Shown piece after piece: positions 1-64,000 of a stretch of 64,000 nt of DNA. The DNA is from Macrostomum hystrix (taxonomy: Eukaryota; Animalia; Platyhelminthes): contig CATNEN010000038.1 of NCBI GenBank assembly GCA_950097015.1, positions 33,108,001 to 33,172,000 of the forward strand, written 5' to 3'. The first letter of the stretch is position 1. Each line of letters starts with the position of its first letter. Below the pieces are notes generated by a model. The model was not told where the DNA came from. It did no database searches and was given only the letters and a program-made list of their open reading frames with translations. Position numbers and translations under genes: made by a program.

Positions 1-170
1 AGACACCCAGCACAGACAGACAGACAGACAGATGGACAGACAGTCAGACAGACAGATGGATGGACGAATGGACATATACATATATACGAGTATATTGGTA
101 TATTAGATAATACGTGGAGCAGTGAGTCACGCCCATAAAGCATATAGCACATTTACACTCCGTAAATTAT

Positions 171-196
171 AGCCGTACCCAACGGTGGGTACGGCT
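171..196. other. Perfect 10-bp-stem hairpin AGCCGTACCC-aacggt-GGGTACGGCT next to GACA microsatellite (copy at 5671-5696)
   Basis: Direct inspection; flanked by inverted TGAGTCAC (123-130) and GTGACTCA (199-206). Confidence 0.85.
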
Positions 197-357
197 CAGT
201 GACTCATTGGAATTTCAGAGGCGGGTTAGACTTTTGAAAATGGATAGTTTCGTCAAACGTAAGCCGACTGGAATACCCTAGGGATTACAGCCATTGCAAA
301 ATTGGTTTTGAATTGAATAGCAGTTCAGTAAGCGTGATTCAGCAGTCGACCATTTTT

Positions 358-484
358 TTTCAACCAATCAGAATTAGGGGACACACAAACCGACCCTGTG
401 AATGTAAGTCACAACGCAGGTTTCAACCAATCAGAATTAGGGGACACACAAACCGACCCTGTGAATATAAGTCACAACGCAGGC
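358..484 (+). promoter_or_regulatory. Two 63-bp direct repeats, each with a CCAAT box, upstream of the RPA-like gene (copy at 5858-5984)
   Basis: CAACCAATCAGAATTAGGGG...CGCAGG at 361 and 424; lies 110-240 bp before ATG 596. Promoter role is inferred. Confidence 0.55.
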
Positions 485-595
485 TTTCATATGGGAACTC
501 CTAACTACTCAGCTAGACTCAACGTAAGTTTAAGTTACATTATTTACATTTGTACTTTGATATTGTCGCTTATTTTTCCGTCTCTCTCACTTACC

Positions 596-1726
596 ATGGC
601 TTCCTACAACGTCAACAACGAACACAAGCGGCCGAAGCTGACGATCGAAGGTTTGCGCCTCGGCTGGATGTCAGCCGCGATTACTGGCGAAGTGTCTGGC
701 CAGACGACTGCCATTAGGAACTTCAATAGCACTAGAGGGCCAGGCCAGGTGTTTTCGTTCATCCTTGTCGACAGCACTGCCGAGATTCGCGTCTGTGTTT
801 TCGGCAAAGACTTGCAGGAGCTGCATGACGTCTGCAGGGCGGGCCAGGCTGTCCGCATTGCCGGAGGCGAGGTGAAGATGGCGGCCGCTCAATTCAACAC
901 CGCGGACAACAAGTTCGAAATTGTTGTGTCTGTCGACTCGAGAGGCAGCATTTATCGCAGCAACGAAGTTGTTGAACCGCGTGCACCCGTGTTTACGCCG
1001 ATTTCAGAACTCGAGTCCGTGGAGTCGAACAAGTAGGCGTCATGAATTTCATACATTTTTGGGTTTTATACTAAAAAATGGAATTCGTGCAATGCGGGAA
1101 TAGAAGACTGATATTTGAGTAATCAATACCACCAATTCCACAGGCACGTCAGTGTACGCGGTGCAATCGCGTCGATTCAGCCGGAAAGGGAAGTCACGAA
1201 GCGAGACGGATCTACGGTTACCCTCACAAAGGTGAAGCTGGTAGACGCTTCAAAGTCAACGGTGGAATGCACCTTCTGGGGAGCCTCGACCTCCCAGGTG
1301 GCTGACTGGTCGGTTGGCGACGCTCTAGAAGTGCAGAGAGCAACGGCCCAGCAGTTTTCTGGACTTGTCAACCTGAGTTGCAAGGAAGCCAAGAAATGTG
1401 ATGCCACATCATGGCCAGAACTGCGGAGCCTGGTTGATTCATCGGACTCAAACCAGGAGGAATTCTGTCCCGTGATGGCATCACAGCCGGCAAATTCTGA
1501 GCGGCACCGGCCGACACCGCAGCAGTCGAGGTCGGAAATCGTCATGGACTATCCCCGGAATTTCTACGAAGCGTACAGCAGTGTGCAGCAGCTCCGGCTT
1601 CGCTTTGAGGGCTTGGAGATAGTTTACACGCAGAGCAACCAGGAGCAGGCACATGTACAACCGCAGACCAGCACGCCAGAACCAAGCTTCCAGACTCATG
1701 ATGCTGATAAGAATTCAAATGAGTGA
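596..1726 (+). CDS. RPA70-like ssDNA-binding protein, two OB folds (DBD-A/B-like); exons 596-1032 and 1144-1726, ~339 aa
   Basis: GQVFSFILVDSTAEIRVCVFG, KMAAAQFNTADNKFEI, FTPISEL and VKLVDASKSTVECTFWG resemble RPA70 DBD-A/B motifs. GT-AG intron 1033-1143 joins the two ORFs in frame. A GTGAGT donor at 1723 could extend the gene. Confidence 0.8.
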
Positions 1727-3326
1727 GTAAATCGGGACAGACTTAAAATTCAATTGTGTTCTTGATTGTATTATTAAAGTCACATGGAGTCTCAGTGAAG
1801 TGTTTTTGCCCGGATGATTCACTGAGTAAATCCTACTATTTAAGGGTAGGTCGCTGCAAATCAGATTATGGGCTGACAGAGTCTGTGAACTGTACATATC
1901 AGCTGCCTTATGTACTGCTGGAGGTTCCAAACTCTGATAAATGGGATTTGCAGCTGGCGAGCTCTGAAGCAGCTATTATGCAGAGCTGGTGAAAGTGACT
2001 TTGTGTGTAATGGTGTCTGCATGAATGTCCCATTGCTTATACCCAATGCATGCAACTATCGCAGTGAAGCGAGTCAGGCAGTAGTCAGAATGACTTGAGT
2101 TATCAGTGCCTCTGTTGCACCAGTCTCTGGCTACTGCTTGATGGTTTTACCTGCTTAATCGACAGTTCCTACTGCCCCATAACTGCTTTTTAAGTGCAAT
2201 TATTACATGTTATTTTTTAAATAAAAAATATAATTGATTATAGTGCAAGGTAGCCATAATAACATTTTGTAGTCCCTCTTGCAGCAAGGGCAGATGGTTG
2301 CATTATTTTAATTATTTTAAAGATTCCTGTTTTCCTAACTTTTTGGTGCATTGAAATAAATAAAAGCGTATAAAATTAATTCCGGGTTCAGTTTGAAACT
2401 TATTGCATGCTTATTTATATAAATTAAATCAATGTTCATAATTAGGAAAAGAAAATCTTTGACTAGCAAACAGAGAATGTAAAACAAAAAAAGCACTGTC
2501 AGTTGGGCAGACGCTTCAGCAAAGTGCATTACATATCGTCGGGTATACATTGCATTGTAAGCCAGATTGAAGGCTACTTTGTTTGCCAGTTGACACCAAC
2601 AATTGTCAAGCATTTTGCATATGGAAGAGGAATAAAATGGTTCTATTCAGCAAAAGTGATTACTTACTTGCAGAACATTACATGTATAAAGGGGAAAGGT
2701 TGCGCGCAAAAAAGGGGAATATTACCGTGCTTATTTGGTGTGGCATGGCAAAGACGCAACAATTTAAAACATAAGCATACAAAATACACCAGTGTCTGAT
2801 ATTCAGGCGTCATAAAGACTTTCAAAATAGTATCTGAACATTGAAGCCTTAATAAAGCATTCTCCATTAGCTACACAGTAATATAAAAATATAATTGATT
2901 ATAGTGCAAGGTAGCTATAATAACATTTCATACAGTCTCAGCAAGGGCCTGAGATAAAAGTACACTGATTAAATGATACCCACAAACTGAGTTAAGCGTA
3001 CAATGAGACTATAGACCATTCAAATAGTGACTATTCATTTCACGACTGGCTGCGGGGGGCTGAGGGCCAGTTTTAGCCGGCAGCCAATCAGAAACGAGGG
3101 CGTTTAGTAGTAATTGGATGAGCTGGTTTGGAATGGTAGAATATGCAATACGGAATATATCTGGAAAATTCCAGAAACCAGTAAGCCCCTTAAAACCCGT
3201 GAGTCTAGCGCAGACATGCTGGACTGGTATTTAAAGTTATAAGTTTCATACCCAAGACTAGAGAGACAGACGATCAACAACAACAATCATCAAGACGATC
3301 ATCAAGCAATCTGACTTCAAGCAAGT

Positions 3327-3707
3327 ATGCACATTAATAACTACTTCTCGAGCGGCGGGCCAGGGAGAGGCGGTCGACGTCGCACCGGACCCCGGGGCGG
3401 TCCAGCCGCAGGATGCTACTTCTGCGGTGGGCCGCACCGGGTCATCCGGTGCGACCGTATGAGGGCCGTCGCCCTGGCCCTCCAGCAGGAGGAGGGGCAG
3501 CAGCAGCCGCCACCGCAGCAGCAGCAGCCGCCGCCGCAGCAGCAGCAGCAGCAGCAGCCGCCAACGGAGCAGCAAGCGCAGCGGTCGTCAGGTAGCGCAG
3601 CGAACCTGGCAGCATCGGTTGCCCGAATGGGCCTAACGGCCCAGTCAGGTCCGCCGCCTCCACCGCCGCCTCCACCGCCTCCACCTCCAACGGGAAAAAA
3701 GAAATGA
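3327..3707 (+). CDS. Small RG-rich, CX2CX3HX4C zinc-knuckle, polyQ/polyP protein (126 aa)
   Basis: GC-rich ORF island with CYFCGGPHRVIRC; upstream CCAAT (~3084) and TATTTAAA (~3228). Confidence 0.5.
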   Translation: MHINNYFSSGGPGRGGRRRTGPRGGPAAGCYFCGGPHRVIRCDRMRAVALALQQEEGQQQPPPQQQQPPPQQQQQQQPPTEQQAQRSSGSAANLAASVARMGLTAQSGPPPPPPPPPPPPPTGKKK

Positions 3708-4518
3708 AATGAATTTATTTAAAATTGCAACTCCATAAAAAAGTGATGTAACGTTTCAGAATCGGATAACTACAAGTGTAAGAATTATGGATTCAATCGA
3801 AATTAAAACTAGCCGAAATTAAATCATGTTAAGAAGACGAAAATCTAATATTTTGTCTTTATTTGTCTAATCTAATATCTGTCACAGTTATTCAAAACTA
3901 AGACTGTTTTGTTGATGAGATGCTTACATGTCATGTCACTTCAGACCCTTTTATACTGTAGTAAAGTAGTTTTTCTATACATATCGGTCGATGTATTGAA
4001 TTCGGGTCATTTTATGGACAAAAAATTACTGATCATTGCAAGTATAGGTTTTTAATTATTCTAAAATAAATTTCTTGGAATTTATAAAACAACATTTCTT
4101 TTGAATGTATTTTGTATGTTGAGTTATTGGAAACAAGGATTTATTGTTGTTTCTTATTTTCGCCGCTTTGTTTAAAGATTCGTTCATATCGACATTACGT
4201 ATAAGTAGTACTTGCTCTCCTCCGTGTCTAGATTTAATTCGGTTTAAGAGACCTCTTGAGACAGCTCAATGAGAATTATTGTGCCTTGTTGTCAAAGCGA
4301 AATTTGAACAGAGAAATTCAATAGGAGAATAGGAGAAAGCATTAAAACTCTACTGTTGACCACTTGTGAAAAGTACTGTAAGCTAATAAACACACTTTGC
4401 TAGCAATTCAAGAAACAAAGAACAAAGAAGTAATTTATGTACTTCAAGTTAATTATTGTCAGCTATTAGACAAAAGTATATAACCCAGACAGACAGACAG
4501 AGTGATAGACAGACAGAC

Positions 4519-5327
4519 TATAGCGCATTAAGTTTAGTGTGTGTTGCTTCTCGGTTTGATGTCTCACTCTTCTTCTTTCGATCGTAAGTCCAAGCTGTAG
4601 TCTTCTGTAGTAGTCTAGCAGTGTATTCGCTGTGTCGATGACATGAATGCAATAACTAAGTATGACTATCGACTCTTTCAAGTAAGGCTAATGATCTATA
4701 ACTATTCTAGATCGGAAACTACTGCGATCAGAGTTTAAGTCAGGAACTAACGCGGAAAGCAATGTCTTATGGATTCAAGTGCAATACTAACGGAGCTCGA
4801 GTCTTAGCTCTCAAAATCCGCGGGTGCCGGGCAGCTCCCGCGCCCCGCTCCATCTTATATAATGTGCTCAAACCCCTCTTTTCCGAGGGGATGGAAAAGC
4901 CTTAGCAACAGAGCGCAAGAGAATTTGTGAAGAGTGGGGTCGCAGCCCCGAGTTTAGTACAGCGCAAAGAATTGGATTACTCGGTTGGCAGGCACACCAA
5001 ACCCGGTCCTAAGGACGGTGGGGCAAAGGCCTAAAAACTCATCTCCAGATAGAGTCCAGGCCGGCTCCGCCTCCTCCCGTGGTCACGGGGTCCGATGTCT
5101 GCCTTCGGTCGATTCTCCTCCCACCAGTCTCCCCCGCTGGCCGGTTCGGGCCGGTTCCGATTTTGCTGTCAGGCCGGGTCGTGTTTGCGCTGAAATGAAT
5201 GGGTGGGTTTCGGGGCGTGTCCACATCTAACCTGTCTGCTTTCAGTTGCTTGGCCTCTAGGCTATTGCTATTTTTAGCCTACCTCCTAGAGCTCTCTCGA
5301 GTTCCTTTCAGATTTCTAAGTCTTATA
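4519..5327. mobile_element. ~809-bp insertion splitting a GACA microsatellite; possible solo LTR with TATA...TATA termini
   Basis: GACA repeats on both sides (4486-4518 and 5328 onward), CAGAC at both junctions, minus-strand TATATAA at ~4855-4861. Confidence 0.35.
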
Positions 5328-5416
5328 CAGACAGACAGAAAGACAGACAGACAGAGAGACAGATGGACAGACAGACATACAGATCGACAGACAGACAGAC
5401 AGTTAGAAAGACAGAT

Positions 5417-5505
<89 letters not shown>

Positions 5506-5570
5506 CCCAGCACAGACAGACAGACAGACAGATGGACAGACAGTCAGACAGACAGATGGATGGACGAATG
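5328..5570. repeat. (GACA)n microsatellite (also 1-70 and 4486-4518)
   Basis: Direct inspection. Confidence 0.95.
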
Positions 5571-6095
5571 GACATATACATATATACGAGTATATTGGTA
5601 TATTAGATAATACGTGGAGCAGTGAGTCACGCCCATAAAGCATATAGCACATTTACACTCCGTAAATTATAGCCGTACCCAACGGTGGGTACGGCTCAGT
5701 GACTCATTGGAATTTCAGAGGCGGGTTAGACTTTTGAAAATGGATAGTTTCGTCAAACGTAAGCCGACTGGAATACCCTAGGGATTACAGCCATTGCAAA
5801 ATTGGTTTTGAATTGAATAGCAGTTCAGTAAGCGTGATTCAGCAGTCGACCATTTTTTTTCAACCAATCAGAATTAGGGGACACACAAACCGACCCTGTG
5901 AATGTAAGTCACAACGCAGGTTTCAACCAATCAGAATTAGGGGACACACAAACCGACCCTGTGAATATAAGTCACAACGCAGGCTTTCATATGGGAACTC
6001 CTAACTACTCAGCTAGACTCAACGTAAGTTTAAGTTACATTATTTACAATTGTACTTTGATATTGTCGCTTATTTTTCCGTCTCTCTCACTTACC

Positions 6096-7226
6096 ATGGC
6101 TTCCTACAACGGCAACAACGAACACAAGCGGCCGAAGCTGACGATCGAAGGTTTGCGCCTCGGCTGGATGTCAGCCGCGATTACTGGCGAAGTGTCTGGC
6201 CAGACGACTGCCATTAGGAACTTCAATAGCACTAGAGGGCCAGGCCAGGTGTTTTCGTTCATCCTTGTCGACAGCACTGCCGAGATTCGCGTCTGTGTTT
6301 TCGGCAAAGACTTGCAGGAGCTGCATGACGTCTGCAGGGCGGGCCAGGCTGTCCGCATTGCCGGAGGCGAGGTGAAGATGGCGGCCGCTCAATTCAACAC
6401 CGCGGACAACAAGTTCGAAATTGTTGTGTCTGTCGACTCGAGAGGCAGCATTTATCGCAGCAACGAAGTTGTTGAACCGCGTGCACCCGTGTTTACGCCG
6501 ATTTCAGAACTCGAGTCCGTGGAGTCGAACAAGTAGGCGTCATGAATTTCATACATTTTTGGGTTTTATACTAAAAAATGGAATTCGTGCAATGCGGGAA
6601 TAGAAGACTGATATTTGAGTAATCAATACCACCAATTCCACAGGCACGTCAGTGTACGCGGTGCAATCGCGTCGATTCAGCCGGAAAGGGAAGTCACGAA
6701 GCGAGACGGATCTACGGTTACCCTCACAAAGGTGAAGCTGGTAGACGCTTCAAAGTCAACGGTGGAATGCACCTTCTGGGGAGCCTCGACCTCCCAGGTG
6801 GCTGACTGGTCGGTTGGCGACGCTCTAGAAGTGCAGAGAGCAACGGCCCAGCAGTTTTCTGGACTTGTCAACCTGAGTTGCAAGGAAGCCAAGAAATGTG
6901 ATGCCACATCATGGCCAGAACTGCGGAGCCTGGTTGATTCATCGGACTCAAACCAGGAGGAATTCTGTCCCGTGATGGCATCACAGCCGGCAAATTCTGA
7001 GCGGCACCGGCCGACACCGCAGCAGTCGAGGTCGGAAATCGTCATGGACTATCCCCGGAATTTCTACGAAGCGTACAGCAGTGTGCAGCAGCTCCGGCTT
7101 CGCTTTGAGGGCTTGGAGATAGTTTACACGCAGAGCAACCAGGAGCAGGCACATGTACAACCGCAGACCAGCACGCCAGAACCAAGCTTCCAGACTCATG
7201 ATGCTGATAAGAATTCAAATGAGTGA
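6096..7226 (+). CDS. Second copy of RPA70-like gene; exons 6096-6532 and 6644-7226
   Basis: Matches copy 1 except V->G near the N-terminus. Confidence 0.8.
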
Positions 7227-10200
7227 GTAAATCGGGACAGACTTAAAATTCAATTGTGTTCTTGATTGTATTATTAAAGTCACATGGAGTCTCAGTGAAG
7301 TGTTTTTGCCCGGATGATTCACTGAGTAAATCCTACTATTTAAGGGTAGGTCGCTGCAAATCAGATTATGGGCTGACAGAGTCTGTGAACTGTACATATC
7401 AGCTGCCTTATGTACTGCTGGAGGTTCCAAACTCTGATAAATGGGATTTGCAGCTGGCGAGCTCTGAAGCAGCTATTATGCAGAGCTGGTGAAAGTGACT
7501 TTGTGTGTAATGGTGGCCGCATGAATGTCCCATTGCTTATACCCAATGCATGCAACTATCGCAGTGAAGCGAGTCAGGCAGTAGTCAGAATGACTTGAGT
7601 TATCAGTGCCTCTGTTGCACCAGTCTCTGGCTACTGCTTGATGGTTTTACCTGCTTAATCGACAGTTCCTACTGCCCCATAACTGCCTTTTAGTGCAATT
7701 ATCACATGTTATTTTTTTAATAAAAAATATAATTGATTATAGTGCAAGGTTAACATTTACAGTCCCTTTTACAGCAAGGGCAGATTGTTGCATTATTTTA
7801 TGTATTTAAAAGATTCCTGATTTCCAACTATTTTGGTGCATATAAATAAATAAAAGTGTATAAAATTAATTTCGGGTGCAGTTTGAAACTTATTGCATGC
7901 TCCTTTATATAAATTAAATCTATGTTCATAATTAGGAAAAGAAAATCTTAGACTAGCAATCAGTATGTAAAACTAAAAAGCACTGTCACTTGGGCAGACG
8001 CTTCAGCAAAATGCATTACATATCATCGGGTATACATTGCATTGTAGGCCAGATTGAAGGCTACTTTGTTTGCCAATTGACACCAACAATTGTTGAGCAT
8101 TTTGCATATGGAAGAGGAATAAGATGGTTCTATTCAGTAAAAGTGATTACTTACTTGCAGATCATTACATGTTTCATATAAAATGAGATTTGATTCAAAA
8201 TAATTTTTGACAACCGATTTTCACCATTTCTTCACCAAAACATGCCAAATATGGGGGCAATAATACACGTATTTTTATTAAGCTTAACTTTATTGCTAAG
8301 GGGATTAAATATTTGAAAAAGATGACTTTTGGCCTGATTTTTCAAAGGTCAAAATATCTTGGCCTATTGAGAATTTTACTCACTGCCACTGAATTAGAAT
8401 TGCATTGTCAAATTCCGCAACAAGCCCTAGCTAGTTGAATTTGAAGCCTGCACTCTGGAGACAAATAGGAAATAAATGTACACAAACAACCGCGAGACTG
8501 AGTGTACTCTATTTTCTTACTTCATTGTACTAAGCCAGTACTTTGAGAATTCATTTTATAAGGCAGATTTTTGCACCCACTAACCAACAGTCGGAATAGC
8601 CGATGTGTAGGCACTAGGAATAGGTTAGGCTAGGCTAGGCGAAGTGTCCCTGGTTCGACTCTGCACTGTGTCAAATCATTTAAATTAATTGTCAGCCAGT
8701 AGTTTTTTAAAACTAAAAGCGATAATTTTTTATTTAATTTTGAAAATAAAGGGAAAACTTTTAATTCACTTTTGCATAGCAAAAACAGTGTCTGGGTAAA
8801 TCTCACCAAGCAACATCGGAATTTGTCCTCTTAAAAAATTCTCGAAAACAACACATGTAATAGCTCTAAAATATTTATTTCCACCAACAGAATGTAGTTT
8901 GCATACTAAAAGCACAAAATATTAAAGTCTTATGCTTGAAAATTATTTTTTGTTTTTCTGGAGAAACGTACATCACGACTGTTACAAATAAATTATAAAT
9001 CGTCCTTTTAGCAGATATTATCAATGGTATAACTAATTTGCACTTAAAAAAGACTAACTAAACCTTTTTGTTGCTAAAGTTTTTTCTGATTACTAGTTTT
9101 TTTGTTTTTCTCCTTGATCTATGGACTCAATATTTTTTAACGTTGGTAGTTCGCACAAGCTAATTATGGCTTACATCTTAATTATAGCTACTAAGATGAA
9201 AGCAGATATGCCAACTCAAAGCCGAACAGAAGTCTTTTAGCTTAATGAAATACATTTTACCTCTGTTAGATTACATAGATAAAATGTTTCGAGAGAATAT
9301 TATTGTTTGTTCTATCTGCAGAAAAAGATAAAAATCGATTATTAAAAGAAAGTAACCATCCTAGATCCTATAGGCTATAGATGGAAGACTTTAGATTTTT
9401 CTGTTCTAAAGTGTAAAGCTGAAGCATAAGCTTTGCAAATGAATTATTGAAATTATTTTATAGAAATTATAATGGTATTGAACAGAAGCGGGACAGATCG
9501 TGATTAGAAAAATTATTAATTACATACAAAAATCGCAAAAGCAGCATTTATATCCGTAGAACAAATCAAAGGAACAAAGTTTTCAGTTCTCTAGAAATTG
9601 AGAGTATATTCAGAATATTGGGAATATTTAAAAGCAAACAAATAATGTCATTGTCTACTGATGATTACAAATAGAGAGAAGGGAAATGGACCTATAGTTC
9701 ATGTTTGTGCTGAAGAAATCCACTATAAATGTGCTTTATGACATAAATCAAAATTGGACTTGTCTATCAATTAGACTGATATAAAAGTGATATAAAATCT
9801 ACATACTGTACTAGGACATTCACTGAATGATTATGCTCAATAGATTCATTTATTTGGATAAAATAAATGCACGAATATAAATTACTATGAAACCCAAAAC
9901 AATTTACCTGTTTAAATAATATTTAAACAGGCAGCACCAGCTACGGAACGAGACTACACTCATTGCAGGGAAAGAACTACGGGAAAGCCCCCGAGGGAAA
10001 ATATCGTAGACCTGGTTGGTTTAAAGAGTATGTTTCAATATTATTATTTTCATTATTTGTAATTTGTTGCACGCGTACTCAATTTCTACCCCCCATGCGC
10101 TGAGTCATTTTCTCTCTGGCGGCAACTCATTCTTGGACTTCAGCATGTACGTTTATTTGCCCACCCCAATTAAATTGATTTAAATAGACTACTGGTCGTT

Positions 10201-10304
10201 AGCAGCGCTGAGAGTGACCGCGTCGTTATAGCCTATAGTTTCAAAGCTCAATTGACGGCCTACTTAGTTTCTTTTCAATAGTTGAGAACTAGCTCACAAA
10301 CATT

Positions 10305-10322
10305 TGGTAGCAGAGCGTGGTT
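10305..10322 (+). promoter_or_regulatory. Primer-binding site, initiator tRNA-Met type
   Basis: TGGTAGCAGAGCGTGGTT 2 nt after the 5' LTR; resembles the complement of the eukaryotic tRNAiMet 3' end. Confidence 0.75.
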
Positions 10323-10386
10323 TGTCAAGCCACCAGACATCGCTTATAATAGTGCAAGTCCGAGCTAGCCAATACAGTAGGCAGAA

Positions 10387-13300
10387 ATGAGCGACGATGA
10401 AGAACAGAAGAAACCGCCAGAGCTCGACGTGTCATCGCTGAACGCTCTTAGGCGACAAAAGGCAAAGTGCAAGTCTGCACTCACCAAGAGCCGCAGTAGG
10501 CTCTCGTGGTTGCTCATCACAGACGAAAAGGAGGCCATTCAGAGAGAATGCGAGACCGTCACCAAAGCGTACGAGGAGGCGGCAGAAGTTCTCCAGCAGC
10601 TTTGCGATGAGCTAGAACAGCAACCGGATCCAGGGGCACAGAAAAAGCTGCTCGACGAGATCGACACAATCGAGGACGACTATATAACAGCTATGCAGGC
10701 GGTTCAGCGGTACCTCATGGCCCGCACAGCACCGCGAACAACATCGACTACAGCTACGGCGGCACCTGAGGAGCCAGCAGAGCCAGCAGCGGCTCAGCCA
10801 CTGTGTGGAGCCAGCCGAGGCCAGCGATTCGGATTCAGCGAGGCGGCGCCGGAGCTCTTGCAAAGTCAACAGCAGAAAAATCCGTACAGAGGATGGAGTG
10901 GTGAGTTTGGCTACCTGTCTTCAAACCAGCGAAGGGGTTTCGAGAAGGAGGACGATGATCTAGCCAGCGCTTCTGGTGACTGCTGTGAGCCTAGAGTGGG
11001 CAATTCTTCAGAGCAGCAACTATCGAAGGATCTCTGGAAGATGCTCCGTAGAGTGGAGATTCCTTCCTTTTATGGCGACAAGCAGCAGTATGAAGCGTGG
11101 AAGGCAGCCTTTATGGCCTGCGTTGATAGGGCGCCTGCAACTCCGGAATTCAAGTTGCTTCAGCTGCGCCAGTATCTGAAGGGAGCAGCGCTGAAAGTGA
11201 TCGAGCACCTGGGTCACTCGGCAGCGGCGTATGAGGCGGCGAAGGAGAGGCTGGAGCGAGAGTATGGTGGCAAGAGGAGGCAGTTGGCTCTTAATTTAGA
11301 AGAATTAGACAGTTCTCCACCTGTGAAGCAGAATAGTGCAGAGGAGTTGAAGAAGTTTGCGAATCTCTTAGACGTTGCTGTTATTAATCTAGAAGAAGCT
11401 GGCAAGAACACCGAACTCAGCGATGGCCTACTGTATGCTAGATTGCAGAAAAAGCTCCCAGAGCCGATGGTCGCAGCGTTTCGCCGTTGGCTATTCGAGA
11501 AAGAGAAAGCAGAGGGTGTAAGGACACTTCGAGAATGGGTGCTGCGTGAGTCCGAGTTCCGGACTCAGGCAGCAGAGATTGTGCACGGAGTAGCCACTTC
11601 CAACCAGGAGCAACCAAAGAAAGAAGGGAAGCAGAAGACTTTCCACGTGATGCATCAAAGCAAAAGCTCAGGCGAGAGGTACTCTTGTGTTGTTTGCAAG
11701 GAGCCGCACGAACTGTGGAAGTGTCCAGTGTTTGCAAAGCTGTCGTCCGAAAATCGATGGAAAGCTGCTCAGGAAGCCAGGGCTTGTTTCCGGTGTCTAG
11801 GACATGGCCACAGTGCTATGAACTGTCGACGAGGTCGCAAGTGTGGCATTGACGGTTGCAGCAAAACACACCATCGTTTGCTGCATTCAACAGCAAGATC
11901 AGAGGCAAAAGAAAAGCCCGAGGCAGCTTCAGCGGCAAAGCAGCAAGCTGAGAAATACCAGCCAAAAGCAGAAACTGTGACTATGGTGTCCAGGGAGGCT
12001 AGTGCAGTGTCGCTGCGAACAGTGCCAGTCATTCTTAAGTCGAATAGACGTGCGGTGAAGGTCAACGCCTTGCTGGATGACGCCAGCACGAAGACGTACT
12101 TGAATGCAGAGATCGCCGCAGAGCTGGGATTGCAAGGCAAGCAGGAATCAGTTCAGGTGAATGTGCTGAATGGACAAGTAAAGACTTTTATGACAGCGCC
12201 AGTAACATGCACGTTGGAGAGTGTGGATGGACAGATCAGTAAGCAGATCACGGCTTTCACGACGGACAGTGTCACCGGAAGCATGGAAGTCGTAGACTGG
12301 CAGAAATTGGCGTCGAAGTGGCCGCACTTGGCTAGCATTCCGTTCGAGAAGATGCAGACACCGCCGATTGTTGATCTGCTGATCGGTGTCGACTATGCCG
12401 ACTTGCATTCATCCCGCCTGGAAATTTGTGGTAAGCCTGGAGATCCGCAAGCCCGACTAACGCCTTTGGGTTGGACGTGCATCGGCAAGGTTGATGAAGT
12501 ATCGGAGCGTTCATTGTTCGCAAATACGTTCTTCAGTGGAAGTAGGATTGAGAACCTGGAGCCATTGTTACGTCAATTCTGGGAGGTGGAGGAGGTTCAA
12601 CGAATGGAATCAGCTGTAGTCACAGAGGAAGAGCAGTTTGCGTTGGAGCGTACTAGGTCGTCACTAAAGTTCATCAACGGGCGCTACCAAGTTGGTGTTC
12701 CATGGAGAGCGGACGTGAAGATCCAGACCAACAACTTCGAGATGGCCATCAAGCGGCTAGGCAACACCGAGAAGCGGCTCTTGAAGGACCTGGAAGTAGC
12801 AAAGCAGTACCAGGATGTAATCGATCGCTATGAGAAAATTGGCTACATCAGGAGGGTGCTTCAAAATGAACAAGAGCCTGCGAACCGATACTACCTTCCG
12901 CATTTTCCAGTAGTACGGATGGACAAAGCAACGACAAAAGTTCGCATCGTCTTCGATGCTTCTGCGGGAGGCGAACAGTCTTTGAACAGCCTGATGCTGG
13001 CAGGGCCGAAGCTTCAGCAAGATCTGGTTGGCGTTCTGCTGCGCTTCAGAAGACATCCAGTAGCAGTTGCTTGCGACATTTCTGAAATGTACCTGCAAAT
13101 TGAGATCGCACCAGAAGATCGAGCAGCGCACAGTTTTCTTTGGCGGGACATAGATCCGATGAAGGCAACGCAGACATTCGAGTTCAACAGAGTCGTTTTT
13201 GGAGCAACGAGCTCACCATTTCTGGCGCAATTTGTGACACAAGAGCACGCGAAGAAGTTGAAGCATGAGTTTCCTGCTGCAGCAGAAACGGTACTCCAGT

Positions 13301-15891
13301 CGACTTATATGGATGACTGTCTGGATTCTAAGAAAACTGACGCAGAGGCCATTCAGTTGTACCAGGAGCTCAGTCAATTGTGGGAGCGAGCTGGCATGCA
13401 TGCCCGAAAGTGGATCTCTAACTCAAGAGAATTGCTTGCGCGTGTCGCACCGGAGGATAGGGTCGCGGAGGTGAACCTGGATGGACAACCGTTGCCGGTT
13501 TCGAAGACGCTTGGAGTCGTCTGGAAAGGTGAAAACGATGAGTTCACCTTTGCTGCTGATAGCAAGTCGAGTCCAGTCAAGTCGAAGAGGGAGCTACTCA
13601 AGAGATTAGCGTCAGTTTACGATCCTCTCGGCCTCATTGCACCATTCACGGCACAGGCAAAAATTCTCCTTCAGGAGCTGTGGTGCAGCGGGCTTGACTG
13701 GGATGAAGCGCCGGATGAAGTCCTACAAAAGAGAATCCAAGCATGGTGCGACGACTTGGCGACTTTGAACTGCTTTCGAGTTAACCGTTGTCTGCAGCTC
13801 TCTAGTGTGCCTACTCAGTCTCAGCTACACTGTTTCGTTGACGCTTCTGAAAAGGCCTACGGAGCGGTGTGCTATCTAAGATGCAAGTATGCCGACTTCT
13901 CAACATCCGTTCGTCTCATCGCGGCGAAGTCTCGAGTTGCACCCGTAGCAACCATGAGCATCCCGAGGCTGGAGCTAATGGCAGCAGTCATTGGGCTTCA
14001 TCTTACGGTCAAGATTGCCAAGGCGCTGGAGATCAACATCAAGGACGCAGTTTTCTGGTCCGACAGCATGAATGTCCTGTACTGGATTCGTGGCAGAGGC
14101 CGTTTCTTCAAGTCGTTCGTTGCGAATCGCGTCGGTGAAATCCAGCAGGCAACTGATCCGATTCAGTGGCGATACGTGCCGACAGCGTGCAATCCTGCGG
14201 ATCTGCTGTCACGAGGAGCCAAAATCAGTCAGCTGACCGAGGAGCAGACATGGAAGAGCGGTCCGGAGTTTCTGCATCAAGAGCAGTGCGCATGGCCAAG
14301 CACCGTGCTAGAGCGACCAGAGGGCCTAGAAATGCGTAATTCTAAGAAGAATTCAGTCGCGGCCGAGGTGGTCCTGAGTGCGAATCTTGTCAGCTGCGAG
14401 CAACGCAGAACAATAGAGCGGCTTGACCCGAGTAGGTTCTCAAGTTGGCTGCGCTTCTTGCGGTTGAATGCTTGGATCAGTCGGTTCGTCAACAACTGCC
14501 GTTTCGAACCACAGCACCGAACTCGAGGAGAGCTACAACCGGCAGAGCTGGAGGATGCTGAGCTAAGAATCATCAAGGAAGCTCAGCAAGATGCATTTAG
14601 TACGGAGCTTTCCGCTTTGAAGAAGAACAAGAGCATTGTTGAGAGCAGCAAGCTGGCCGGCATGCATCCGAAAATCGATCCGAATGGCGTGATCCGCTCG
14701 GAGAGCCGACTGCAGCGAGCCGAAGCACTGCCCTTTAGCACCCGATCGCCGATTATTTTGCCAAAGCACCATCCGGTGACAGAGCTGATCATCAAACACC
14801 ACCACGAAAGAGCGTACCATGGCGGCACCAATCAAGTACTCGCACCATTGACCGCGCGATTTTGGATTCCAGCAGGCCGTGAAGCCATTCGAGATTGGGA
14901 AGCTAAGTGTTCGGAGTGCAAGAGAAGAAGAGCAAAACCAGCTTCGCAGTTAATGGCGCCATTGCCTCCAGATCGGCTAGAACCACTAAGAGCGTTCACG
15001 AAGGTGTCAGTGGATTTCGGCGGACCATTCCTGACGAAGCAGGGTCGAGGACGTGTTCGGCAGAAGCGTTACTTGACGCTCTTCATGTGCATGGCAACGC
15101 GTGCAGTCCACTTGGAGATGGCGTACGGCCTTGATACGAGTAGTTTCCTTAATGCTCTATTTAGAATGATCAGCCGCCGAGGTCAGATTCAAGAAATATT
15201 TTCAGACAATGGAACAAATTTCGTAGGAGCCGACAAAGAATTGAAAGCGCTGTGGAAGTCGGTGGACAAGAACGAATTGCAGCTGCGCACATGCCCCATG
15301 CCGATCAAGTGGCATTTTAATCCACCTGCAGCTCCGCACTTCGGCGGTGTCCACGAGTCCATGATTAAGTCGGCAAAGAAAGCGATCAGTGCGATCCTGA
15401 CAACAGCAGAAGTCAGCGATGAGGAGCTGGTGACAGCGTTTACGGGAGCTGAGGCGCTGTTGAACTCGCGGCCGTTGACATACCAGTCATCGCATCCGGG
15501 CGACGATCCTGTCCTGACGCCGGCGCATTTTCTGTACGGACACGTCGGCGGGCAGCTGGCACCGGAGATCGCAGCTGATGAGGCGTTCAATCCTACCAAG
15601 CGGTGGCGTTACGTGCAGCAGCTGGTGAAGGCGTTCTGGCGTCGGTGGTTGCGAGAGTGGCTACCCGGACTCGGAGCTAGGAGCAAGTGGCGGCGAGTGC
15701 AGCCCGACCTGAAGCCTGGCGATGTCGTGCTGTACGTCTGCCCTGACAGCCCGCGGGGACACTGGCCGCTGGCTCGAGTTCTGGAGGTGTACCCGGGCAG
15801 CGACGGCCACGTGCGAGTAGCGAAGGTGCAAGTGGCGGATAGGATGCTGATCAGGCCTATCAACAAGCTGTGCCCATTGATAACTTATTGA
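10387..15891 (+). CDS. BEL/Pao gag-pol polyprotein (1834 aa): gag zinc knuckles, protease, RT, RNase H, integrase
   Basis: Three Cys/His knuckles, ALLDDAS, YLPHFPV/RIVFDAS, YMDD, FVDASEKAYG/SIPRLEL, HHCC, VDFGGP..SDNGTNF..GGVHES; uninterrupted ORF. Confidence 0.96.
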   Translation: MSDDEEQKKPPELDVSSLNALRRQKAKCKSALTKSRSRLSWLLITDEKEAIQRECETVTKAYEEAAEVLQQLCDELEQQPDPGAQKKLLDEIDTIEDDYITAMQAVQRYLMARTAPRTTSTTATAAPEEPAEPAAAQPLCGASRGQRFGFSEAAPELLQSQQQKNPYRGWSGEFGYLSSNQRRGFEKEDDDLASASGDCCEPRVGNSSEQQLSKDLWKMLRRVEIPSFYGDKQQYEAWKAAFMACVDRAPATPEFKLLQLRQYLKGAALKVIEHLGHSAAAYEAAKERLEREYGGKRRQLALNLEELDSSPPVKQNSAEELKKFANLLDVAVINLEEAGKNTELSDGLLYARLQKKLPEPMVAAFRRWLFEKEKAEGVRTLREWVLRESEFRTQAAEIVHGVATSNQEQPKKEGKQKTFHVMHQSKSSGERYSCVVCKEPHELWKCPVFAKLSSENRWKAAQEARACFRCLGHGHSAMNCRRGRKCGIDGCSKTHHRLLHSTARSEAKEKPEAASAAKQQAEKYQPKAETVTMVSREASAVSLRTVPVILKSNRRAVKVNALLDDASTKTYLNAEIAAELGLQGKQESVQVNVLNGQVKTFMTAPVTCTLESVDGQISKQITAFTTDSVTGSMEVVDWQKLASKWPHLASIPFEKMQTPPIVDLLIGVDYADLHSSRLEICGKPGDPQARLTPLGWTCIGKVDEVSERSLFANTFFSGSRIENLEPLLRQFWEVEEVQRMESAVVTEEEQFALERTRSSLKFINGRYQVGVPWRADVKIQTNNFEMAIKRLGNTEKRLLKDLEVAKQYQDVIDRYEKIGYIRRVLQNEQEPANRYYLPHFPVVRMDKATTKVRIVFDASAGGEQSLNSLMLAGPKLQQDLVGVLLRFRRHPVAVACDISEMYLQIEIAPEDRAAHSFLWRDIDPMKATQTFEFNRVVFGATSSPFLAQFVTQEHAKKLKHEFPAAAETVLQSTYMDDCLDSKKTDAEAIQLYQELSQLWERAGMHARKWISNSRELLARVAPEDRVAEVNLDGQPLPVSKTLGVVWKGENDEFTFAADSKSSPVKSKRELLKRLASVYDPLGLIAPFTAQAKILLQELWCSGLDWDEAPDEVLQKRIQAWCDDLATLNCFRVNRCLQLSSVPTQSQLHCFVDASEKAYGAVCYLRCKYADFSTSVRLIAAKSRVAPVATMSIPRLELMAAVIGLHLTVKIAKALEINIKDAVFWSDSMNVLYWIRGRGRFFKSFVANRVGEIQQATDPIQWRYVPTACNPADLLSRGAKISQLTEEQTWKSGPEFLHQEQCAWPSTVLERPEGLEMRNSKKNSVAAEVVLSANLVSCEQRRTIERLDPSRFSSWLRFLRLNAWISRFVNNCRFEPQHRTRGELQPAELEDAELRIIKEAQQDAFSTELSALKKNKSIVESSKLAGMHPKIDPNGVIRSESRLQRAEALPFSTRSPIILPKHHPVTELIIKHHHERAYHGGTNQVLAPLTARFWIPAGREAIRDWEAKCSECKRRRAKPASQLMAPLPPDRLEPLRAFTKVSVDFGGPFLTKQGRGRVRQKRYLTLFMCMATRAVHLEMAYGLDTSSFLNALFRMISRRGQIQEIFSDNGTNFVGADKELKALWKSVDKNELQLRTCPMPIKWHFNPPAAPHFGGVHESMIKSAKKAISAILTTAEVSDEELVTAFTGAEALLNSRPLTYQSSHPGDDPVLTPAHFLYGHVGGQLAPEIAADEAFNPTKRWRYVQQLVKAFWRRWLREWLPGLGARSKWRRVQPDLKPGDVVLYVCPDSPRGHWPLARVLEVYPGSDGHVRVAKVQVADRMLIRPINKLCPLITY

Positions 15892-17066
15892 ATTTAAGTG
15901 AACTAATGACTGATCAATTTATGGACTGCAAACTTTTCGAGAGTTTTGTGTTGAAGTTAAAGTTACTGTTTGACTTTGTGAGGTAGTGTTTTTTCGAGTG
16001 TTTATTGTGTTCAGGGTTTAATGTGTCGGCCCATTGAGACATCTGCGCGTCCACGGCGAATTGTTAACAGGTTGTCGGTTTAAAATTTTGCGTTTTTCAT
16101 TATCTTCGCCAAAGTTATATACGAAGTGTTTCAAGTGATTATGTTTCTACTCGTACTTTGCTAAATTAGTGAGAGTTCAGTTGCTTTCAATTTGCTTGCA
16201 ATTGTTAAAAAAATGAGTCATGCACTTTATTTGCTTAATTGCACTGTACTTTTCAGTAACAGTTTGGTGGCGGTGAATCTTTGTTTACAAATTTGCTCGT
16301 TTTCGCTTATTATTCATTTGCTTCAGTTTAATTAAATATTTGTCGTTTTCAATCAATGTAATTTAGCTTTCATTAAAAAATTTCTAACGTTTAGGCTATA
16401 TTTTGCTTCCACTGCAACTAAATTTTGACGTTCTATGTTGACGCTAACTAGATTTCCCGTTTGCGGTTTTTTGTTTAGCTAAAGTTAAATTGTCCAATCT
16501 AATTGTTCCGGTGCCGTTGCAACGTATTTAGTCATTAGTGTTCACTTGCAACGGGCCTTGCTACACCTATCTAGCTTCCACTGCGCACGTATCAATGATT
16601 CTTGTACTACAGTATTGAATGCAAGTCAGGTTTTGCCATAGACATGTCAAGGTGGGGAGTATGGTTTAAAGAGTATGTTTCAATATTATTATTTTCATTA
16701 TTTGTAATTTGTTGCACGCGTACTCAATTTCTACCCCCCATGCGCTGAGTCATTTTCTCTCTGGCGGCAACTCATTCTTGGACTTCAGCATGTACGTTTA
16801 TTTGCCCACCCCAATTAAATTGATTTAAATAGACTACTGGTCGTTAGCAGCGCTGAGAGTGACCGCGTCGTTATAGCCTATAGTTTCAAAGCTCAATTGA
16901 CGGCCTACTTAGTTTCTTTTCAATAGTTGAGAACTAGCTCACAAACACTGGTGTAACCCATAAATACAAATAGCAGTGCTCATGTGTGACAAGTCTATGA
17001 CATCATTTTTTCAGTATCGAAATTGTTATTTAAAATCATGGTTATTCTACTAGACGCAAGAGACAG

Positions 17067-19327
17067 TTAACTTTCTCGAACGACACAGGCAGGTGTGCAA
17101 TAGAAACTCGAAGGCACTGGAGTTCCGGGCTCAATGCCGATACACACGCAGTGGTACCAACGCAAGCATCCTTCGCACTCAATCCACGTGATGGTGCCGA
17201 TTGGCTTTGAACAGTCGTCAGCCGCACACGAGTCACTCGCTTCAAAGCCACTTCGGCGGCCGCGACCAAGACCTCGACCACGACTTCGGCCACGACCTCG
17301 ACCACGGAAACTGCCGCTACAAATGGAGCTTGATGACGGCTCTTGTGGCGGTCTAGGATTCCAATGTGCTGTGCAAGAGCTGGTCGCCGTCACATGAAAC
17401 ATTGACCACAGCTTGGCGTCGTGTCAGGGACAAGCAGGGTCTATTGTGTCGCACAGGCAGGCAAGCTGCCGATAGATTAGACCCTTCTCATTGCGGCAAA
17501 CGTGATGGGCCTTGGCGATTCCCAGCATCGGAGTCAGCTGCGTCAAAGAAAGAACAGTGCGGAACTCGTCTATCTGTGTCGGATCAATGAGGAAAAGCAG
17601 CACATTGATGGGTTTCCGTCCAGAAACAGCCGCCAGGACATCTTCCGGCTCCAACACGCTTCTACCGGTAGCCACCACCTCGTCACACCGCCGCTTAATA
17701 ACTGCTCCAACGCCGTCTGCTGCACTTTTTCCATGTCCGGCTTCTGTGTACAGCCATTGCCACTTGTCAATTCCACGCTTTCGCAGCAGCCGATCGATGA
17801 TGAAAACCGAAAATCGATTGCGATACTGACTGCTTGGGGAGTCTGAAATGACAGTGACTCTTTCTAGGCAACCTGGTGTCAACGTTTCGAAGTGGTTGAG
17901 TACAGGCTGCAAATGAGCGGCGACGGCCTCAGCTGTCTTTCTCCTATCTGCAGAGAGTGTCGCAAAGCAGCGTGGTGCCTGGTTGTACATGTACGCGACT
18001 CCTTGGTGGATGGTCACCTCCTTATGGGATCCGAAGTGCGCCCCCTGTGAGATGTGCATTTTAGAATATTTAAATTAGCATTTTCAATGCTATTAATTAT
18101 TCGTCTAGACTTGCCATCCAATGCATCTGCCTCAAAGCATTACCTCCTTATGCCTCCAACATAATTGTAGACGCTGACCACAGGATTAAAGCGACCCTAT
18201 CAATATCTACAATTCGCCACACGACCATGACGCTAAGCATTGAAATATTTCTCATTCACACCTGTATAACATGATTGCCCGCAGTGTTTGGCACCAGTCC
18301 GTTAATAAGCGGTAATGAGCGTTAATGAGCGTTAATAACTTAAACGAAACACCGTCATTCATTTCTATAAATAACGGAATATGTTTTTTGTGTTAGCGAA
18401 ATTCTCTGTGAATGAGCTTAGCCAGGGTTCCCATCTAAAGCCAATCAAAGACAGAGACTCGAAGCACATAATAATTTTTTTTCACCTGTACCTCCGAGCC
18501 GTGCTTGCCAAGGTAACTTTCAGAGAAATCGATGTGAATGACTAGATGTCCAGGTTCCAAATTCGATTTCACGTGCCTGATAGCTCGAAACTGGTGCCGA
18601 ATTCTCATGTTATGTTGACAGAAGTGCCAGAAGTCGTCTATAAACTTTGCAACAACGACAGCTCTCTCCTCCGTGACTCGCACTAATTCCATACCACAAA
18701 AGGCATCCGACTTCTGCAGCTTCCATGCGCGGTAGGTGATGCTCGGTCCTGTGGCACCAGCCTTGTTAATTGGCACTTTATCCCTGCACTTCACACACTT
18801 CTGCATTAGGCACTCTGAGTTATAGTCGGAGCACAGGACACGCTTCAACAACGATAACTTGTTCGCTGCCGGCACCAACTTCTTGGCCCAGAGAGCTTTC
18901 ACTAGAAGATCGAAGTTAGTGCACTCCATGCAGAGACACTGGTCACGATCAGAGAGCCGTGGACGCACAATGTGCCACGGGCGCCAGCGGTAGAAGGTCG
19001 CTCTGCTGACGTTGAGGTGCAGGTTCGGGTTCTCAGACAGAAACTTCGCGTATAGCCCTTGTATACTATCCAGCAAGTAGCGTTTCTGCTTCCTCTGCTT
19101 CCGCATTGTGCACGTGTCCTTTTTAGATGCCGACGCTCGTGAGTTGTCATCGCGGCAGTAGAAGGCAGTTACAGTGCCGATTAGCGACGGCAGTCTCTTG
19201 CGTGCTCTATGTCGGTGCTGGTGCTTTTTCCTGTGCAGCGAAGCCTTCGCAGCAGATGGGACGGATGCAGATGCACTAGCAAAGCCAACAGTGCCAGAAG
19301 TAACAGCAGCCCGCTGTGATGTGCGTC
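17067..19327 (-). pseudogene. 5'-truncated Sola-like (probably Sola2) DDD transposase with C-terminal RG tract and PHD finger; intron 18045-18485; premature TGA at 17424-17426
   Basis: FYCRDDNSR..KQKRYLL, IHIDFSESY, SDSPSSQYRN, HGKSAADGVG. GT-AG intron joins SEVQ|GAHFG in frame. WIECEGCLRWYHCVC is in frame after the stop. Family name recalled from motifs. Confidence 0.7.
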
Positions 19328-20744
19328 GTCCTATATAGATGACATCATCACCTATTCAAAAAGATTTGAAGAACATCTACAGCATTTAGCCGAAGTTTTC
19401 AAAAGAATCATTTCTGCCGGGCTTAAACTAAGGCCCAAGAAATGTTTTCTGTTTCAGCAAGAATTGCAGTATTTAGGTCATGTCATCGGAAAGTATGGAA
19501 TTAGAACTGACCCTGCTAAGATCGAAGCAATTGCATCATGGCCAACGCCGCGGGATGTGAAAGAACTGCGAAGCTTCTTAGGCCTGTGTAATTATTATTG
19601 TAGGTTCGTAAAAAATTATGCAGAGGCAGCGCATCCACTTTTCCAACTGACAAAGAAGAACATTCAGAACTTTAAAGAGAAATGGAACAGTAGTCATGAT
19701 GCGGCATTTCAGCTACTGAAGCAAAGAATGACTTCCACTGAAGTGCTCGCTTATCCGGAAATCACTGATAATGAAAATGTGAGGATGGTGCTAGACACTG
19801 ACGCCAGCGACGATAGAATCGGCGCTTGCCTGGGTCAGATCCAGGCGGATGGCGTAGAAAGGCCCATCGCTTATTTTAGCCGCGCGATGAAGGAGTCGGA
19901 GAAACGTTATCCGATTACCAAAAAAGAGTTGCTCGCCTTGGTCGATGGGATGAAGCATTTTCGCTTCTACCTGATTGGCAAGAAATTCTTAGCCAGAACG
20001 GACCACAAAGCAATTCTATGGCTTTTGAGACAGACGGAGGCACAGGGCATCCTAGGCAGATGGATAGAGAGGCTTAGTGAGTTCCAATTCGATATTGAGC
20101 ATCGAAGTGGAGCCAAGCACTCTAATGCTGATGGATTGTCCAGAAGGCCGTCAGAAGCAATCAAAACAGAAGAAGTAAATAGAATCTCAACCAGACAGTT
20201 GCCACGTGTCCAAGAGAAAGGATGCCAGACTGTAAGGAATGAGAAGAGAAAAAGAAAGACCAGGTCAAAACGAAAGTCTGCATTAACAAGCCAGCGCTTG
20301 TTTCAAGACAAACAAGGACCAAAACTGTTATTATATCGAATTAATGTCACTGCTGTTCCGAATTCAATGAGAATTATTGAAGAAATTGTGAAGAAAAATG
20401 GCGCTCCTAAAGCAAAGGCCAAGCCCGCAGAGCAAGGCATTAAGAGGAGGCAGCCAGAGCGCAAAAAGCCGCCAGACAAATCGCCGGACGTGTCAAATAG
20501 TGAGTTAAGCTCTGAAGAAAGAATTAGATGGTCTGCCCGTGGCAGGGAAAGTTTTGACCCGCACGAGGAAAATGAATCGCCAGAGAGCGATACCAGTGAA
20601 AGCTCGGAGGAAAATGAAGAAATCCCCGAGGACTTAGCAGCTCAATCTGCCTATAATCTCAGGCCACGCCTGACCCCACGCATCACGCAGACATGCGGTG
20701 ATCTCGTGTCAAAGCTTAAGCGTGCTCGCTTTCAAAAACAATAG
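19328..20744 (+). pseudogene. 5'-truncated pol (RT C-half, RNase H, tail) of first array unit
   Basis: Matches 25490-26906. Confidence 0.9.
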
Positions 20745-20993
20745 GCGAACGCCCACCACCCCAGGCCAGTAAGCCAATGGGTGATGATATTGCTCACATA
20801 TTCTCCGTGTATTATTGTGTAATCTGGCGATACCTATATCGCTAATATATCCTGCGTGTATCAAATTTGTATTGTTGTGTAATTCCTACGATAAGACTGC
20901 GTCACGAAAATATTTTAAATACTCTCCGCATATTATTTGGTATATTTTGTATACACCTCGATATCCTCATTGTAAACAAAATCTCGGCATCCT

Positions 20994-21030
20994 ATTGGTC
21001 AGGCACTCGCCCATTTTGTGACTATATAAA
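20994..21030 (+). promoter_or_regulatory. Putative internal promoter for ORF3 (inverted CCAAT 20994-20998, TATATAAA 21023-21030); repeated in every unit
   Basis: Motifs lie ~70-100 bp upstream of ATG 21098, which is in a good Kozak context (ATAATGG). Confidence 0.55.
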
Positions 21031-21097
21031 GGGCCACCTCGGAACAAGGGTTGCGCTAGCTAAGTGCTCTACTGAGACATACAGCCAACTCGCCATA

Positions 21098-21976
21098 ATG
21101 GCCGAAAATACCTCACTGAGTGATTTCTTACAAGAACTCATTGACTGTAATGAAGTTCCAAATGAATTCACAGGAGTGAGTGTGGAAGTCCTGCCAGCAG
21201 GCAGCGAAACTGAGCCGCCAATAGGCGAGTGCAATGTGGTTGACACCACGCCACGCAACGAATTGGCCGCTCCGCTGCGGCAGGCCACGCGGCCGAAACC
21301 ACCTGCCTATAGGGGCACGGCTGTCAAGCGGATGAGAACCTCAAGCCCGCGGCTGGAACCAGAGAATCGGCCACGAGGATCGCCGCAAAGCCGAGTCTCT
21401 AGACTGCCAATATCTACAGCCGAGATTCGTAGGCCTACAGTGCTATTGCAGCAGCCACCTGCGCATAGACCATCACAACCGACAAAGGTGGTGCAACAAC
21501 CAAAGCCGCAATCAACAGTGTACAGACCACCGTCACGCCAGCCGCTGGCTCCACGGCCTCAGAAGTTATCCACACCGGAGGATAATTGGCCACCGCGGTC
21601 TGCAGCAGCACATAGCCGGGCCGATCGGCCGGCTGCGTCAAGGATTCCACCACCCAGAATCGGGACCCGCGAAGAGCGCGTGGCCAAAGCGCAGCACAAG
21701 TTGACGCAATATCTGCTAAAAATTGTGTTCCTGCGCCATGACCAAGCACTGCCGCAGAGGGCGCACATATGGCCTTCAATTCGCTCCCTACGCAGTGCGA
21801 CGGACACGGCCGGGGCCATTACGGCCATGGAGACGGTCGCCGACAGGATACGGCGAGCTCTAAATGCAGGCGACAGGCAGGCCTTCCGGACCCTACTGAA
21901 CATCGAGGTACGCTGGATCCTCATCCAGCTAGGCTGGATCCACTACAAGGAACCACCATCGCAGTTTGAGTTCTAG
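21098..21976 (+). CDS. ORF3 of array element: 292-aa unknown protein (acidic N-terminus, P/R/Q-rich middle, helical-looking C-terminus)
   Basis: Long GC-rich ORF between pol and PPT; ATG at MAENTSLSD; no TM segment or env motifs seen. Confidence 0.7.
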   Translation: MAENTSLSDFLQELIDCNEVPNEFTGVSVEVLPAGSETEPPIGECNVVDTTPRNELAAPLRQATRPKPPAYRGTAVKRMRTSSPRLEPENRPRGSPQSRVSRLPISTAEIRRPTVLLQQPPAHRPSQPTKVVQQPKPQSTVYRPPSRQPLAPRPQKLSTPEDNWPPRSAAAHSRADRPAASRIPPPRIGTREERVAKAQHKLTQYLLKIVFLRHDQALPQRAHIWPSIRSLRSATDTAGAITAMETVADRIRRALNAGDRQAFRTLLNIEVRWILIQLGWIHYKEPPSQFEF

Positions 21977-22228
21977 AGGGATTGACTAAGTGTTTTATCA
22001 ATTTTTATGGACATTTATTTTTCTGCAAAGTGTTAATCCTTAGCTAACATCTTTCTGAAACTTTTGCTACGTATTTTGCTTTCTTTGTGTATGTTTTATG
22101 AAACTTTGTGTATTTTACTTATCTTCACTATACTTGGTATCTACGAATGTTAACTCTTTATTTTGCTAACATCTTTTGCTAATAATACTTCACTTAATTA
22201 TTCAGTATTATTATTAAGAGGAGGCAGT

Positions 22229-22822
22229 TGTTGTGGGTCAAATTTAAATCCGCGCTAGAAAAATATACTGTATGTATACTGGTAATATTAGCCTTATTCG
22301 ATTTGTTTAAAATGTAAAAATATACTGAGCATATATCCAGCGTACGTGGAAAAATTACTATAAATACAGCCCAGTTTCAATTAGATAGCTAACCGTTTCG
22401 TGACCATTATTAAGAAACAGTTCAATTCTCCTCGTGAGCAATCTTAACAAAGCCTTACTTATTTCTAAAGTAAGTGGAAGCCGTTGAAACCGATCCGGGG
22501 AAGCCCGAGTACAGACTGGCCAGAGAGCCTGAATTACCTGACAAAACTTGTCTGAATCACCTGAGAGCATTGTCTCCAGATCTAACTAGATTTAATATCT
22601 AGAATATAACTGGCAGGAGGCCAGAAATATCGTGACAAAGAGCCACGCTACCCAAACTATCAGTAGTTTGCATAAGTCCACCCGAGCAGGGGTGTGGTAT
22701 AATGTATATGTCATTCTAAAATGATTGACAGGCAATAAGTCAGAAGTTTAGGCCAATTACTTACAGTATGAGGAGAGTTTGAATTACTAGAAAAGTGCAA
22801 TTATAAAAGAAGCACTACTACA
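22229..22822 (+). repeat. LTR 1 of array (594 bp, TGTTGT...ACTACA)
   Basis: Preceded by PPT AAGAGGAGGCAG (22216-22227) and followed by PBS. Confidence 0.9.
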
Positions 22823-22825
22823 ACT

Positions 22826-22843
22826 TGGTGGCAGCGGTGGGAT
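22826..22843 (+). promoter_or_regulatory. PBS complementary to tRNA-Leu 3' end (copies 28988-29005, 35150-35167)
   Basis: TGGTGGCAGCGGTGGGAT is the reverse complement of ATCCCACCGCTGCCACCA, the tRNA-Leu(AAG/TAG)-type 3' end. Confidence 0.85.
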
Positions 22844-22899
22844 CGGAAAAGCGGCGGAATCTTACTTAGAAATAAGCTATTCATAGTCAAATAGTCAAA

Positions 22900-24018
22900 A
22901 TGAATGCCAACGATGCAATCGCCATGCTAGCAGAAGAACTAAGAAACCGATTAGAGCTGGGACCGACGAGACATGTCAAAATTCAAAAATTTACGCCAAA
23001 TCAGGAAATCAGAATTTGGCTGACAGCCTTTGACCAGCGCTGCGAAGCTGAAGGAATAGAGGAGGCACACAGGAAGCGCGAGCTCCTAGCCAACCTCGAT
23101 CTCTCAACTGCGTTTGCCGCAGTGCAGCGTATGAACTTACCGGACGATCTAGATTACGAAGAATTTAAAGAAAGACTAGTGGAACGTTTCGGAAGAACAG
23201 GAAGCTCCGCCGAATTTAGGGAAGAATTTAGAAGCCGTAGTCAAGGACGCAACGAACCAGTGGAAAATTTCTCTGACGCTCTTATCGAACTAGCTACCAG
23301 AGCATTTCCGAATATGACCGCAGAACAGAGAGAAGAAGAAATAATAGAACAATTTATTAAAGGAGTGAAAGTACCGGCTGAAACCAGAGAGAAGCTTATT
23401 TTTGCTGCACCAGCAACTCTACAAGATGCAAGGAGAATGCTGAGACGCATGGAAACAGCGTGGAACATGTCCCACAAAGGTGTTAGTATGAAGATGGCCA
23501 AGAGTGATGAAGCTGAACAAAAGAGACAGAGCAGGATTGAAGAAATATTGCTGAGGCAACAAGAAGAACTAGAACAACAAAAGAGAACCATGCAAGAACT
23601 CATGGTCAGTGTCCAGATGGCTACTCAGAACCTGCAGCAGCAGCAGAACTATCAGCAGCAGCAGAACTATCCGCAGCAGCAGCAGCAGAACTATCAGCAG
23701 CAGAATTATCAGCAGCGGCAGAACTATCAGCAGCAGCAGAATTATCAGCAACGGCAGAACTATCAGCAGCAGCAGAACTATCAGCCGAAACAGCAGCAGA
23801 ACCATCAGCAACAGCAGAACTATCAGCGGCAGAACTATCAGCAGAGACAGCAGCCAAATACTCAAGCGCAACAGCAGCAGTCGCAGAACTATCAGCAGCA
23901 GCAACAGCAGCAGGATCGCCCGCCGCGAATCTGCTTCAATTGTGGCAATAACGGACATGTGGCCAAATTCTGCCGAAGTTCTGGACCGGCTAATTCCAAT
24001 CAGCAGCAGGGAAACTGA
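22900..24018 (+). CDS. Gag (372 aa) with QQQQNY repeats and CCHC knuckle
   Basis: Retrotransposon capsid-like motifs (RSQGRNEPVENF, EQFIKG); CFNCGNNGHVAKFC. Confidence 0.9.
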   Translation: MNANDAIAMLAEELRNRLELGPTRHVKIQKFTPNQEIRIWLTAFDQRCEAEGIEEAHRKRELLANLDLSTAFAAVQRMNLPDDLDYEEFKERLVERFGRTGSSAEFREEFRSRSQGRNEPVENFSDALIELATRAFPNMTAEQREEEIIEQFIKGVKVPAETREKLIFAAPATLQDARRMLRRMETAWNMSHKGVSMKMAKSDEAEQKRQSRIEEILLRQQEELEQQKRTMQELMVSVQMATQNLQQQQNYQQQQNYPQQQQQNYQQQNYQQRQNYQQQQNYQQRQNYQQQQNYQPKQQQNHQQQQNYQRQNYQQRQQPNTQAQQQQSQNYQQQQQQQDRPPRICFNCGNNGHVAKFCRSSGPANSNQQQGN

Positions 24019-24083
24019 AGAGCGAGGATCGAGCAGAGAGGCCCCGATCCTCAGGAACAAATAAGTGCAAATTAAAAGCCTCT
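24009..24083 (+). promoter_or_regulatory. -1 programmed ribosomal frameshift signal (GGGAAAC plus stem-loop or pseudoknot); repeated at +6162 and +12324
   Basis: Slippery heptamer 24009-24015 immediately before the gag stop; pol is in the -1 frame; 8-bp stem 24024-24031/24045-24052. Confidence 0.85.
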
Positions 24084-26906
24084 GAACCAGCAGTAGCAAC
24101 GTCCGCACCCAAGATCGAGTCAACTAATATAGAGATTAAAGGTCGGGAAGCAATATTACAAGGAGAAATTAGAGGAAAGTCGCTAAACTTTTTACTAGAC
24201 ACCGGTGCTGGACATAACTTTTTAAGTCGAAGCTCATGGAAGAACACGTTCCGCAAAGAAGAAATTTACAATTCAAATAGACGAGTAACAACTTTCGACG
24301 GTTCAGAAGTGGAGATTATTGGTGAAGTAACAACAGTATTAAACTTTGGCGATATCAGTATCAGTACACTATTCCTGCTGTGTGACCACGAGAGTGACGA
24401 TATCTTAGGAATGGAGTTTTTCTTGAAATATTGCAATAATATCAATTTTAGTCAAGGAATGGTGGTTTTAAAGAATGGAAGATGTCTGCCTATTCAATTT
24501 ACTAAACTGCCTGTGCGAATATGCAGAGTATACAGCCAGGAGAAAATAACCGTGCCGGCTAGCAGCGCTCTGAAGATCCCAGTGCGATTAGCAACTAACT
24601 ATGAAAGAAATTATGGAACGCCCATGACTGTAGAAGCAATCAACGATCAGATTCAATTAAAAGAAGGATCAGTAGGAGTAACTCCTACGTTAGTTACTAT
24701 GATCGATGGAACAGGAGTAGTGGAAGTTGTGAATAAACATAACTACGAAATCAATATACCGAAATCATCTTTAATTGGTTTAGCCAAGCCGCTGAAGTCA
24801 AAGAATTTGAATTATTATATTGAATGCGATAAAGAAACAGAACGAATCGGAAGCGTCAAAGAAGAATCAGATGAATGGATAAAGGAAATCCATTTAGGCA
24901 AAGAACTGTCCGACATCCAACAAGAACAGGTCAGACAATTAATCAAAGACAATCGGAAGGCTTTTTCGCAGAATAGTCGAGAAATGGGTCTAACCCATTT
25001 AATAACTCATGAAATCGTGTTACAGGACACTACGCCAGTCAGGATACCGACACGACGAATTCCGCCACACCTTCAAAAGCAGGTCGATGAGCAGTTAGAT
25101 GACATGTTGGCAAAGAACTTAATCCGACCTTGCTACAGTACCTATTCAACACCGTTGGTAATTGTGCCAAAGAAAGACGGGACGCTCCGGATAGTGAGTG
25201 ATTTTCGTGTACTGAATTCACGAGTACACTATTATCCCTATCCGTTGCCTAACATCCAAGAAACGTTTTCTCATCTGACGGGCAGTCAGTTCTTCAGCAG
25301 CCTTGACCTGAATTCGGGTTATTGGCAAGTGCCGATCAAGGAAGAACACAAACATATGACTGCGTTCTCCACGCTGACCCGAGGTCAATTTGAATACCAA
25401 GTGATGGCGCAAGGGCTGTCCAATGCCCCTGGCACCTTTCAAAGATTGATGAATACAGTGCTAGAAGGGATCCAGCATCGGTATGCCATGTCCTATATAG
25501 ATGACATCATCACCTATTCAAAAAGATTTGAAGAACATCTACAGCATTTAGCCGAAGTTTTCAAAAGAATCATTTCTGCCGGGCTTAAACTAAGGCCCAA
25601 GAAATGTTTTCTGTTTCAGCAAGAATTGCAGTATTTAGGTCATGTCATCGGAAAGTATGGAATTAGAACTGACCCTGCTAAGATCGAAGCAATTGCATCA
25701 TGGCCAACGCCGCGGGATGTGAAAGAACTGCGAAGCTTCTTAGGCCTGTGTAATTATTATTGTAGGTTCGTAAAAAATTATGCAGAGGCAGCGCATCCAC
25801 TTTTCCAACTGACAAAGAAGAACATTCAGAACTTTAAAGAGAAATGGAACAGTAGTCATGATGCGGCATTTCAGCTACTGAAGCAAAGAATGACTTCCAC
25901 TGAAGTGCTCGCTTATCCGGAAATCACTGATAATGAAAATGTGAGGATGGTGCTAGACACTGACGCCAGCGACGATAGAATCGGCGCTTGCCTGGGTCAG
26001 ATCCAGGCGGATGGCGTAGAAAGGCCCATCGCTTATTTTAGCCGCGCGATGAAGGAGTCGGAGAAACGTTATCCGATTACCAAAAAAGAGTTGCTCGCCT
26101 TGGTCGATGGGATGAAGCATTTTCGCTTCTACCTGATTGGCAAGAAATTCTTAGCCAGAACGGACCACAAAGCAATTCTATGGCTTTTGAGACAGACGGA
26201 GGCACAGGGCATCCTAGGCAGATGGATAGAGAGGCTTAGTGAGTTCCAATTCGATATTGAGCATCGAAGTGGAGCCAAGCACTCTAATGCTGATGGATTG
26301 TCCAGAAGGCCGTCAGAAGCAATCAAAACAGAAGAAGTAAATAGAATCTCAACCAGACAGTTGCCACGTGTCCAAGAGAAAGGATGCCAGACTGTAAGGA
26401 ATGAGAAGAGAAAAAGAAAGACCAGGTCAAAACGAAAGTCTGCATTAACAAGCCAGCGCTTGTTTCAAGACAAACAAGGACCAAAACTGTTATTATATCG
26501 AATTAATGTCACTGCTGTTCCGAATTCAATGAGAATTATTGAAGAAATTGTGAAGAAAAATGGCGCTCCTAAAGCAAAGGCCAAGCCCGCAGAGCAAGGC
26601 ATTAAGAGGAGGCAGCCAGAGCGCAAAAAGCCGCCAGACAAATCGCCGGACGTGTCAAATAGTGAGTTAAGCTCTGAAGAAAGAATTAGATGGTCTGCCC
26701 GTGGCAGGGAAAGTTTTGACCCGCACGAGGAAAATGAATCGCCAGAGAGCGATACCAGTGAAAGCTCGGAGGAAAATGAAGAAATCCCCGAGGACTTAGC
26801 AGCTCAATCTGCCTATAATCTCAGGCCACGCCTGACCCCACGCATCACGCAGACATGCGGTGATCTCGTGTCAAAGCTTAAGCGTGCTCGCTTTCAAAAA
26901 CAATAG
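24009..26906 (+). CDS. Pol (PR-RT-RNase H, no integrase), translated by frameshift from gag
   Basis: Frame open from 24009. FLLDTGA, LDLNSGYWQV, YIDD, DTDAS..ELLAL..TDHK..NADGLSR, then a ~200-aa basic/acidic tail with YNLRPR; no HHCC or DDE motifs. Confidence 0.92.
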   Translation, partial: GKLKSEDRAERPRSSGTNKCKLKASEPAVATSAPKIESTNIEIKGREAILQGEIRGKSLNFLLDTGAGHNFLSRSSWKNTFRKEEIYNSNRRVTTFDGSEVEIIGEVTTVLNFGDISISTLFLLCDHESDDILGMEFFLKYCNNINFSQGMVVLKNGRCLPIQFTKLPVRICRVYSQEKITVPASSALKIPVRLATNYERNYGTPMTVEAINDQIQLKEGSVGVTPTLVTMIDGTGVVEVVNKHNYEINIPKSSLIGLAKPLKSKNLNYYIECDKETERIGSVKEESDEWIKEIHLGKELSDIQQEQVRQLIKDNRKAFSQNSREMGLTHLITHEIVLQDTTPVRIPTRRIPPHLQKQVDEQLDDMLAKNLIRPCYSTYSTPLVIVPKKDGTLRIVSDFRVLNSRVHYYPYPLPNIQETFSHLTGSQFFSSLDLNSGYWQVPIKEEHKHMTAFSTLTRGQFEYQVMAQGLSNAPGTFQRLMNTVLEGIQHRYAMSYIDDIITYSKRFEEHLQHLAEVFKRIISAGLKLRPKKCFLFQQELQYLGHVIGKYGIRTDPAKIEAIASWPTPRDVKELRSFLGLCNYYCRFVKNYAEAAHPLFQLTKKNIQNFKEKWNSSHDAAFQLLKQRMTSTEVLAYPEITDNENVRMVLDTDASDDRIGACLGQIQADGVERPIAYFSRAMKESEKRYPITKKELLALVDGMKHFRFYLIGKKFLARTDHKAILWLLRQTEAQGILGRWIERLSEFQFDIEHRSGAKHSNADGLSRRPSEAIKTEEVNRISTRQLPRVQEKGCQTVRNEKRKRKTRSKRKSALTSQRLFQDKQGPKLLLYRINVTAVPNSMRIIEEIVKKNGAPKAKAKPAEQGIKRRQPERKKPPDKSPDVSNSELSSEERIRWSARGRESFDPHEENESPESDTSESSEENEEIPEDLAAQSAYNLRPRLTPRITQTCGDLVSKLKRARFQKQ

Positions 26907-27259
26907 GCGAACGCCCACCACCCCAGGCCAGTAAGCCAATGGGTGATGATATTGCTCACATATTCTCCGTGTATTATTGTGTAATCTGGCGATACCTATA
27001 TCGCTAATATATCCTGCGTGTATCAAATTTGTATTGTTGTGTAATTCCTACGATAAGACTGCGTCACGAAAATATTTTAAATACTCTCCGCATATTATTT
27101 GGTATATTTTGTATACACCTCGATATCCTCATTGTAAACAAAATCTCGGCATCCTATTGGTCAGGCACTCGCCCATTTTGTGACTATATAAAGGGCCACC
27201 TCGGAACAAGGGTTGCGCTAGCTAAGTGCTCTACTGAGACATACAGCCAACTCGCCATA

Positions 27260-28138
27260 ATGGCCGAAAATACCTCACTGAGTGATTTCTTACAAGAACT
27301 CATTGACTGTAATGAAGTTCCAAATGAATTCACAGGAGTGAGTGTGGAAGTCCTGCCAGCAGGCAGCGAAACTGAGCCGCCAATAGGCGAGTGCAATGTG
27401 GTTGACACCACGCCACGCAACGAATTGGCCGCTCCGCTGCGGCAGGCCACGCGGCCGAAACCACCTGCCTATAGGGGCACGGCTGTCAAGCGGATGAGAA
27501 CCTCAAGCCCGCGGCTGGAACCAGAGAATCGGCCACGAGGATCGCCGCAAAGCCGAGTCTCTAGACTGCCAATATCTACAGCCGAGATTCGTAGGCCTAC
27601 AGTGCTATTGCAGCAGCCACCTGCGCATAGACCATCACAACCGACAAAGGTGGTGCAACAACCAAAGCCGCAATCAACAGTGTACAGACCACCGTCACGC
27701 CAGCCGCTGGCTCCACGGCCTCAGAAGTTATCCACACCGGAGGATAATTGGCCACCGCGGTCTGCAGCAGCACATAGCCGGGCCGATCGGCCGGCTGCGT
27801 CAAGGATTCCACCACCCAGAATCGGGACCCGCGAAGAGCGCGTGGCCAAAGCGCAGCACAAGTTGACGCAATATCTGCTAAAAATTGTGTTCCTGCGCCA
27901 TGACCAAGCACTGCCGCAGAGGGCGCACATATGGCCTTCAATTCGCTCCCTACGCAGTGCGACGGACACGGCCGGGGCCATTACGGCCATGGAGACGGTC
28001 GCCGACAGGATACGGCGAGCTCTAAATGCAGGCGACAGGCAGGCCTTCCGGACCCTACTGAACATCGAGGTACGCTGGATCCTCATCCAGCTAGGCTGGA
28101 TCCACTACAAGGAACCACCATCGCAGTTTGAGTTCTAG
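27260..28138 (+). CDS. ORF3, unit 2
   Basis: Same translation as 21098-21976. Confidence 0.7.
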   Translation: MAENTSLSDFLQELIDCNEVPNEFTGVSVEVLPAGSETEPPIGECNVVDTTPRNELAAPLRQATRPKPPAYRGTAVKRMRTSSPRLEPENRPRGSPQSRVSRLPISTAEIRRPTVLLQQPPAHRPSQPTKVVQQPKPQSTVYRPPSRQPLAPRPQKLSTPEDNWPPRSAAAHSRADRPAASRIPPPRIGTREERVAKAQHKLTQYLLKIVFLRHDQALPQRAHIWPSIRSLRSATDTAGAITAMETVADRIRRALNAGDRQAFRTLLNIEVRWILIQLGWIHYKEPPSQFEF

Positions 28139-28390
28139 AGGGATTGACTAAGTGTTTTATCAATTTTTATGGACATTTATTTTTCTGCAAAGTGTTAATC
28201 CTTAGCTAACATCTTTCTGAAACTTTTGCTACGTATTTTGCTTTCTTTGTGTATGTTTTATGAAACTTTGTGTATTTTACTTATCTTCACTATACTTGGT
28301 ATCTACGAATGTTAACTCTTTATTTTGCTAACATCTTTTGCTAATAATACTTCACTTAATTATTCAGTATTATTATTAAGAGGAGGCAGT

Positions 28391-28984
28391 TGTTGTGGGT
28401 CAAATTTAAATCCGCGCTAGAAAAATATACTGTATGTATACTGGTAATATTAGCCTTATTCGATTTGTTTAAAATGTAAAAATATACTGAGCATATATCC
28501 AGCGTACGTGGAAAAATTACTATAAATACAGCCCAGTTTCAATTAGATAGCTAACCGTTTCGTGACCATTATTAAGAAACAGTTCAATTCTCCTCGTGAG
28601 CAATCTTAACAAAGCCTTACTTATTTCTAAAGTAAGTGGAAGCCGTTGAAACCGATCCGGGGAAGCCCGAGTACAGACTGGCCAGAGAGCCTGAATTACC
28701 TGACAAAACTTGTCTGAATCACCTGAGAGCATTGTCTCCAGATCTAACTAGATTTAATATCTAGAATATAACTGGCAGGAGGCCAGAAATATCGTGACAA
28801 AGAGCCACGCTACCCAAACTATCAGTAGTTTGCATAAGTCCACCCGAGCAGGGGTGTGGTATAATGTATATGTCATTCTAAAATGATTGACAGGCAATAA
28901 GTCAGAAGTTTAGGCCAATTACTTACAGTATGAGGAGAGTTTGAATTACTAGAAAAGTGCAATTATAAAAGAAGCACTACTACA
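28391..28984 (+). repeat. LTR 2 of array
   Basis: Copy at +6162, with PPT before and PBS after. Confidence 0.9.
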
Positions 28985-29061
28985 ACTTGGTGGCAGCGGT
29001 GGGATCGGAAAAGCGGCGGAATCTTACTTAGAAATAAGCTATTCATAGTCAAATAGTCAAA

Positions 29062-30180
29062 ATGAATGCCAACGATGCAATCGCCATGCTAGCAGAAGAA
29101 CTAAGAAACCGATTAGAGCTGGGACCGACGAGACATGTCAAAATTCAAAAATTTACGCCAAATCAGGAAATCAGAATTTGGCTGACAGCCTTTGACCAGC
29201 GCTGCGAAGCTGAAGGAATAGAGGAGGCACACAGGAAGCGCGAGCTCCTAGCCAACCTCGATCTCTCAACTGCGTTTGCCGCAGTGCAGCGTATGAACTT
29301 ACCGGACGATCTAGATTACGAAGAATTTAAAGAAAGACTAGTGGAACGTTTCGGAAGAACAGGAAGCTCCGCCGAATTTAGGGAAGAATTTAGAAGCCGT
29401 AGTCAAGGACGCAACGAACCAGTGGAAAATTTCTCTGACGCTCTTATCGAACTAGCTACCAGAGCATTTCCGAATATGACCGCAGAACAGAGAGAAGAAG
29501 AAATAATAGAACAATTTATTAAAGGAGTGAAAGTACCGGCTGAAACCAGAGAGAAGCTTATTTTTGCTGCACCAGCAACTCTACAAGATGCAAGGAGAAT
29601 GCTGAGACGCATGGAAACAGCGTGGAACATGTCCCACAAAGGTGTTAGTATGAAGATGGCCAAGAGTGATGAAGCTGAACAAAAGAGACAGAGCAGGATT
29701 GAAGAAATATTGCTGAGGCAACAAGAAGAACTAGAACAACAAAAGAGAACCATGCAAGAACTCATGGTCAGTGTCCAGATGGCTACTCAGAACCTGCAGC
29801 AGCAGCAGAACTATCAGCAGCAGCAGAACTATCCGCAGCAGCAGCAGCAGAACTATCAGCAGCAGAATTATCAGCAGCGGCAGAACTATCAGCAGCAGCA
29901 GAATTATCAGCAACGGCAGAACTATCAGCAGCAGCAGAACTATCAGCCGAAACAGCAGCAGAACCATCAGCAACAGCAGAACTATCAGCGGCAGAACTAT
30001 CAGCAGAGACAGCAGCCAAATACTCAAGCGCAACAGCAGCAGTCGCAGAACTATCAGCAGCAGCAACAGCAGCAGGATCGCCCGCCGCGAATCTGCTTCA
30101 ATTGTGGCAATAACGGACATGTGGCCAAATTCTGCCGAAGTTCTGGACCGGCTAATTCCAATCAGCAGCAGGGAAACTGA
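29062..30180 (+). CDS. Gag, unit 3
   Basis: Same translation as 22900-24018. Confidence 0.9.
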   Translation: MNANDAIAMLAEELRNRLELGPTRHVKIQKFTPNQEIRIWLTAFDQRCEAEGIEEAHRKRELLANLDLSTAFAAVQRMNLPDDLDYEEFKERLVERFGRTGSSAEFREEFRSRSQGRNEPVENFSDALIELATRAFPNMTAEQREEEIIEQFIKGVKVPAETREKLIFAAPATLQDARRMLRRMETAWNMSHKGVSMKMAKSDEAEQKRQSRIEEILLRQQEELEQQKRTMQELMVSVQMATQNLQQQQNYQQQQNYPQQQQQNYQQQNYQQRQNYQQQQNYQQRQNYQQQQNYQPKQQQNHQQQQNYQRQNYQQRQQPNTQAQQQQSQNYQQQQQQQDRPPRICFNCGNNGHVAKFCRSSGPANSNQQQGN

Positions 30181-33068
30181 AGAGCGAGGATCGAGCAGAG
30201 AGGCCCCGATCCTCAGGAACAAATAAGTGCAAATTAAAAGCCTCTGAACCAGCAGTAGCAACGTCCGCACCCAAGATCGAGTCAACTAATATAGAGATTA
30301 AAGGTCGGGAAGCAATATTACAAGGAGAAATTAGAGGAAAGTCGCTAAACTTTTTACTAGACACCGGTGCTGGACATAACTTTTTAAGTCGAAGCTCATG
30401 GAAGAACACGTTCCGCAAAGAAGAAATTTACAATTCAAATAGACGAGTAACAACTTTCGACGGTTCAGAAGTGGAGATTATTGGTGAAGTAACAACAGTA
30501 TTAAACTTTGGCGATATCAGTATCAGTACACTATTCCTGCTGTGTGACCACGAGAGTGACGATATCTTAGGAATGGAGTTTTTCTTGAAATATTGCAATA
30601 ATATCAATTTTAGTCAAGGAATGGTGGTTTTAAAGAATGGAAGATGTCTGCCTATTCAATTTACTAAACTGCCTGTGCGAATATGCAGAGTATACAGCCA
30701 GGAGAAAATAACCGTGCCGGCTAGCAGCGCTCTGAAGATCCCAGTGCGATTAGCAACTAACTATGAAAGAAATTATGGAACGCCCATGACTGTAGAAGCA
30801 ATCAACGATCAGATTCAATTAAAAGAAGGATCAGTAGGAGTAACTCCTACGTTAGTTACTATGATCGATGGAACAGGAGTAGTGGAAGTTGTGAATAAAC
30901 ATAACTACGAAATCAATATACCGAAATCATCTTTAATTGGTTTAGCCAAGCCGCTGAAGTCAAAGAATTTGAATTATTATATTGAATGCGATAAAGAAAC
31001 AGAACGAATCGGAAGCGTCAAAGAAGAATCAGATGAATGGATAAAGGAAATCCATTTAGGCAAAGAACTGTCCGACATCCAACAAGAACAGGTCAGACAA
31101 TTAATCAAAGACAATCGGAAGGCTTTTTCGCAGAATAGTCGAGAAATGGGTCTAACCCATTTAATAACTCATGAAATCGTGTTACAGGACACTACGCCAG
31201 TCAGGATACCGACACGACGAATTCCGCCACACCTTCAAAAGCAGGTCGATGAGCAGTTAGATGACATGTTGGCAAAGAACTTAATCCGACCTTGCTACAG
31301 TACCTATTCAACACCGTTGGTAATTGTGCCAAAGAAAGACGGGACGCTCCGGATAGTGAGTGATTTTCGTGTACTGAATTCACGAGTACACTATTATCCC
31401 TATCCGTTGCCTAACATCCAAGAAACGTTTTCTCATCTGACGGGCAGTCAGTTCTTCAGCAGCCTTGACCTGAATTCGGGTTATTGGCAAGTGCCGATCA
31501 AGGAAGAACACAAACATATGACTGCGTTCTCCACGCTGACCCGAGGTCAATTTGAATACCAAGTGATGGCGCAAGGGCTGTCCAATGCCCCTGGCACCTT
31601 TCAAAGATTGATGAATACAGTGCTAGAAGGGATCCAGCATCGGTATGCCATGTCCTATATAGATGACATCATCACCTATTCAAAAAGATTTGAAGAACAT
31701 CTACAGCATTTAGCCGAAGTTTTCAAAAGAATCATTTCTGCCGGGCTTAAACTAAGGCCCAAGAAATGTTTTCTGTTTCAGCAAGAATTGCAGTATTTAG
31801 GTCATGTCATCGGAAAGTATGGAATTAGAACTGACCCTGCTAAGATCGAAGCAATTGCATCATGGCCAACGCCGCGGGATGTGAAAGAACTGCGAAGCTT
31901 CTTAGGCCTGTGTAATTATTATTGTAGGTTCGTAAAAAATTATGCAGAGGCAGCGCATCCACTTTTCCAACTGACAAAGAAGAACATTCAGAACTTTAAA
32001 GAGAAATGGAACAGTAGTCATGATGCGGCATTTCAGCTACTGAAGCAAAGAATGACTTCCACTGAAGTGCTCGCTTATCCGGAAATCACTGATAATGAAA
32101 ATGTGAGGATGGTGCTAGACACTGACGCCAGCGACGATAGAATCGGCGCTTGCCTGGGTCAGATCCAGGCGGATGGCGTAGAAAGGCCCATCGCTTATTT
32201 TAGCCGCGCGATGAAGGAGTCGGAGAAACGTTATCCGATTACCAAAAAAGAGTTGCTCGCCTTGGTCGATGGGATGAAGCATTTTCGCTTCTACCTGATT
32301 GGCAAGAAATTCTTAGCCAGAACGGACCACAAAGCAATTCTATGGCTTTTGAGACAGACGGAGGCACAGGGCATCCTAGGCAGATGGATAGAGAGGCTTA
32401 GTGAGTTCCAATTCGATATTGAGCATCGAAGTGGAGCCAAGCACTCTAATGCTGATGGATTGTCCAGAAGGCCGTCAGAAGCAATCAAAACAGAAGAAGT
32501 AAATAGAATCTCAACCAGACAGTTGCCACGTGTCCAAGAGAAAGGATGCCAGACTGTAAGGAATGAGAAGAGAAAAAGAAAGACCAGGTCAAAACGAAAG
32601 TCTGCATTAACAAGCCAGCGCTTGTTTCAAGACAAACAAGGACCAAAACTGTTATTATATCGAATTAATGTCACTGCTGTTCCGAATTCAATGAGAATTA
32701 TTGAAGAAATTGTGAAGAAAAATGGCGCTCCTAAAGCAAAGGCCAAGCCCGCAGAGCAAGGCATTAAGAGGAGGCAGCCAGAGCGCAAAAAGCCGCCAGA
32801 CAAATCGCCGGACGTGTCAAATAGTGAGTTAAGCTCTGAAGAAAGAATTAGATGGTCTGCCCGTGGCAGGGAAAGTTTTGACCCGCACGAGGAAAATGAA
32901 TCGCCAGAGAGCGATACCAGTGAAAGCTCGGAGGAAAATGAAGAAATCCCCGAGGACTTAGCAGCTCAATCTGCCTATAATCTCAGGCCACGCCTGACCC
33001 CACGCATCACGCAGACATGCGGTGATCTCGTGTCAAAGCTTAAGCGTGCTCGCTTTCAAAAACAATAG
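30171..33068 (+). CDS. Pol without integrase, unit 3
   Basis: Same translation as 24009-26906. Confidence 0.92.
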   Translation, partial: GKLKSEDRAERPRSSGTNKCKLKASEPAVATSAPKIESTNIEIKGREAILQGEIRGKSLNFLLDTGAGHNFLSRSSWKNTFRKEEIYNSNRRVTTFDGSEVEIIGEVTTVLNFGDISISTLFLLCDHESDDILGMEFFLKYCNNINFSQGMVVLKNGRCLPIQFTKLPVRICRVYSQEKITVPASSALKIPVRLATNYERNYGTPMTVEAINDQIQLKEGSVGVTPTLVTMIDGTGVVEVVNKHNYEINIPKSSLIGLAKPLKSKNLNYYIECDKETERIGSVKEESDEWIKEIHLGKELSDIQQEQVRQLIKDNRKAFSQNSREMGLTHLITHEIVLQDTTPVRIPTRRIPPHLQKQVDEQLDDMLAKNLIRPCYSTYSTPLVIVPKKDGTLRIVSDFRVLNSRVHYYPYPLPNIQETFSHLTGSQFFSSLDLNSGYWQVPIKEEHKHMTAFSTLTRGQFEYQVMAQGLSNAPGTFQRLMNTVLEGIQHRYAMSYIDDIITYSKRFEEHLQHLAEVFKRIISAGLKLRPKKCFLFQQELQYLGHVIGKYGIRTDPAKIEAIASWPTPRDVKELRSFLGLCNYYCRFVKNYAEAAHPLFQLTKKNIQNFKEKWNSSHDAAFQLLKQRMTSTEVLAYPEITDNENVRMVLDTDASDDRIGACLGQIQADGVERPIAYFSRAMKESEKRYPITKKELLALVDGMKHFRFYLIGKKFLARTDHKAILWLLRQTEAQGILGRWIERLSEFQFDIEHRSGAKHSNADGLSRRPSEAIKTEEVNRISTRQLPRVQEKGCQTVRNEKRKRKTRSKRKSALTSQRLFQDKQGPKLLLYRINVTAVPNSMRIIEEIVKKNGAPKAKAKPAEQGIKRRQPERKKPPDKSPDVSNSELSSEERIRWSARGRESFDPHEENESPESDTSESSEENEEIPEDLAAQSAYNLRPRLTPRITQTCGDLVSKLKRARFQKQ

Positions 33069-33421
33069 GCGAACGCCCACCACCCCAGGCCAGTAAGCCA
33101 ATGGGTGATGATATTGCTCACATATTCTCCGTGTATTATTGTGTAATCTGGCGATACCTATATCGCTAATATATCCTGCGTGTATCAAATTTGTATTGTT
33201 GTGTAATTCCTACGATAAGACTGCGTCACGAAAATATTTTAAATACTCTCCGCATATTATTTGGTATATTTTGTATACACCTCGATATCCTCATTGTAAA
33301 CAAAATCTCGGCATCCTATTGGTCAGGCACTCGCCCATTTTGTGACTATATAAAGGGCCACCTCGGAACAAGGGTTGCGCTAGCTAAGTGCTCTACTGAG
33401 ACATACAGCCAACTCGCCATA

Positions 33422-34300
33422 ATGGCCGAAAATACCTCACTGAGTGATTTCTTACAAGAACTCATTGACTGTAATGAAGTTCCAAATGAATTCACAGGAG
33501 TGAGTGTGGAAGTCCTGCCAGCAGGCAGCGAAACTGAGCCGCCAATAGGCGAGTGCAATGTGGTTGACACCACGCCACGCAACGAATTGGCCGCTCCGCT
33601 GCGGCAGGCCACGCGGCCGAAACCACCTGCCTATAGGGGCACGGCTGTCAAGCGGATGAGAACCTCAAGCCCGCGGCTGGAACCAGAGAATCGGCCACGA
33701 GGATCGCCGCAAAGCCGAGTCTCTAGACTGCCAATATCTACAGCCGAGATTCGTAGGCCTACAGTGCTATTGCAGCAGCCACCTGCGCATAGACCATCAC
33801 AACCGACAAAGGTGGTGCAACAACCAAAGCCGCAATCAACAGTGTACAGACCACCGTCACGCCAGCCGCTGGCTCCACGGCCTCAGAAGTTATCCACACC
33901 GGAGGATAATTGGCCACCGCGGTCTGCAGCAGCACATAGCCGGGCCGATCGGCCGGCTGCGTCAAGGATTCCACCACCCAGAATCGGGACCCGCGAAGAG
34001 CGCGTGGCCAAAGCGCAGCACAAGTTGACGCAATATCTGCTAAAAATTGTGTTCCTGCGCCATGACCAAGCACTGCCGCAGAGGGCGCACATATGGCCTT
34101 CAATTCGCTCCCTACGCAGTGCGACGGACACGGCCGGGGCCATTACGGCCATGGAGACGGTCGCCGACAGGATACGGCGAGCTCTAAATGCAGGCGACAG
34201 GCAGGCCTTCCGGACCCTACTGAACATCGAGGTACGCTGGATCCTCATCCAGCTAGGCTGGATCCACTACAAGGAACCACCATCGCAGTTTGAGTTCTAG
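33422..34300 (+). CDS. ORF3, unit 3
   Basis: Same translation as 21098-21976. Confidence 0.7.
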   Translation: MAENTSLSDFLQELIDCNEVPNEFTGVSVEVLPAGSETEPPIGECNVVDTTPRNELAAPLRQATRPKPPAYRGTAVKRMRTSSPRLEPENRPRGSPQSRVSRLPISTAEIRRPTVLLQQPPAHRPSQPTKVVQQPKPQSTVYRPPSRQPLAPRPQKLSTPEDNWPPRSAAAHSRADRPAASRIPPPRIGTREERVAKAQHKLTQYLLKIVFLRHDQALPQRAHIWPSIRSLRSATDTAGAITAMETVADRIRRALNAGDRQAFRTLLNIEVRWILIQLGWIHYKEPPSQFEF

Positions 34301-34552
34301 AGGGATTGACTAAGTGTTTTATCAATTTTTATGGACATTTATTTTTCTGCAAAGTGTTAATCCTTAGCTAACATCTTTCTGAAACTTTTGCTACGTATTT
34401 TGCTTTCTTTGTGTATGTTTTATGAAACTTTGTGTATTTTACTTATCTTCACTATACTTGGTATCTACGAATGTTAACTCTTTATTTTGCTAACATCTTT
34501 TGCTAATAATACTTCACTTAATTATTCAGTATTATTATTAAGAGGAGGCAGT

Positions 34553-35146
34553 TGTTGTGGGTCAAATTTAAATCCGCGCTAGAAAAATATACTGTATGTA
34601 TACTGGTAATATTAGCCTTATTCGATTTGTTTAAAATGTAAAAATATACTGAGCATATATCCAGCGTACGTGGAAAAATTACTATAAATACAGCCCAGTT
34701 TCAATTAGATAGCTAACCGTTTCGTGACCATTATTAAGAAACAGTTCAATTCTCCTCGTGAGCAATCTTAACAAAGCCTTACTTATTTCTAAAGTAAGTG
34801 GAAGCCGTTGAAACCGATCCGGGGAAGCCCGAGTACAGACTGGCCAGAGAGCCTGAATTACCTGACAAAACTTGTCTGAATCACCTGAGAGCATTGTCTC
34901 CAGATCTAACTAGATTTAATATCTAGAATATAACTGGCAGGAGGCCAGAAATATCGTGACAAAGAGCCACGCTACCCAAACTATCAGTAGTTTGCATAAG
35001 TCCACCCGAGCAGGGGTGTGGTATAATGTATATGTCATTCTAAAATGATTGACAGGCAATAAGTCAGAAGTTTAGGCCAATTACTTACAGTATGAGGAGA
35101 GTTTGAATTACTAGAAAAGTGCAATTATAAAAGAAGCACTACTACA
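34553..35146 (+). repeat. LTR 3 of array
   Basis: Copy at +12324. Confidence 0.9.
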
Positions 35147-35223
35147 ACTTGGTGGCAGCGGTGGGATCGGAAAAGCGGCGGAATCTTACTTAGAAATAAG
35201 CTATTCATAGTCAAATAGTCAAA

Positions 35224-36342
35224 ATGAATGCCAACGATGCAATCGCCATGCTAGCAGAAGAACTAAGAAACCGATTAGAGCTGGGACCGACGAGACATGT
35301 CAAAATTCAAAAATTTACGCCAAATCAGGAAATCAGAATTTGGCTGACAGCCTTTGACCAGCGCTGCGAAGCTGAAGGAATAGAGGAGGCACACAGGAAG
35401 CGCGAGCTCCTAGCCAACCTCGATCTCTCAACTGCGTTTGCCGCAGTGCAGCGTATGAACTTACCGGACGATCTAGATTACGAAGAATTTAAAGAAAGAC
35501 TAGTGGAACGTTTCGGAAGAACAGGAAGCTCCGCCGAATTTAGGGAAGAATTTAGAAGCCGTAGTCAAGGACGCAACGAACCAGTGGAAAATTTCTCTGA
35601 CGCTCTTATCGAACTAGCTACCAGAGCATTTCCGAATATGACCGCAGAACAGAGAGAAGAAGAAATAATAGAACAATTTATTAAAGGAGTGAAAGTACCG
35701 GCTGAAACCAGAGAGAAGCTTATTTTTGCTGCACCAGCAACTCTACAAGATGCAAGGAGAATGCTGAGACGCATGGAAACAGCGTGGAACATGTCCCACA
35801 AAGGTGTTAGTATGAAGATGGCCAAGAGTGATGAAGCTGAACAAAAGAGACAGAGCAGGATTGAAGAAATATTGCTGAGGCAACAAGAAGAACTAGAACA
35901 ACAAAAGAGAACCATGCAAGAACTCATGGTCAGTGTCCAGATGGCTACTCAGAACCTGCAGCAGCAGCAGAACTATCAGCAGCAGCAGAACTATCCGCAG
36001 CAGCAGCAGCAGAACTATCAGCAGCAGAATTATCAGCAGCGGCAGAACTATCAGCAGCAGCAGAATTATCAGCAACGGCAGAACTATCAGCAGCAGCAGA
36101 ACTATCAGCCGAAACAGCAGCAGAACCATCAGCAACAGCAGAACTATCAGCGGCAGAACTATCAGCAGAGACAGCAGCCAAATACTCAAGCGCAACAGCA
36201 GCAGTCGCAGAACTATCAGCAGCAGCAACAGCAGCAGGATCGCCCGCCGCGAATCTGCTTCAATTGTGGCAATAACGGACATGTGGCCAAATTCTGCCGA
36301 AGTTCTGGACCGGCTAATTCCAATCAGCAGCAGGGAAACTGA
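35224..36342 (+). CDS. Gag, unit 4
   Basis: Same translation as 22900-24018. Confidence 0.9.
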   Translation: MNANDAIAMLAEELRNRLELGPTRHVKIQKFTPNQEIRIWLTAFDQRCEAEGIEEAHRKRELLANLDLSTAFAAVQRMNLPDDLDYEEFKERLVERFGRTGSSAEFREEFRSRSQGRNEPVENFSDALIELATRAFPNMTAEQREEEIIEQFIKGVKVPAETREKLIFAAPATLQDARRMLRRMETAWNMSHKGVSMKMAKSDEAEQKRQSRIEEILLRQQEELEQQKRTMQELMVSVQMATQNLQQQQNYQQQQNYPQQQQQNYQQQNYQQRQNYQQQQNYQQRQNYQQQQNYQPKQQQNHQQQQNYQRQNYQQRQQPNTQAQQQQSQNYQQQQQQQDRPPRICFNCGNNGHVAKFCRSSGPANSNQQQGN

Positions 36343-39230
36343 AGAGCGAGGATCGAGCAGAGAGGCCCCGATCCTCAGGAACAAATAAGTGCAAATTAAA
36401 AGCCTCTGAACCAGCAGTAGCAACGTCCGCACCCAAGATCGAGTCAACTAATATAGAGATTAAAGGTCGGGAAGCAATATTACAAGGAGAAATTAGAGGA
36501 AAGTCGCTAAACTTTTTACTAGACACCGGTGCTGGACATAACTTTTTAAGTCGAAGCTCATGGAAGAACACGTTCCGCAAAGAAGAAATTTACAATTCAA
36601 ATAGACGAGTAACAACTTTCGACGGTTCAGAAGTGGAGATTATTGGTGAAGTAACAACAGTATTAAACTTTGGCGATATCAGTATCAGTACACTATTCCT
36701 GCTGTGTGACCACGAGAGTGACGATATCTTAGGAATGGAGTTTTTCTTGAAATATTGCAATAATATCAATTTTAGTCAAGGAATGGTGGTTTTAAAGAAT
36801 GGAAGATGTCTGCCTATTCAATTTACTAAACTGCCTGTGCGAATATGCAGAGTATACAGCCAGGAGAAAATAACCGTGCCGGCTAGCAGCGCTCTGAAGA
36901 TCCCAGTGCGATTAGCAACTAACTATGAAAGAAATTATGGAACGCCCATGACTGTAGAAGCAATCAACGATCAGATTCAATTAAAAGAAGGATCAGTAGG
37001 AGTAACTCCTACGTTAGTTACTATGATCGATGGAACAGGAGTAGTGGAAGTTGTGAATAAACATAACTACGAAATCAATATACCGAAATCATCTTTAATT
37101 GGTTTAGCCAAGCCGCTGAAGTCAAAGAATTTGAATTATTATATTGAATGCGATAAAGAAACAGAACGAATCGGAAGCGTCAAAGAAGAATCAGATGAAT
37201 GGATAAAGGAAATCCATTTAGGCAAAGAACTGTCCGACATCCAACAAGAACAGGTCAGACAATTAATCAAAGACAATCGGAAGGCTTTTTCGCAGAATAG
37301 TCGAGAAATGGGTCTAACCCATTTAATAACTCATGAAATCGTGTTACAGGACACTACGCCAGTCAGGATACCGACACGACGAATTCCGCCACACCTTCAA
37401 AAGCAGGTCGATGAGCAGTTAGATGACATGTTGGCAAAGAACTTAATCCGACCTTGCTACAGTACCTATTCAACACCGTTGGTAATTGTGCCAAAGAAAG
37501 ACGGGACGCTCCGGATAGTGAGTGATTTTCGTGTACTGAATTCACGAGTACACTATTATCCCTATCCGTTGCCTAACATCCAAGAAACGTTTTCTCATCT
37601 GACGGGCAGTCAGTTCTTCAGCAGCCTTGACCTGAATTCGGGTTATTGGCAAGTGCCGATCAAGGAAGAACACAAACATATGACTGCGTTCTCCACGCTG
37701 ACCCGAGGTCAATTTGAATACCAAGTGATGGCGCAAGGGCTGTCCAATGCCCCTGGCACCTTTCAAAGATTGATGAATACAGTGCTAGAAGGGATCCAGC
37801 ATCGGTATGCCATGTCCTATATAGATGACATCATCACCTATTCAAAAAGATTTGAAGAACATCTACAGCATTTAGCCGAAGTTTTCAAAAGAATCATTTC
37901 TGCCGGGCTTAAACTAAGGCCCAAGAAATGTTTTCTGTTTCAGCAAGAATTGCAGTATTTAGGTCATGTCATCGGAAAGTATGGAATTAGAACTGACCCT
38001 GCTAAGATCGAAGCAATTGCATCATGGCCAACGCCGCGGGATGTGAAAGAACTGCGAAGCTTCTTAGGCCTGTGTAATTATTATTGTAGGTTCGTAAAAA
38101 ATTATGCAGAGGCAGCGCATCCACTTTTCCAACTGACAAAGAAGAACATTCAGAACTTTAAAGAGAAATGGAACAGTAGTCATGATGCGGCATTTCAGCT
38201 ACTGAAGCAAAGAATGACTTCCACTGAAGTGCTCGCTTATCCGGAAATCACTGATAATGAAAATGTGAGGATGGTGCTAGACACTGACGCCAGCGACGAT
38301 AGAATCGGCGCTTGCCTGGGTCAGATCCAGGCGGATGGCGTAGAAAGGCCCATCGCTTATTTTAGCCGCGCGATGAAGGAGTCGGAGAAACGTTATCCGA
38401 TTACCAAAAAAGAGTTGCTCGCCTTGGTCGATGGGATGAAGCATTTTCGCTTCTACCTGATTGGCAAGAAATTCTTAGCCAGAACGGACCACAAAGCAAT
38501 TCTATGGCTTTTGAGACAGACGGAGGCACAGGGCATCCTAGGCAGATGGATAGAGAGGCTTAGTGAGTTCCAATTCGATATTGAGCATCGAAGTGGAGCC
38601 AAGCACTCTAATGCTGATGGATTGTCCAGAAGGCCGTCAGAAGCAATCAAAACAGAAGAAGTAAATAGAATCTCAACCAGACAGTTGCCACGTGTCCAAG
38701 AGAAAGGATGCCAGACTGTAAGGAATGAGAAGAGAAAAAGAAAGACCAGGTCAAAACGAAAGTCTGCATTAACAAGCCAGCGCTTGTTTCAAGACAAACA
38801 AGGACCAAAACTGTTATTATATCGAATTAATGTCACTGCTGTTCCGAATTCAATGAGAATTATTGAAGAAATTGTGAAGAAAAATGGCGCTCCTAAAGCA
38901 AAGGCCAAGCCCGCAGAGCAAGGCATTAAGAGGAGGCAGCCAGAGCGCAAAAAGCCGCCAGACAAATCGCCGGACGTGTCAAATAGTGAGTTAAGCTCTG
39001 AAGAAAGAATTAGATGGTCTGCCCGTGGCAGGGAAAGTTTTGACCCGCACGAGGAAAATGAATCGCCAGAGAGCGATACCAGTGAAAGCTCGGAGGAAAA
39101 TGAAGAAATCCCCGAGGACTTAGCAGCTCAATCTGCCTATAATCTCAGGCCACGCCTGACCCCACGCATCACGCAGACATGCGGTGATCTCGTGTCAAAG
39201 CTTAAGCGTGCTCGCTTTCAAAAACAATAG
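36333..39230 (+). CDS. Pol without integrase, unit 4
   Basis: Same translation as 24009-26906. Confidence 0.92.
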   Translation, partial: GKLKSEDRAERPRSSGTNKCKLKASEPAVATSAPKIESTNIEIKGREAILQGEIRGKSLNFLLDTGAGHNFLSRSSWKNTFRKEEIYNSNRRVTTFDGSEVEIIGEVTTVLNFGDISISTLFLLCDHESDDILGMEFFLKYCNNINFSQGMVVLKNGRCLPIQFTKLPVRICRVYSQEKITVPASSALKIPVRLATNYERNYGTPMTVEAINDQIQLKEGSVGVTPTLVTMIDGTGVVEVVNKHNYEINIPKSSLIGLAKPLKSKNLNYYIECDKETERIGSVKEESDEWIKEIHLGKELSDIQQEQVRQLIKDNRKAFSQNSREMGLTHLITHEIVLQDTTPVRIPTRRIPPHLQKQVDEQLDDMLAKNLIRPCYSTYSTPLVIVPKKDGTLRIVSDFRVLNSRVHYYPYPLPNIQETFSHLTGSQFFSSLDLNSGYWQVPIKEEHKHMTAFSTLTRGQFEYQVMAQGLSNAPGTFQRLMNTVLEGIQHRYAMSYIDDIITYSKRFEEHLQHLAEVFKRIISAGLKLRPKKCFLFQQELQYLGHVIGKYGIRTDPAKIEAIASWPTPRDVKELRSFLGLCNYYCRFVKNYAEAAHPLFQLTKKNIQNFKEKWNSSHDAAFQLLKQRMTSTEVLAYPEITDNENVRMVLDTDASDDRIGACLGQIQADGVERPIAYFSRAMKESEKRYPITKKELLALVDGMKHFRFYLIGKKFLARTDHKAILWLLRQTEAQGILGRWIERLSEFQFDIEHRSGAKHSNADGLSRRPSEAIKTEEVNRISTRQLPRVQEKGCQTVRNEKRKRKTRSKRKSALTSQRLFQDKQGPKLLLYRINVTAVPNSMRIIEEIVKKNGAPKAKAKPAEQGIKRRQPERKKPPDKSPDVSNSELSSEERIRWSARGRESFDPHEENESPESDTSESSEENEEIPEDLAAQSAYNLRPRLTPRITQTCGDLVSKLKRARFQKQ

Positions 39231-39583
39231 GCGAACGCCCACCACCCCAGGCCAGTAAGCCAATGGGTGATGATATTGCTCACATATTCTCCGTGTATTA
39301 TTGTGTAATCTGGCGATACCTATATCGCTAATATATCCTGCGTGTATCAAATTTGTATTGTTGTGTAATTCCTACGATAAGACTGCGTCACGAAAATATT
39401 TTAAATACTCTCCGCATATTATTTGGTATATTTTGTATACACCTCGATATCCTCATTGTAAACAAAATCTCGGCATCCTATTGGTCAGGCACTCGCCCAT
39501 TTTGTGACTATATAAAGGGCCACCTCGGAACAAGGGTTGCGCTAGCTAAGTGCTCTACTGAGACATACAGCCAACTCGCCATA

Positions 39584-40462
39584 ATGGCCGAAAATACCTC
39601 ACTGAGTGATTTCTTACAAGAACTCATTGACTGTAATGAAGTTCCAAATGAATTCACAGGAGTGAGTGTGGAAGTCCTGCCAGCAGGCAGCGAAACTGAG
39701 CCGCCAATAGGCGAGTGCAATGTGGTTGACACCACGCCACGCAACGAATTGGCCGCTCCGCTGCGGCAGGCCACGCGGCCGAAACCACCTGCCTATAGGG
39801 GCACGGCTGTCAAGCGGATGAGAACCTCAAGCCCGCGGCTGGAACCAGAGAATCGGCCACGAGGATCGCCGCAAAGCCGAGTCTCTAGACTGCCAATATC
39901 TACAGCCGAGATTCGTAGGCCTACAGTGCTATTGCAGCAGCCACCTGCGCATAGACCATCACAACCGACAAAGGTGGTGCAACAACCAAAGCCGCAATCA
40001 ACAGTGTACAGACCACCGTCACGCCAGCCGCTGGCTCCACGGCCTCAGAAGTTATCCACACCGGAGGATAATTGGCCACCGCGGTCTGCAGCAGCACATA
40101 GCCGGGCCGATCGGCCGGCTGCGTCAAGGATTCCACCACCCAGAATCGGGACCCGCGAAGAGCGCGTGGCCAAAGCGCAGCACAAGTTGACGCAATATCT
40201 GCTAAAAATTGTGTTCCTGCGCCATGACCAAGCACTGCCGCAGAGGGCGCACATATGGCCTTCAATTCGCTCCCTACGCAGTGCGACGGACACGGCCGGG
40301 GCCATTACGGCCATGGAGACGGTCGCCGACAGGATACGGCGAGCTCTAAATGCAGGCGACAGGCAGGCCTTCCGGACCCTACTGAACATCGAGGTACGCT
40401 GGATCCTCATCCAGCTAGGCTGGATCCACTACAAGGAACCACCATCGCAGTTTGAGTTCTAG
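39584..40462 (+). CDS. ORF3, unit 4
   Basis: Same translation as 21098-21976. Confidence 0.7.
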   Translation: MAENTSLSDFLQELIDCNEVPNEFTGVSVEVLPAGSETEPPIGECNVVDTTPRNELAAPLRQATRPKPPAYRGTAVKRMRTSSPRLEPENRPRGSPQSRVSRLPISTAEIRRPTVLLQQPPAHRPSQPTKVVQQPKPQSTVYRPPSRQPLAPRPQKLSTPEDNWPPRSAAAHSRADRPAASRIPPPRIGTREERVAKAQHKLTQYLLKIVFLRHDQALPQRAHIWPSIRSLRSATDTAGAITAMETVADRIRRALNAGDRQAFRTLLNIEVRWILIQLGWIHYKEPPSQFEF

Positions 40463-40714
40463 AGGGATTGACTAAGTGTTTTATCAATTTTTATGGACAT
40501 TTATTTTTCTGCAAAGTGTTAATCCTTAGCTAACATCTTTCTGAAACTTTTGCTACGTATTTTGCTTTCTTTGTGTATGTTTTATGAAACTTTGTGTATT
40601 TTACTTATCTTCACTATACTTGGTATCTACGAATGTTAACTCTTTATTTTGCTAACATCTTTTGCTAATAATACTTCACTTAATTATTCAGTATTATTAT
40701 TAAGAGGAGGCAGT

Positions 40715-41308
40715 TGTTGTGGGTCAAATTTAAATCCGCGCTAGAAAAATATACTGTATGTATACTGGTAATATTAGCCTTATTCGATTTGTTTAAAATG
40801 TAAAAATATACTGAGCATATATCCAGCGTACGTGGAAAAATTACTATAAATACAGCCCAGTTTCAATTAGATAGCTAACCGTTTCGTGACCATTATTAAG
40901 AAACAGTTCAATTCTCCTCGTGAGCAATCTTAACAAAGCCTTACTTATTTCTAAAGTAAGTGGAAGCCGTTGAAACCGATCCGGGGAAGCCCGAGTACAG
41001 ACTGGCCAGAGAGCCTGAATTACCTGACAAAACTTGTCTGAATCACCTGAGAGCATTGTCTCCAGATCTAACTAGATTTAATATCTAGAATATAACTGGC
41101 AGGAGGCCAGAAATATCGTGACAAAGAGCCACGCTACCCAAACTATCAGTAGTTTGCATAAGTCCACCCGAGCAGGGGTGTGGTATAATGTATATGTCAT
41201 TCTAAAATGATTGACAGGCAATAAGTCAGAAGTTTAGGCCAATTACTTACAGTATGAGGAGAGTTTGAATTACTAGAAAAGTGCAATTATAAAAGAAGCA
41301 CTACTACA
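40715..41308 (+). repeat. LTR 4 (terminal) of array
   Basis: Ends ...CTACTACA and is followed by unrelated AT-rich flank instead of a PBS. Confidence 0.9.
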
Positions 41309-42617
41309 AATGTAGCCACGCTGCATCATTTATTAGCAATGATAATAAAGTAATATTACAAGCTGAAGATAATTTAAAGATGTGTAGCTGTCCATGTTCA
41401 TTTTTATATTCTCTTATAGCAATAAATTAAACTTGACTTTAAATTTCCATTCAATTCATAGACTAAAAGTATCACAATATAAGAAAAAAATATATTTTTG
41501 CAGCACACACAAAAAATGTAAGGTTTACTGCGTTACTGTGTACAAAAGTTTCATTATCTATATATCAGCTTTCAATTTGTTAAACAAATTCTCAATTATA
41601 AAGAGTCCTTGGTGCCATTATATGATTTATTAAACAAAAAAACAACTATTTTGCTACAACCGGTGTCACTAAAAAAATACAGTTACGTTATTCAAAGAAA
41701 GAATGGCAAAGGATCACGGGCCTATGACATATGGCATTTATAAATAGCAGAAAGGTCTTTATTTTCTTTGGATGTCTTGACGTGTGTGTTATTAAAGTCT
41801 GTTTTGTGCTCATAAAGCAGCACTCAATATATACATTGCAATAATGCAGTAATTAGAAATTCTTGGCTTACATTATATGTGGTGTGACAATTTTTTTGTC
41901 AAAGACTCTCCAAGAGGTTGTGAAGCTGTAAATAAAAACTATTGCGCATTTTAAAAAATTTCTCTTGTTTAATGCACTTTCAGATTGGTAATTTAGAAGA
42001 GCAATTTTCATTTAGCAATTTCGTATAAATGACACCGATGACTAATAACAGTAGAACCAAGTAATTTAATTAATGTTTTATGGTAATCTGGTTTCTTCTC
42101 ACATATTCCCGTATACATACTTTATCATTAGACTCGTTATCATTACAAATTTCCTGCCTAAAGTCCAAAATCGTGGCTCGGACACGCGTCGCTTATTAAT
42201 TTTTCTGTTGAATTTTCGCAAAATGTGTCACTAATATCGAGCAGATTAGGAAAAATTAAATGCTTTGACATTAAAAACATCAATTTAGATTTTTAACAGT
42301 AAAAATATACCCATTTGACATTTACTTGCCGTTACATCATAAGTACTGTTACATCTGCAACTTTGTTATAATCTTCGGAAATGCAATTTGAGATTTACCC
42401 GTCTGAATCATGGCTAAACCAGAGTTTGAATCATAGTCAACCAGAGTATGAATCATGGCAAAGTTTTTCTTTTGTCATTGAATTGAATTCTTGACATTTT
42501 GAGTTTGTTATCTCATGACGTCATAATGATATATATTTGTATGAGAAATATTTTGCTTAATATTCATTTAATTGTTGTTCTTCCTAATTTTCTACAAAAG
42601 AAGCTAATATAAAAATT

Positions 42618-42793
42618 CAACTGGGCAACATTGTCAACTGGGCATCATTATCAATGGGGAGTCATCATCAAATGGGGGATCATTGTCAACTGGGGAACAT
42701 TGTCAACTGGGGGATCATTTTCAACTGGGGTATCATTGTCAACTGGGGGATCATTGTCAACTGTGGGATCATTGTCAACTGGGTGATCATTGT
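42618..42793. repeat. ~20-bp minisatellite (GGGGATCATTGTCAACTG-like, about 9 degenerate units)
   Basis: Direct inspection; a 21-bp repeat (GAATCATGG..CCAGAGT) also occurs at ~42404-42459. Confidence 0.85.
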
Positions 42794-42857
42794 AGCTTAA
42801 AAAAGCTGAAAATACAGCTGCTAAAAAGTATATACAAGACGAATTAAAAATATTTCT

Positions 42858-42886
42858 GCTCCCCGAAGGGGGGCAAAACTTGCTAG
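42858..42886 (+). mobile_element. Helitron 3' terminus (GC hairpin + CTAG|T)
   Basis: GCTCCCC-GAA-GGGGGGC hairpin, 8-nt spacer, CTAG at 42883-42886 followed by T; abuts an abrupt switch to LINE sequence. Confidence 0.7.
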
Positions 42887-44140
42887 TAGACTCCTAAACC
42901 GGAGCTGTACCAGGTGCTTTATCCCAGCTGCCTGGAGACGCGCTGAAATCATTGCCATCCACAAAAAGGGAGAATAAGGGAAAGGGAAAGCCGGCTCCAC
43001 TGGCTCCAATCGCCCTATCTCCCTGCTCAGCTGCATTGGCAAATTGATGGAGAGGCTGATCCAGAACAGACTCTACTTCTGGCTGGAATCCCGCAAATTA
43101 CTAAACCACAAGCAGGCCGGTTTCCGCAAGGGCCACTCCACCATAAACCAACTCACGCGCATAACCCAGGTGATCTTTGATGCCTTCGAGCAAAAGAAGC
43201 CCGAACGCTCCATTCTGATCCTCCTGGACTTTGCCAAGGCCTATGACAGCCTCTAGCGGCCGGCTCTCTTTGTCAAAATGGCCAGGCTAAACGTCCCGAA
43301 CCATGTTGTCAGATTCCTAAAGAATTTCCTTGCCGATAGACGCACTCGAGTGAGATGGGGAGACGCCACCACTTAACTGGAGGGTCTTCACTGACGGGCT
43401 GCCGCAAGGATCCGTGATCGCCCCATTGTTGTGGCTCATCTACGTCTACGACATCGACGCTGACGTCGCGGACAACATCCACCGCTCGCTGTTCGCCGAC
43501 GACACTGCGCTGCTAGCCACCGGACGATCCCTGAACACCTGCGCCGAACAAATCCAACCGGACGTGGATGCCGTCGTCGACTGGACACGCCGATGGAAGG
43601 TGTCACTCAGCATCCCAAAGTGTGTCTTCTCCACCTTCACCCTAAATGCAAAGGAGTGTGGCGGTAAAGTCCTGCCTAGGTTGCGCATCGAGAACTAAGA
43701 CCTGGCTTATGACCCGACGCCTACCTTCCTCGGCCTCCGCCTCGACGACCAGCTCACTTTAACACACTATGTAGAGGTGATCCGCCGCAAGATGGCCGAC
43801 AGATGCCGGTGCCTGATGCACCTGTCGGGCAAGGAATACGGCGCACATCGCAAAACCCTCCGCGCTGCCTATATGGCCTACATCAGATCGGTTTTCGATT
43901 ACGGAGCGGCCATCTACTTTAACCACGCTGCCCCCTCTGTGCGCGACAGACTAGAGGCGGAGCAGAACAAGTGCGCCCGAATCATCACTGGCTGTCTTGG
44001 AATTACTAATTGACGCACTCTACTCACGGAAGCGGACCTCACCGCACTCCACCTTCGCGCCAAACAGCTCGCCGCTAACGAGTACACCTGGCTCATATGT
44101 CTCCCGGACGAGGACCCGGCTCGTAAACTCCTCCTGGCTC
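42887..44140 (+). pseudogene. Degenerate non-LTR retrotransposon (LINE) RT fragment
   Basis: RPISLLSCIGKLMERL, QAGFRKGHST, LLDFAKAYD, GLPQGSVIAP, FADD; several stops and frameshifts. Confidence 0.9.
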
Positions 44141-44559
44141 TTGGTGAGAATTATGCCGAGGAATTAGTGCTCATTGTTCTAATGATTTAGCTGGAACAAC
44201 TAGGATTACAAGCTAATACTAACTAGGTAAATATTTTTTAAGATATGTTATAAATTCTTTTGAAATAAAATTACTGAAATATACTTGAAATACTTGAAGA
44301 TTTCTCTGATTTCGATAATCATTCCAATCCCAAGTAAAAAGATTGTTACTCTTAGTACACCCCCTTCAGATGCATTCGAACAACCAGGCTTTCAAAATAC
44401 TCGAGTTTCTGGAGGACAAGTCAGTTGATTATGTACTATCGATTTAGCTATTAGCTTCGGATAGTGTTGCCTACCCCACTTCGCAATCAACTAGTCGATT
44501 CGCCTCTTTACGTTTAAAAATGTAATACCTACAGCTACACTTGAGCCACTATGGTGTTC

Positions 44560-45110
44560 ATGCTCTATTAGAGTCTTAGGTATGGCATCAACTGAACGAA
44601 AAGCACGCGAAAAGCTAAAGAAGCTAGAAGCTGCTGCTGCTGCGGGCGAGGATACACTTGGTCTGGAGACTACTGACTCAGAAGCACCTAGGCAAAGAAA
44701 ACCAGTTCATCGACTTTTCATATGGAGCCAACACAGAAAAAGCGCAAGAATAATAAATATTTACCAAGTGATGACGAGTCGTCAAAGTCTAAATCCGATT
44801 CTGAGACTGAATCCGAAACTGATATGCTGCAGCAAGAGGACATTGGTGATATTGGCTCGCTATTTTTGCTCCATGGTTGTTCTGCCAGTACCAGTTCGCA
44901 TCGACAAGATGACGAGACGTCTGCTGCTAGCGTCGCTAGCTCAAATCCCTCAACAGCTGGACAGTCTGCAAGCGCCTACAACTCGGTTCAACGACAAAAG
45001 CAAGCATCTGCTGCTAGCGTCGCTAGCTCAAATCACTCAGCAGTTGGACAGTCTGCAAGCGCCTGCAGCTCGGTTTAACGACAAGAAACTGCCGCTAGCA
45101 TGAATTTCTC
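44560..45110 (+). pseudogene. Degenerate Ser-rich coding fragment with ~72-bp tandem repeats (44919-45100), probably a transposon accessory gene
   Basis: Frameshifted overlapping ORFs (ERKAREKL..TDSE..RQRKP; TSAASVASSN repeats); layout resembles the 52-54 kb gene. Confidence 0.4.
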
Positions 45111-46055
45111 TGGTCGGTCGGTGTAAGTGCGGGCCTTGGTGATTTCAATGCATAATCGAAACCACAAAAATATTCGCTTTTGAAAACTTAATTGTCATGC
45201 TCTTTAACCTCATCAATTAAGTCCTTCTACACCGGTACAATCGGCAGCTGGCTGCTCGCTTAGAATACACCAGTGATGATGACGACAACATTGGACCAGG
45301 CCCACTGGACAGTCATTTGACTCCAAGCCCATCGCGACGGGCGGATAATACTGCTCCATTGGGTAAAAGTTTTTTGTCGCAATTTTGCGCAGAGGAAAAC
45401 TTCCGTTACACATGGTGAAGAAATCGGTGGTATACAATCAATCCATGCAGTTAGTAATTACTTATTTACTTAAAAACATAAAAACATCTCCAAATCACAA
45501 AATAGCGTAAGACAGGTCACTTTCCACCTATTACCTACCCTACCCAACTCAATTACCTAGACCTAGAGCTCCTCCTAAATTAGTTCTACCCATAGAAAAA
45601 TTATTTGGGAGAAATGGGAGAAATTGGGAGAAACTACAATGCTAAAAATCTTCAATCTAGGAAAATAATTTTCACGAGCACTTTAGGAATAATTGATTGC
45701 TCCTTTGACTTTGAGATTTGACTTGCTTTTTAGACTAATCCACTACTAATGGTAGCTAATCTACAACAGTTACAAATATATTTAAGTATACGAGTAGAAA
45801 GAAAATTTTCTAAATAGAATCCTCGTGTCGAACCGGAATGTTACTTTTGCCTCTTCCGTTTCTCTTCCTGCCTTAATTCTTACAGATGCCACCTGCTCAA
45901 AAAGCGTGCTGTGACGTCACTTGCTGAAGCTAATATTAATTCCCAACCTGCGTACTTATTTGGGCCGTTTAACTAATGTCATTTAACTATCACCAACTTC
46001 TGCGGTTTCGTGTAATTACTTAAAATTGTTAGAGTACTACTGTAAGTAGACGCCA

Positions 46056-46495
46056 ATGTACATCACGCCACCCATCACATCACATCACGTGGAAATGGCA
46101 CTTGACTTACTTGACTTAGCTGCAGGATGCAGCGGGGAGGCGTTGCCGTCCATTCCGCTAGCCCCTGGCGACCTCGGGCAACTAAAGCTGCGGTGTCGCG
46201 CAGGGGGATCCGGTGAAGCTGGCGTCCGCAGCGCGGTCCTCCTCGGGATAGTCCAGGAGGTGGAGAGTCGCTCGCCCGGTGGCCCTTAGGTAACGGACGA
46301 GCGAGCAGATGTTCTCAGGCCTGAATACGTCGGGGAGATTCGGGTTTGGGCCGAGATAGGTGAGCCTGTCCTGAGTGAAGGCGGGGCAGTCGCAAATAAA
46401 ATGCTCTGCATCCTCAACGTAGGAGAGGCAGAAGGGGCATTCCTCACTACGGATTTTGCCTTGCAGGAAGCGGTGGAAATGGCACCCGAGCAAGT
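46056..46495 (-). mobile_element. 5'-truncated LINE 3' end (C-terminal CCHC finger, 3' UTR, short tandem tail)
   Basis: [21 protein letters not shown]; minus-strand TAAGTCAAG x2 and GTGAT repeats at the 3' end. Confidence 0.7.
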
Positions 46496-47810
46496 ATCCA
46501 CACGGCCTAAACTGCCAGCAGTCACATCAATGGCAACAAAAAGACATCGCACGCCATCACCTGTGACTATCAAGCAGGCGAAGACTGCAAAACCAGCACG
46601 TGCAGCCGGCAGCGGCAATCGTCTCAAATCGGTTCGGCTCAGCACCGGAGGTCCTGCTCGGCAAGCGGCCGAAACATCGTCGACCCGCAGTCGGCACTCG
46701 GCCGGGCCAGCACCGTAGCAACTGCGGCCCGCACCATTGGAATCGAGAGCCCAAAGGGAACTGCAGCCGATGCCGCAGCCGACGCAGTCTGTACCACAGA
46801 CTACGCAGTCTATGCCGCAGTCTATCCCGTATAACATTTAGACGTTACCCCAAGGTCCCAAATACGTCCCCAAATGTATTATACTCGTAATTAAAATGTT
46901 TTTTTTCACACACCATTGCCTTCTATATTACATAGGCAATAATAGAAAAGAATAAAAAACAAGTAAAAATTTTCCGTGCACCATAAACACTCTTTAAAAA
47001 ATGCGTTAAATTAGGACGTTACTGATACGCAATTTAAACGACACAAAAAGATAAATAAAAAGTACGAAAGTTTAAAAAGCAAAATTCTTTTTAAATCGAG
47101 TTTTTGTTGTCTTAAAAGATCGATTCTGTGCTACAAAATAATTGACACAGATGTAACTGTTGCATTTCGACACTATTTTGTATTACGAGCGTAAACACAA
47201 AGTCTTTTTTCTTTGTTACCCTTATATTCTAAGTTGTGGTAACTCTAATCTTAGACCTAAGGTAATACTTATTTGGTAAGCTGTTGTCTCATTAGTCTAG
47301 TGTAGATTTTATTGCAGCATAAAGAACTTTAAAATATTAATAATATTGGTACTTTTATATAATTTTTTCTTGCTTAGTTTGTGTTTTTAGAATTGGAAAT
47401 TAATGTTTAATTAGTTTAGCTAATTAGCTAATAGTTATATTACCAAAACGATAACACAACTAGCAAGTTTGCAGGCATGTACAGTCAATACTCAAATCAA
47501 TAGGAAAACAAAGTTAGCTACTAACATAACATAACATAACATAAAGCTTGCTCTTTGTGATTGAGGTTTAGGCTTTACTAGCCGTTAGCTATTTAGCTAA
47601 AGAAGTTAGGATCTAGGCAAAAAAGTAAGGCAATGCTGCTGCGGCGAACTTTTCAATGTTGTCATAATTTTCCAAATTTGAGTGCGTTAGGGGTATGATT
47701 GCTCATACTTATGAAACGCTACTCGTTCGATGTATTCACTCAGGTCATGAATCATTTTCTCTCGCTCATCGTCCTCTGGCGATAACTGAGTCGGCTGGGT
47801 TGGCTGCATA

Positions 47811-47975
47811 CCCGTACAACAATTTTCCGTATCGAGACGTATCGGAGACGTCCCCTCAAGGTCCCATTGAAACGTCTCCGGGAACGGTATTTCGATAGTT
47901 ACGGATTCGTCCCGAGGCGAGAATTTGGGGACGTCCACTGCAGGTCGCAAAGGAACGTAAAAATACGTGCCCGTG
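47811..47975. mobile_element. Putative EnSpm/CACTA-like terminus (CCCGTACAAC) with ACGT-core subterminal repeats; related terminus at 46826 (CCCGTATAAC)
   Basis: Clustered GACGT(C) motifs in both orientations; shared CAAGGTCCCA motif at both sites. Confidence 0.5.
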
Positions 47976-48357
47976 AATCAGCAATTTTGTCGCTTTTCCT
48001 TTCTGAATGAAGTTATTTACTGTGCCAATAAATCAGTATGAATGATTGTGCAAATTATAGAGAAAAGAATCAAAAGCTAACAATCCTGCTCAATCAAGAC
48101 GTTTTTTGTTTAGCCAAAACGCGCTAGTTTTTAATATTGATATATTCATCGGCATGTTGGAGAATTTATAAACTGCGTATGCCTAAATTAATTATGATAT
48201 ATTATACTACATGAAATAATTTTAGTTGATACATAAAGCGATTGTGAATATTAACATAAATACTAAATCCGCAAAATAGCATAAATATGCAAGTATAGGC
48301 AAAATAAGTTTATAATGTAGCACAAAAGGCTTAAAAATAATACGTGTACCGTTAATA

Positions 48358-48567
48358 ATATTTTTTTCATTTTTATTAGTATCATAGACTTTTCAATTAC
48401 ATGAGGGGAAAGGTATGCTTTGAGTGCAGAGTCGTATCTGCAAGAAGGCGCAGGGTAAGAGAAAACGGCATGCTTTGATAGCAGGTGCAAGAAAAAAAAC
48501 GGCACAAAAAGTTTCAACCAATGCTGTGTTCTTTTATGATAATTGTCCTTTACTCTTCCATGATGCT
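48358..48567 (+). repeat. ~210-bp direct repeat, second copy at 51836-52043, flanking the truncated Gypsy element
   Basis: Near-identical sequences with a few differences. Confidence 0.9.
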
Positions 48568-51500
48568 TGTGGTAGTGGCTGCTAGCTAGAGCTAGCGTTG
48601 TTGCACTTTTCCCGATAATATCCTTGTAATGTCTATGGTCTCTAATTCTCAACCTGCTATAGGTTCCTAAGCTTTCGTTCCCAGCCTCTCACTTATGTTA
48701 TAATCTCTTTGCTTGAATAAACGCTATGCTACGTACACAACGTTAACGCCAAAGCACCAACAGCTTCATCCAAACTACGACAATGGCGTCGCGGCTTGGC
48801 AATCTGGATCTTGCTGACACGACTCATGCACTCACCTGGATTAAGGCATTCAAAGCCTTGGCACGAACCAAGAAGTGGGAAGATGGAGGCGCAGATCGAC
48901 AAATCACGGACAACTTTTTAGCGCTCTGTGGACTAGCAGCTCTCGAAAAAATTACTCATCTTGTAGCACCAAAAGAAGTGGAAGCGCACACCTTTGCGGA
49001 GCTGGAGAATGCCATCACAAACTTTCTGCAACCCCAAAAGCACCTTATCTTTTCTGAGAGAACTAAATTCTTCACGCTACGTCAAGCTGCCGATGAGCCC
49101 ATTACGGAGTTCCTTTCTCGCTTGAGGAAGGGGGCCACGCACTGCGAGTTCGATACTCTCAAAACCTGCAACAGCCCAGAAGAGGAAATGGTACGTCTGA
49201 TGCTCATCTCTGGCCTTCAGAACCCAGAAGATCAACGACGCGTTCTGGGAGCCATGCAAACGAAAGACTTGATGATCACCGAAATCGTGGATATAATCAG
49301 GACTATCGAACAAGTGACGAAGTTCGTAGACAGCAGGGATTTTCGAAACGCTAACACAGAGCCTACCCAAGAAGCACACTCCATCAACTTCACAGGGAAG
49401 GGAGATCGGCAGCATCGAGGCGGTAACGTGACCATGTCCCATGAACGGCACGTAGGCAACTGCAAGTTTTGTGGCAGATCTCATCCAGCTGGCAAATGCC
49501 CGGCTTACGGCAAGACATGCAACAAATGCAATAAGCGCAATCACTTTGGATCCGTGTGCCGCTCCAGTGGTGTCGAACATGTCAACCATGTGGACACGAA
49601 ACTTGTAACCTCGGACTCCGACTCCTCTGATATACTCCATCTGACAGACGTCGATCTCATCCATGCTGTTTCAGTAACGACAGAAACTGTGCTGATCAAC
49701 GGTGTCGCTATTCCGATGCAGATCGATACCGGAGCTTCAGTTTCAGTGCTTTCTAGCCACCTCTGGGAATCGCTGCAACGCCCCAAATTGGACAAGTATC
49801 ATCGGCGACTCGAAGCGTATGACGGCCATATCCTGAAGACATTGGGAAAGCTGTCTACCACCGTCGAGATGCGCGGTCGAATGCATCCAGCTGAGTTGAT
49901 GGTGGTTTCATCTTCAAAGACATTCGGCCTGCTAGGACGCGATCTTCTAGATGGCGACGCCGTATTCCACGCAGCCACCACTGCCACAGCTGCGCCTGCC
50001 AATGAGCCACTGCCGACCATCAAGGGCATCAAAGCGAGCATGGAACTGATTGAAGGTACCAGGCCAAAGTTCTGCCGCGCTCGTCCTGTTCCACTTGCAC
50101 TGGAGCCGCAAGTCAATGCCGAGCTAGAGAGACTGCAGCTGCTGGGCGTCATCGAGCCCATTGAGGGCCCGGTAAGCAACGCATCGCCTGTTGTCTGGGT
50201 TAAGAAAAAAGATGGCTCGCTGCGCATGTGTGCCGATTAAAAAATGCACGTCAATGGGAAAATCAAGCCAGAGTCTTATCCAATTCCTTCGATTGAGCAC
50301 CTATTCGCCAAGCTCAAAAACGCAAAAAAGTTTGCGAAGGTAGACTTGCGTTCTGCCTATTGGCAAATAGCTCTCGATGAGTCTGCGGAGGAACTATCCG
50401 TGATCAATACCTCACGCGGCCTCTACCGTGTCAAACGCCTACAAATGGGCATGAAAAATGCCTCCTTCATTTTCCAAAGGACCATGGAGAGTATTCTTTC
50501 TGACCTTAAAGGCATCCTTGTCTACCAAGATGATGTCCTAGTCTTTGCAGAGAATTCCGAAGCACTAGGTAAGCGGTTGAATGCGGTCAAAACCAGGCTC
50601 TCAGAAAAGAAAGTGACCATCAACGAAAGCAAATCTATTAATATGTGCGATGAAATTTCCTTTCTTGGATTCAAAATCTCCGCATCTGGAATTCAGCCTG
50701 ACGACCGTCTAGTTGACAAGATCCGTCATATCGCCGCTCCCAGCTCCAAGAAGGAAGTTGAGCAGTTCCTTGGCCTAGTGAATTTTTTTGGCCGTCTGAT
50801 ACCTAATTTCTCCACCAAAATCGCCCCACTGAATGACCTTCGAAAGGGAAGCTCGCCCTTCGTCTGGTCCGACGAGTGCGCTCACGCATTTGAGGGGCTC
50901 AAGCGAGAAATATCATCCAGGCCTGTGGTGCAGCCATATAGCCTCGAAAAAGAGGCCACTCTCACCACTGACGCCTCCAAAGGTGCACTTGCTGCTGTTT
51001 TGACCCAGGACGGGCATCCCGTGATTTACATCTCCAGGACTCTCATCCGCAGAAGCCAACTACTCATACATCGAACGAGAGGCACTGGCGATTTTCTGGG
51101 CAATCCATAGGCTTAAACACTATCTGCAAGGCCGAAAATTCACCATTCGGACTGATCACCAACCGTTGCTTCGCCTCTTTGGTGGCAGCATTCCATTGAG
51201 CACCTCTTCCAGAATCAGCCGATGGGCGCTGTTTCTAATGCAATTCGATTTCACTCTGGAATACGTACAAGGGACAAAAATTCCGCATGCCGACGCGCTC
51301 TCCCGACTCCGGTTTGAAAACGCTGATCTTGAACCTAGCAGCACCTTTTGGGCGGTAAACTGCGTTGCCTTTGAATCCCCAACCATTGATCCACACAGAA
51401 TAGCATCCGAAATCGATTCAGACGGCCTCCATCAACGAATAGTTCGTCGCATTCGGTCTGGTGACTGGCGAGGGTGCACACAAGCAGAGGCAGCCTTTAA

Positions 51501-51838
51501 GAAAGTCGCGGGATGCCTGACTCTCGAGAATGGCCTGATCTACATGCGCCGCCGAGCATTCATTCCACCAAGGCTCAGACGAGAGGCCTTCGACGCAGTG
51601 CATGACACTCATACGGGTTCCAACGCAGCCCACAAGTTGCTTGCACAGACCTGTTGGTGGCCCGGCATGCAGAGAGATGTGGAGCAATTTGTTTCTCAAT
51701 GCCGAACATGTACTCAGTTAAGACCTCGTCTGCAAAAAACTCGGGACACTTGGCCACCTGCCACCGCTCCATTTCAAAGAGTGCACATGGACTGGGCTTT
51801 TGTACCAGCCGTTGGCAACATTCTCATCGTGGTTGATA
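48568..51838 (+). mobile_element. 3'-truncated Mag-like Gypsy retrotransposon: 215-bp 5' LTR (48568-48782), PBS ~48784, degenerate gag-pol
   Basis: LTR TGTGGTAG...CTACGACA with AATAAA; two gag knuckles, IDTGA, YQDD, TTDAS, HHCC, VHMD. Stop at 50238-50240, frameshift ~51045, cut at ILIVVD in integrase. Confidence 0.9.
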
Positions 51839-52025
51839 TTTTTTTCATTTTTATTAGTATCATAGACTTTTCAATTACATGAGGGGAAAGGTATGCTTTG
51901 AGTGCAGAGTCGTATCTGCAAGAAGGCGCAGGGTAAGAGAAAACGGCATGCTTTGATAGCAGGTGCAAGAAAAAACGGCACAAAAAGTTTCAACCAATGC
52001 TGTGTTCGTTTATGATAATTGTCCT

Positions 52026-54003
52026 TTACTCTTCCATGATGCTATCATTGTCCAGATTAACGCCGTCATTATCAACGCTTTCTACGTCGTCGCCCATGTC
52101 GGAATCATCGCTATCATCGTCTTCGACATCGCCATCAGCGTCTTCCACATCGACATCATCTTCGTCCTCATTGTCATTATCGCCATCATGGTCGCACACA
52201 ATGGTCGCACCATTGTCCGTCGCAGCATTTTCATTGCGAACTGCCTCCTCATTGATCTTAGAGCCGTTGTTCCGAACAGAGCCTTTTGATAAAGTGCTGG
52301 CTCTTCGAGTCATCCGTTTTAGGATGCTGCCAACGTAGCCTAATGCAGACACGGATCCAAGCTGTCGTCGCAGGTTTTTTGAATGGAGTATAACATCTAA
52401 AATATTTGCTGAGTTTAGTCACAGCGAAAAGAATAATAATCCATAATTTGCTATTTGAAACATACTCACGAACAATGCACTCTGAAATAGCTATCGGAAG
52501 GCGCATTTTTGATCCCCGACCTTGAATGTTGAAGTGACACAATACCTGGGGACTAGCTGTCCACATAAGCATCAAATTGGCGGCATCTGAAAGCTTGACA
52601 CTGTTTTCAGTCCGCTTGAAGCAGTAATTGAGCTAAATGAAATTAGTTGATGTATGTTGAAAACTATGAAATGGTACCTTCATCTGCACAACGCAGTAGA
52701 AGACGCAAGGTAAACTTTCTCGTGACAAAACGTACATATGCTGCCCTTAGTTCCGGATCGTTCTGATTCTGAATTCGACTGTTGAAGTCTATCATCTGGT
52801 CGATTGACTTGTAGGGCAGCGACCTGAGCAAATCAGTCATCGGAGCAGAAATTTCTTGCCTGCTTGATGAAATGATGAATTTCTCCTCCAATGAGACCAT
52901 CCGCTCAAGGAGCAGCTTCATCCAATCTACAATATCTAAACGTCTGCTTTAACGACTGATAAGGTATAAAAATGATCAAGAATCTGGTTTTATATTAATA
53001 ACTATAAACTGCTAAGCTCAACTTAGACGAAACTTACTTTCAAGATGCTTGCAATGGCACGGCTTCGCACACTGAGCAGTGGCACCAGATGATTGAGCAG
53101 TGGCGCCCGATGACTGAGCAGTGGCGCCCGACTGAGCAGTGGCGCCCGATGACTGAGCAGTGGCGCCCGATAACTGAGCAGTGGCGCCCGACTGAGCAGT
53201 GGCACCCGATGGCTTCGCAGACCGAGCAGTGGAGCCCGACGGCTTCACAGACTGAACAGTGGTTTCAGAGGTTGATGACTTCTTAGCTAATGGTGTTGAT
53301 GGACTAGCCATTGGGCCGGATGACGTCTTGGCTACTGTTGATGGACTAGCCATTGGGCCGGATGACGTCTTGGCTACTGTTGATGGACTAGCCATTGGGC
53401 CGGATGACGTCTTGGCTACTGTTGATGGACTAGCCATTGGGCCGGATGACGTCTTGGCTACTGTTGATGGACTAGCCATTGGGCCGGATGACGTCTTGGC
53501 TACTGTTGATGGACTAGAAAGACACTGATGGGTTAATATTCTCAACTGCGGCCAGTGGAGATTTTGTAAGTCGAGGACGACGACGCCGTGGTGCTACAGA
53601 TTCATCCTGCCAGTCTTTGAAGTGCTCGACTTGCTTACGCTTCCGCTTACCATCAACATCGGTGTCCGAAAGAGTGCCCGTTTTATCAAAGCGTGTCAGA
53701 CGATAGAGCAAGTAGTCCAGATCGTCTGAAAAAATAATAAACTACATAGTGCGGATATGTACACAAAATCTGAACATGGGACACACGGTGCTTACCATTC
53801 CAAATGTGACACTTGACAATCCTGTGGGTTTCCCAGCTGCTTCCTGGGTTCTCTTGCTGACGCAGACATCTCACAAGCCTGGGGTCAGTAGCACTTGAGT
53901 AGTCATTTGGCAGCCTAACTGCTATACCATCACTTGTGAACCAATTCATTGAAACAATCATGTTTCCATCAGCGAAGTTCACAAAGCAATATTTTTTCGT
54001 CAT
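52026..54003 (-). CDS. Multi-exon EnSpm-associated accessory gene (S/T repeats, acidic C-terminus); possibly degenerate
   Basis: Series of minus-strand ORFs with GT-AG-like boundaries, directly downstream of the transposase. Exon limits are approximate. Confidence 0.5.
53085..53517 (-). repeat. Coding minisatellites: 18/21-bp (SGATAQ) and 42-bp x5 (SPSTVAKTSSGPMA)
   Basis: Direct inspection. Confidence 0.9.
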
Positions 54004-54169
54004 CAGTAATCAGGATATCATATCAGAAATATGAAAATTTAGACATTTAGATATTGAGATATGAATACAAATCAAGTTCTAATTGCTTGTTGTTATTTCT
54101 AACTTTAGTTGTTTATAATTGTTTGTTTGTTGGTGATCGAATTGTTTTAGTGATTTGTTTCAAAAGCAA

Positions 54170-56267
54170 TTGTATGTATGGTGAAGTGGGCAAGCAAACC
54201 ACTGCCCCTGAGAATCTGGCAATGGAATAACCATAAGCTTGCACAACACATCCTTCAACTAAATGCAGCAGACTGGAATGGACAGTCTTTCAAGCTTGTA
54301 AAAATGTAGCTGATCTGATTGAATTATTCTGCTATGAAAGGGTTCCTTATGCATGAATTGTTGGCCAACAAAGCTAATATGACCCTTGCTGTCATGAATA
54401 ATGTTTCTGACTTGGAGAATGGTTCCAGAGTTAGAGAGAATGAATCCATCTCGCTCATTAGTAGCAATTTGAGTTGATGGCAGTTTACATATTTTATACT
54501 GTGTAACATTCATTGGAATCACACCAGGTGGCAGAATATTACTTGTGTGCTCTCTCTGTAGTTTAATTTCTGACTCACCAACACATGGATTAAACTGCCC
54601 TAGGCACTGATTGTTTTCCTTTACTCTTTTGACAGCCTGCTGTAAAGGCATGGTTGGTGAACGAACAAGCCTCTTCACAAATCTTAAAAAATTCTCAAAT
54701 GGAAAGCAACTCACTTCATTTATATTTCTATGAGCAAGAAAGTCCTCAAAAATGTGCAGAAGAGAATGAACATTGTATACAACAAACTGGCTTCCAAGTA
54801 AATTTCTTGTTTGTGTAACAAATGTATTACAAAGTTGCTGCAAAAAATCTAGATATTCATTGTTCAAACTTGGAGAGTTAAACAAGTTAATGATGACATG
54901 AAATGAAAGTAACCAGTTAAGAAAATCATCATTGCCAACATGGGGAATGAGAACAAAAGCTGCTAAATACAAGAAAAATAGGCGTACTACTGTTGCTTTC
55001 CACAAAGAAAGATGCTGCAACAGTTCTAGCCTACGAGAAAAATCTGTTGGTAAGTACTTCCTTTCATGCATAAGGTATGCATTAACTTGTCCTTGAAGCA
55101 ACTGAGAAAGGCGAAATGGCAGTTTACCTTCTTTGAGTATGTTCAAGGCCATGAGCCCAATACCTTTATAGAGCAAATGCATGGAATCAGCTGGGAAGCC
55201 AGAGATCATATCAATAGAAAGATCTTCAAAAGCTGAGTGGGCATGATGATGAGCTGGTTGGAGCTGGTCTCGAAATGATTTGTCTGTTCGACGTGCAGCA
55301 TTCAAATCAAGAAAAACAACAGTCCTGCCTTTGTTGCGAGTTTACTCATAATCTGTTGTTCCTTTCTGGTTACAACGATCGCATCCATAGTATCCATTAT
55401 AACTTTTGATATTCTTAATAAAATATCGTGCTGGTGTATCACAAATAACATACTTTAGATGTATCTTATATTCAATTCCGCATACATGAAGTCCATATTG
55501 TAATATGCACATTTCACTTATAAATAAGCCAAAAAATTGTTAAAACTTTATGATGGCTTTGAAGGCCCATAATAAAGTCCAACAAGAAATTCTGATGATT
55601 TAATGCCTTGGATAGATGCAACAATAGTCCAAAAACCAGACACTGTGCTATTAAAAAAAAGCAACCCATCAATACAAACATTAAGGTAGATTTCATCTGA
55701 TTGTGGCAATAGATGCACTACATTTAGAGAATTAAATATATACTTGATTCCAGAAGCAATTCCAAAATGATAGTATTTACCAGGAGGAACATTAATTAGC
55801 TCAATTGTCCCTGAAGACCCAAGAAATGTACGAGGATCAGTTGGAAGCTCTGGATAGCTTGGCTTTAGTAGTTTAAGAAGATCTTTGATTGCCACATGTG
55901 AAAAATTATGATCTATACAGACCTGCTTAAATTTCTCACTGAAACATTCATTATCAGACTCTTGGTCAATAGAACTACCAAAACTTTTATCACCACTGCT
56001 ATTAACATCATTATTACTAATAGCAGCTCCAACTTCTTCTTCCAAAGCATCTTCACTAGAACTATTATTAGAATCAGATATTACACTTGAGAAATTACTA
56101 GAATTTGAAACGATATTTTGGTCTTGGAGTTGACAATTATTAGCAGTTGAATTGTCATTATTAATACTATCACTATCAGTAGAATCTGTTTCACTAGAAG
56201 ATAAAACTAAGTGTGCACTTAATTGCATTAACTGATTTGCAGCTTTTTTATGTCTATTAGATGCCAT
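54170..56267 (-). pseudogene. EnSpm/CACTA (CMC)-type transposase, intronless, with stops and a frameshift
   Basis: LPTDPRTFL, YYHFGI, CIDG, CDTPAR..GYYGCDRC, DSMHLLYKG, YNVHSLLHI, SCFPFENFL; disruptions at ~55550-55515 and 54259. Confidence 0.85.
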
Positions 56268-57489
56268 TTATTATTTTGAATTGTTGATTAGGATTTAAAT
56301 TAACTTATAGCTAGGCTCAACTTTTAAGAATCAAAATAGTAAACTTTTAATGTTTCAGTGGGAATGAATATAATTGATCATTTCTGCATAACATATAAGA
56401 GCCTAATTAAGATCAGAAATATACAATTTTAGAAAATAAGCATAGCTAGACTAGATCAAAGCAAATAATATAGAGCCTAGATAAGATAAAGGCCTACCTA
56501 CTCTGCTGAGCTTTCCAAATTGCAAAACTAACTTAGCTAACAGTCAATATAAGAGTTATATATGCTTAATTACATCGAAACCAGGAACAAAGTTTAGTTA
56601 CACAACTATCAACTAAGCTACTAAAGAAGTAAAAAACGATTATAATTTACTATCCAGCAAATAATTGAACATCTTTCTCACACATTTGGAGTCTGTGTCA
56701 GCTAGAAAGACACACTACATTCAAATTTTCTAAGAGGAACACGTAACAAGCGACTAAACAAATATTAATTTGCTTATAGGCGCACGATTTGAAGCTTAAA
56801 GACAACAAAATAAACAAATCTTCAACATAACTCATCTTACAATTGCAATTATAAATTTAGAAACTTTTAACAGTCAAAGATAAAATACTAAACTTCTATA
56901 TGGCTTGAGATTGAAGTAAATAAAGTCTAACATAACTTATAATATATACCAAAAGTAAAGCGTAAGTGTTGTATTGCTTCTTGATATTCAAAGCCATTTT
57001 CTTACTTTTATATATTTTTGATAGATTCATAGATATAAAAGGACAAGTCTAAGTCTTCAAATGCAATGTCATAACCTATGAAAATATTCTCTGTAGGACT
57101 ATTTACCTTTATATTGTTTTTAGAAAGCATAATAATATATGTCCAATTAGTCATGTAATTTGAGTTAAATTACAACTGAAGTATAAATAAAGATATCAAT
57201 ATAATTATTAAGACAAATTAGATAAGTTGCTTGCTAACTTCATTGTCAATAATTAACGAAAATAGCTTTGTCAGGCACTTTTCAGTATCCAAATAATGTA
57301 CTAGAGCTAGTGATATTGTACATCATTGGATAAAGATAATACTAGCCTAGCTAATATATAAATATATACTTTATAGAGCATATTGGCTATATATAGAACT
57401 CTAGAAAACAAATATTTTATCAATCACTATTTTGTAACCAGTATTCAACATTCTGTTAATTATAACTTCTTTCCTTTTAGGGCCAGTAC

Positions 57490-58761
57490 TACCCACTTAT
57501 ACTTCAAGATGGGATCTTTGCTGGCATGTTCATCGAGCAGAGTCATGGTCGAAAATTATTTCAATTGAGAAAGAGCTCGAGGCATTCATCTCGGAGCATT
57601 AAGAGAATGCATCTCTGTCTGACTCAATTTAATTGCATATGAAAAAGTTTGTGAGAAAATCTCGAGTGGACTCATGCAGTGATAGTAGTGAGAAGGTAGA
57701 CGAGGATGGTGATGGCACTTATGAGCCAGATGTTGAGGCTCCATTTTCACCATTGGGCAGCAACAATGCTGCTGCAGAAATTTCTACTCCTACTACTGCC
57801 AGTGCTAAACGGAAGATGCATCAGTCACCAAGGAGTGCTAGATTACTGTGTGCTAGTGCTAGTCAGCAGTGTATCACTCTCTGACCCACAGCGAGAGGAG
57901 CAGGAGAGGCAAGAATCTGCCATTATTGCTGAACAAAGGCGCGGACTACCTTCTGAGCTACTTAGTTCATCCACTGCACGAACCCAGAATAATCTGCTTG
58001 TTGGTTCGGCAGAAGGCAGCATTCTAAGTCGCGAAGAATTTTTTCGGGAAATTGGAAATTTGTAAACAATGTATCGTGCGACACTAATGCTGGTTAGTTG
58101 TTACCAAGAGACATAGATGTACTTATTTTTAATTCCTCTATAGATGGCCTGAAGCGCTTCATCGTGTAGAAGCTGAAAAAGAACCGAACTGGCGCCAGTA
58201 CAATTTTACACTTCCCAACAGCAGCTGGATTCATGAATGGGGTAAGCATCCCTTCTCCCAATGCAACATAGTAGACTAGACAAAAAGCAGGAAGACTTGC
58301 ACATGATTAAAATTGAATTTGAGGATGATACATTTTATCAATATTATTTTAATTTTTATTTAATTACTAGGAGTTTGCTGGCAGCGACGGCAAAGTGCAC
58401 ACTCTGCTCGATTTTCCGCGCACGACCACATCCAAGTACATTCGAGCTTATGTCTGTGCTCGGTATGGCCAGGAACAAGTAGTCTCACATTTTCGGAGAA
58501 TATTCTGGTGCTTCCAAAAGGCAGATGGCAACCAAGGAAGTTATTGATGAACTAAGAAGTAAGCACGATCTAACTGTTATGTAAAATATGAAAATGTAAT
58601 GTGGAAGACTTACTGTCTGTTATTTTTTCATTAACAGGAGTGCCCTTAGAGGTTTTCCGAGTCTCGAGAGACCAAGCCACTGCAGCCTGGACATCAGTAA
58701 AGGATTCTCTCAACCGTATGGGACCAGAGGAAGCACATCGCAAGCGCAATGCTGATTCATA
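57490..58761 (+). pseudogene. Degenerate multi-exon gene fragment, probably a transposon accessory gene
   Basis: Broken S/E-rich ORFs and splice-like sites; lies immediately upstream of a transposase fragment. Confidence 0.3.
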
Positions 58762-58896
58762 AGTGGCTATGAGCATAAGTTTTGACGTGATTTTTATTTC
58801 TAACTTTTTAATTTGGCATTGCTTATTCGACTAGTAGCTAAACTAATAAAATATTAATATCCGATTCTAAAAACACAAACTAAGCAATAAAAAATA

Positions 58897-58968
58897 TACT
58901 ACTAGTTACTACTAGTAGTTACTACTACTACTAGTACTACTAGTTACTACAACTACCAGCATACTACT
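58897..58968. repeat. (CTA/TAG)n-type degenerate microsatellite
   Basis: Direct inspection. Confidence 0.8.
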
Positions 58969-59048
58969 ATTTACATTCGACTAGTAGTATTAAAACTGTT
59001 AAAAAGTACCAGCTACTGCTACGAAAAAATAAAACAGACATCAGAGCA

Positions 59049-59930
59049 ATGAGCCACTCTGGTGACAGCATGTCATCTGTAGCGTCTACTGCCAAAACTG
59101 ACTCGAGCTTGGATTCGGAGTATGAAACTTCGATGAACGAATACAGTTCGACGAGTTCCTCTGGTTCACCATCACCGCTTGCAGCATCCTGTACTGGTGT
59201 GTTCAGAATTGTGGACAAAGAGCCTGTCAATCATGACAAAGTCATCGTTGAAAATCATTGTCAATAATTTTGTACGGATTATTGTACGGATCATTGTACG
59301 GATGACAGCCAGTCAGCTCAATCCTACAGGTCCATTTTTGAACGAGGTGGGCTGAACCTAGAGACAACGTGCGCCCTTCAAGACTGTGAACGCTTCTTTC
59401 CTGTGTTTCAAAGAAGGCCATTAACGGCCTACTCTTCTTCCAGCGTATTGCGGCCCCTGGCAGTTCATTTCCTACATCAGACAGCACCATGAAGGCAACC
59501 CTTCGTCGCTCATTTTCTTTTAGAACCGACATTGTAGAAAGCATGTCTAATTTGCTTAGCGCTACATTGTACCGAGCATCGAGTAGACTATTTGAAACGT
59601 ACCGTATCAAATCGAAGTTACCGTTGAAAAGCACTTTCATAAGCATTTTTCGTACCAAAAGGTGCTGCGTAGTTGTTTTAGAACTGACGTGCTAAACTGT
59701 GCAGTAGCAAGTGAGCTGGTGACAAGTTTATCTGAATCTGAAGTTCATTTGTACTTTCTTCTTTCCGCCGATGGTGCCAATTTCTTTAAAGCGACCGATA
59801 TGTTTGTATGGCCCCTTTGTGCTATATGCCTTAATCTACCAGTTCGAATGCGTCAAAAATTTGTTAATATAATTACTATTGCTCTCTTTGCTAAACGTGC
59901 GAAGCGAAGCTTTGAACCGTACTTACCATT
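59049..59930 (+). pseudogene. N-terminal fragment of a second EnSpm/CACTA-like transposase
   Basis: LLSADGANFFKATDMFVWPLCAICLNLPVRMRQKFVNII resembles the CACTA first-Asp region; frameshifted and truncated. Confidence 0.6.
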
Positions 59931-60340
59931 TTACTATTTTCCGAGCTATTTTCCTCGGAAAATTAGTGCCAAATTGTAGTGCCAATGCTAGCGTACTAAC
60001 TCGTGAAGAATTTCTACAAGAAATGGGTAATTATTTTTGTTTTATTTGAATTACATTGATATTTTGCATATTTGCAACCAGCAAACCCAAAAGTACATTT
60101 CATTTCAAATCACTTAGCTGTTTGGCATTCTAAAGGGTCAATCTCAATTTAAATGGCAACGTAATAAAACAAAAATTTTTGTATTTACTTACTAAATGTA
60201 ATGATGTGAGTGCACATAACAAGTCTGAATTCATGCAAAAAATGCTTTGCAATGATATTTTCGAATTTTAGCACAACATACAATATTTTATTGTTGAATA
60301 ACAACAAGAAGTCAAAATAAAAATTTAAATTATTCGGAGA

Positions 60341-60705
60341 TGTTGGCACACCCTAGGGTCACGTTGAAAGCTGTTGTATTCTTGAAGTAACGAATACAGA
60401 GATTCCAATTGTAGTGTTGGTAAATGTAAGTATAGCGCCGAAAGGAGCACTCGGCAGTCGACTGGATAAGCGTATATTTGTAACAGCAGTATTATTAAAT
60501 ACTGGAAAGGTTTTTTGAGTGTGTGCACCGCGCGGGGGTTTCTATTTATAGCCTGGGGAGCGAGTGGGAGAACTTTCTAGAAAGTTCTCATAGATAGCCC
60601 GCGGGGGAGGCGCAGAGAAGATTCTGGAAACAACAGAGTGTTATAACAAGTGGTAGAAAGTTCTAGAAAACTATTTACGGAATTATCGTAACGAAACCCA
60701 CAACA
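60341..60705 (-). repeat. 3' LTR (365 bp, TGTTG...CAACA) of Mag-like element
   Basis: Minus-strand PPT GGTGGGGAGG at 60706-60715; TATAAAT at ~60544-60550. Confidence 0.8.
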
Positions 60706-60743
60706 CCTCCCCACCAAAACTGTGAGTACAGCTGATAGAAAGT

Positions 60744-63700
60744 CTATAAGTCCATTTGTAGCCGTGGCTTTCGCTGCCTAGCCGACCGTCGTGGATTATC
60801 TGGTCCGTAGGGCGGCGGGTGTTGGACTTGGTCCGGCGCTCGCCATCCTGGAGGCCTGGGTCGAGATCCTGGATGTGCCACCGCTGGTGTGGCCGGCAGC
60901 ATCAGGTGGCCGGCCGTTTCGTTTTGTTGAGTCGGCAGTGATCCTGGCTCGCTGTCTTCCGCGGACACGTGTCGCGGTTGAAGCTGGTCGAAGTGCCGTC
61001 GCCACACCGGGCCGCTTGGGACAACCTTGACGTTGACGCTGCGGCTGCCGTGCCGCTTGGTGACCACTGCCGGAACCCAGCGGCCTTCCTTCTCGCGGCG
61101 TGGTCCGTAGTAGCGAGCGTAGACCGGATCTCCGACGTTGTAGCCTTCTCGGACGCGAGACACCTTTTTCCGAGCTCTGGACTCTTCGGCCTGCTTGACT
61201 TGGCGATCCTGGGCGAGATGGGCTGGAGATGGCAGCAGAGTATCAATCTGCGTCCTGATCTGCCGGCCATTTAGGAGTTCGCTCGGAGAGTAGCCGTTGA
61301 CCACAGGAGTCCGTCGGTACTGCATCAGGAACTGCTGTAGCGCCCTGGCAGGTGGCAGGCTGGATTTCTTCAGGGCCTTCTTGAAGGTCTGAACCAGTCG
61401 TTCGGCCGCTCCGTTTGTTGCAGGATGATACGGAGCTCCTGTGAGGTGCGCGATGCCGTGTTCGCGACACCAAGCTTGAAACTCCTAAGCCATGAATGCC
61501 GCTGCATTGTCTGTGACGATGGCGTGAGGGTAGCCGAAGTGGGCGAAGTCTTCTTCCAGAAGCTCGATCGTTGCCCGCGTTGACATGGATTGCGTCGGGT
61601 GTATGCACGGGTACTTCGAGTAGGCGTCCGTGAGCACTAGCCAGTTGTTGCCGAGGAAGTTGACTGCGTGATCCAGATGTAGGCGACTCCAAGGCTTCTC
61701 AGGCATCATCCACGGATGAACGGCGGCCTTTGGCGGATGATTTTGGTGCTCAGCGCAGCTATGGCAGCCGCGGCACAGGTGCTCGACGTCGTCGTCGATG
61801 TTCGGCCAGTAGACTGCCGATCGAGCCAGCTGCTTCATCCTCTGTATTCCAAAGTGTCCGAGGTGGAGGATTTTCAGCACCTCATTCCGGAGGTTCCGAG
61901 GAATCACAAGACGACAGCCATGCAGAAGACACCCGTTGCCGCAGGAGAGCGAATCTTTGACCTTCCGTAAGCGGGCCACCTCGGCGTCTTCGTCTCGCCT
62001 GTCTGGTGGCCATCCTTCTCGACAGTAGCGCATGACGGTGGAGATCACCGGGTCCCTCGATGATTCTTTGGCCACGGCTGAGGCGTCAGCCGGCTGGATT
62101 TGCAAGCTTAGGACCTTGATCGCGCAGACCGTGTCAAAGTCGGCTGCGCTCTCCTCCCCGTCGAAATCTGGGTCGTCTCCCATTGGCAGGCGACTCAGGG
62201 CATCCGCGTTTCCGTGACTCTTGGTCTGGCGGTACTCGACTTCGTAGGTGAAATTGTGGAGCAGGTTCGCCCAACGAGCCAGTCGGTTTGCTGCCATCAC
62301 CGGTGTCTCCTTTTCGGGCCCAAATAGCGAAATCAACGGCTTATGGTCCGTGACCAGGATGAACTTGCGGTTGAACAAGTATTGGAAAAACTTCTTTAGG
62401 CCGAAGATGATTGAAAGGGCTTCCTTCTGAATCTGAGGATAGCGGCGCTGAGCATCCGTCAGAGACTTTGAAGCGTTGGCGATCGGCCGCTCGCTACCAT
62501 CTGGGTAGCGGTGGAACAGGACGGCGCCGATCCCGGCGTTGGATGCGTCGCAGGAGAGCCCGAGAGGGAGGTCGGCATTGTAGTGGACCAGCACGTTGTC
62601 CGACGAGAGCTCCTCCTTGATCTGGTCGAAGGCCCGCTGCTCTGCGTCTTTCCAGGTCCACGGTGTGTCCCTCCTGGTGAGCCGGTACAGCGGCTCGGAG
62701 ATCGTGGCCATGCTTGGCGGCAGAAACTTCGCGTAGAACTGGACCGAGCCGAGGAATGACCGGAGGCTGGACACGTCCTTTGGTGGAGGCATTTCGCGGA
62801 CAGCGTCCACCTTGGTTCCCTTGGCGATGCCTTCTTTCGACAGGACATAGCCAAGGTACTCGATGCTGGGCATGGCGAATTTGCACTTCTCCCGTCGACA
62901 GCGAAGTCCCTTGTCAGAAAGGCGTTGGAAAAGCCGGCGTAGGTTTGCGAGATGCTCATCAGCGGTCGCGCCGCCGACCAGGTAGTCGTCCAAGTAGAAA
63001 ACGACTCCGGGCAGATCACCGGCTACCATTTCCATGATGAACTGGAACTCACCCACTGCAGACTTCAGGCCGAAAGCGAGCCGCTTCTGAAGAAGCACAC
63101 CCCGGTGGGTGCTCAGTGCCAGGCGCCTCTGACTCATCGGTCCCAACTCGATCTGGTTGTAGGCGTCGGCCAGATCTACCTTTGAGAAGCAGTAGCTGCC
63201 TCCCAGCTTCTGTAGCAGTTCCTCTGGGAGGGGCAGCGGGTGACGGTTGTCTTCCAGCTGCGGGTTGATAGTGCACGAGTAGTCTCCGCAGACTCGCAGT
63301 TTCGGCTGCTCTGAGCCGGTCGAGGGCTTTCGCACGGGGACCACGGGCGTCCCGTAGTCATTGAAGTCAGTAGGCTCCCAGATGCCTCTCCTGATGCCCT
63401 CGTCGTAGGCGCGCTCGAGCTCCTCGCGGATGGCGAAGGGGACAGGCCTAGCCTTCCGGAACACCGGCTTTGCATCCGGGTTAAACTGCAACTCGAGCTT
63501 GAAGTCCTTGAGGCAACCCAGCTCGTCCTTCCACAGGTCCGGGAATTCGTCGCAAAGATTTCGGCAGGCCTTTTGAAGAGCCTCGTCCGGCGACAGGTGG
63601 TCAAACACTGCGTTGACTTCTTGAATGGCGCTGGCAGCGCCGAGCAGTTTGTCGACGGAGATTCCCAACAGCTTCGTGGCGGTCCGGCCGAGTAGATTCA

Positions 63701-64000
63701 AGCCGGGCACCTGTGTGACGATGTACTGGATGTCGTGCTCAGGAGCTGAGCCAGGCAATGTCGTTTTCCCGACGAAGGTACCTAGTACAGGTAAGTCGTG
63801 TCGGCTGGCGGACTCGTAGCGTGACATCGCTACTTCGAGCGGCGGCGTCCCCAGCTTCTTCCAGAATGACTCTGTTATGAAGTTGCCGTTTGTCGCAGTG
63901 TCGACCTCGATGGCGAGAGCCTTGCCTTGGATGTGGATCGACACTTCCAGCTTAGGCAGGTCGTCCTCGGTTTGGGCTACAGCACGTACAAGCACATGCT
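60744..64000 (-). mobile_element. Mag-like Gypsy pol (PR-RT-RH-IN) with one in-frame stop in integrase (61485-61487); continues beyond the window
   Basis: VDTAT, YLDD, CDAS, HLGH..CHSC, HLDHA..TDNA..(stop)..YHPATNGAAER. Confidence 0.92.

Follow-up and report, generated by a model that had tools for sequence, protein, structure and literature searches.

A shared-LTR tandem array of an integrase-less Gypsy retrotransposon in Macrostomum hystrix, with integration probably borrowed from a related family

The window analysed here is a stretch of 64,000 nucleotides from Macrostomum hystrix (contig CATNEN010000038.1 of assembly GCA_950097015.1). It contains a tandem array of a Gypsy retrotransposon in which neighbouring units share their LTRs. 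The features of the array and of its left flank are as follows:

18435..19327, minus strand: host-flank ORF, the upstream part of which is severed by the insertion; no Pfam match
19328..41308, plus strand: whole shared-LTR array, 21,981 bp or 3.57 units of 6162 bp
19328..22822, plus strand: first unit, 5'-truncated, starting mid-RT at YIDD and continuing with RNase H, tail, ORF3, polypurine tract (PPT) and LTR
22216..22228, plus strand: PPT, followed by AGT (3 bases) before the TG of the LTR; repeats at +6162, +12324 and +18486
22229..22822, plus strand: LTR 1, 594 bp, TG...CA, shared between units
22826..22843, plus strand: primer binding site (PBS) for tRNA-Leu(AAG), 3 bases (ACT) past the CA of the LTR
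22900..24018, plus strand: gag, with a Gln-rich repeat and a CCHC zinc knuckle
23994..26906, plus strand: pol ORF, 970 codons between stops, with protease (PR), RT and RNase H (RH) and without integrase
24009..24052, plus strand: predicted -1 frameshift site: slippery sequence GGGAAAC, then a hairpin downstream
26310..26906, plus strand: post-RNase H tail, in which a linker remnant runs in frame into what is left of the lost integrase, its last strand and its tail
27260..28138, plus strand: ORF3, 292 aa, with a Pro-rich N-terminal part and a predicted four-helix C-terminal domain
28391..28984, plus strand: LTR 2, shared
34553..35146, plus strand: LTR 3, shared
40715..41308, plus strand: LTR 4, terminal, with host DNA directly after its CA

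Self-BLAST of the array at an offset of 6162 gives 100% identity across 15,820 bp with zero differences, and no match is obtained at offsets of 6161 and 6163. In the window's assembly, which is the only source for the array allele, the tandem order and the copy number, the array comprises 3 complete units plus 1 partial one; its 4 LTRs are identical to one another, and internal regions alternate with single LTRs, as expected for a shared-LTR tandem. The exact 6162-bp head-to-tail repeat with a single LTR between units that a first-pass annotation had read from the letters is therefore borne out by both the self-BLAST and the LTRs. The same annotation had the array start at an LTR, and this does not hold: the first unit lacks its initial 3261 bp and starts at the RT YIDD motif, and only the right end is an LTR. 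Likewise, the term "coding macrosatellite" overstates what are 3.6 copies at a polymorphic site (see below).

The signals required for making cDNA, earlier described as intact, are all present in the unit. TG...CA LTRs, PBS and PPT are those of a Ty3/Gypsy element, the order gag-PR-RT-RH is present, and RT-RH places the unit among Gypsy elements. The PBS matches the published tRNA-Leu(AAG) 3'-end probe (PMC6103689) at 18/18 nucleotides, and the internal LTRs of the array keep both the AGT before and the ACT after. No canonical heat-shock element is found in the LTR. Pfam detects PR, RVT_1 and RNase H, with the PR/RT/RH motifs present, and the zf-CCHC match in gag (E 7.5e-4) lies slightly under the curated cut-off. 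GGGAAAC and the hairpin behind it (z -1.97, with 5/200 shuffles equally good) are predicted to form the -1 frameshift site.

An autonomous Ty3/Gypsy element carries an integrase with HHCC and DD35E motifs after RNase H, and the unit has none. Pfam finds neither rve nor H2C2 in it, and an integrase HMM built from 50 related integrases gives nothing better than E=11 for the 847 six-frame fragments within the array. As a positive control, the same HMM picks out four fragments from three other elements of the window (E 5e-18 to 2e-8). The earlier statement that pol lacks an HHCC/DD35E integrase is thus confirmed, and the six-frame search of the unit also excludes an integrase in another frame or between PR and RT. 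The latter position defines the Gmr1-like order, for which there is no integrase HMM match anywhere in the unit; moreover, the PR-RT spacer can be aligned with the corresponding part of P0001, the nearest relative.

P0001 is an integrase-bearing Gypsy element of Macrostomum lignano (PAA58172.1 / PAA49551.1 family; P0001 and P0123). The two families are 76% identical over PR-RT-RH and 89% identical in RT-RH, and the RNase H linker and C-terminal tail are homologous, but the H2C2, rve and p58_C integrase domains of the M. lignano family are missing from the unit. Since the unit is sister to P0001 in the tree (support 0.997), the loss of integrase is derived. After the RNase H end motif there are 204 aa in the unit versus 682 aa in P0123, a shortening of about 478 aa; over 138 aa, what remains of the tail shares 36% identity with its P0123 counterpart. 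The integrase was removed by an in-frame deletion, and remnants of the linker and the tail stayed behind. In the last integrase strand, 3/8 residues common to two integrase-bearing relatives are changed in the unit, and there is modest support for the loss being old. A tail identity of 27%, versus 35% for the more distant P0002, says less about decay than it might seem, because much of that segment is deleted. A search with RNase H plus tail among proteins of less than 533 aa yielded 19 matches, the best of which covers only RNase H, with a query cover of 27-41% for all. By sequence comparison, a second integrase-less relative that would carry the unit's tail was not found among these proteins.

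For information beyond the window's assembly, short-read contigs from four public runs were used, two of which (X1 and X4) belong to one study. In X1, X2 and X4, contigs cross the deletion point without integrase. The deep run X1 has an unbroken 896-bp contig across this point with 0 differences, and in X4 the depth is 7.4 and nearly flat over it. The X4 copy, which differs at 25/1724 bases in the tail and ORF3, is likewise without integrase. Near-identical integrase-bearing copies elsewhere would have made the unit a simple deletion derivative, as the earlier note had pointed out; none is present in the X1 or X4 contigs, which show no fork at the deletion point, bearing in mind that contigs may drop rare variants, including a low-frequency integrase-bearing parent.

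The same runs inform on the insertion site. In X4, a single contig of 3897 bp at depth 4.53 aligns first to 17474-19328 and then to 41309-42400, and 493 bases of different sequence separate the two parts. X4 holds the empty allele, and the array took the place of 493 bp of host DNA. The X1 contigs likewise depart from the window's sequence at both junctions (for 121 and 158 letters), and neither the left nor the right array junction is carried by the short-read contigs listed from the public runs. The site is polymorphic, with the array in the window and an empty site in the X4 individual. On the right, the array ends at the CA of the LTR, without the 3 extra bases retained after the internal LTRs; there is 1 bp of homology to the host flank, and the flank has no likeness to the PBS. 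On the left, 1 bp is common to the array and the host flank. No LTR end adjoins the junction in the empty X4 allele. The array consequently differs from a shared-LTR tandem with an LTR at either end and a single target duplication, as its left end is mid-RT and host DNA was lost; no target-site duplication is seen here or for any other copy, with one junction of the family readable. Nor are there the features of Tf1-type insertions, i.e., homology to PBS or PPT at the junction or landing in an existing copy.

ORF3 has a TATA-like box of its own about 70 bp upstream. Four relatives were found among 1.84 billion representatives, and ORF3 is a member of a small family that is otherwise named only in Macrostomum. 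There is no Pfam match, no word-index homolog and no ESM Atlas match, and related loci were not found in metagenome and viral contigs. The structure model (pLDDT 85.7) has no match to viral folds at E<=0.001; versus the PDB, the best match is a cullin helical repeat with a Z of 7.3, which is below the meaningful level for helical bundles. With its Pro-rich N-terminal part and small helical domain, ORF3 does not have the look of the envelope protein that an errantivirus-like Gypsy element would carry there.

Taken together, we think it likely that this Gypsy family makes its own cDNA and borrows the integrase of a related family. The unit has part of what characterises a non-autonomous, trans-mobilised element, in that an essential enzyme is missing while LTR termini and PBS are kept. 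Short RT and LTR pieces of a sister family, a candidate autonomous partner, are present in X1, X2 and X4; in a contig of this family 10/10 listed RT changes are synonymous, and LTR relatives in the public runs are about 83-87% alike. The other two Gypsy elements of the window were also considered as helpers and are too distant (29% and 33% in RT-RH). The right end suggests the work of an integrase, given the stop at CA, the 3 missing bases and the 1 bp of homology. A helper integrase would recognise the LTR end, trim the 3 bases past CA and join that end to the new site. The left end could result from host repair in a one-ended insertion or from a later deletion, an event that would have removed 3261 bp of the first unit along with 493 bp of host sequence. 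Tandem growth likely occurred through LTR or cDNA recombination, which may have taken place before insertion, among cDNAs or circles, or after it, between LTRs.

The first-pass annotation had suggested instead that the lineage may have given up integrase and may spread by cDNA or circle recombination into its own copies. The absence of integrase from the family, with intact cDNA genes and signals, stands; recombination into own copies as the sole route is not supported. In that scenario, which we regard as quite improbable, no integrase is needed: homologous recombination or single-strand annealing brings cDNA or one-LTR circles into the genome, for the most part at copies already present. Integrase-lacking Tf1 produces shared-LTR tandems where Tf2 copies already exist, and Li et al. 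(PMC11042837) speculate that its insertions at unique sites carry a truncated distal end. The identical units with single shared LTRs fit this scenario. So does the 5'/3' depth ratio in X1 (0.745), for which this array alone, predicting 0.75, suffices, even if other truncated copies could give the same step. However, the X4 allele offers no copy of the element to land in, and the flank matches the cDNA end by a single base at a junction that lies exactly at CA. Because of this right end and the absence of an LTR beside the empty junction, we prefer a borrowed integrase; the data suggest that one-ended joining by such an enzyme, which we infer, fits better than entry by recombination at pre-existing copies of the element.

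An ordinary recent deletion derivative, mobilised by a full-length integrase-bearing parent that exists, or until recently existed, in this species and then multiplied by unequal LTR exchange, is unlikely, though less so. Both kinds of structure, deletion derivatives and shared-LTR tandems, occur commonly (PMC11899658), the nearest relative has an integrase, part of the tail is still recognisable and minor alleles can go missing from short-read contigs. Against this, the X1 contig and the flat X4 depth over the deletion point leave no trace of such a parent, and both the diverged X4 copy lacking integrase and the changes in the last strand speak against it as well. We give least weight to a single real insertion with a tandem unit number inflated or homogenised by assembly, as might be suspected from the complete identity of the units and the absence of both junctions from the contigs listed. 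Both junctions fall within a single host locus at a distance of 493 bp, the right one being exact. In X1, depth over the unit is about 2.7 to 3.6 times that of the flank, which is not the same as copy number, and it is higher in the part that the array holds four times (697-815 versus 556).

A further-reaching version of the borrowed integrase is conceivable but rather doubtful: a long-lived lineage that handed integration to another family, with the RT machinery and ORF3 under selection and with cDNA multimers or rolled circles inserted as ready-made arrays. Loss of integrase may even be a repeated event in Macrostomum, as a distinct family of M. lignano (PAA67063.1/PAA81113.1) likewise stops shortly past RNase H. 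If borrowing is correct, a family that has lost integrase alone and still gives rise to very recent insertions would demonstrate that the integration step by itself can be left to another family, the two being roughly 80-85% alike in DNA. The locus would provide a natural animal case for weighing integrase-led against recombination-led formation of LTR tandems, and completeness criteria based on integrase, as in the M. lignano survey (a first approximation), would downrank families of this kind.

Several known systems resemble parts of the locus. According to the sections cited, shared-LTR tandems arising through LTR recombination are common for ordinary LTR elements (PMC5932611, PMC11899658), and those of Drosophila, rice, Tf1/Tf2 and Ty5 have the same alternation of internal regions and single LTRs and are polymorphic between individuals (PMC5932611, PMC11899658, PMC11042837). 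However, both rice loci that are characterised there in detail have LTRs at their boundaries and target duplications, whereas here one end is truncated, host DNA is lost and the integrase gene is missing from the unit. One-ended integrations of ASLV and HIV-1 have one normal end and one truncated end with a flanking host deletion (PMC5041404); they were obtained in culture, through altered ends, drugs or a weakened integrase, while the present case is a natural multimer with a presumably borrowed integrase. Wheat RLG_Sabrina, RLG_WHAM and RLG_Quinta as well as TR-GAG have retained their LTR ends and PBS along with some intact ORFs, and mobilisation by a partner's enzymes has been proposed for them (PMC9744471, PMC11302176). 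In the descriptions cited, these elements lack both RT and integrase; here, only integrase is absent, RT-RNase H is intact and there is an extra ORF. Exact-phrase searches of the open-access literature, which are weak evidence of absence, showed no family missing only integrase among the entries listed. Shared-LTR tandems and non-autonomous elements are already known, and an element missing only its integrase is an unusual variant of them.

The array at 19328-41308 is a perfect tandem repeat with a period of 6162 bp (15,820 bp at 100% identity), and its length corresponds to 3.57 units. The first-pass annotation described a tandem with every signal intact; the period and the set of genes and signals were confirmed, but the first unit is incomplete and begins at the YIDD motif of reverse transcriptase (RT).

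Genes and signals of the 6162-bp unit
LTR: 594 bp, TG...CA, one per whole unit; four copies in the array, all identical
Primer binding site (PBS): each whole unit; 18/18 nt match the tRNA-Leu(AAG) 3'-end probe given in PMC6103689
gag: each whole unit
Slippery site GGGAAAC with a modest hairpin: each whole unit
pol: each whole unit, 970 codons; protease (PR), RT and RNase H (RH)
ORF3: each whole unit, 292 aa
Polypurine tract (PPT): each whole unit

A profile HMM supports the claim that pol has no integrase. Built from the integrases of 50 of 120 listed relatives, it gave no match better than E=11 among the array's 847 six-frame fragments, and it recovered those of three other window elements at E 5e-18 to 2e-8. 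The family is a real integrase-less Gypsy with intact genes for making cDNA. The top match to the RT-RH-tail query was P0001, an integrase-bearing pol of Macrostomum lignano (86% within the aligned segment; 76% to the unit over PR-RT-RH and 89% in the RT-RH core), and matches 2 and 3 are also from M. lignano (62% and 57%), which makes a Macrostomum host likely. Since an RT-RH tree of 20 sequences (the window and 19 picked from the matches) places the unit as sister to P0001 with support 0.997, nested within integrase-bearing elements, the integrase loss is, by this phylogeny, derived. Downstream of the motif that ends RNase H, pol continues for 204 aa in the window versus 682 in P0123, from the family of P0001; a piece of linker and the final 140 aa were kept, fused in frame. 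These 140 aa are 36% identical to P0123 (27% between P0123 and P0002, a more distant relative). Of the 8 residues that P0123 and P0002 have in common in the last strand of integrase, 3 are altered in the window, modest evidence for drift after loss. Four M. lignano proteins in a 13-member cluster (P0133, P0135, P0137 and P0142) branch apart from the unit and end 118-147 aa after RNase H without an integrase domain; they may represent an independent loss or else frameshifted copies.

A search of 1.84 billion representatives gave four relatives of ORF3 at E<=0.001, three of them M. lignano proteins. Its C-terminal domain (38-43% identity among relatives, 23 invariant columns) is modelled as four helices with a pLDDT of 85.7, and fold comparison gave no standout match. 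ORF3 probably serves as an accessory gene that has a promoter of its own and was passed down within the clade; there is no sign that it stands in for integrase.

The unit is present in eight public runs from two studies, and we compared contigs from four of these (X1, X2, X4 and X5) with the window. The X4 copy differs at 4/3341 bases across three gag-pol pieces and at 25/1724 in the tail and ORF3, a count that leaves out a more diverged gag contig (38/451); the pattern suggests subfamily recombination or stronger constraint on pol. A sister family, known here from RT and LTR pieces alone, is also present: one contig carries ten changes in 38072-38105, all synonymous (depth 317 in X1, 16.8 in X4), a loose end in X2 translates by hand to FMTAFSTLTR, with F as in P0001 where the window has H, and LTR relatives show 38 differences in 218 bp.

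A single X4 contig, identifiable in two alignments from a length of 3897 and a depth of 4.53, covers both array flanks: 468-2323 aligns to window 17474-19328 and 2817-3896 to 41309-42400. Because one contig maps to both flanks, X4 holds an empty allele with 493 bp in place of the array. Contigs from X1 also diverge from the window at both junctions, by 121 and 158 other letters, the 121 depending on the assumption that record coordinates for the minus strand follow the direction of the contig itself. Given four LTRs without differences and flanks close to those of X4 (3/1855 and 13/1080 bases differ), this polymorphic insertion is recent and younger than the integrase loss; integrase was therefore likely supplied in trans. 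The right junction lies directly after the CA that ends the LTR. AGT precedes and ACT follows each internal LTR, and the terminal one is followed by just the shared A; the right flank has no PBS likeness, and the insertion site no target duplication. In LTR elements, integrase leaves a clean CA end without homology. The array resembles the retroviral one-ended integrations described in PMC5041404, with one normal end, a truncated second end and a host deletion; a normal insertion followed by deletion fits the same picture equally well.

Neighbouring features of the window
1-2685 and 5501-8172: direct duplication (98%) whose ORFs encode OB folds of the replication protein A type
10017-16947: intact Bel/Pao, 2.4 kb from the array, with a 5-bp target duplication, identical 286-bp LTRs and an ORF of 1836 aa that includes integrase; one X1 contig lacks precisely this element, making it the second insertion here that is both polymorphic and very recent
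18435-19327, minus strand: long ORF interrupted by the array; Cys-rich motifs, no match in Pfam; by resemblance we take it to be possibly a DNA transposon gene
42401-42462: few copies of a short repeat, apparently a major satellite of the genome (contig depth >1 million in X1)
48358-52043: second Gypsy, broken, with a single LTR from near 48568, ending inside the integrase core at ~51835; with 210-bp direct repeats (98.6%) on both sides it resembles a further one-ended insertion, one that duplicated a long stretch of host DNA rather than deleting it
60744-63998, minus strand: third Gypsy, in which a single stop codon interrupts the integrase; RT-RH 33% identical to the array's

On balance, we favour a family that borrows integrase and multiplies by recombination: a borrowed integrase acting in trans would join the LTR end at CA to a new site, and units would multiply by recombination of LTRs or of cDNA. 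That the family is an ordinary derivative whose integrase-bearing parent went unseen is unlikely. Contigs cross the deletion point without integrase in X2 (19328-20636), X4 (19328-20457, and likewise in a second alignment) and X1 (38048-38943, 0 differences, depth 745.8), and none among the X5 contigs listed spans it; depth over this point is flat at 7.4 in X4 and in X1 comes back to 745.8. Such contigs should be broken by a near-identical parent. None was seen in X1 or X4, two runs of one study, which is no proof, since contigs may lose rare variants; of the near-identical integrase copy that the first-pass annotation named as counterevidence, there is no trace in X1 or X4, and the nearest relative, P0001, does carry integrase.

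Spread entirely free of integrase is distinctly improbable. Li et al. (PMC11042837) show that Tf1 without integrase does form shared-LTR tandems at existing copies, and they raise, as speculation, insertions at unique sites whose distal end is truncated; the Tf1 junctions described there have PBS or PPT homology, but the array junction has neither. An inflated copy number seems less probable still: neither array junction is on any contig listed, and the array allele is known from the window's assembly, but X1 depth is 556 over the part present three times versus 697-815 over the part present four times (flanks 193-230), a ratio of 0.745, with depth not equal to copy number. These depths fit an array allele beside an empty allele; other truncated copies could give the same values.

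We found nothing on point in the literature on an LTR family missing integrase alone, which is weak evidence of absence; in a survey of M. lignano, completeness by first approximation required integrase (PMC12801592). In Drosophila and plants, shared-LTR tandems are described as common and are for the most part attributed to LTR recombination (PMC5932611, PMC11899658). Non-autonomous families whose pol domains are in part decayed are reported in a sugar-beet survey (PMC13570524), and the semi-autonomous wheat families described in PMC9744471 and PMC11302176 lack both RT and integrase, whereas the array family lacks integrase and has RT-RNase H.
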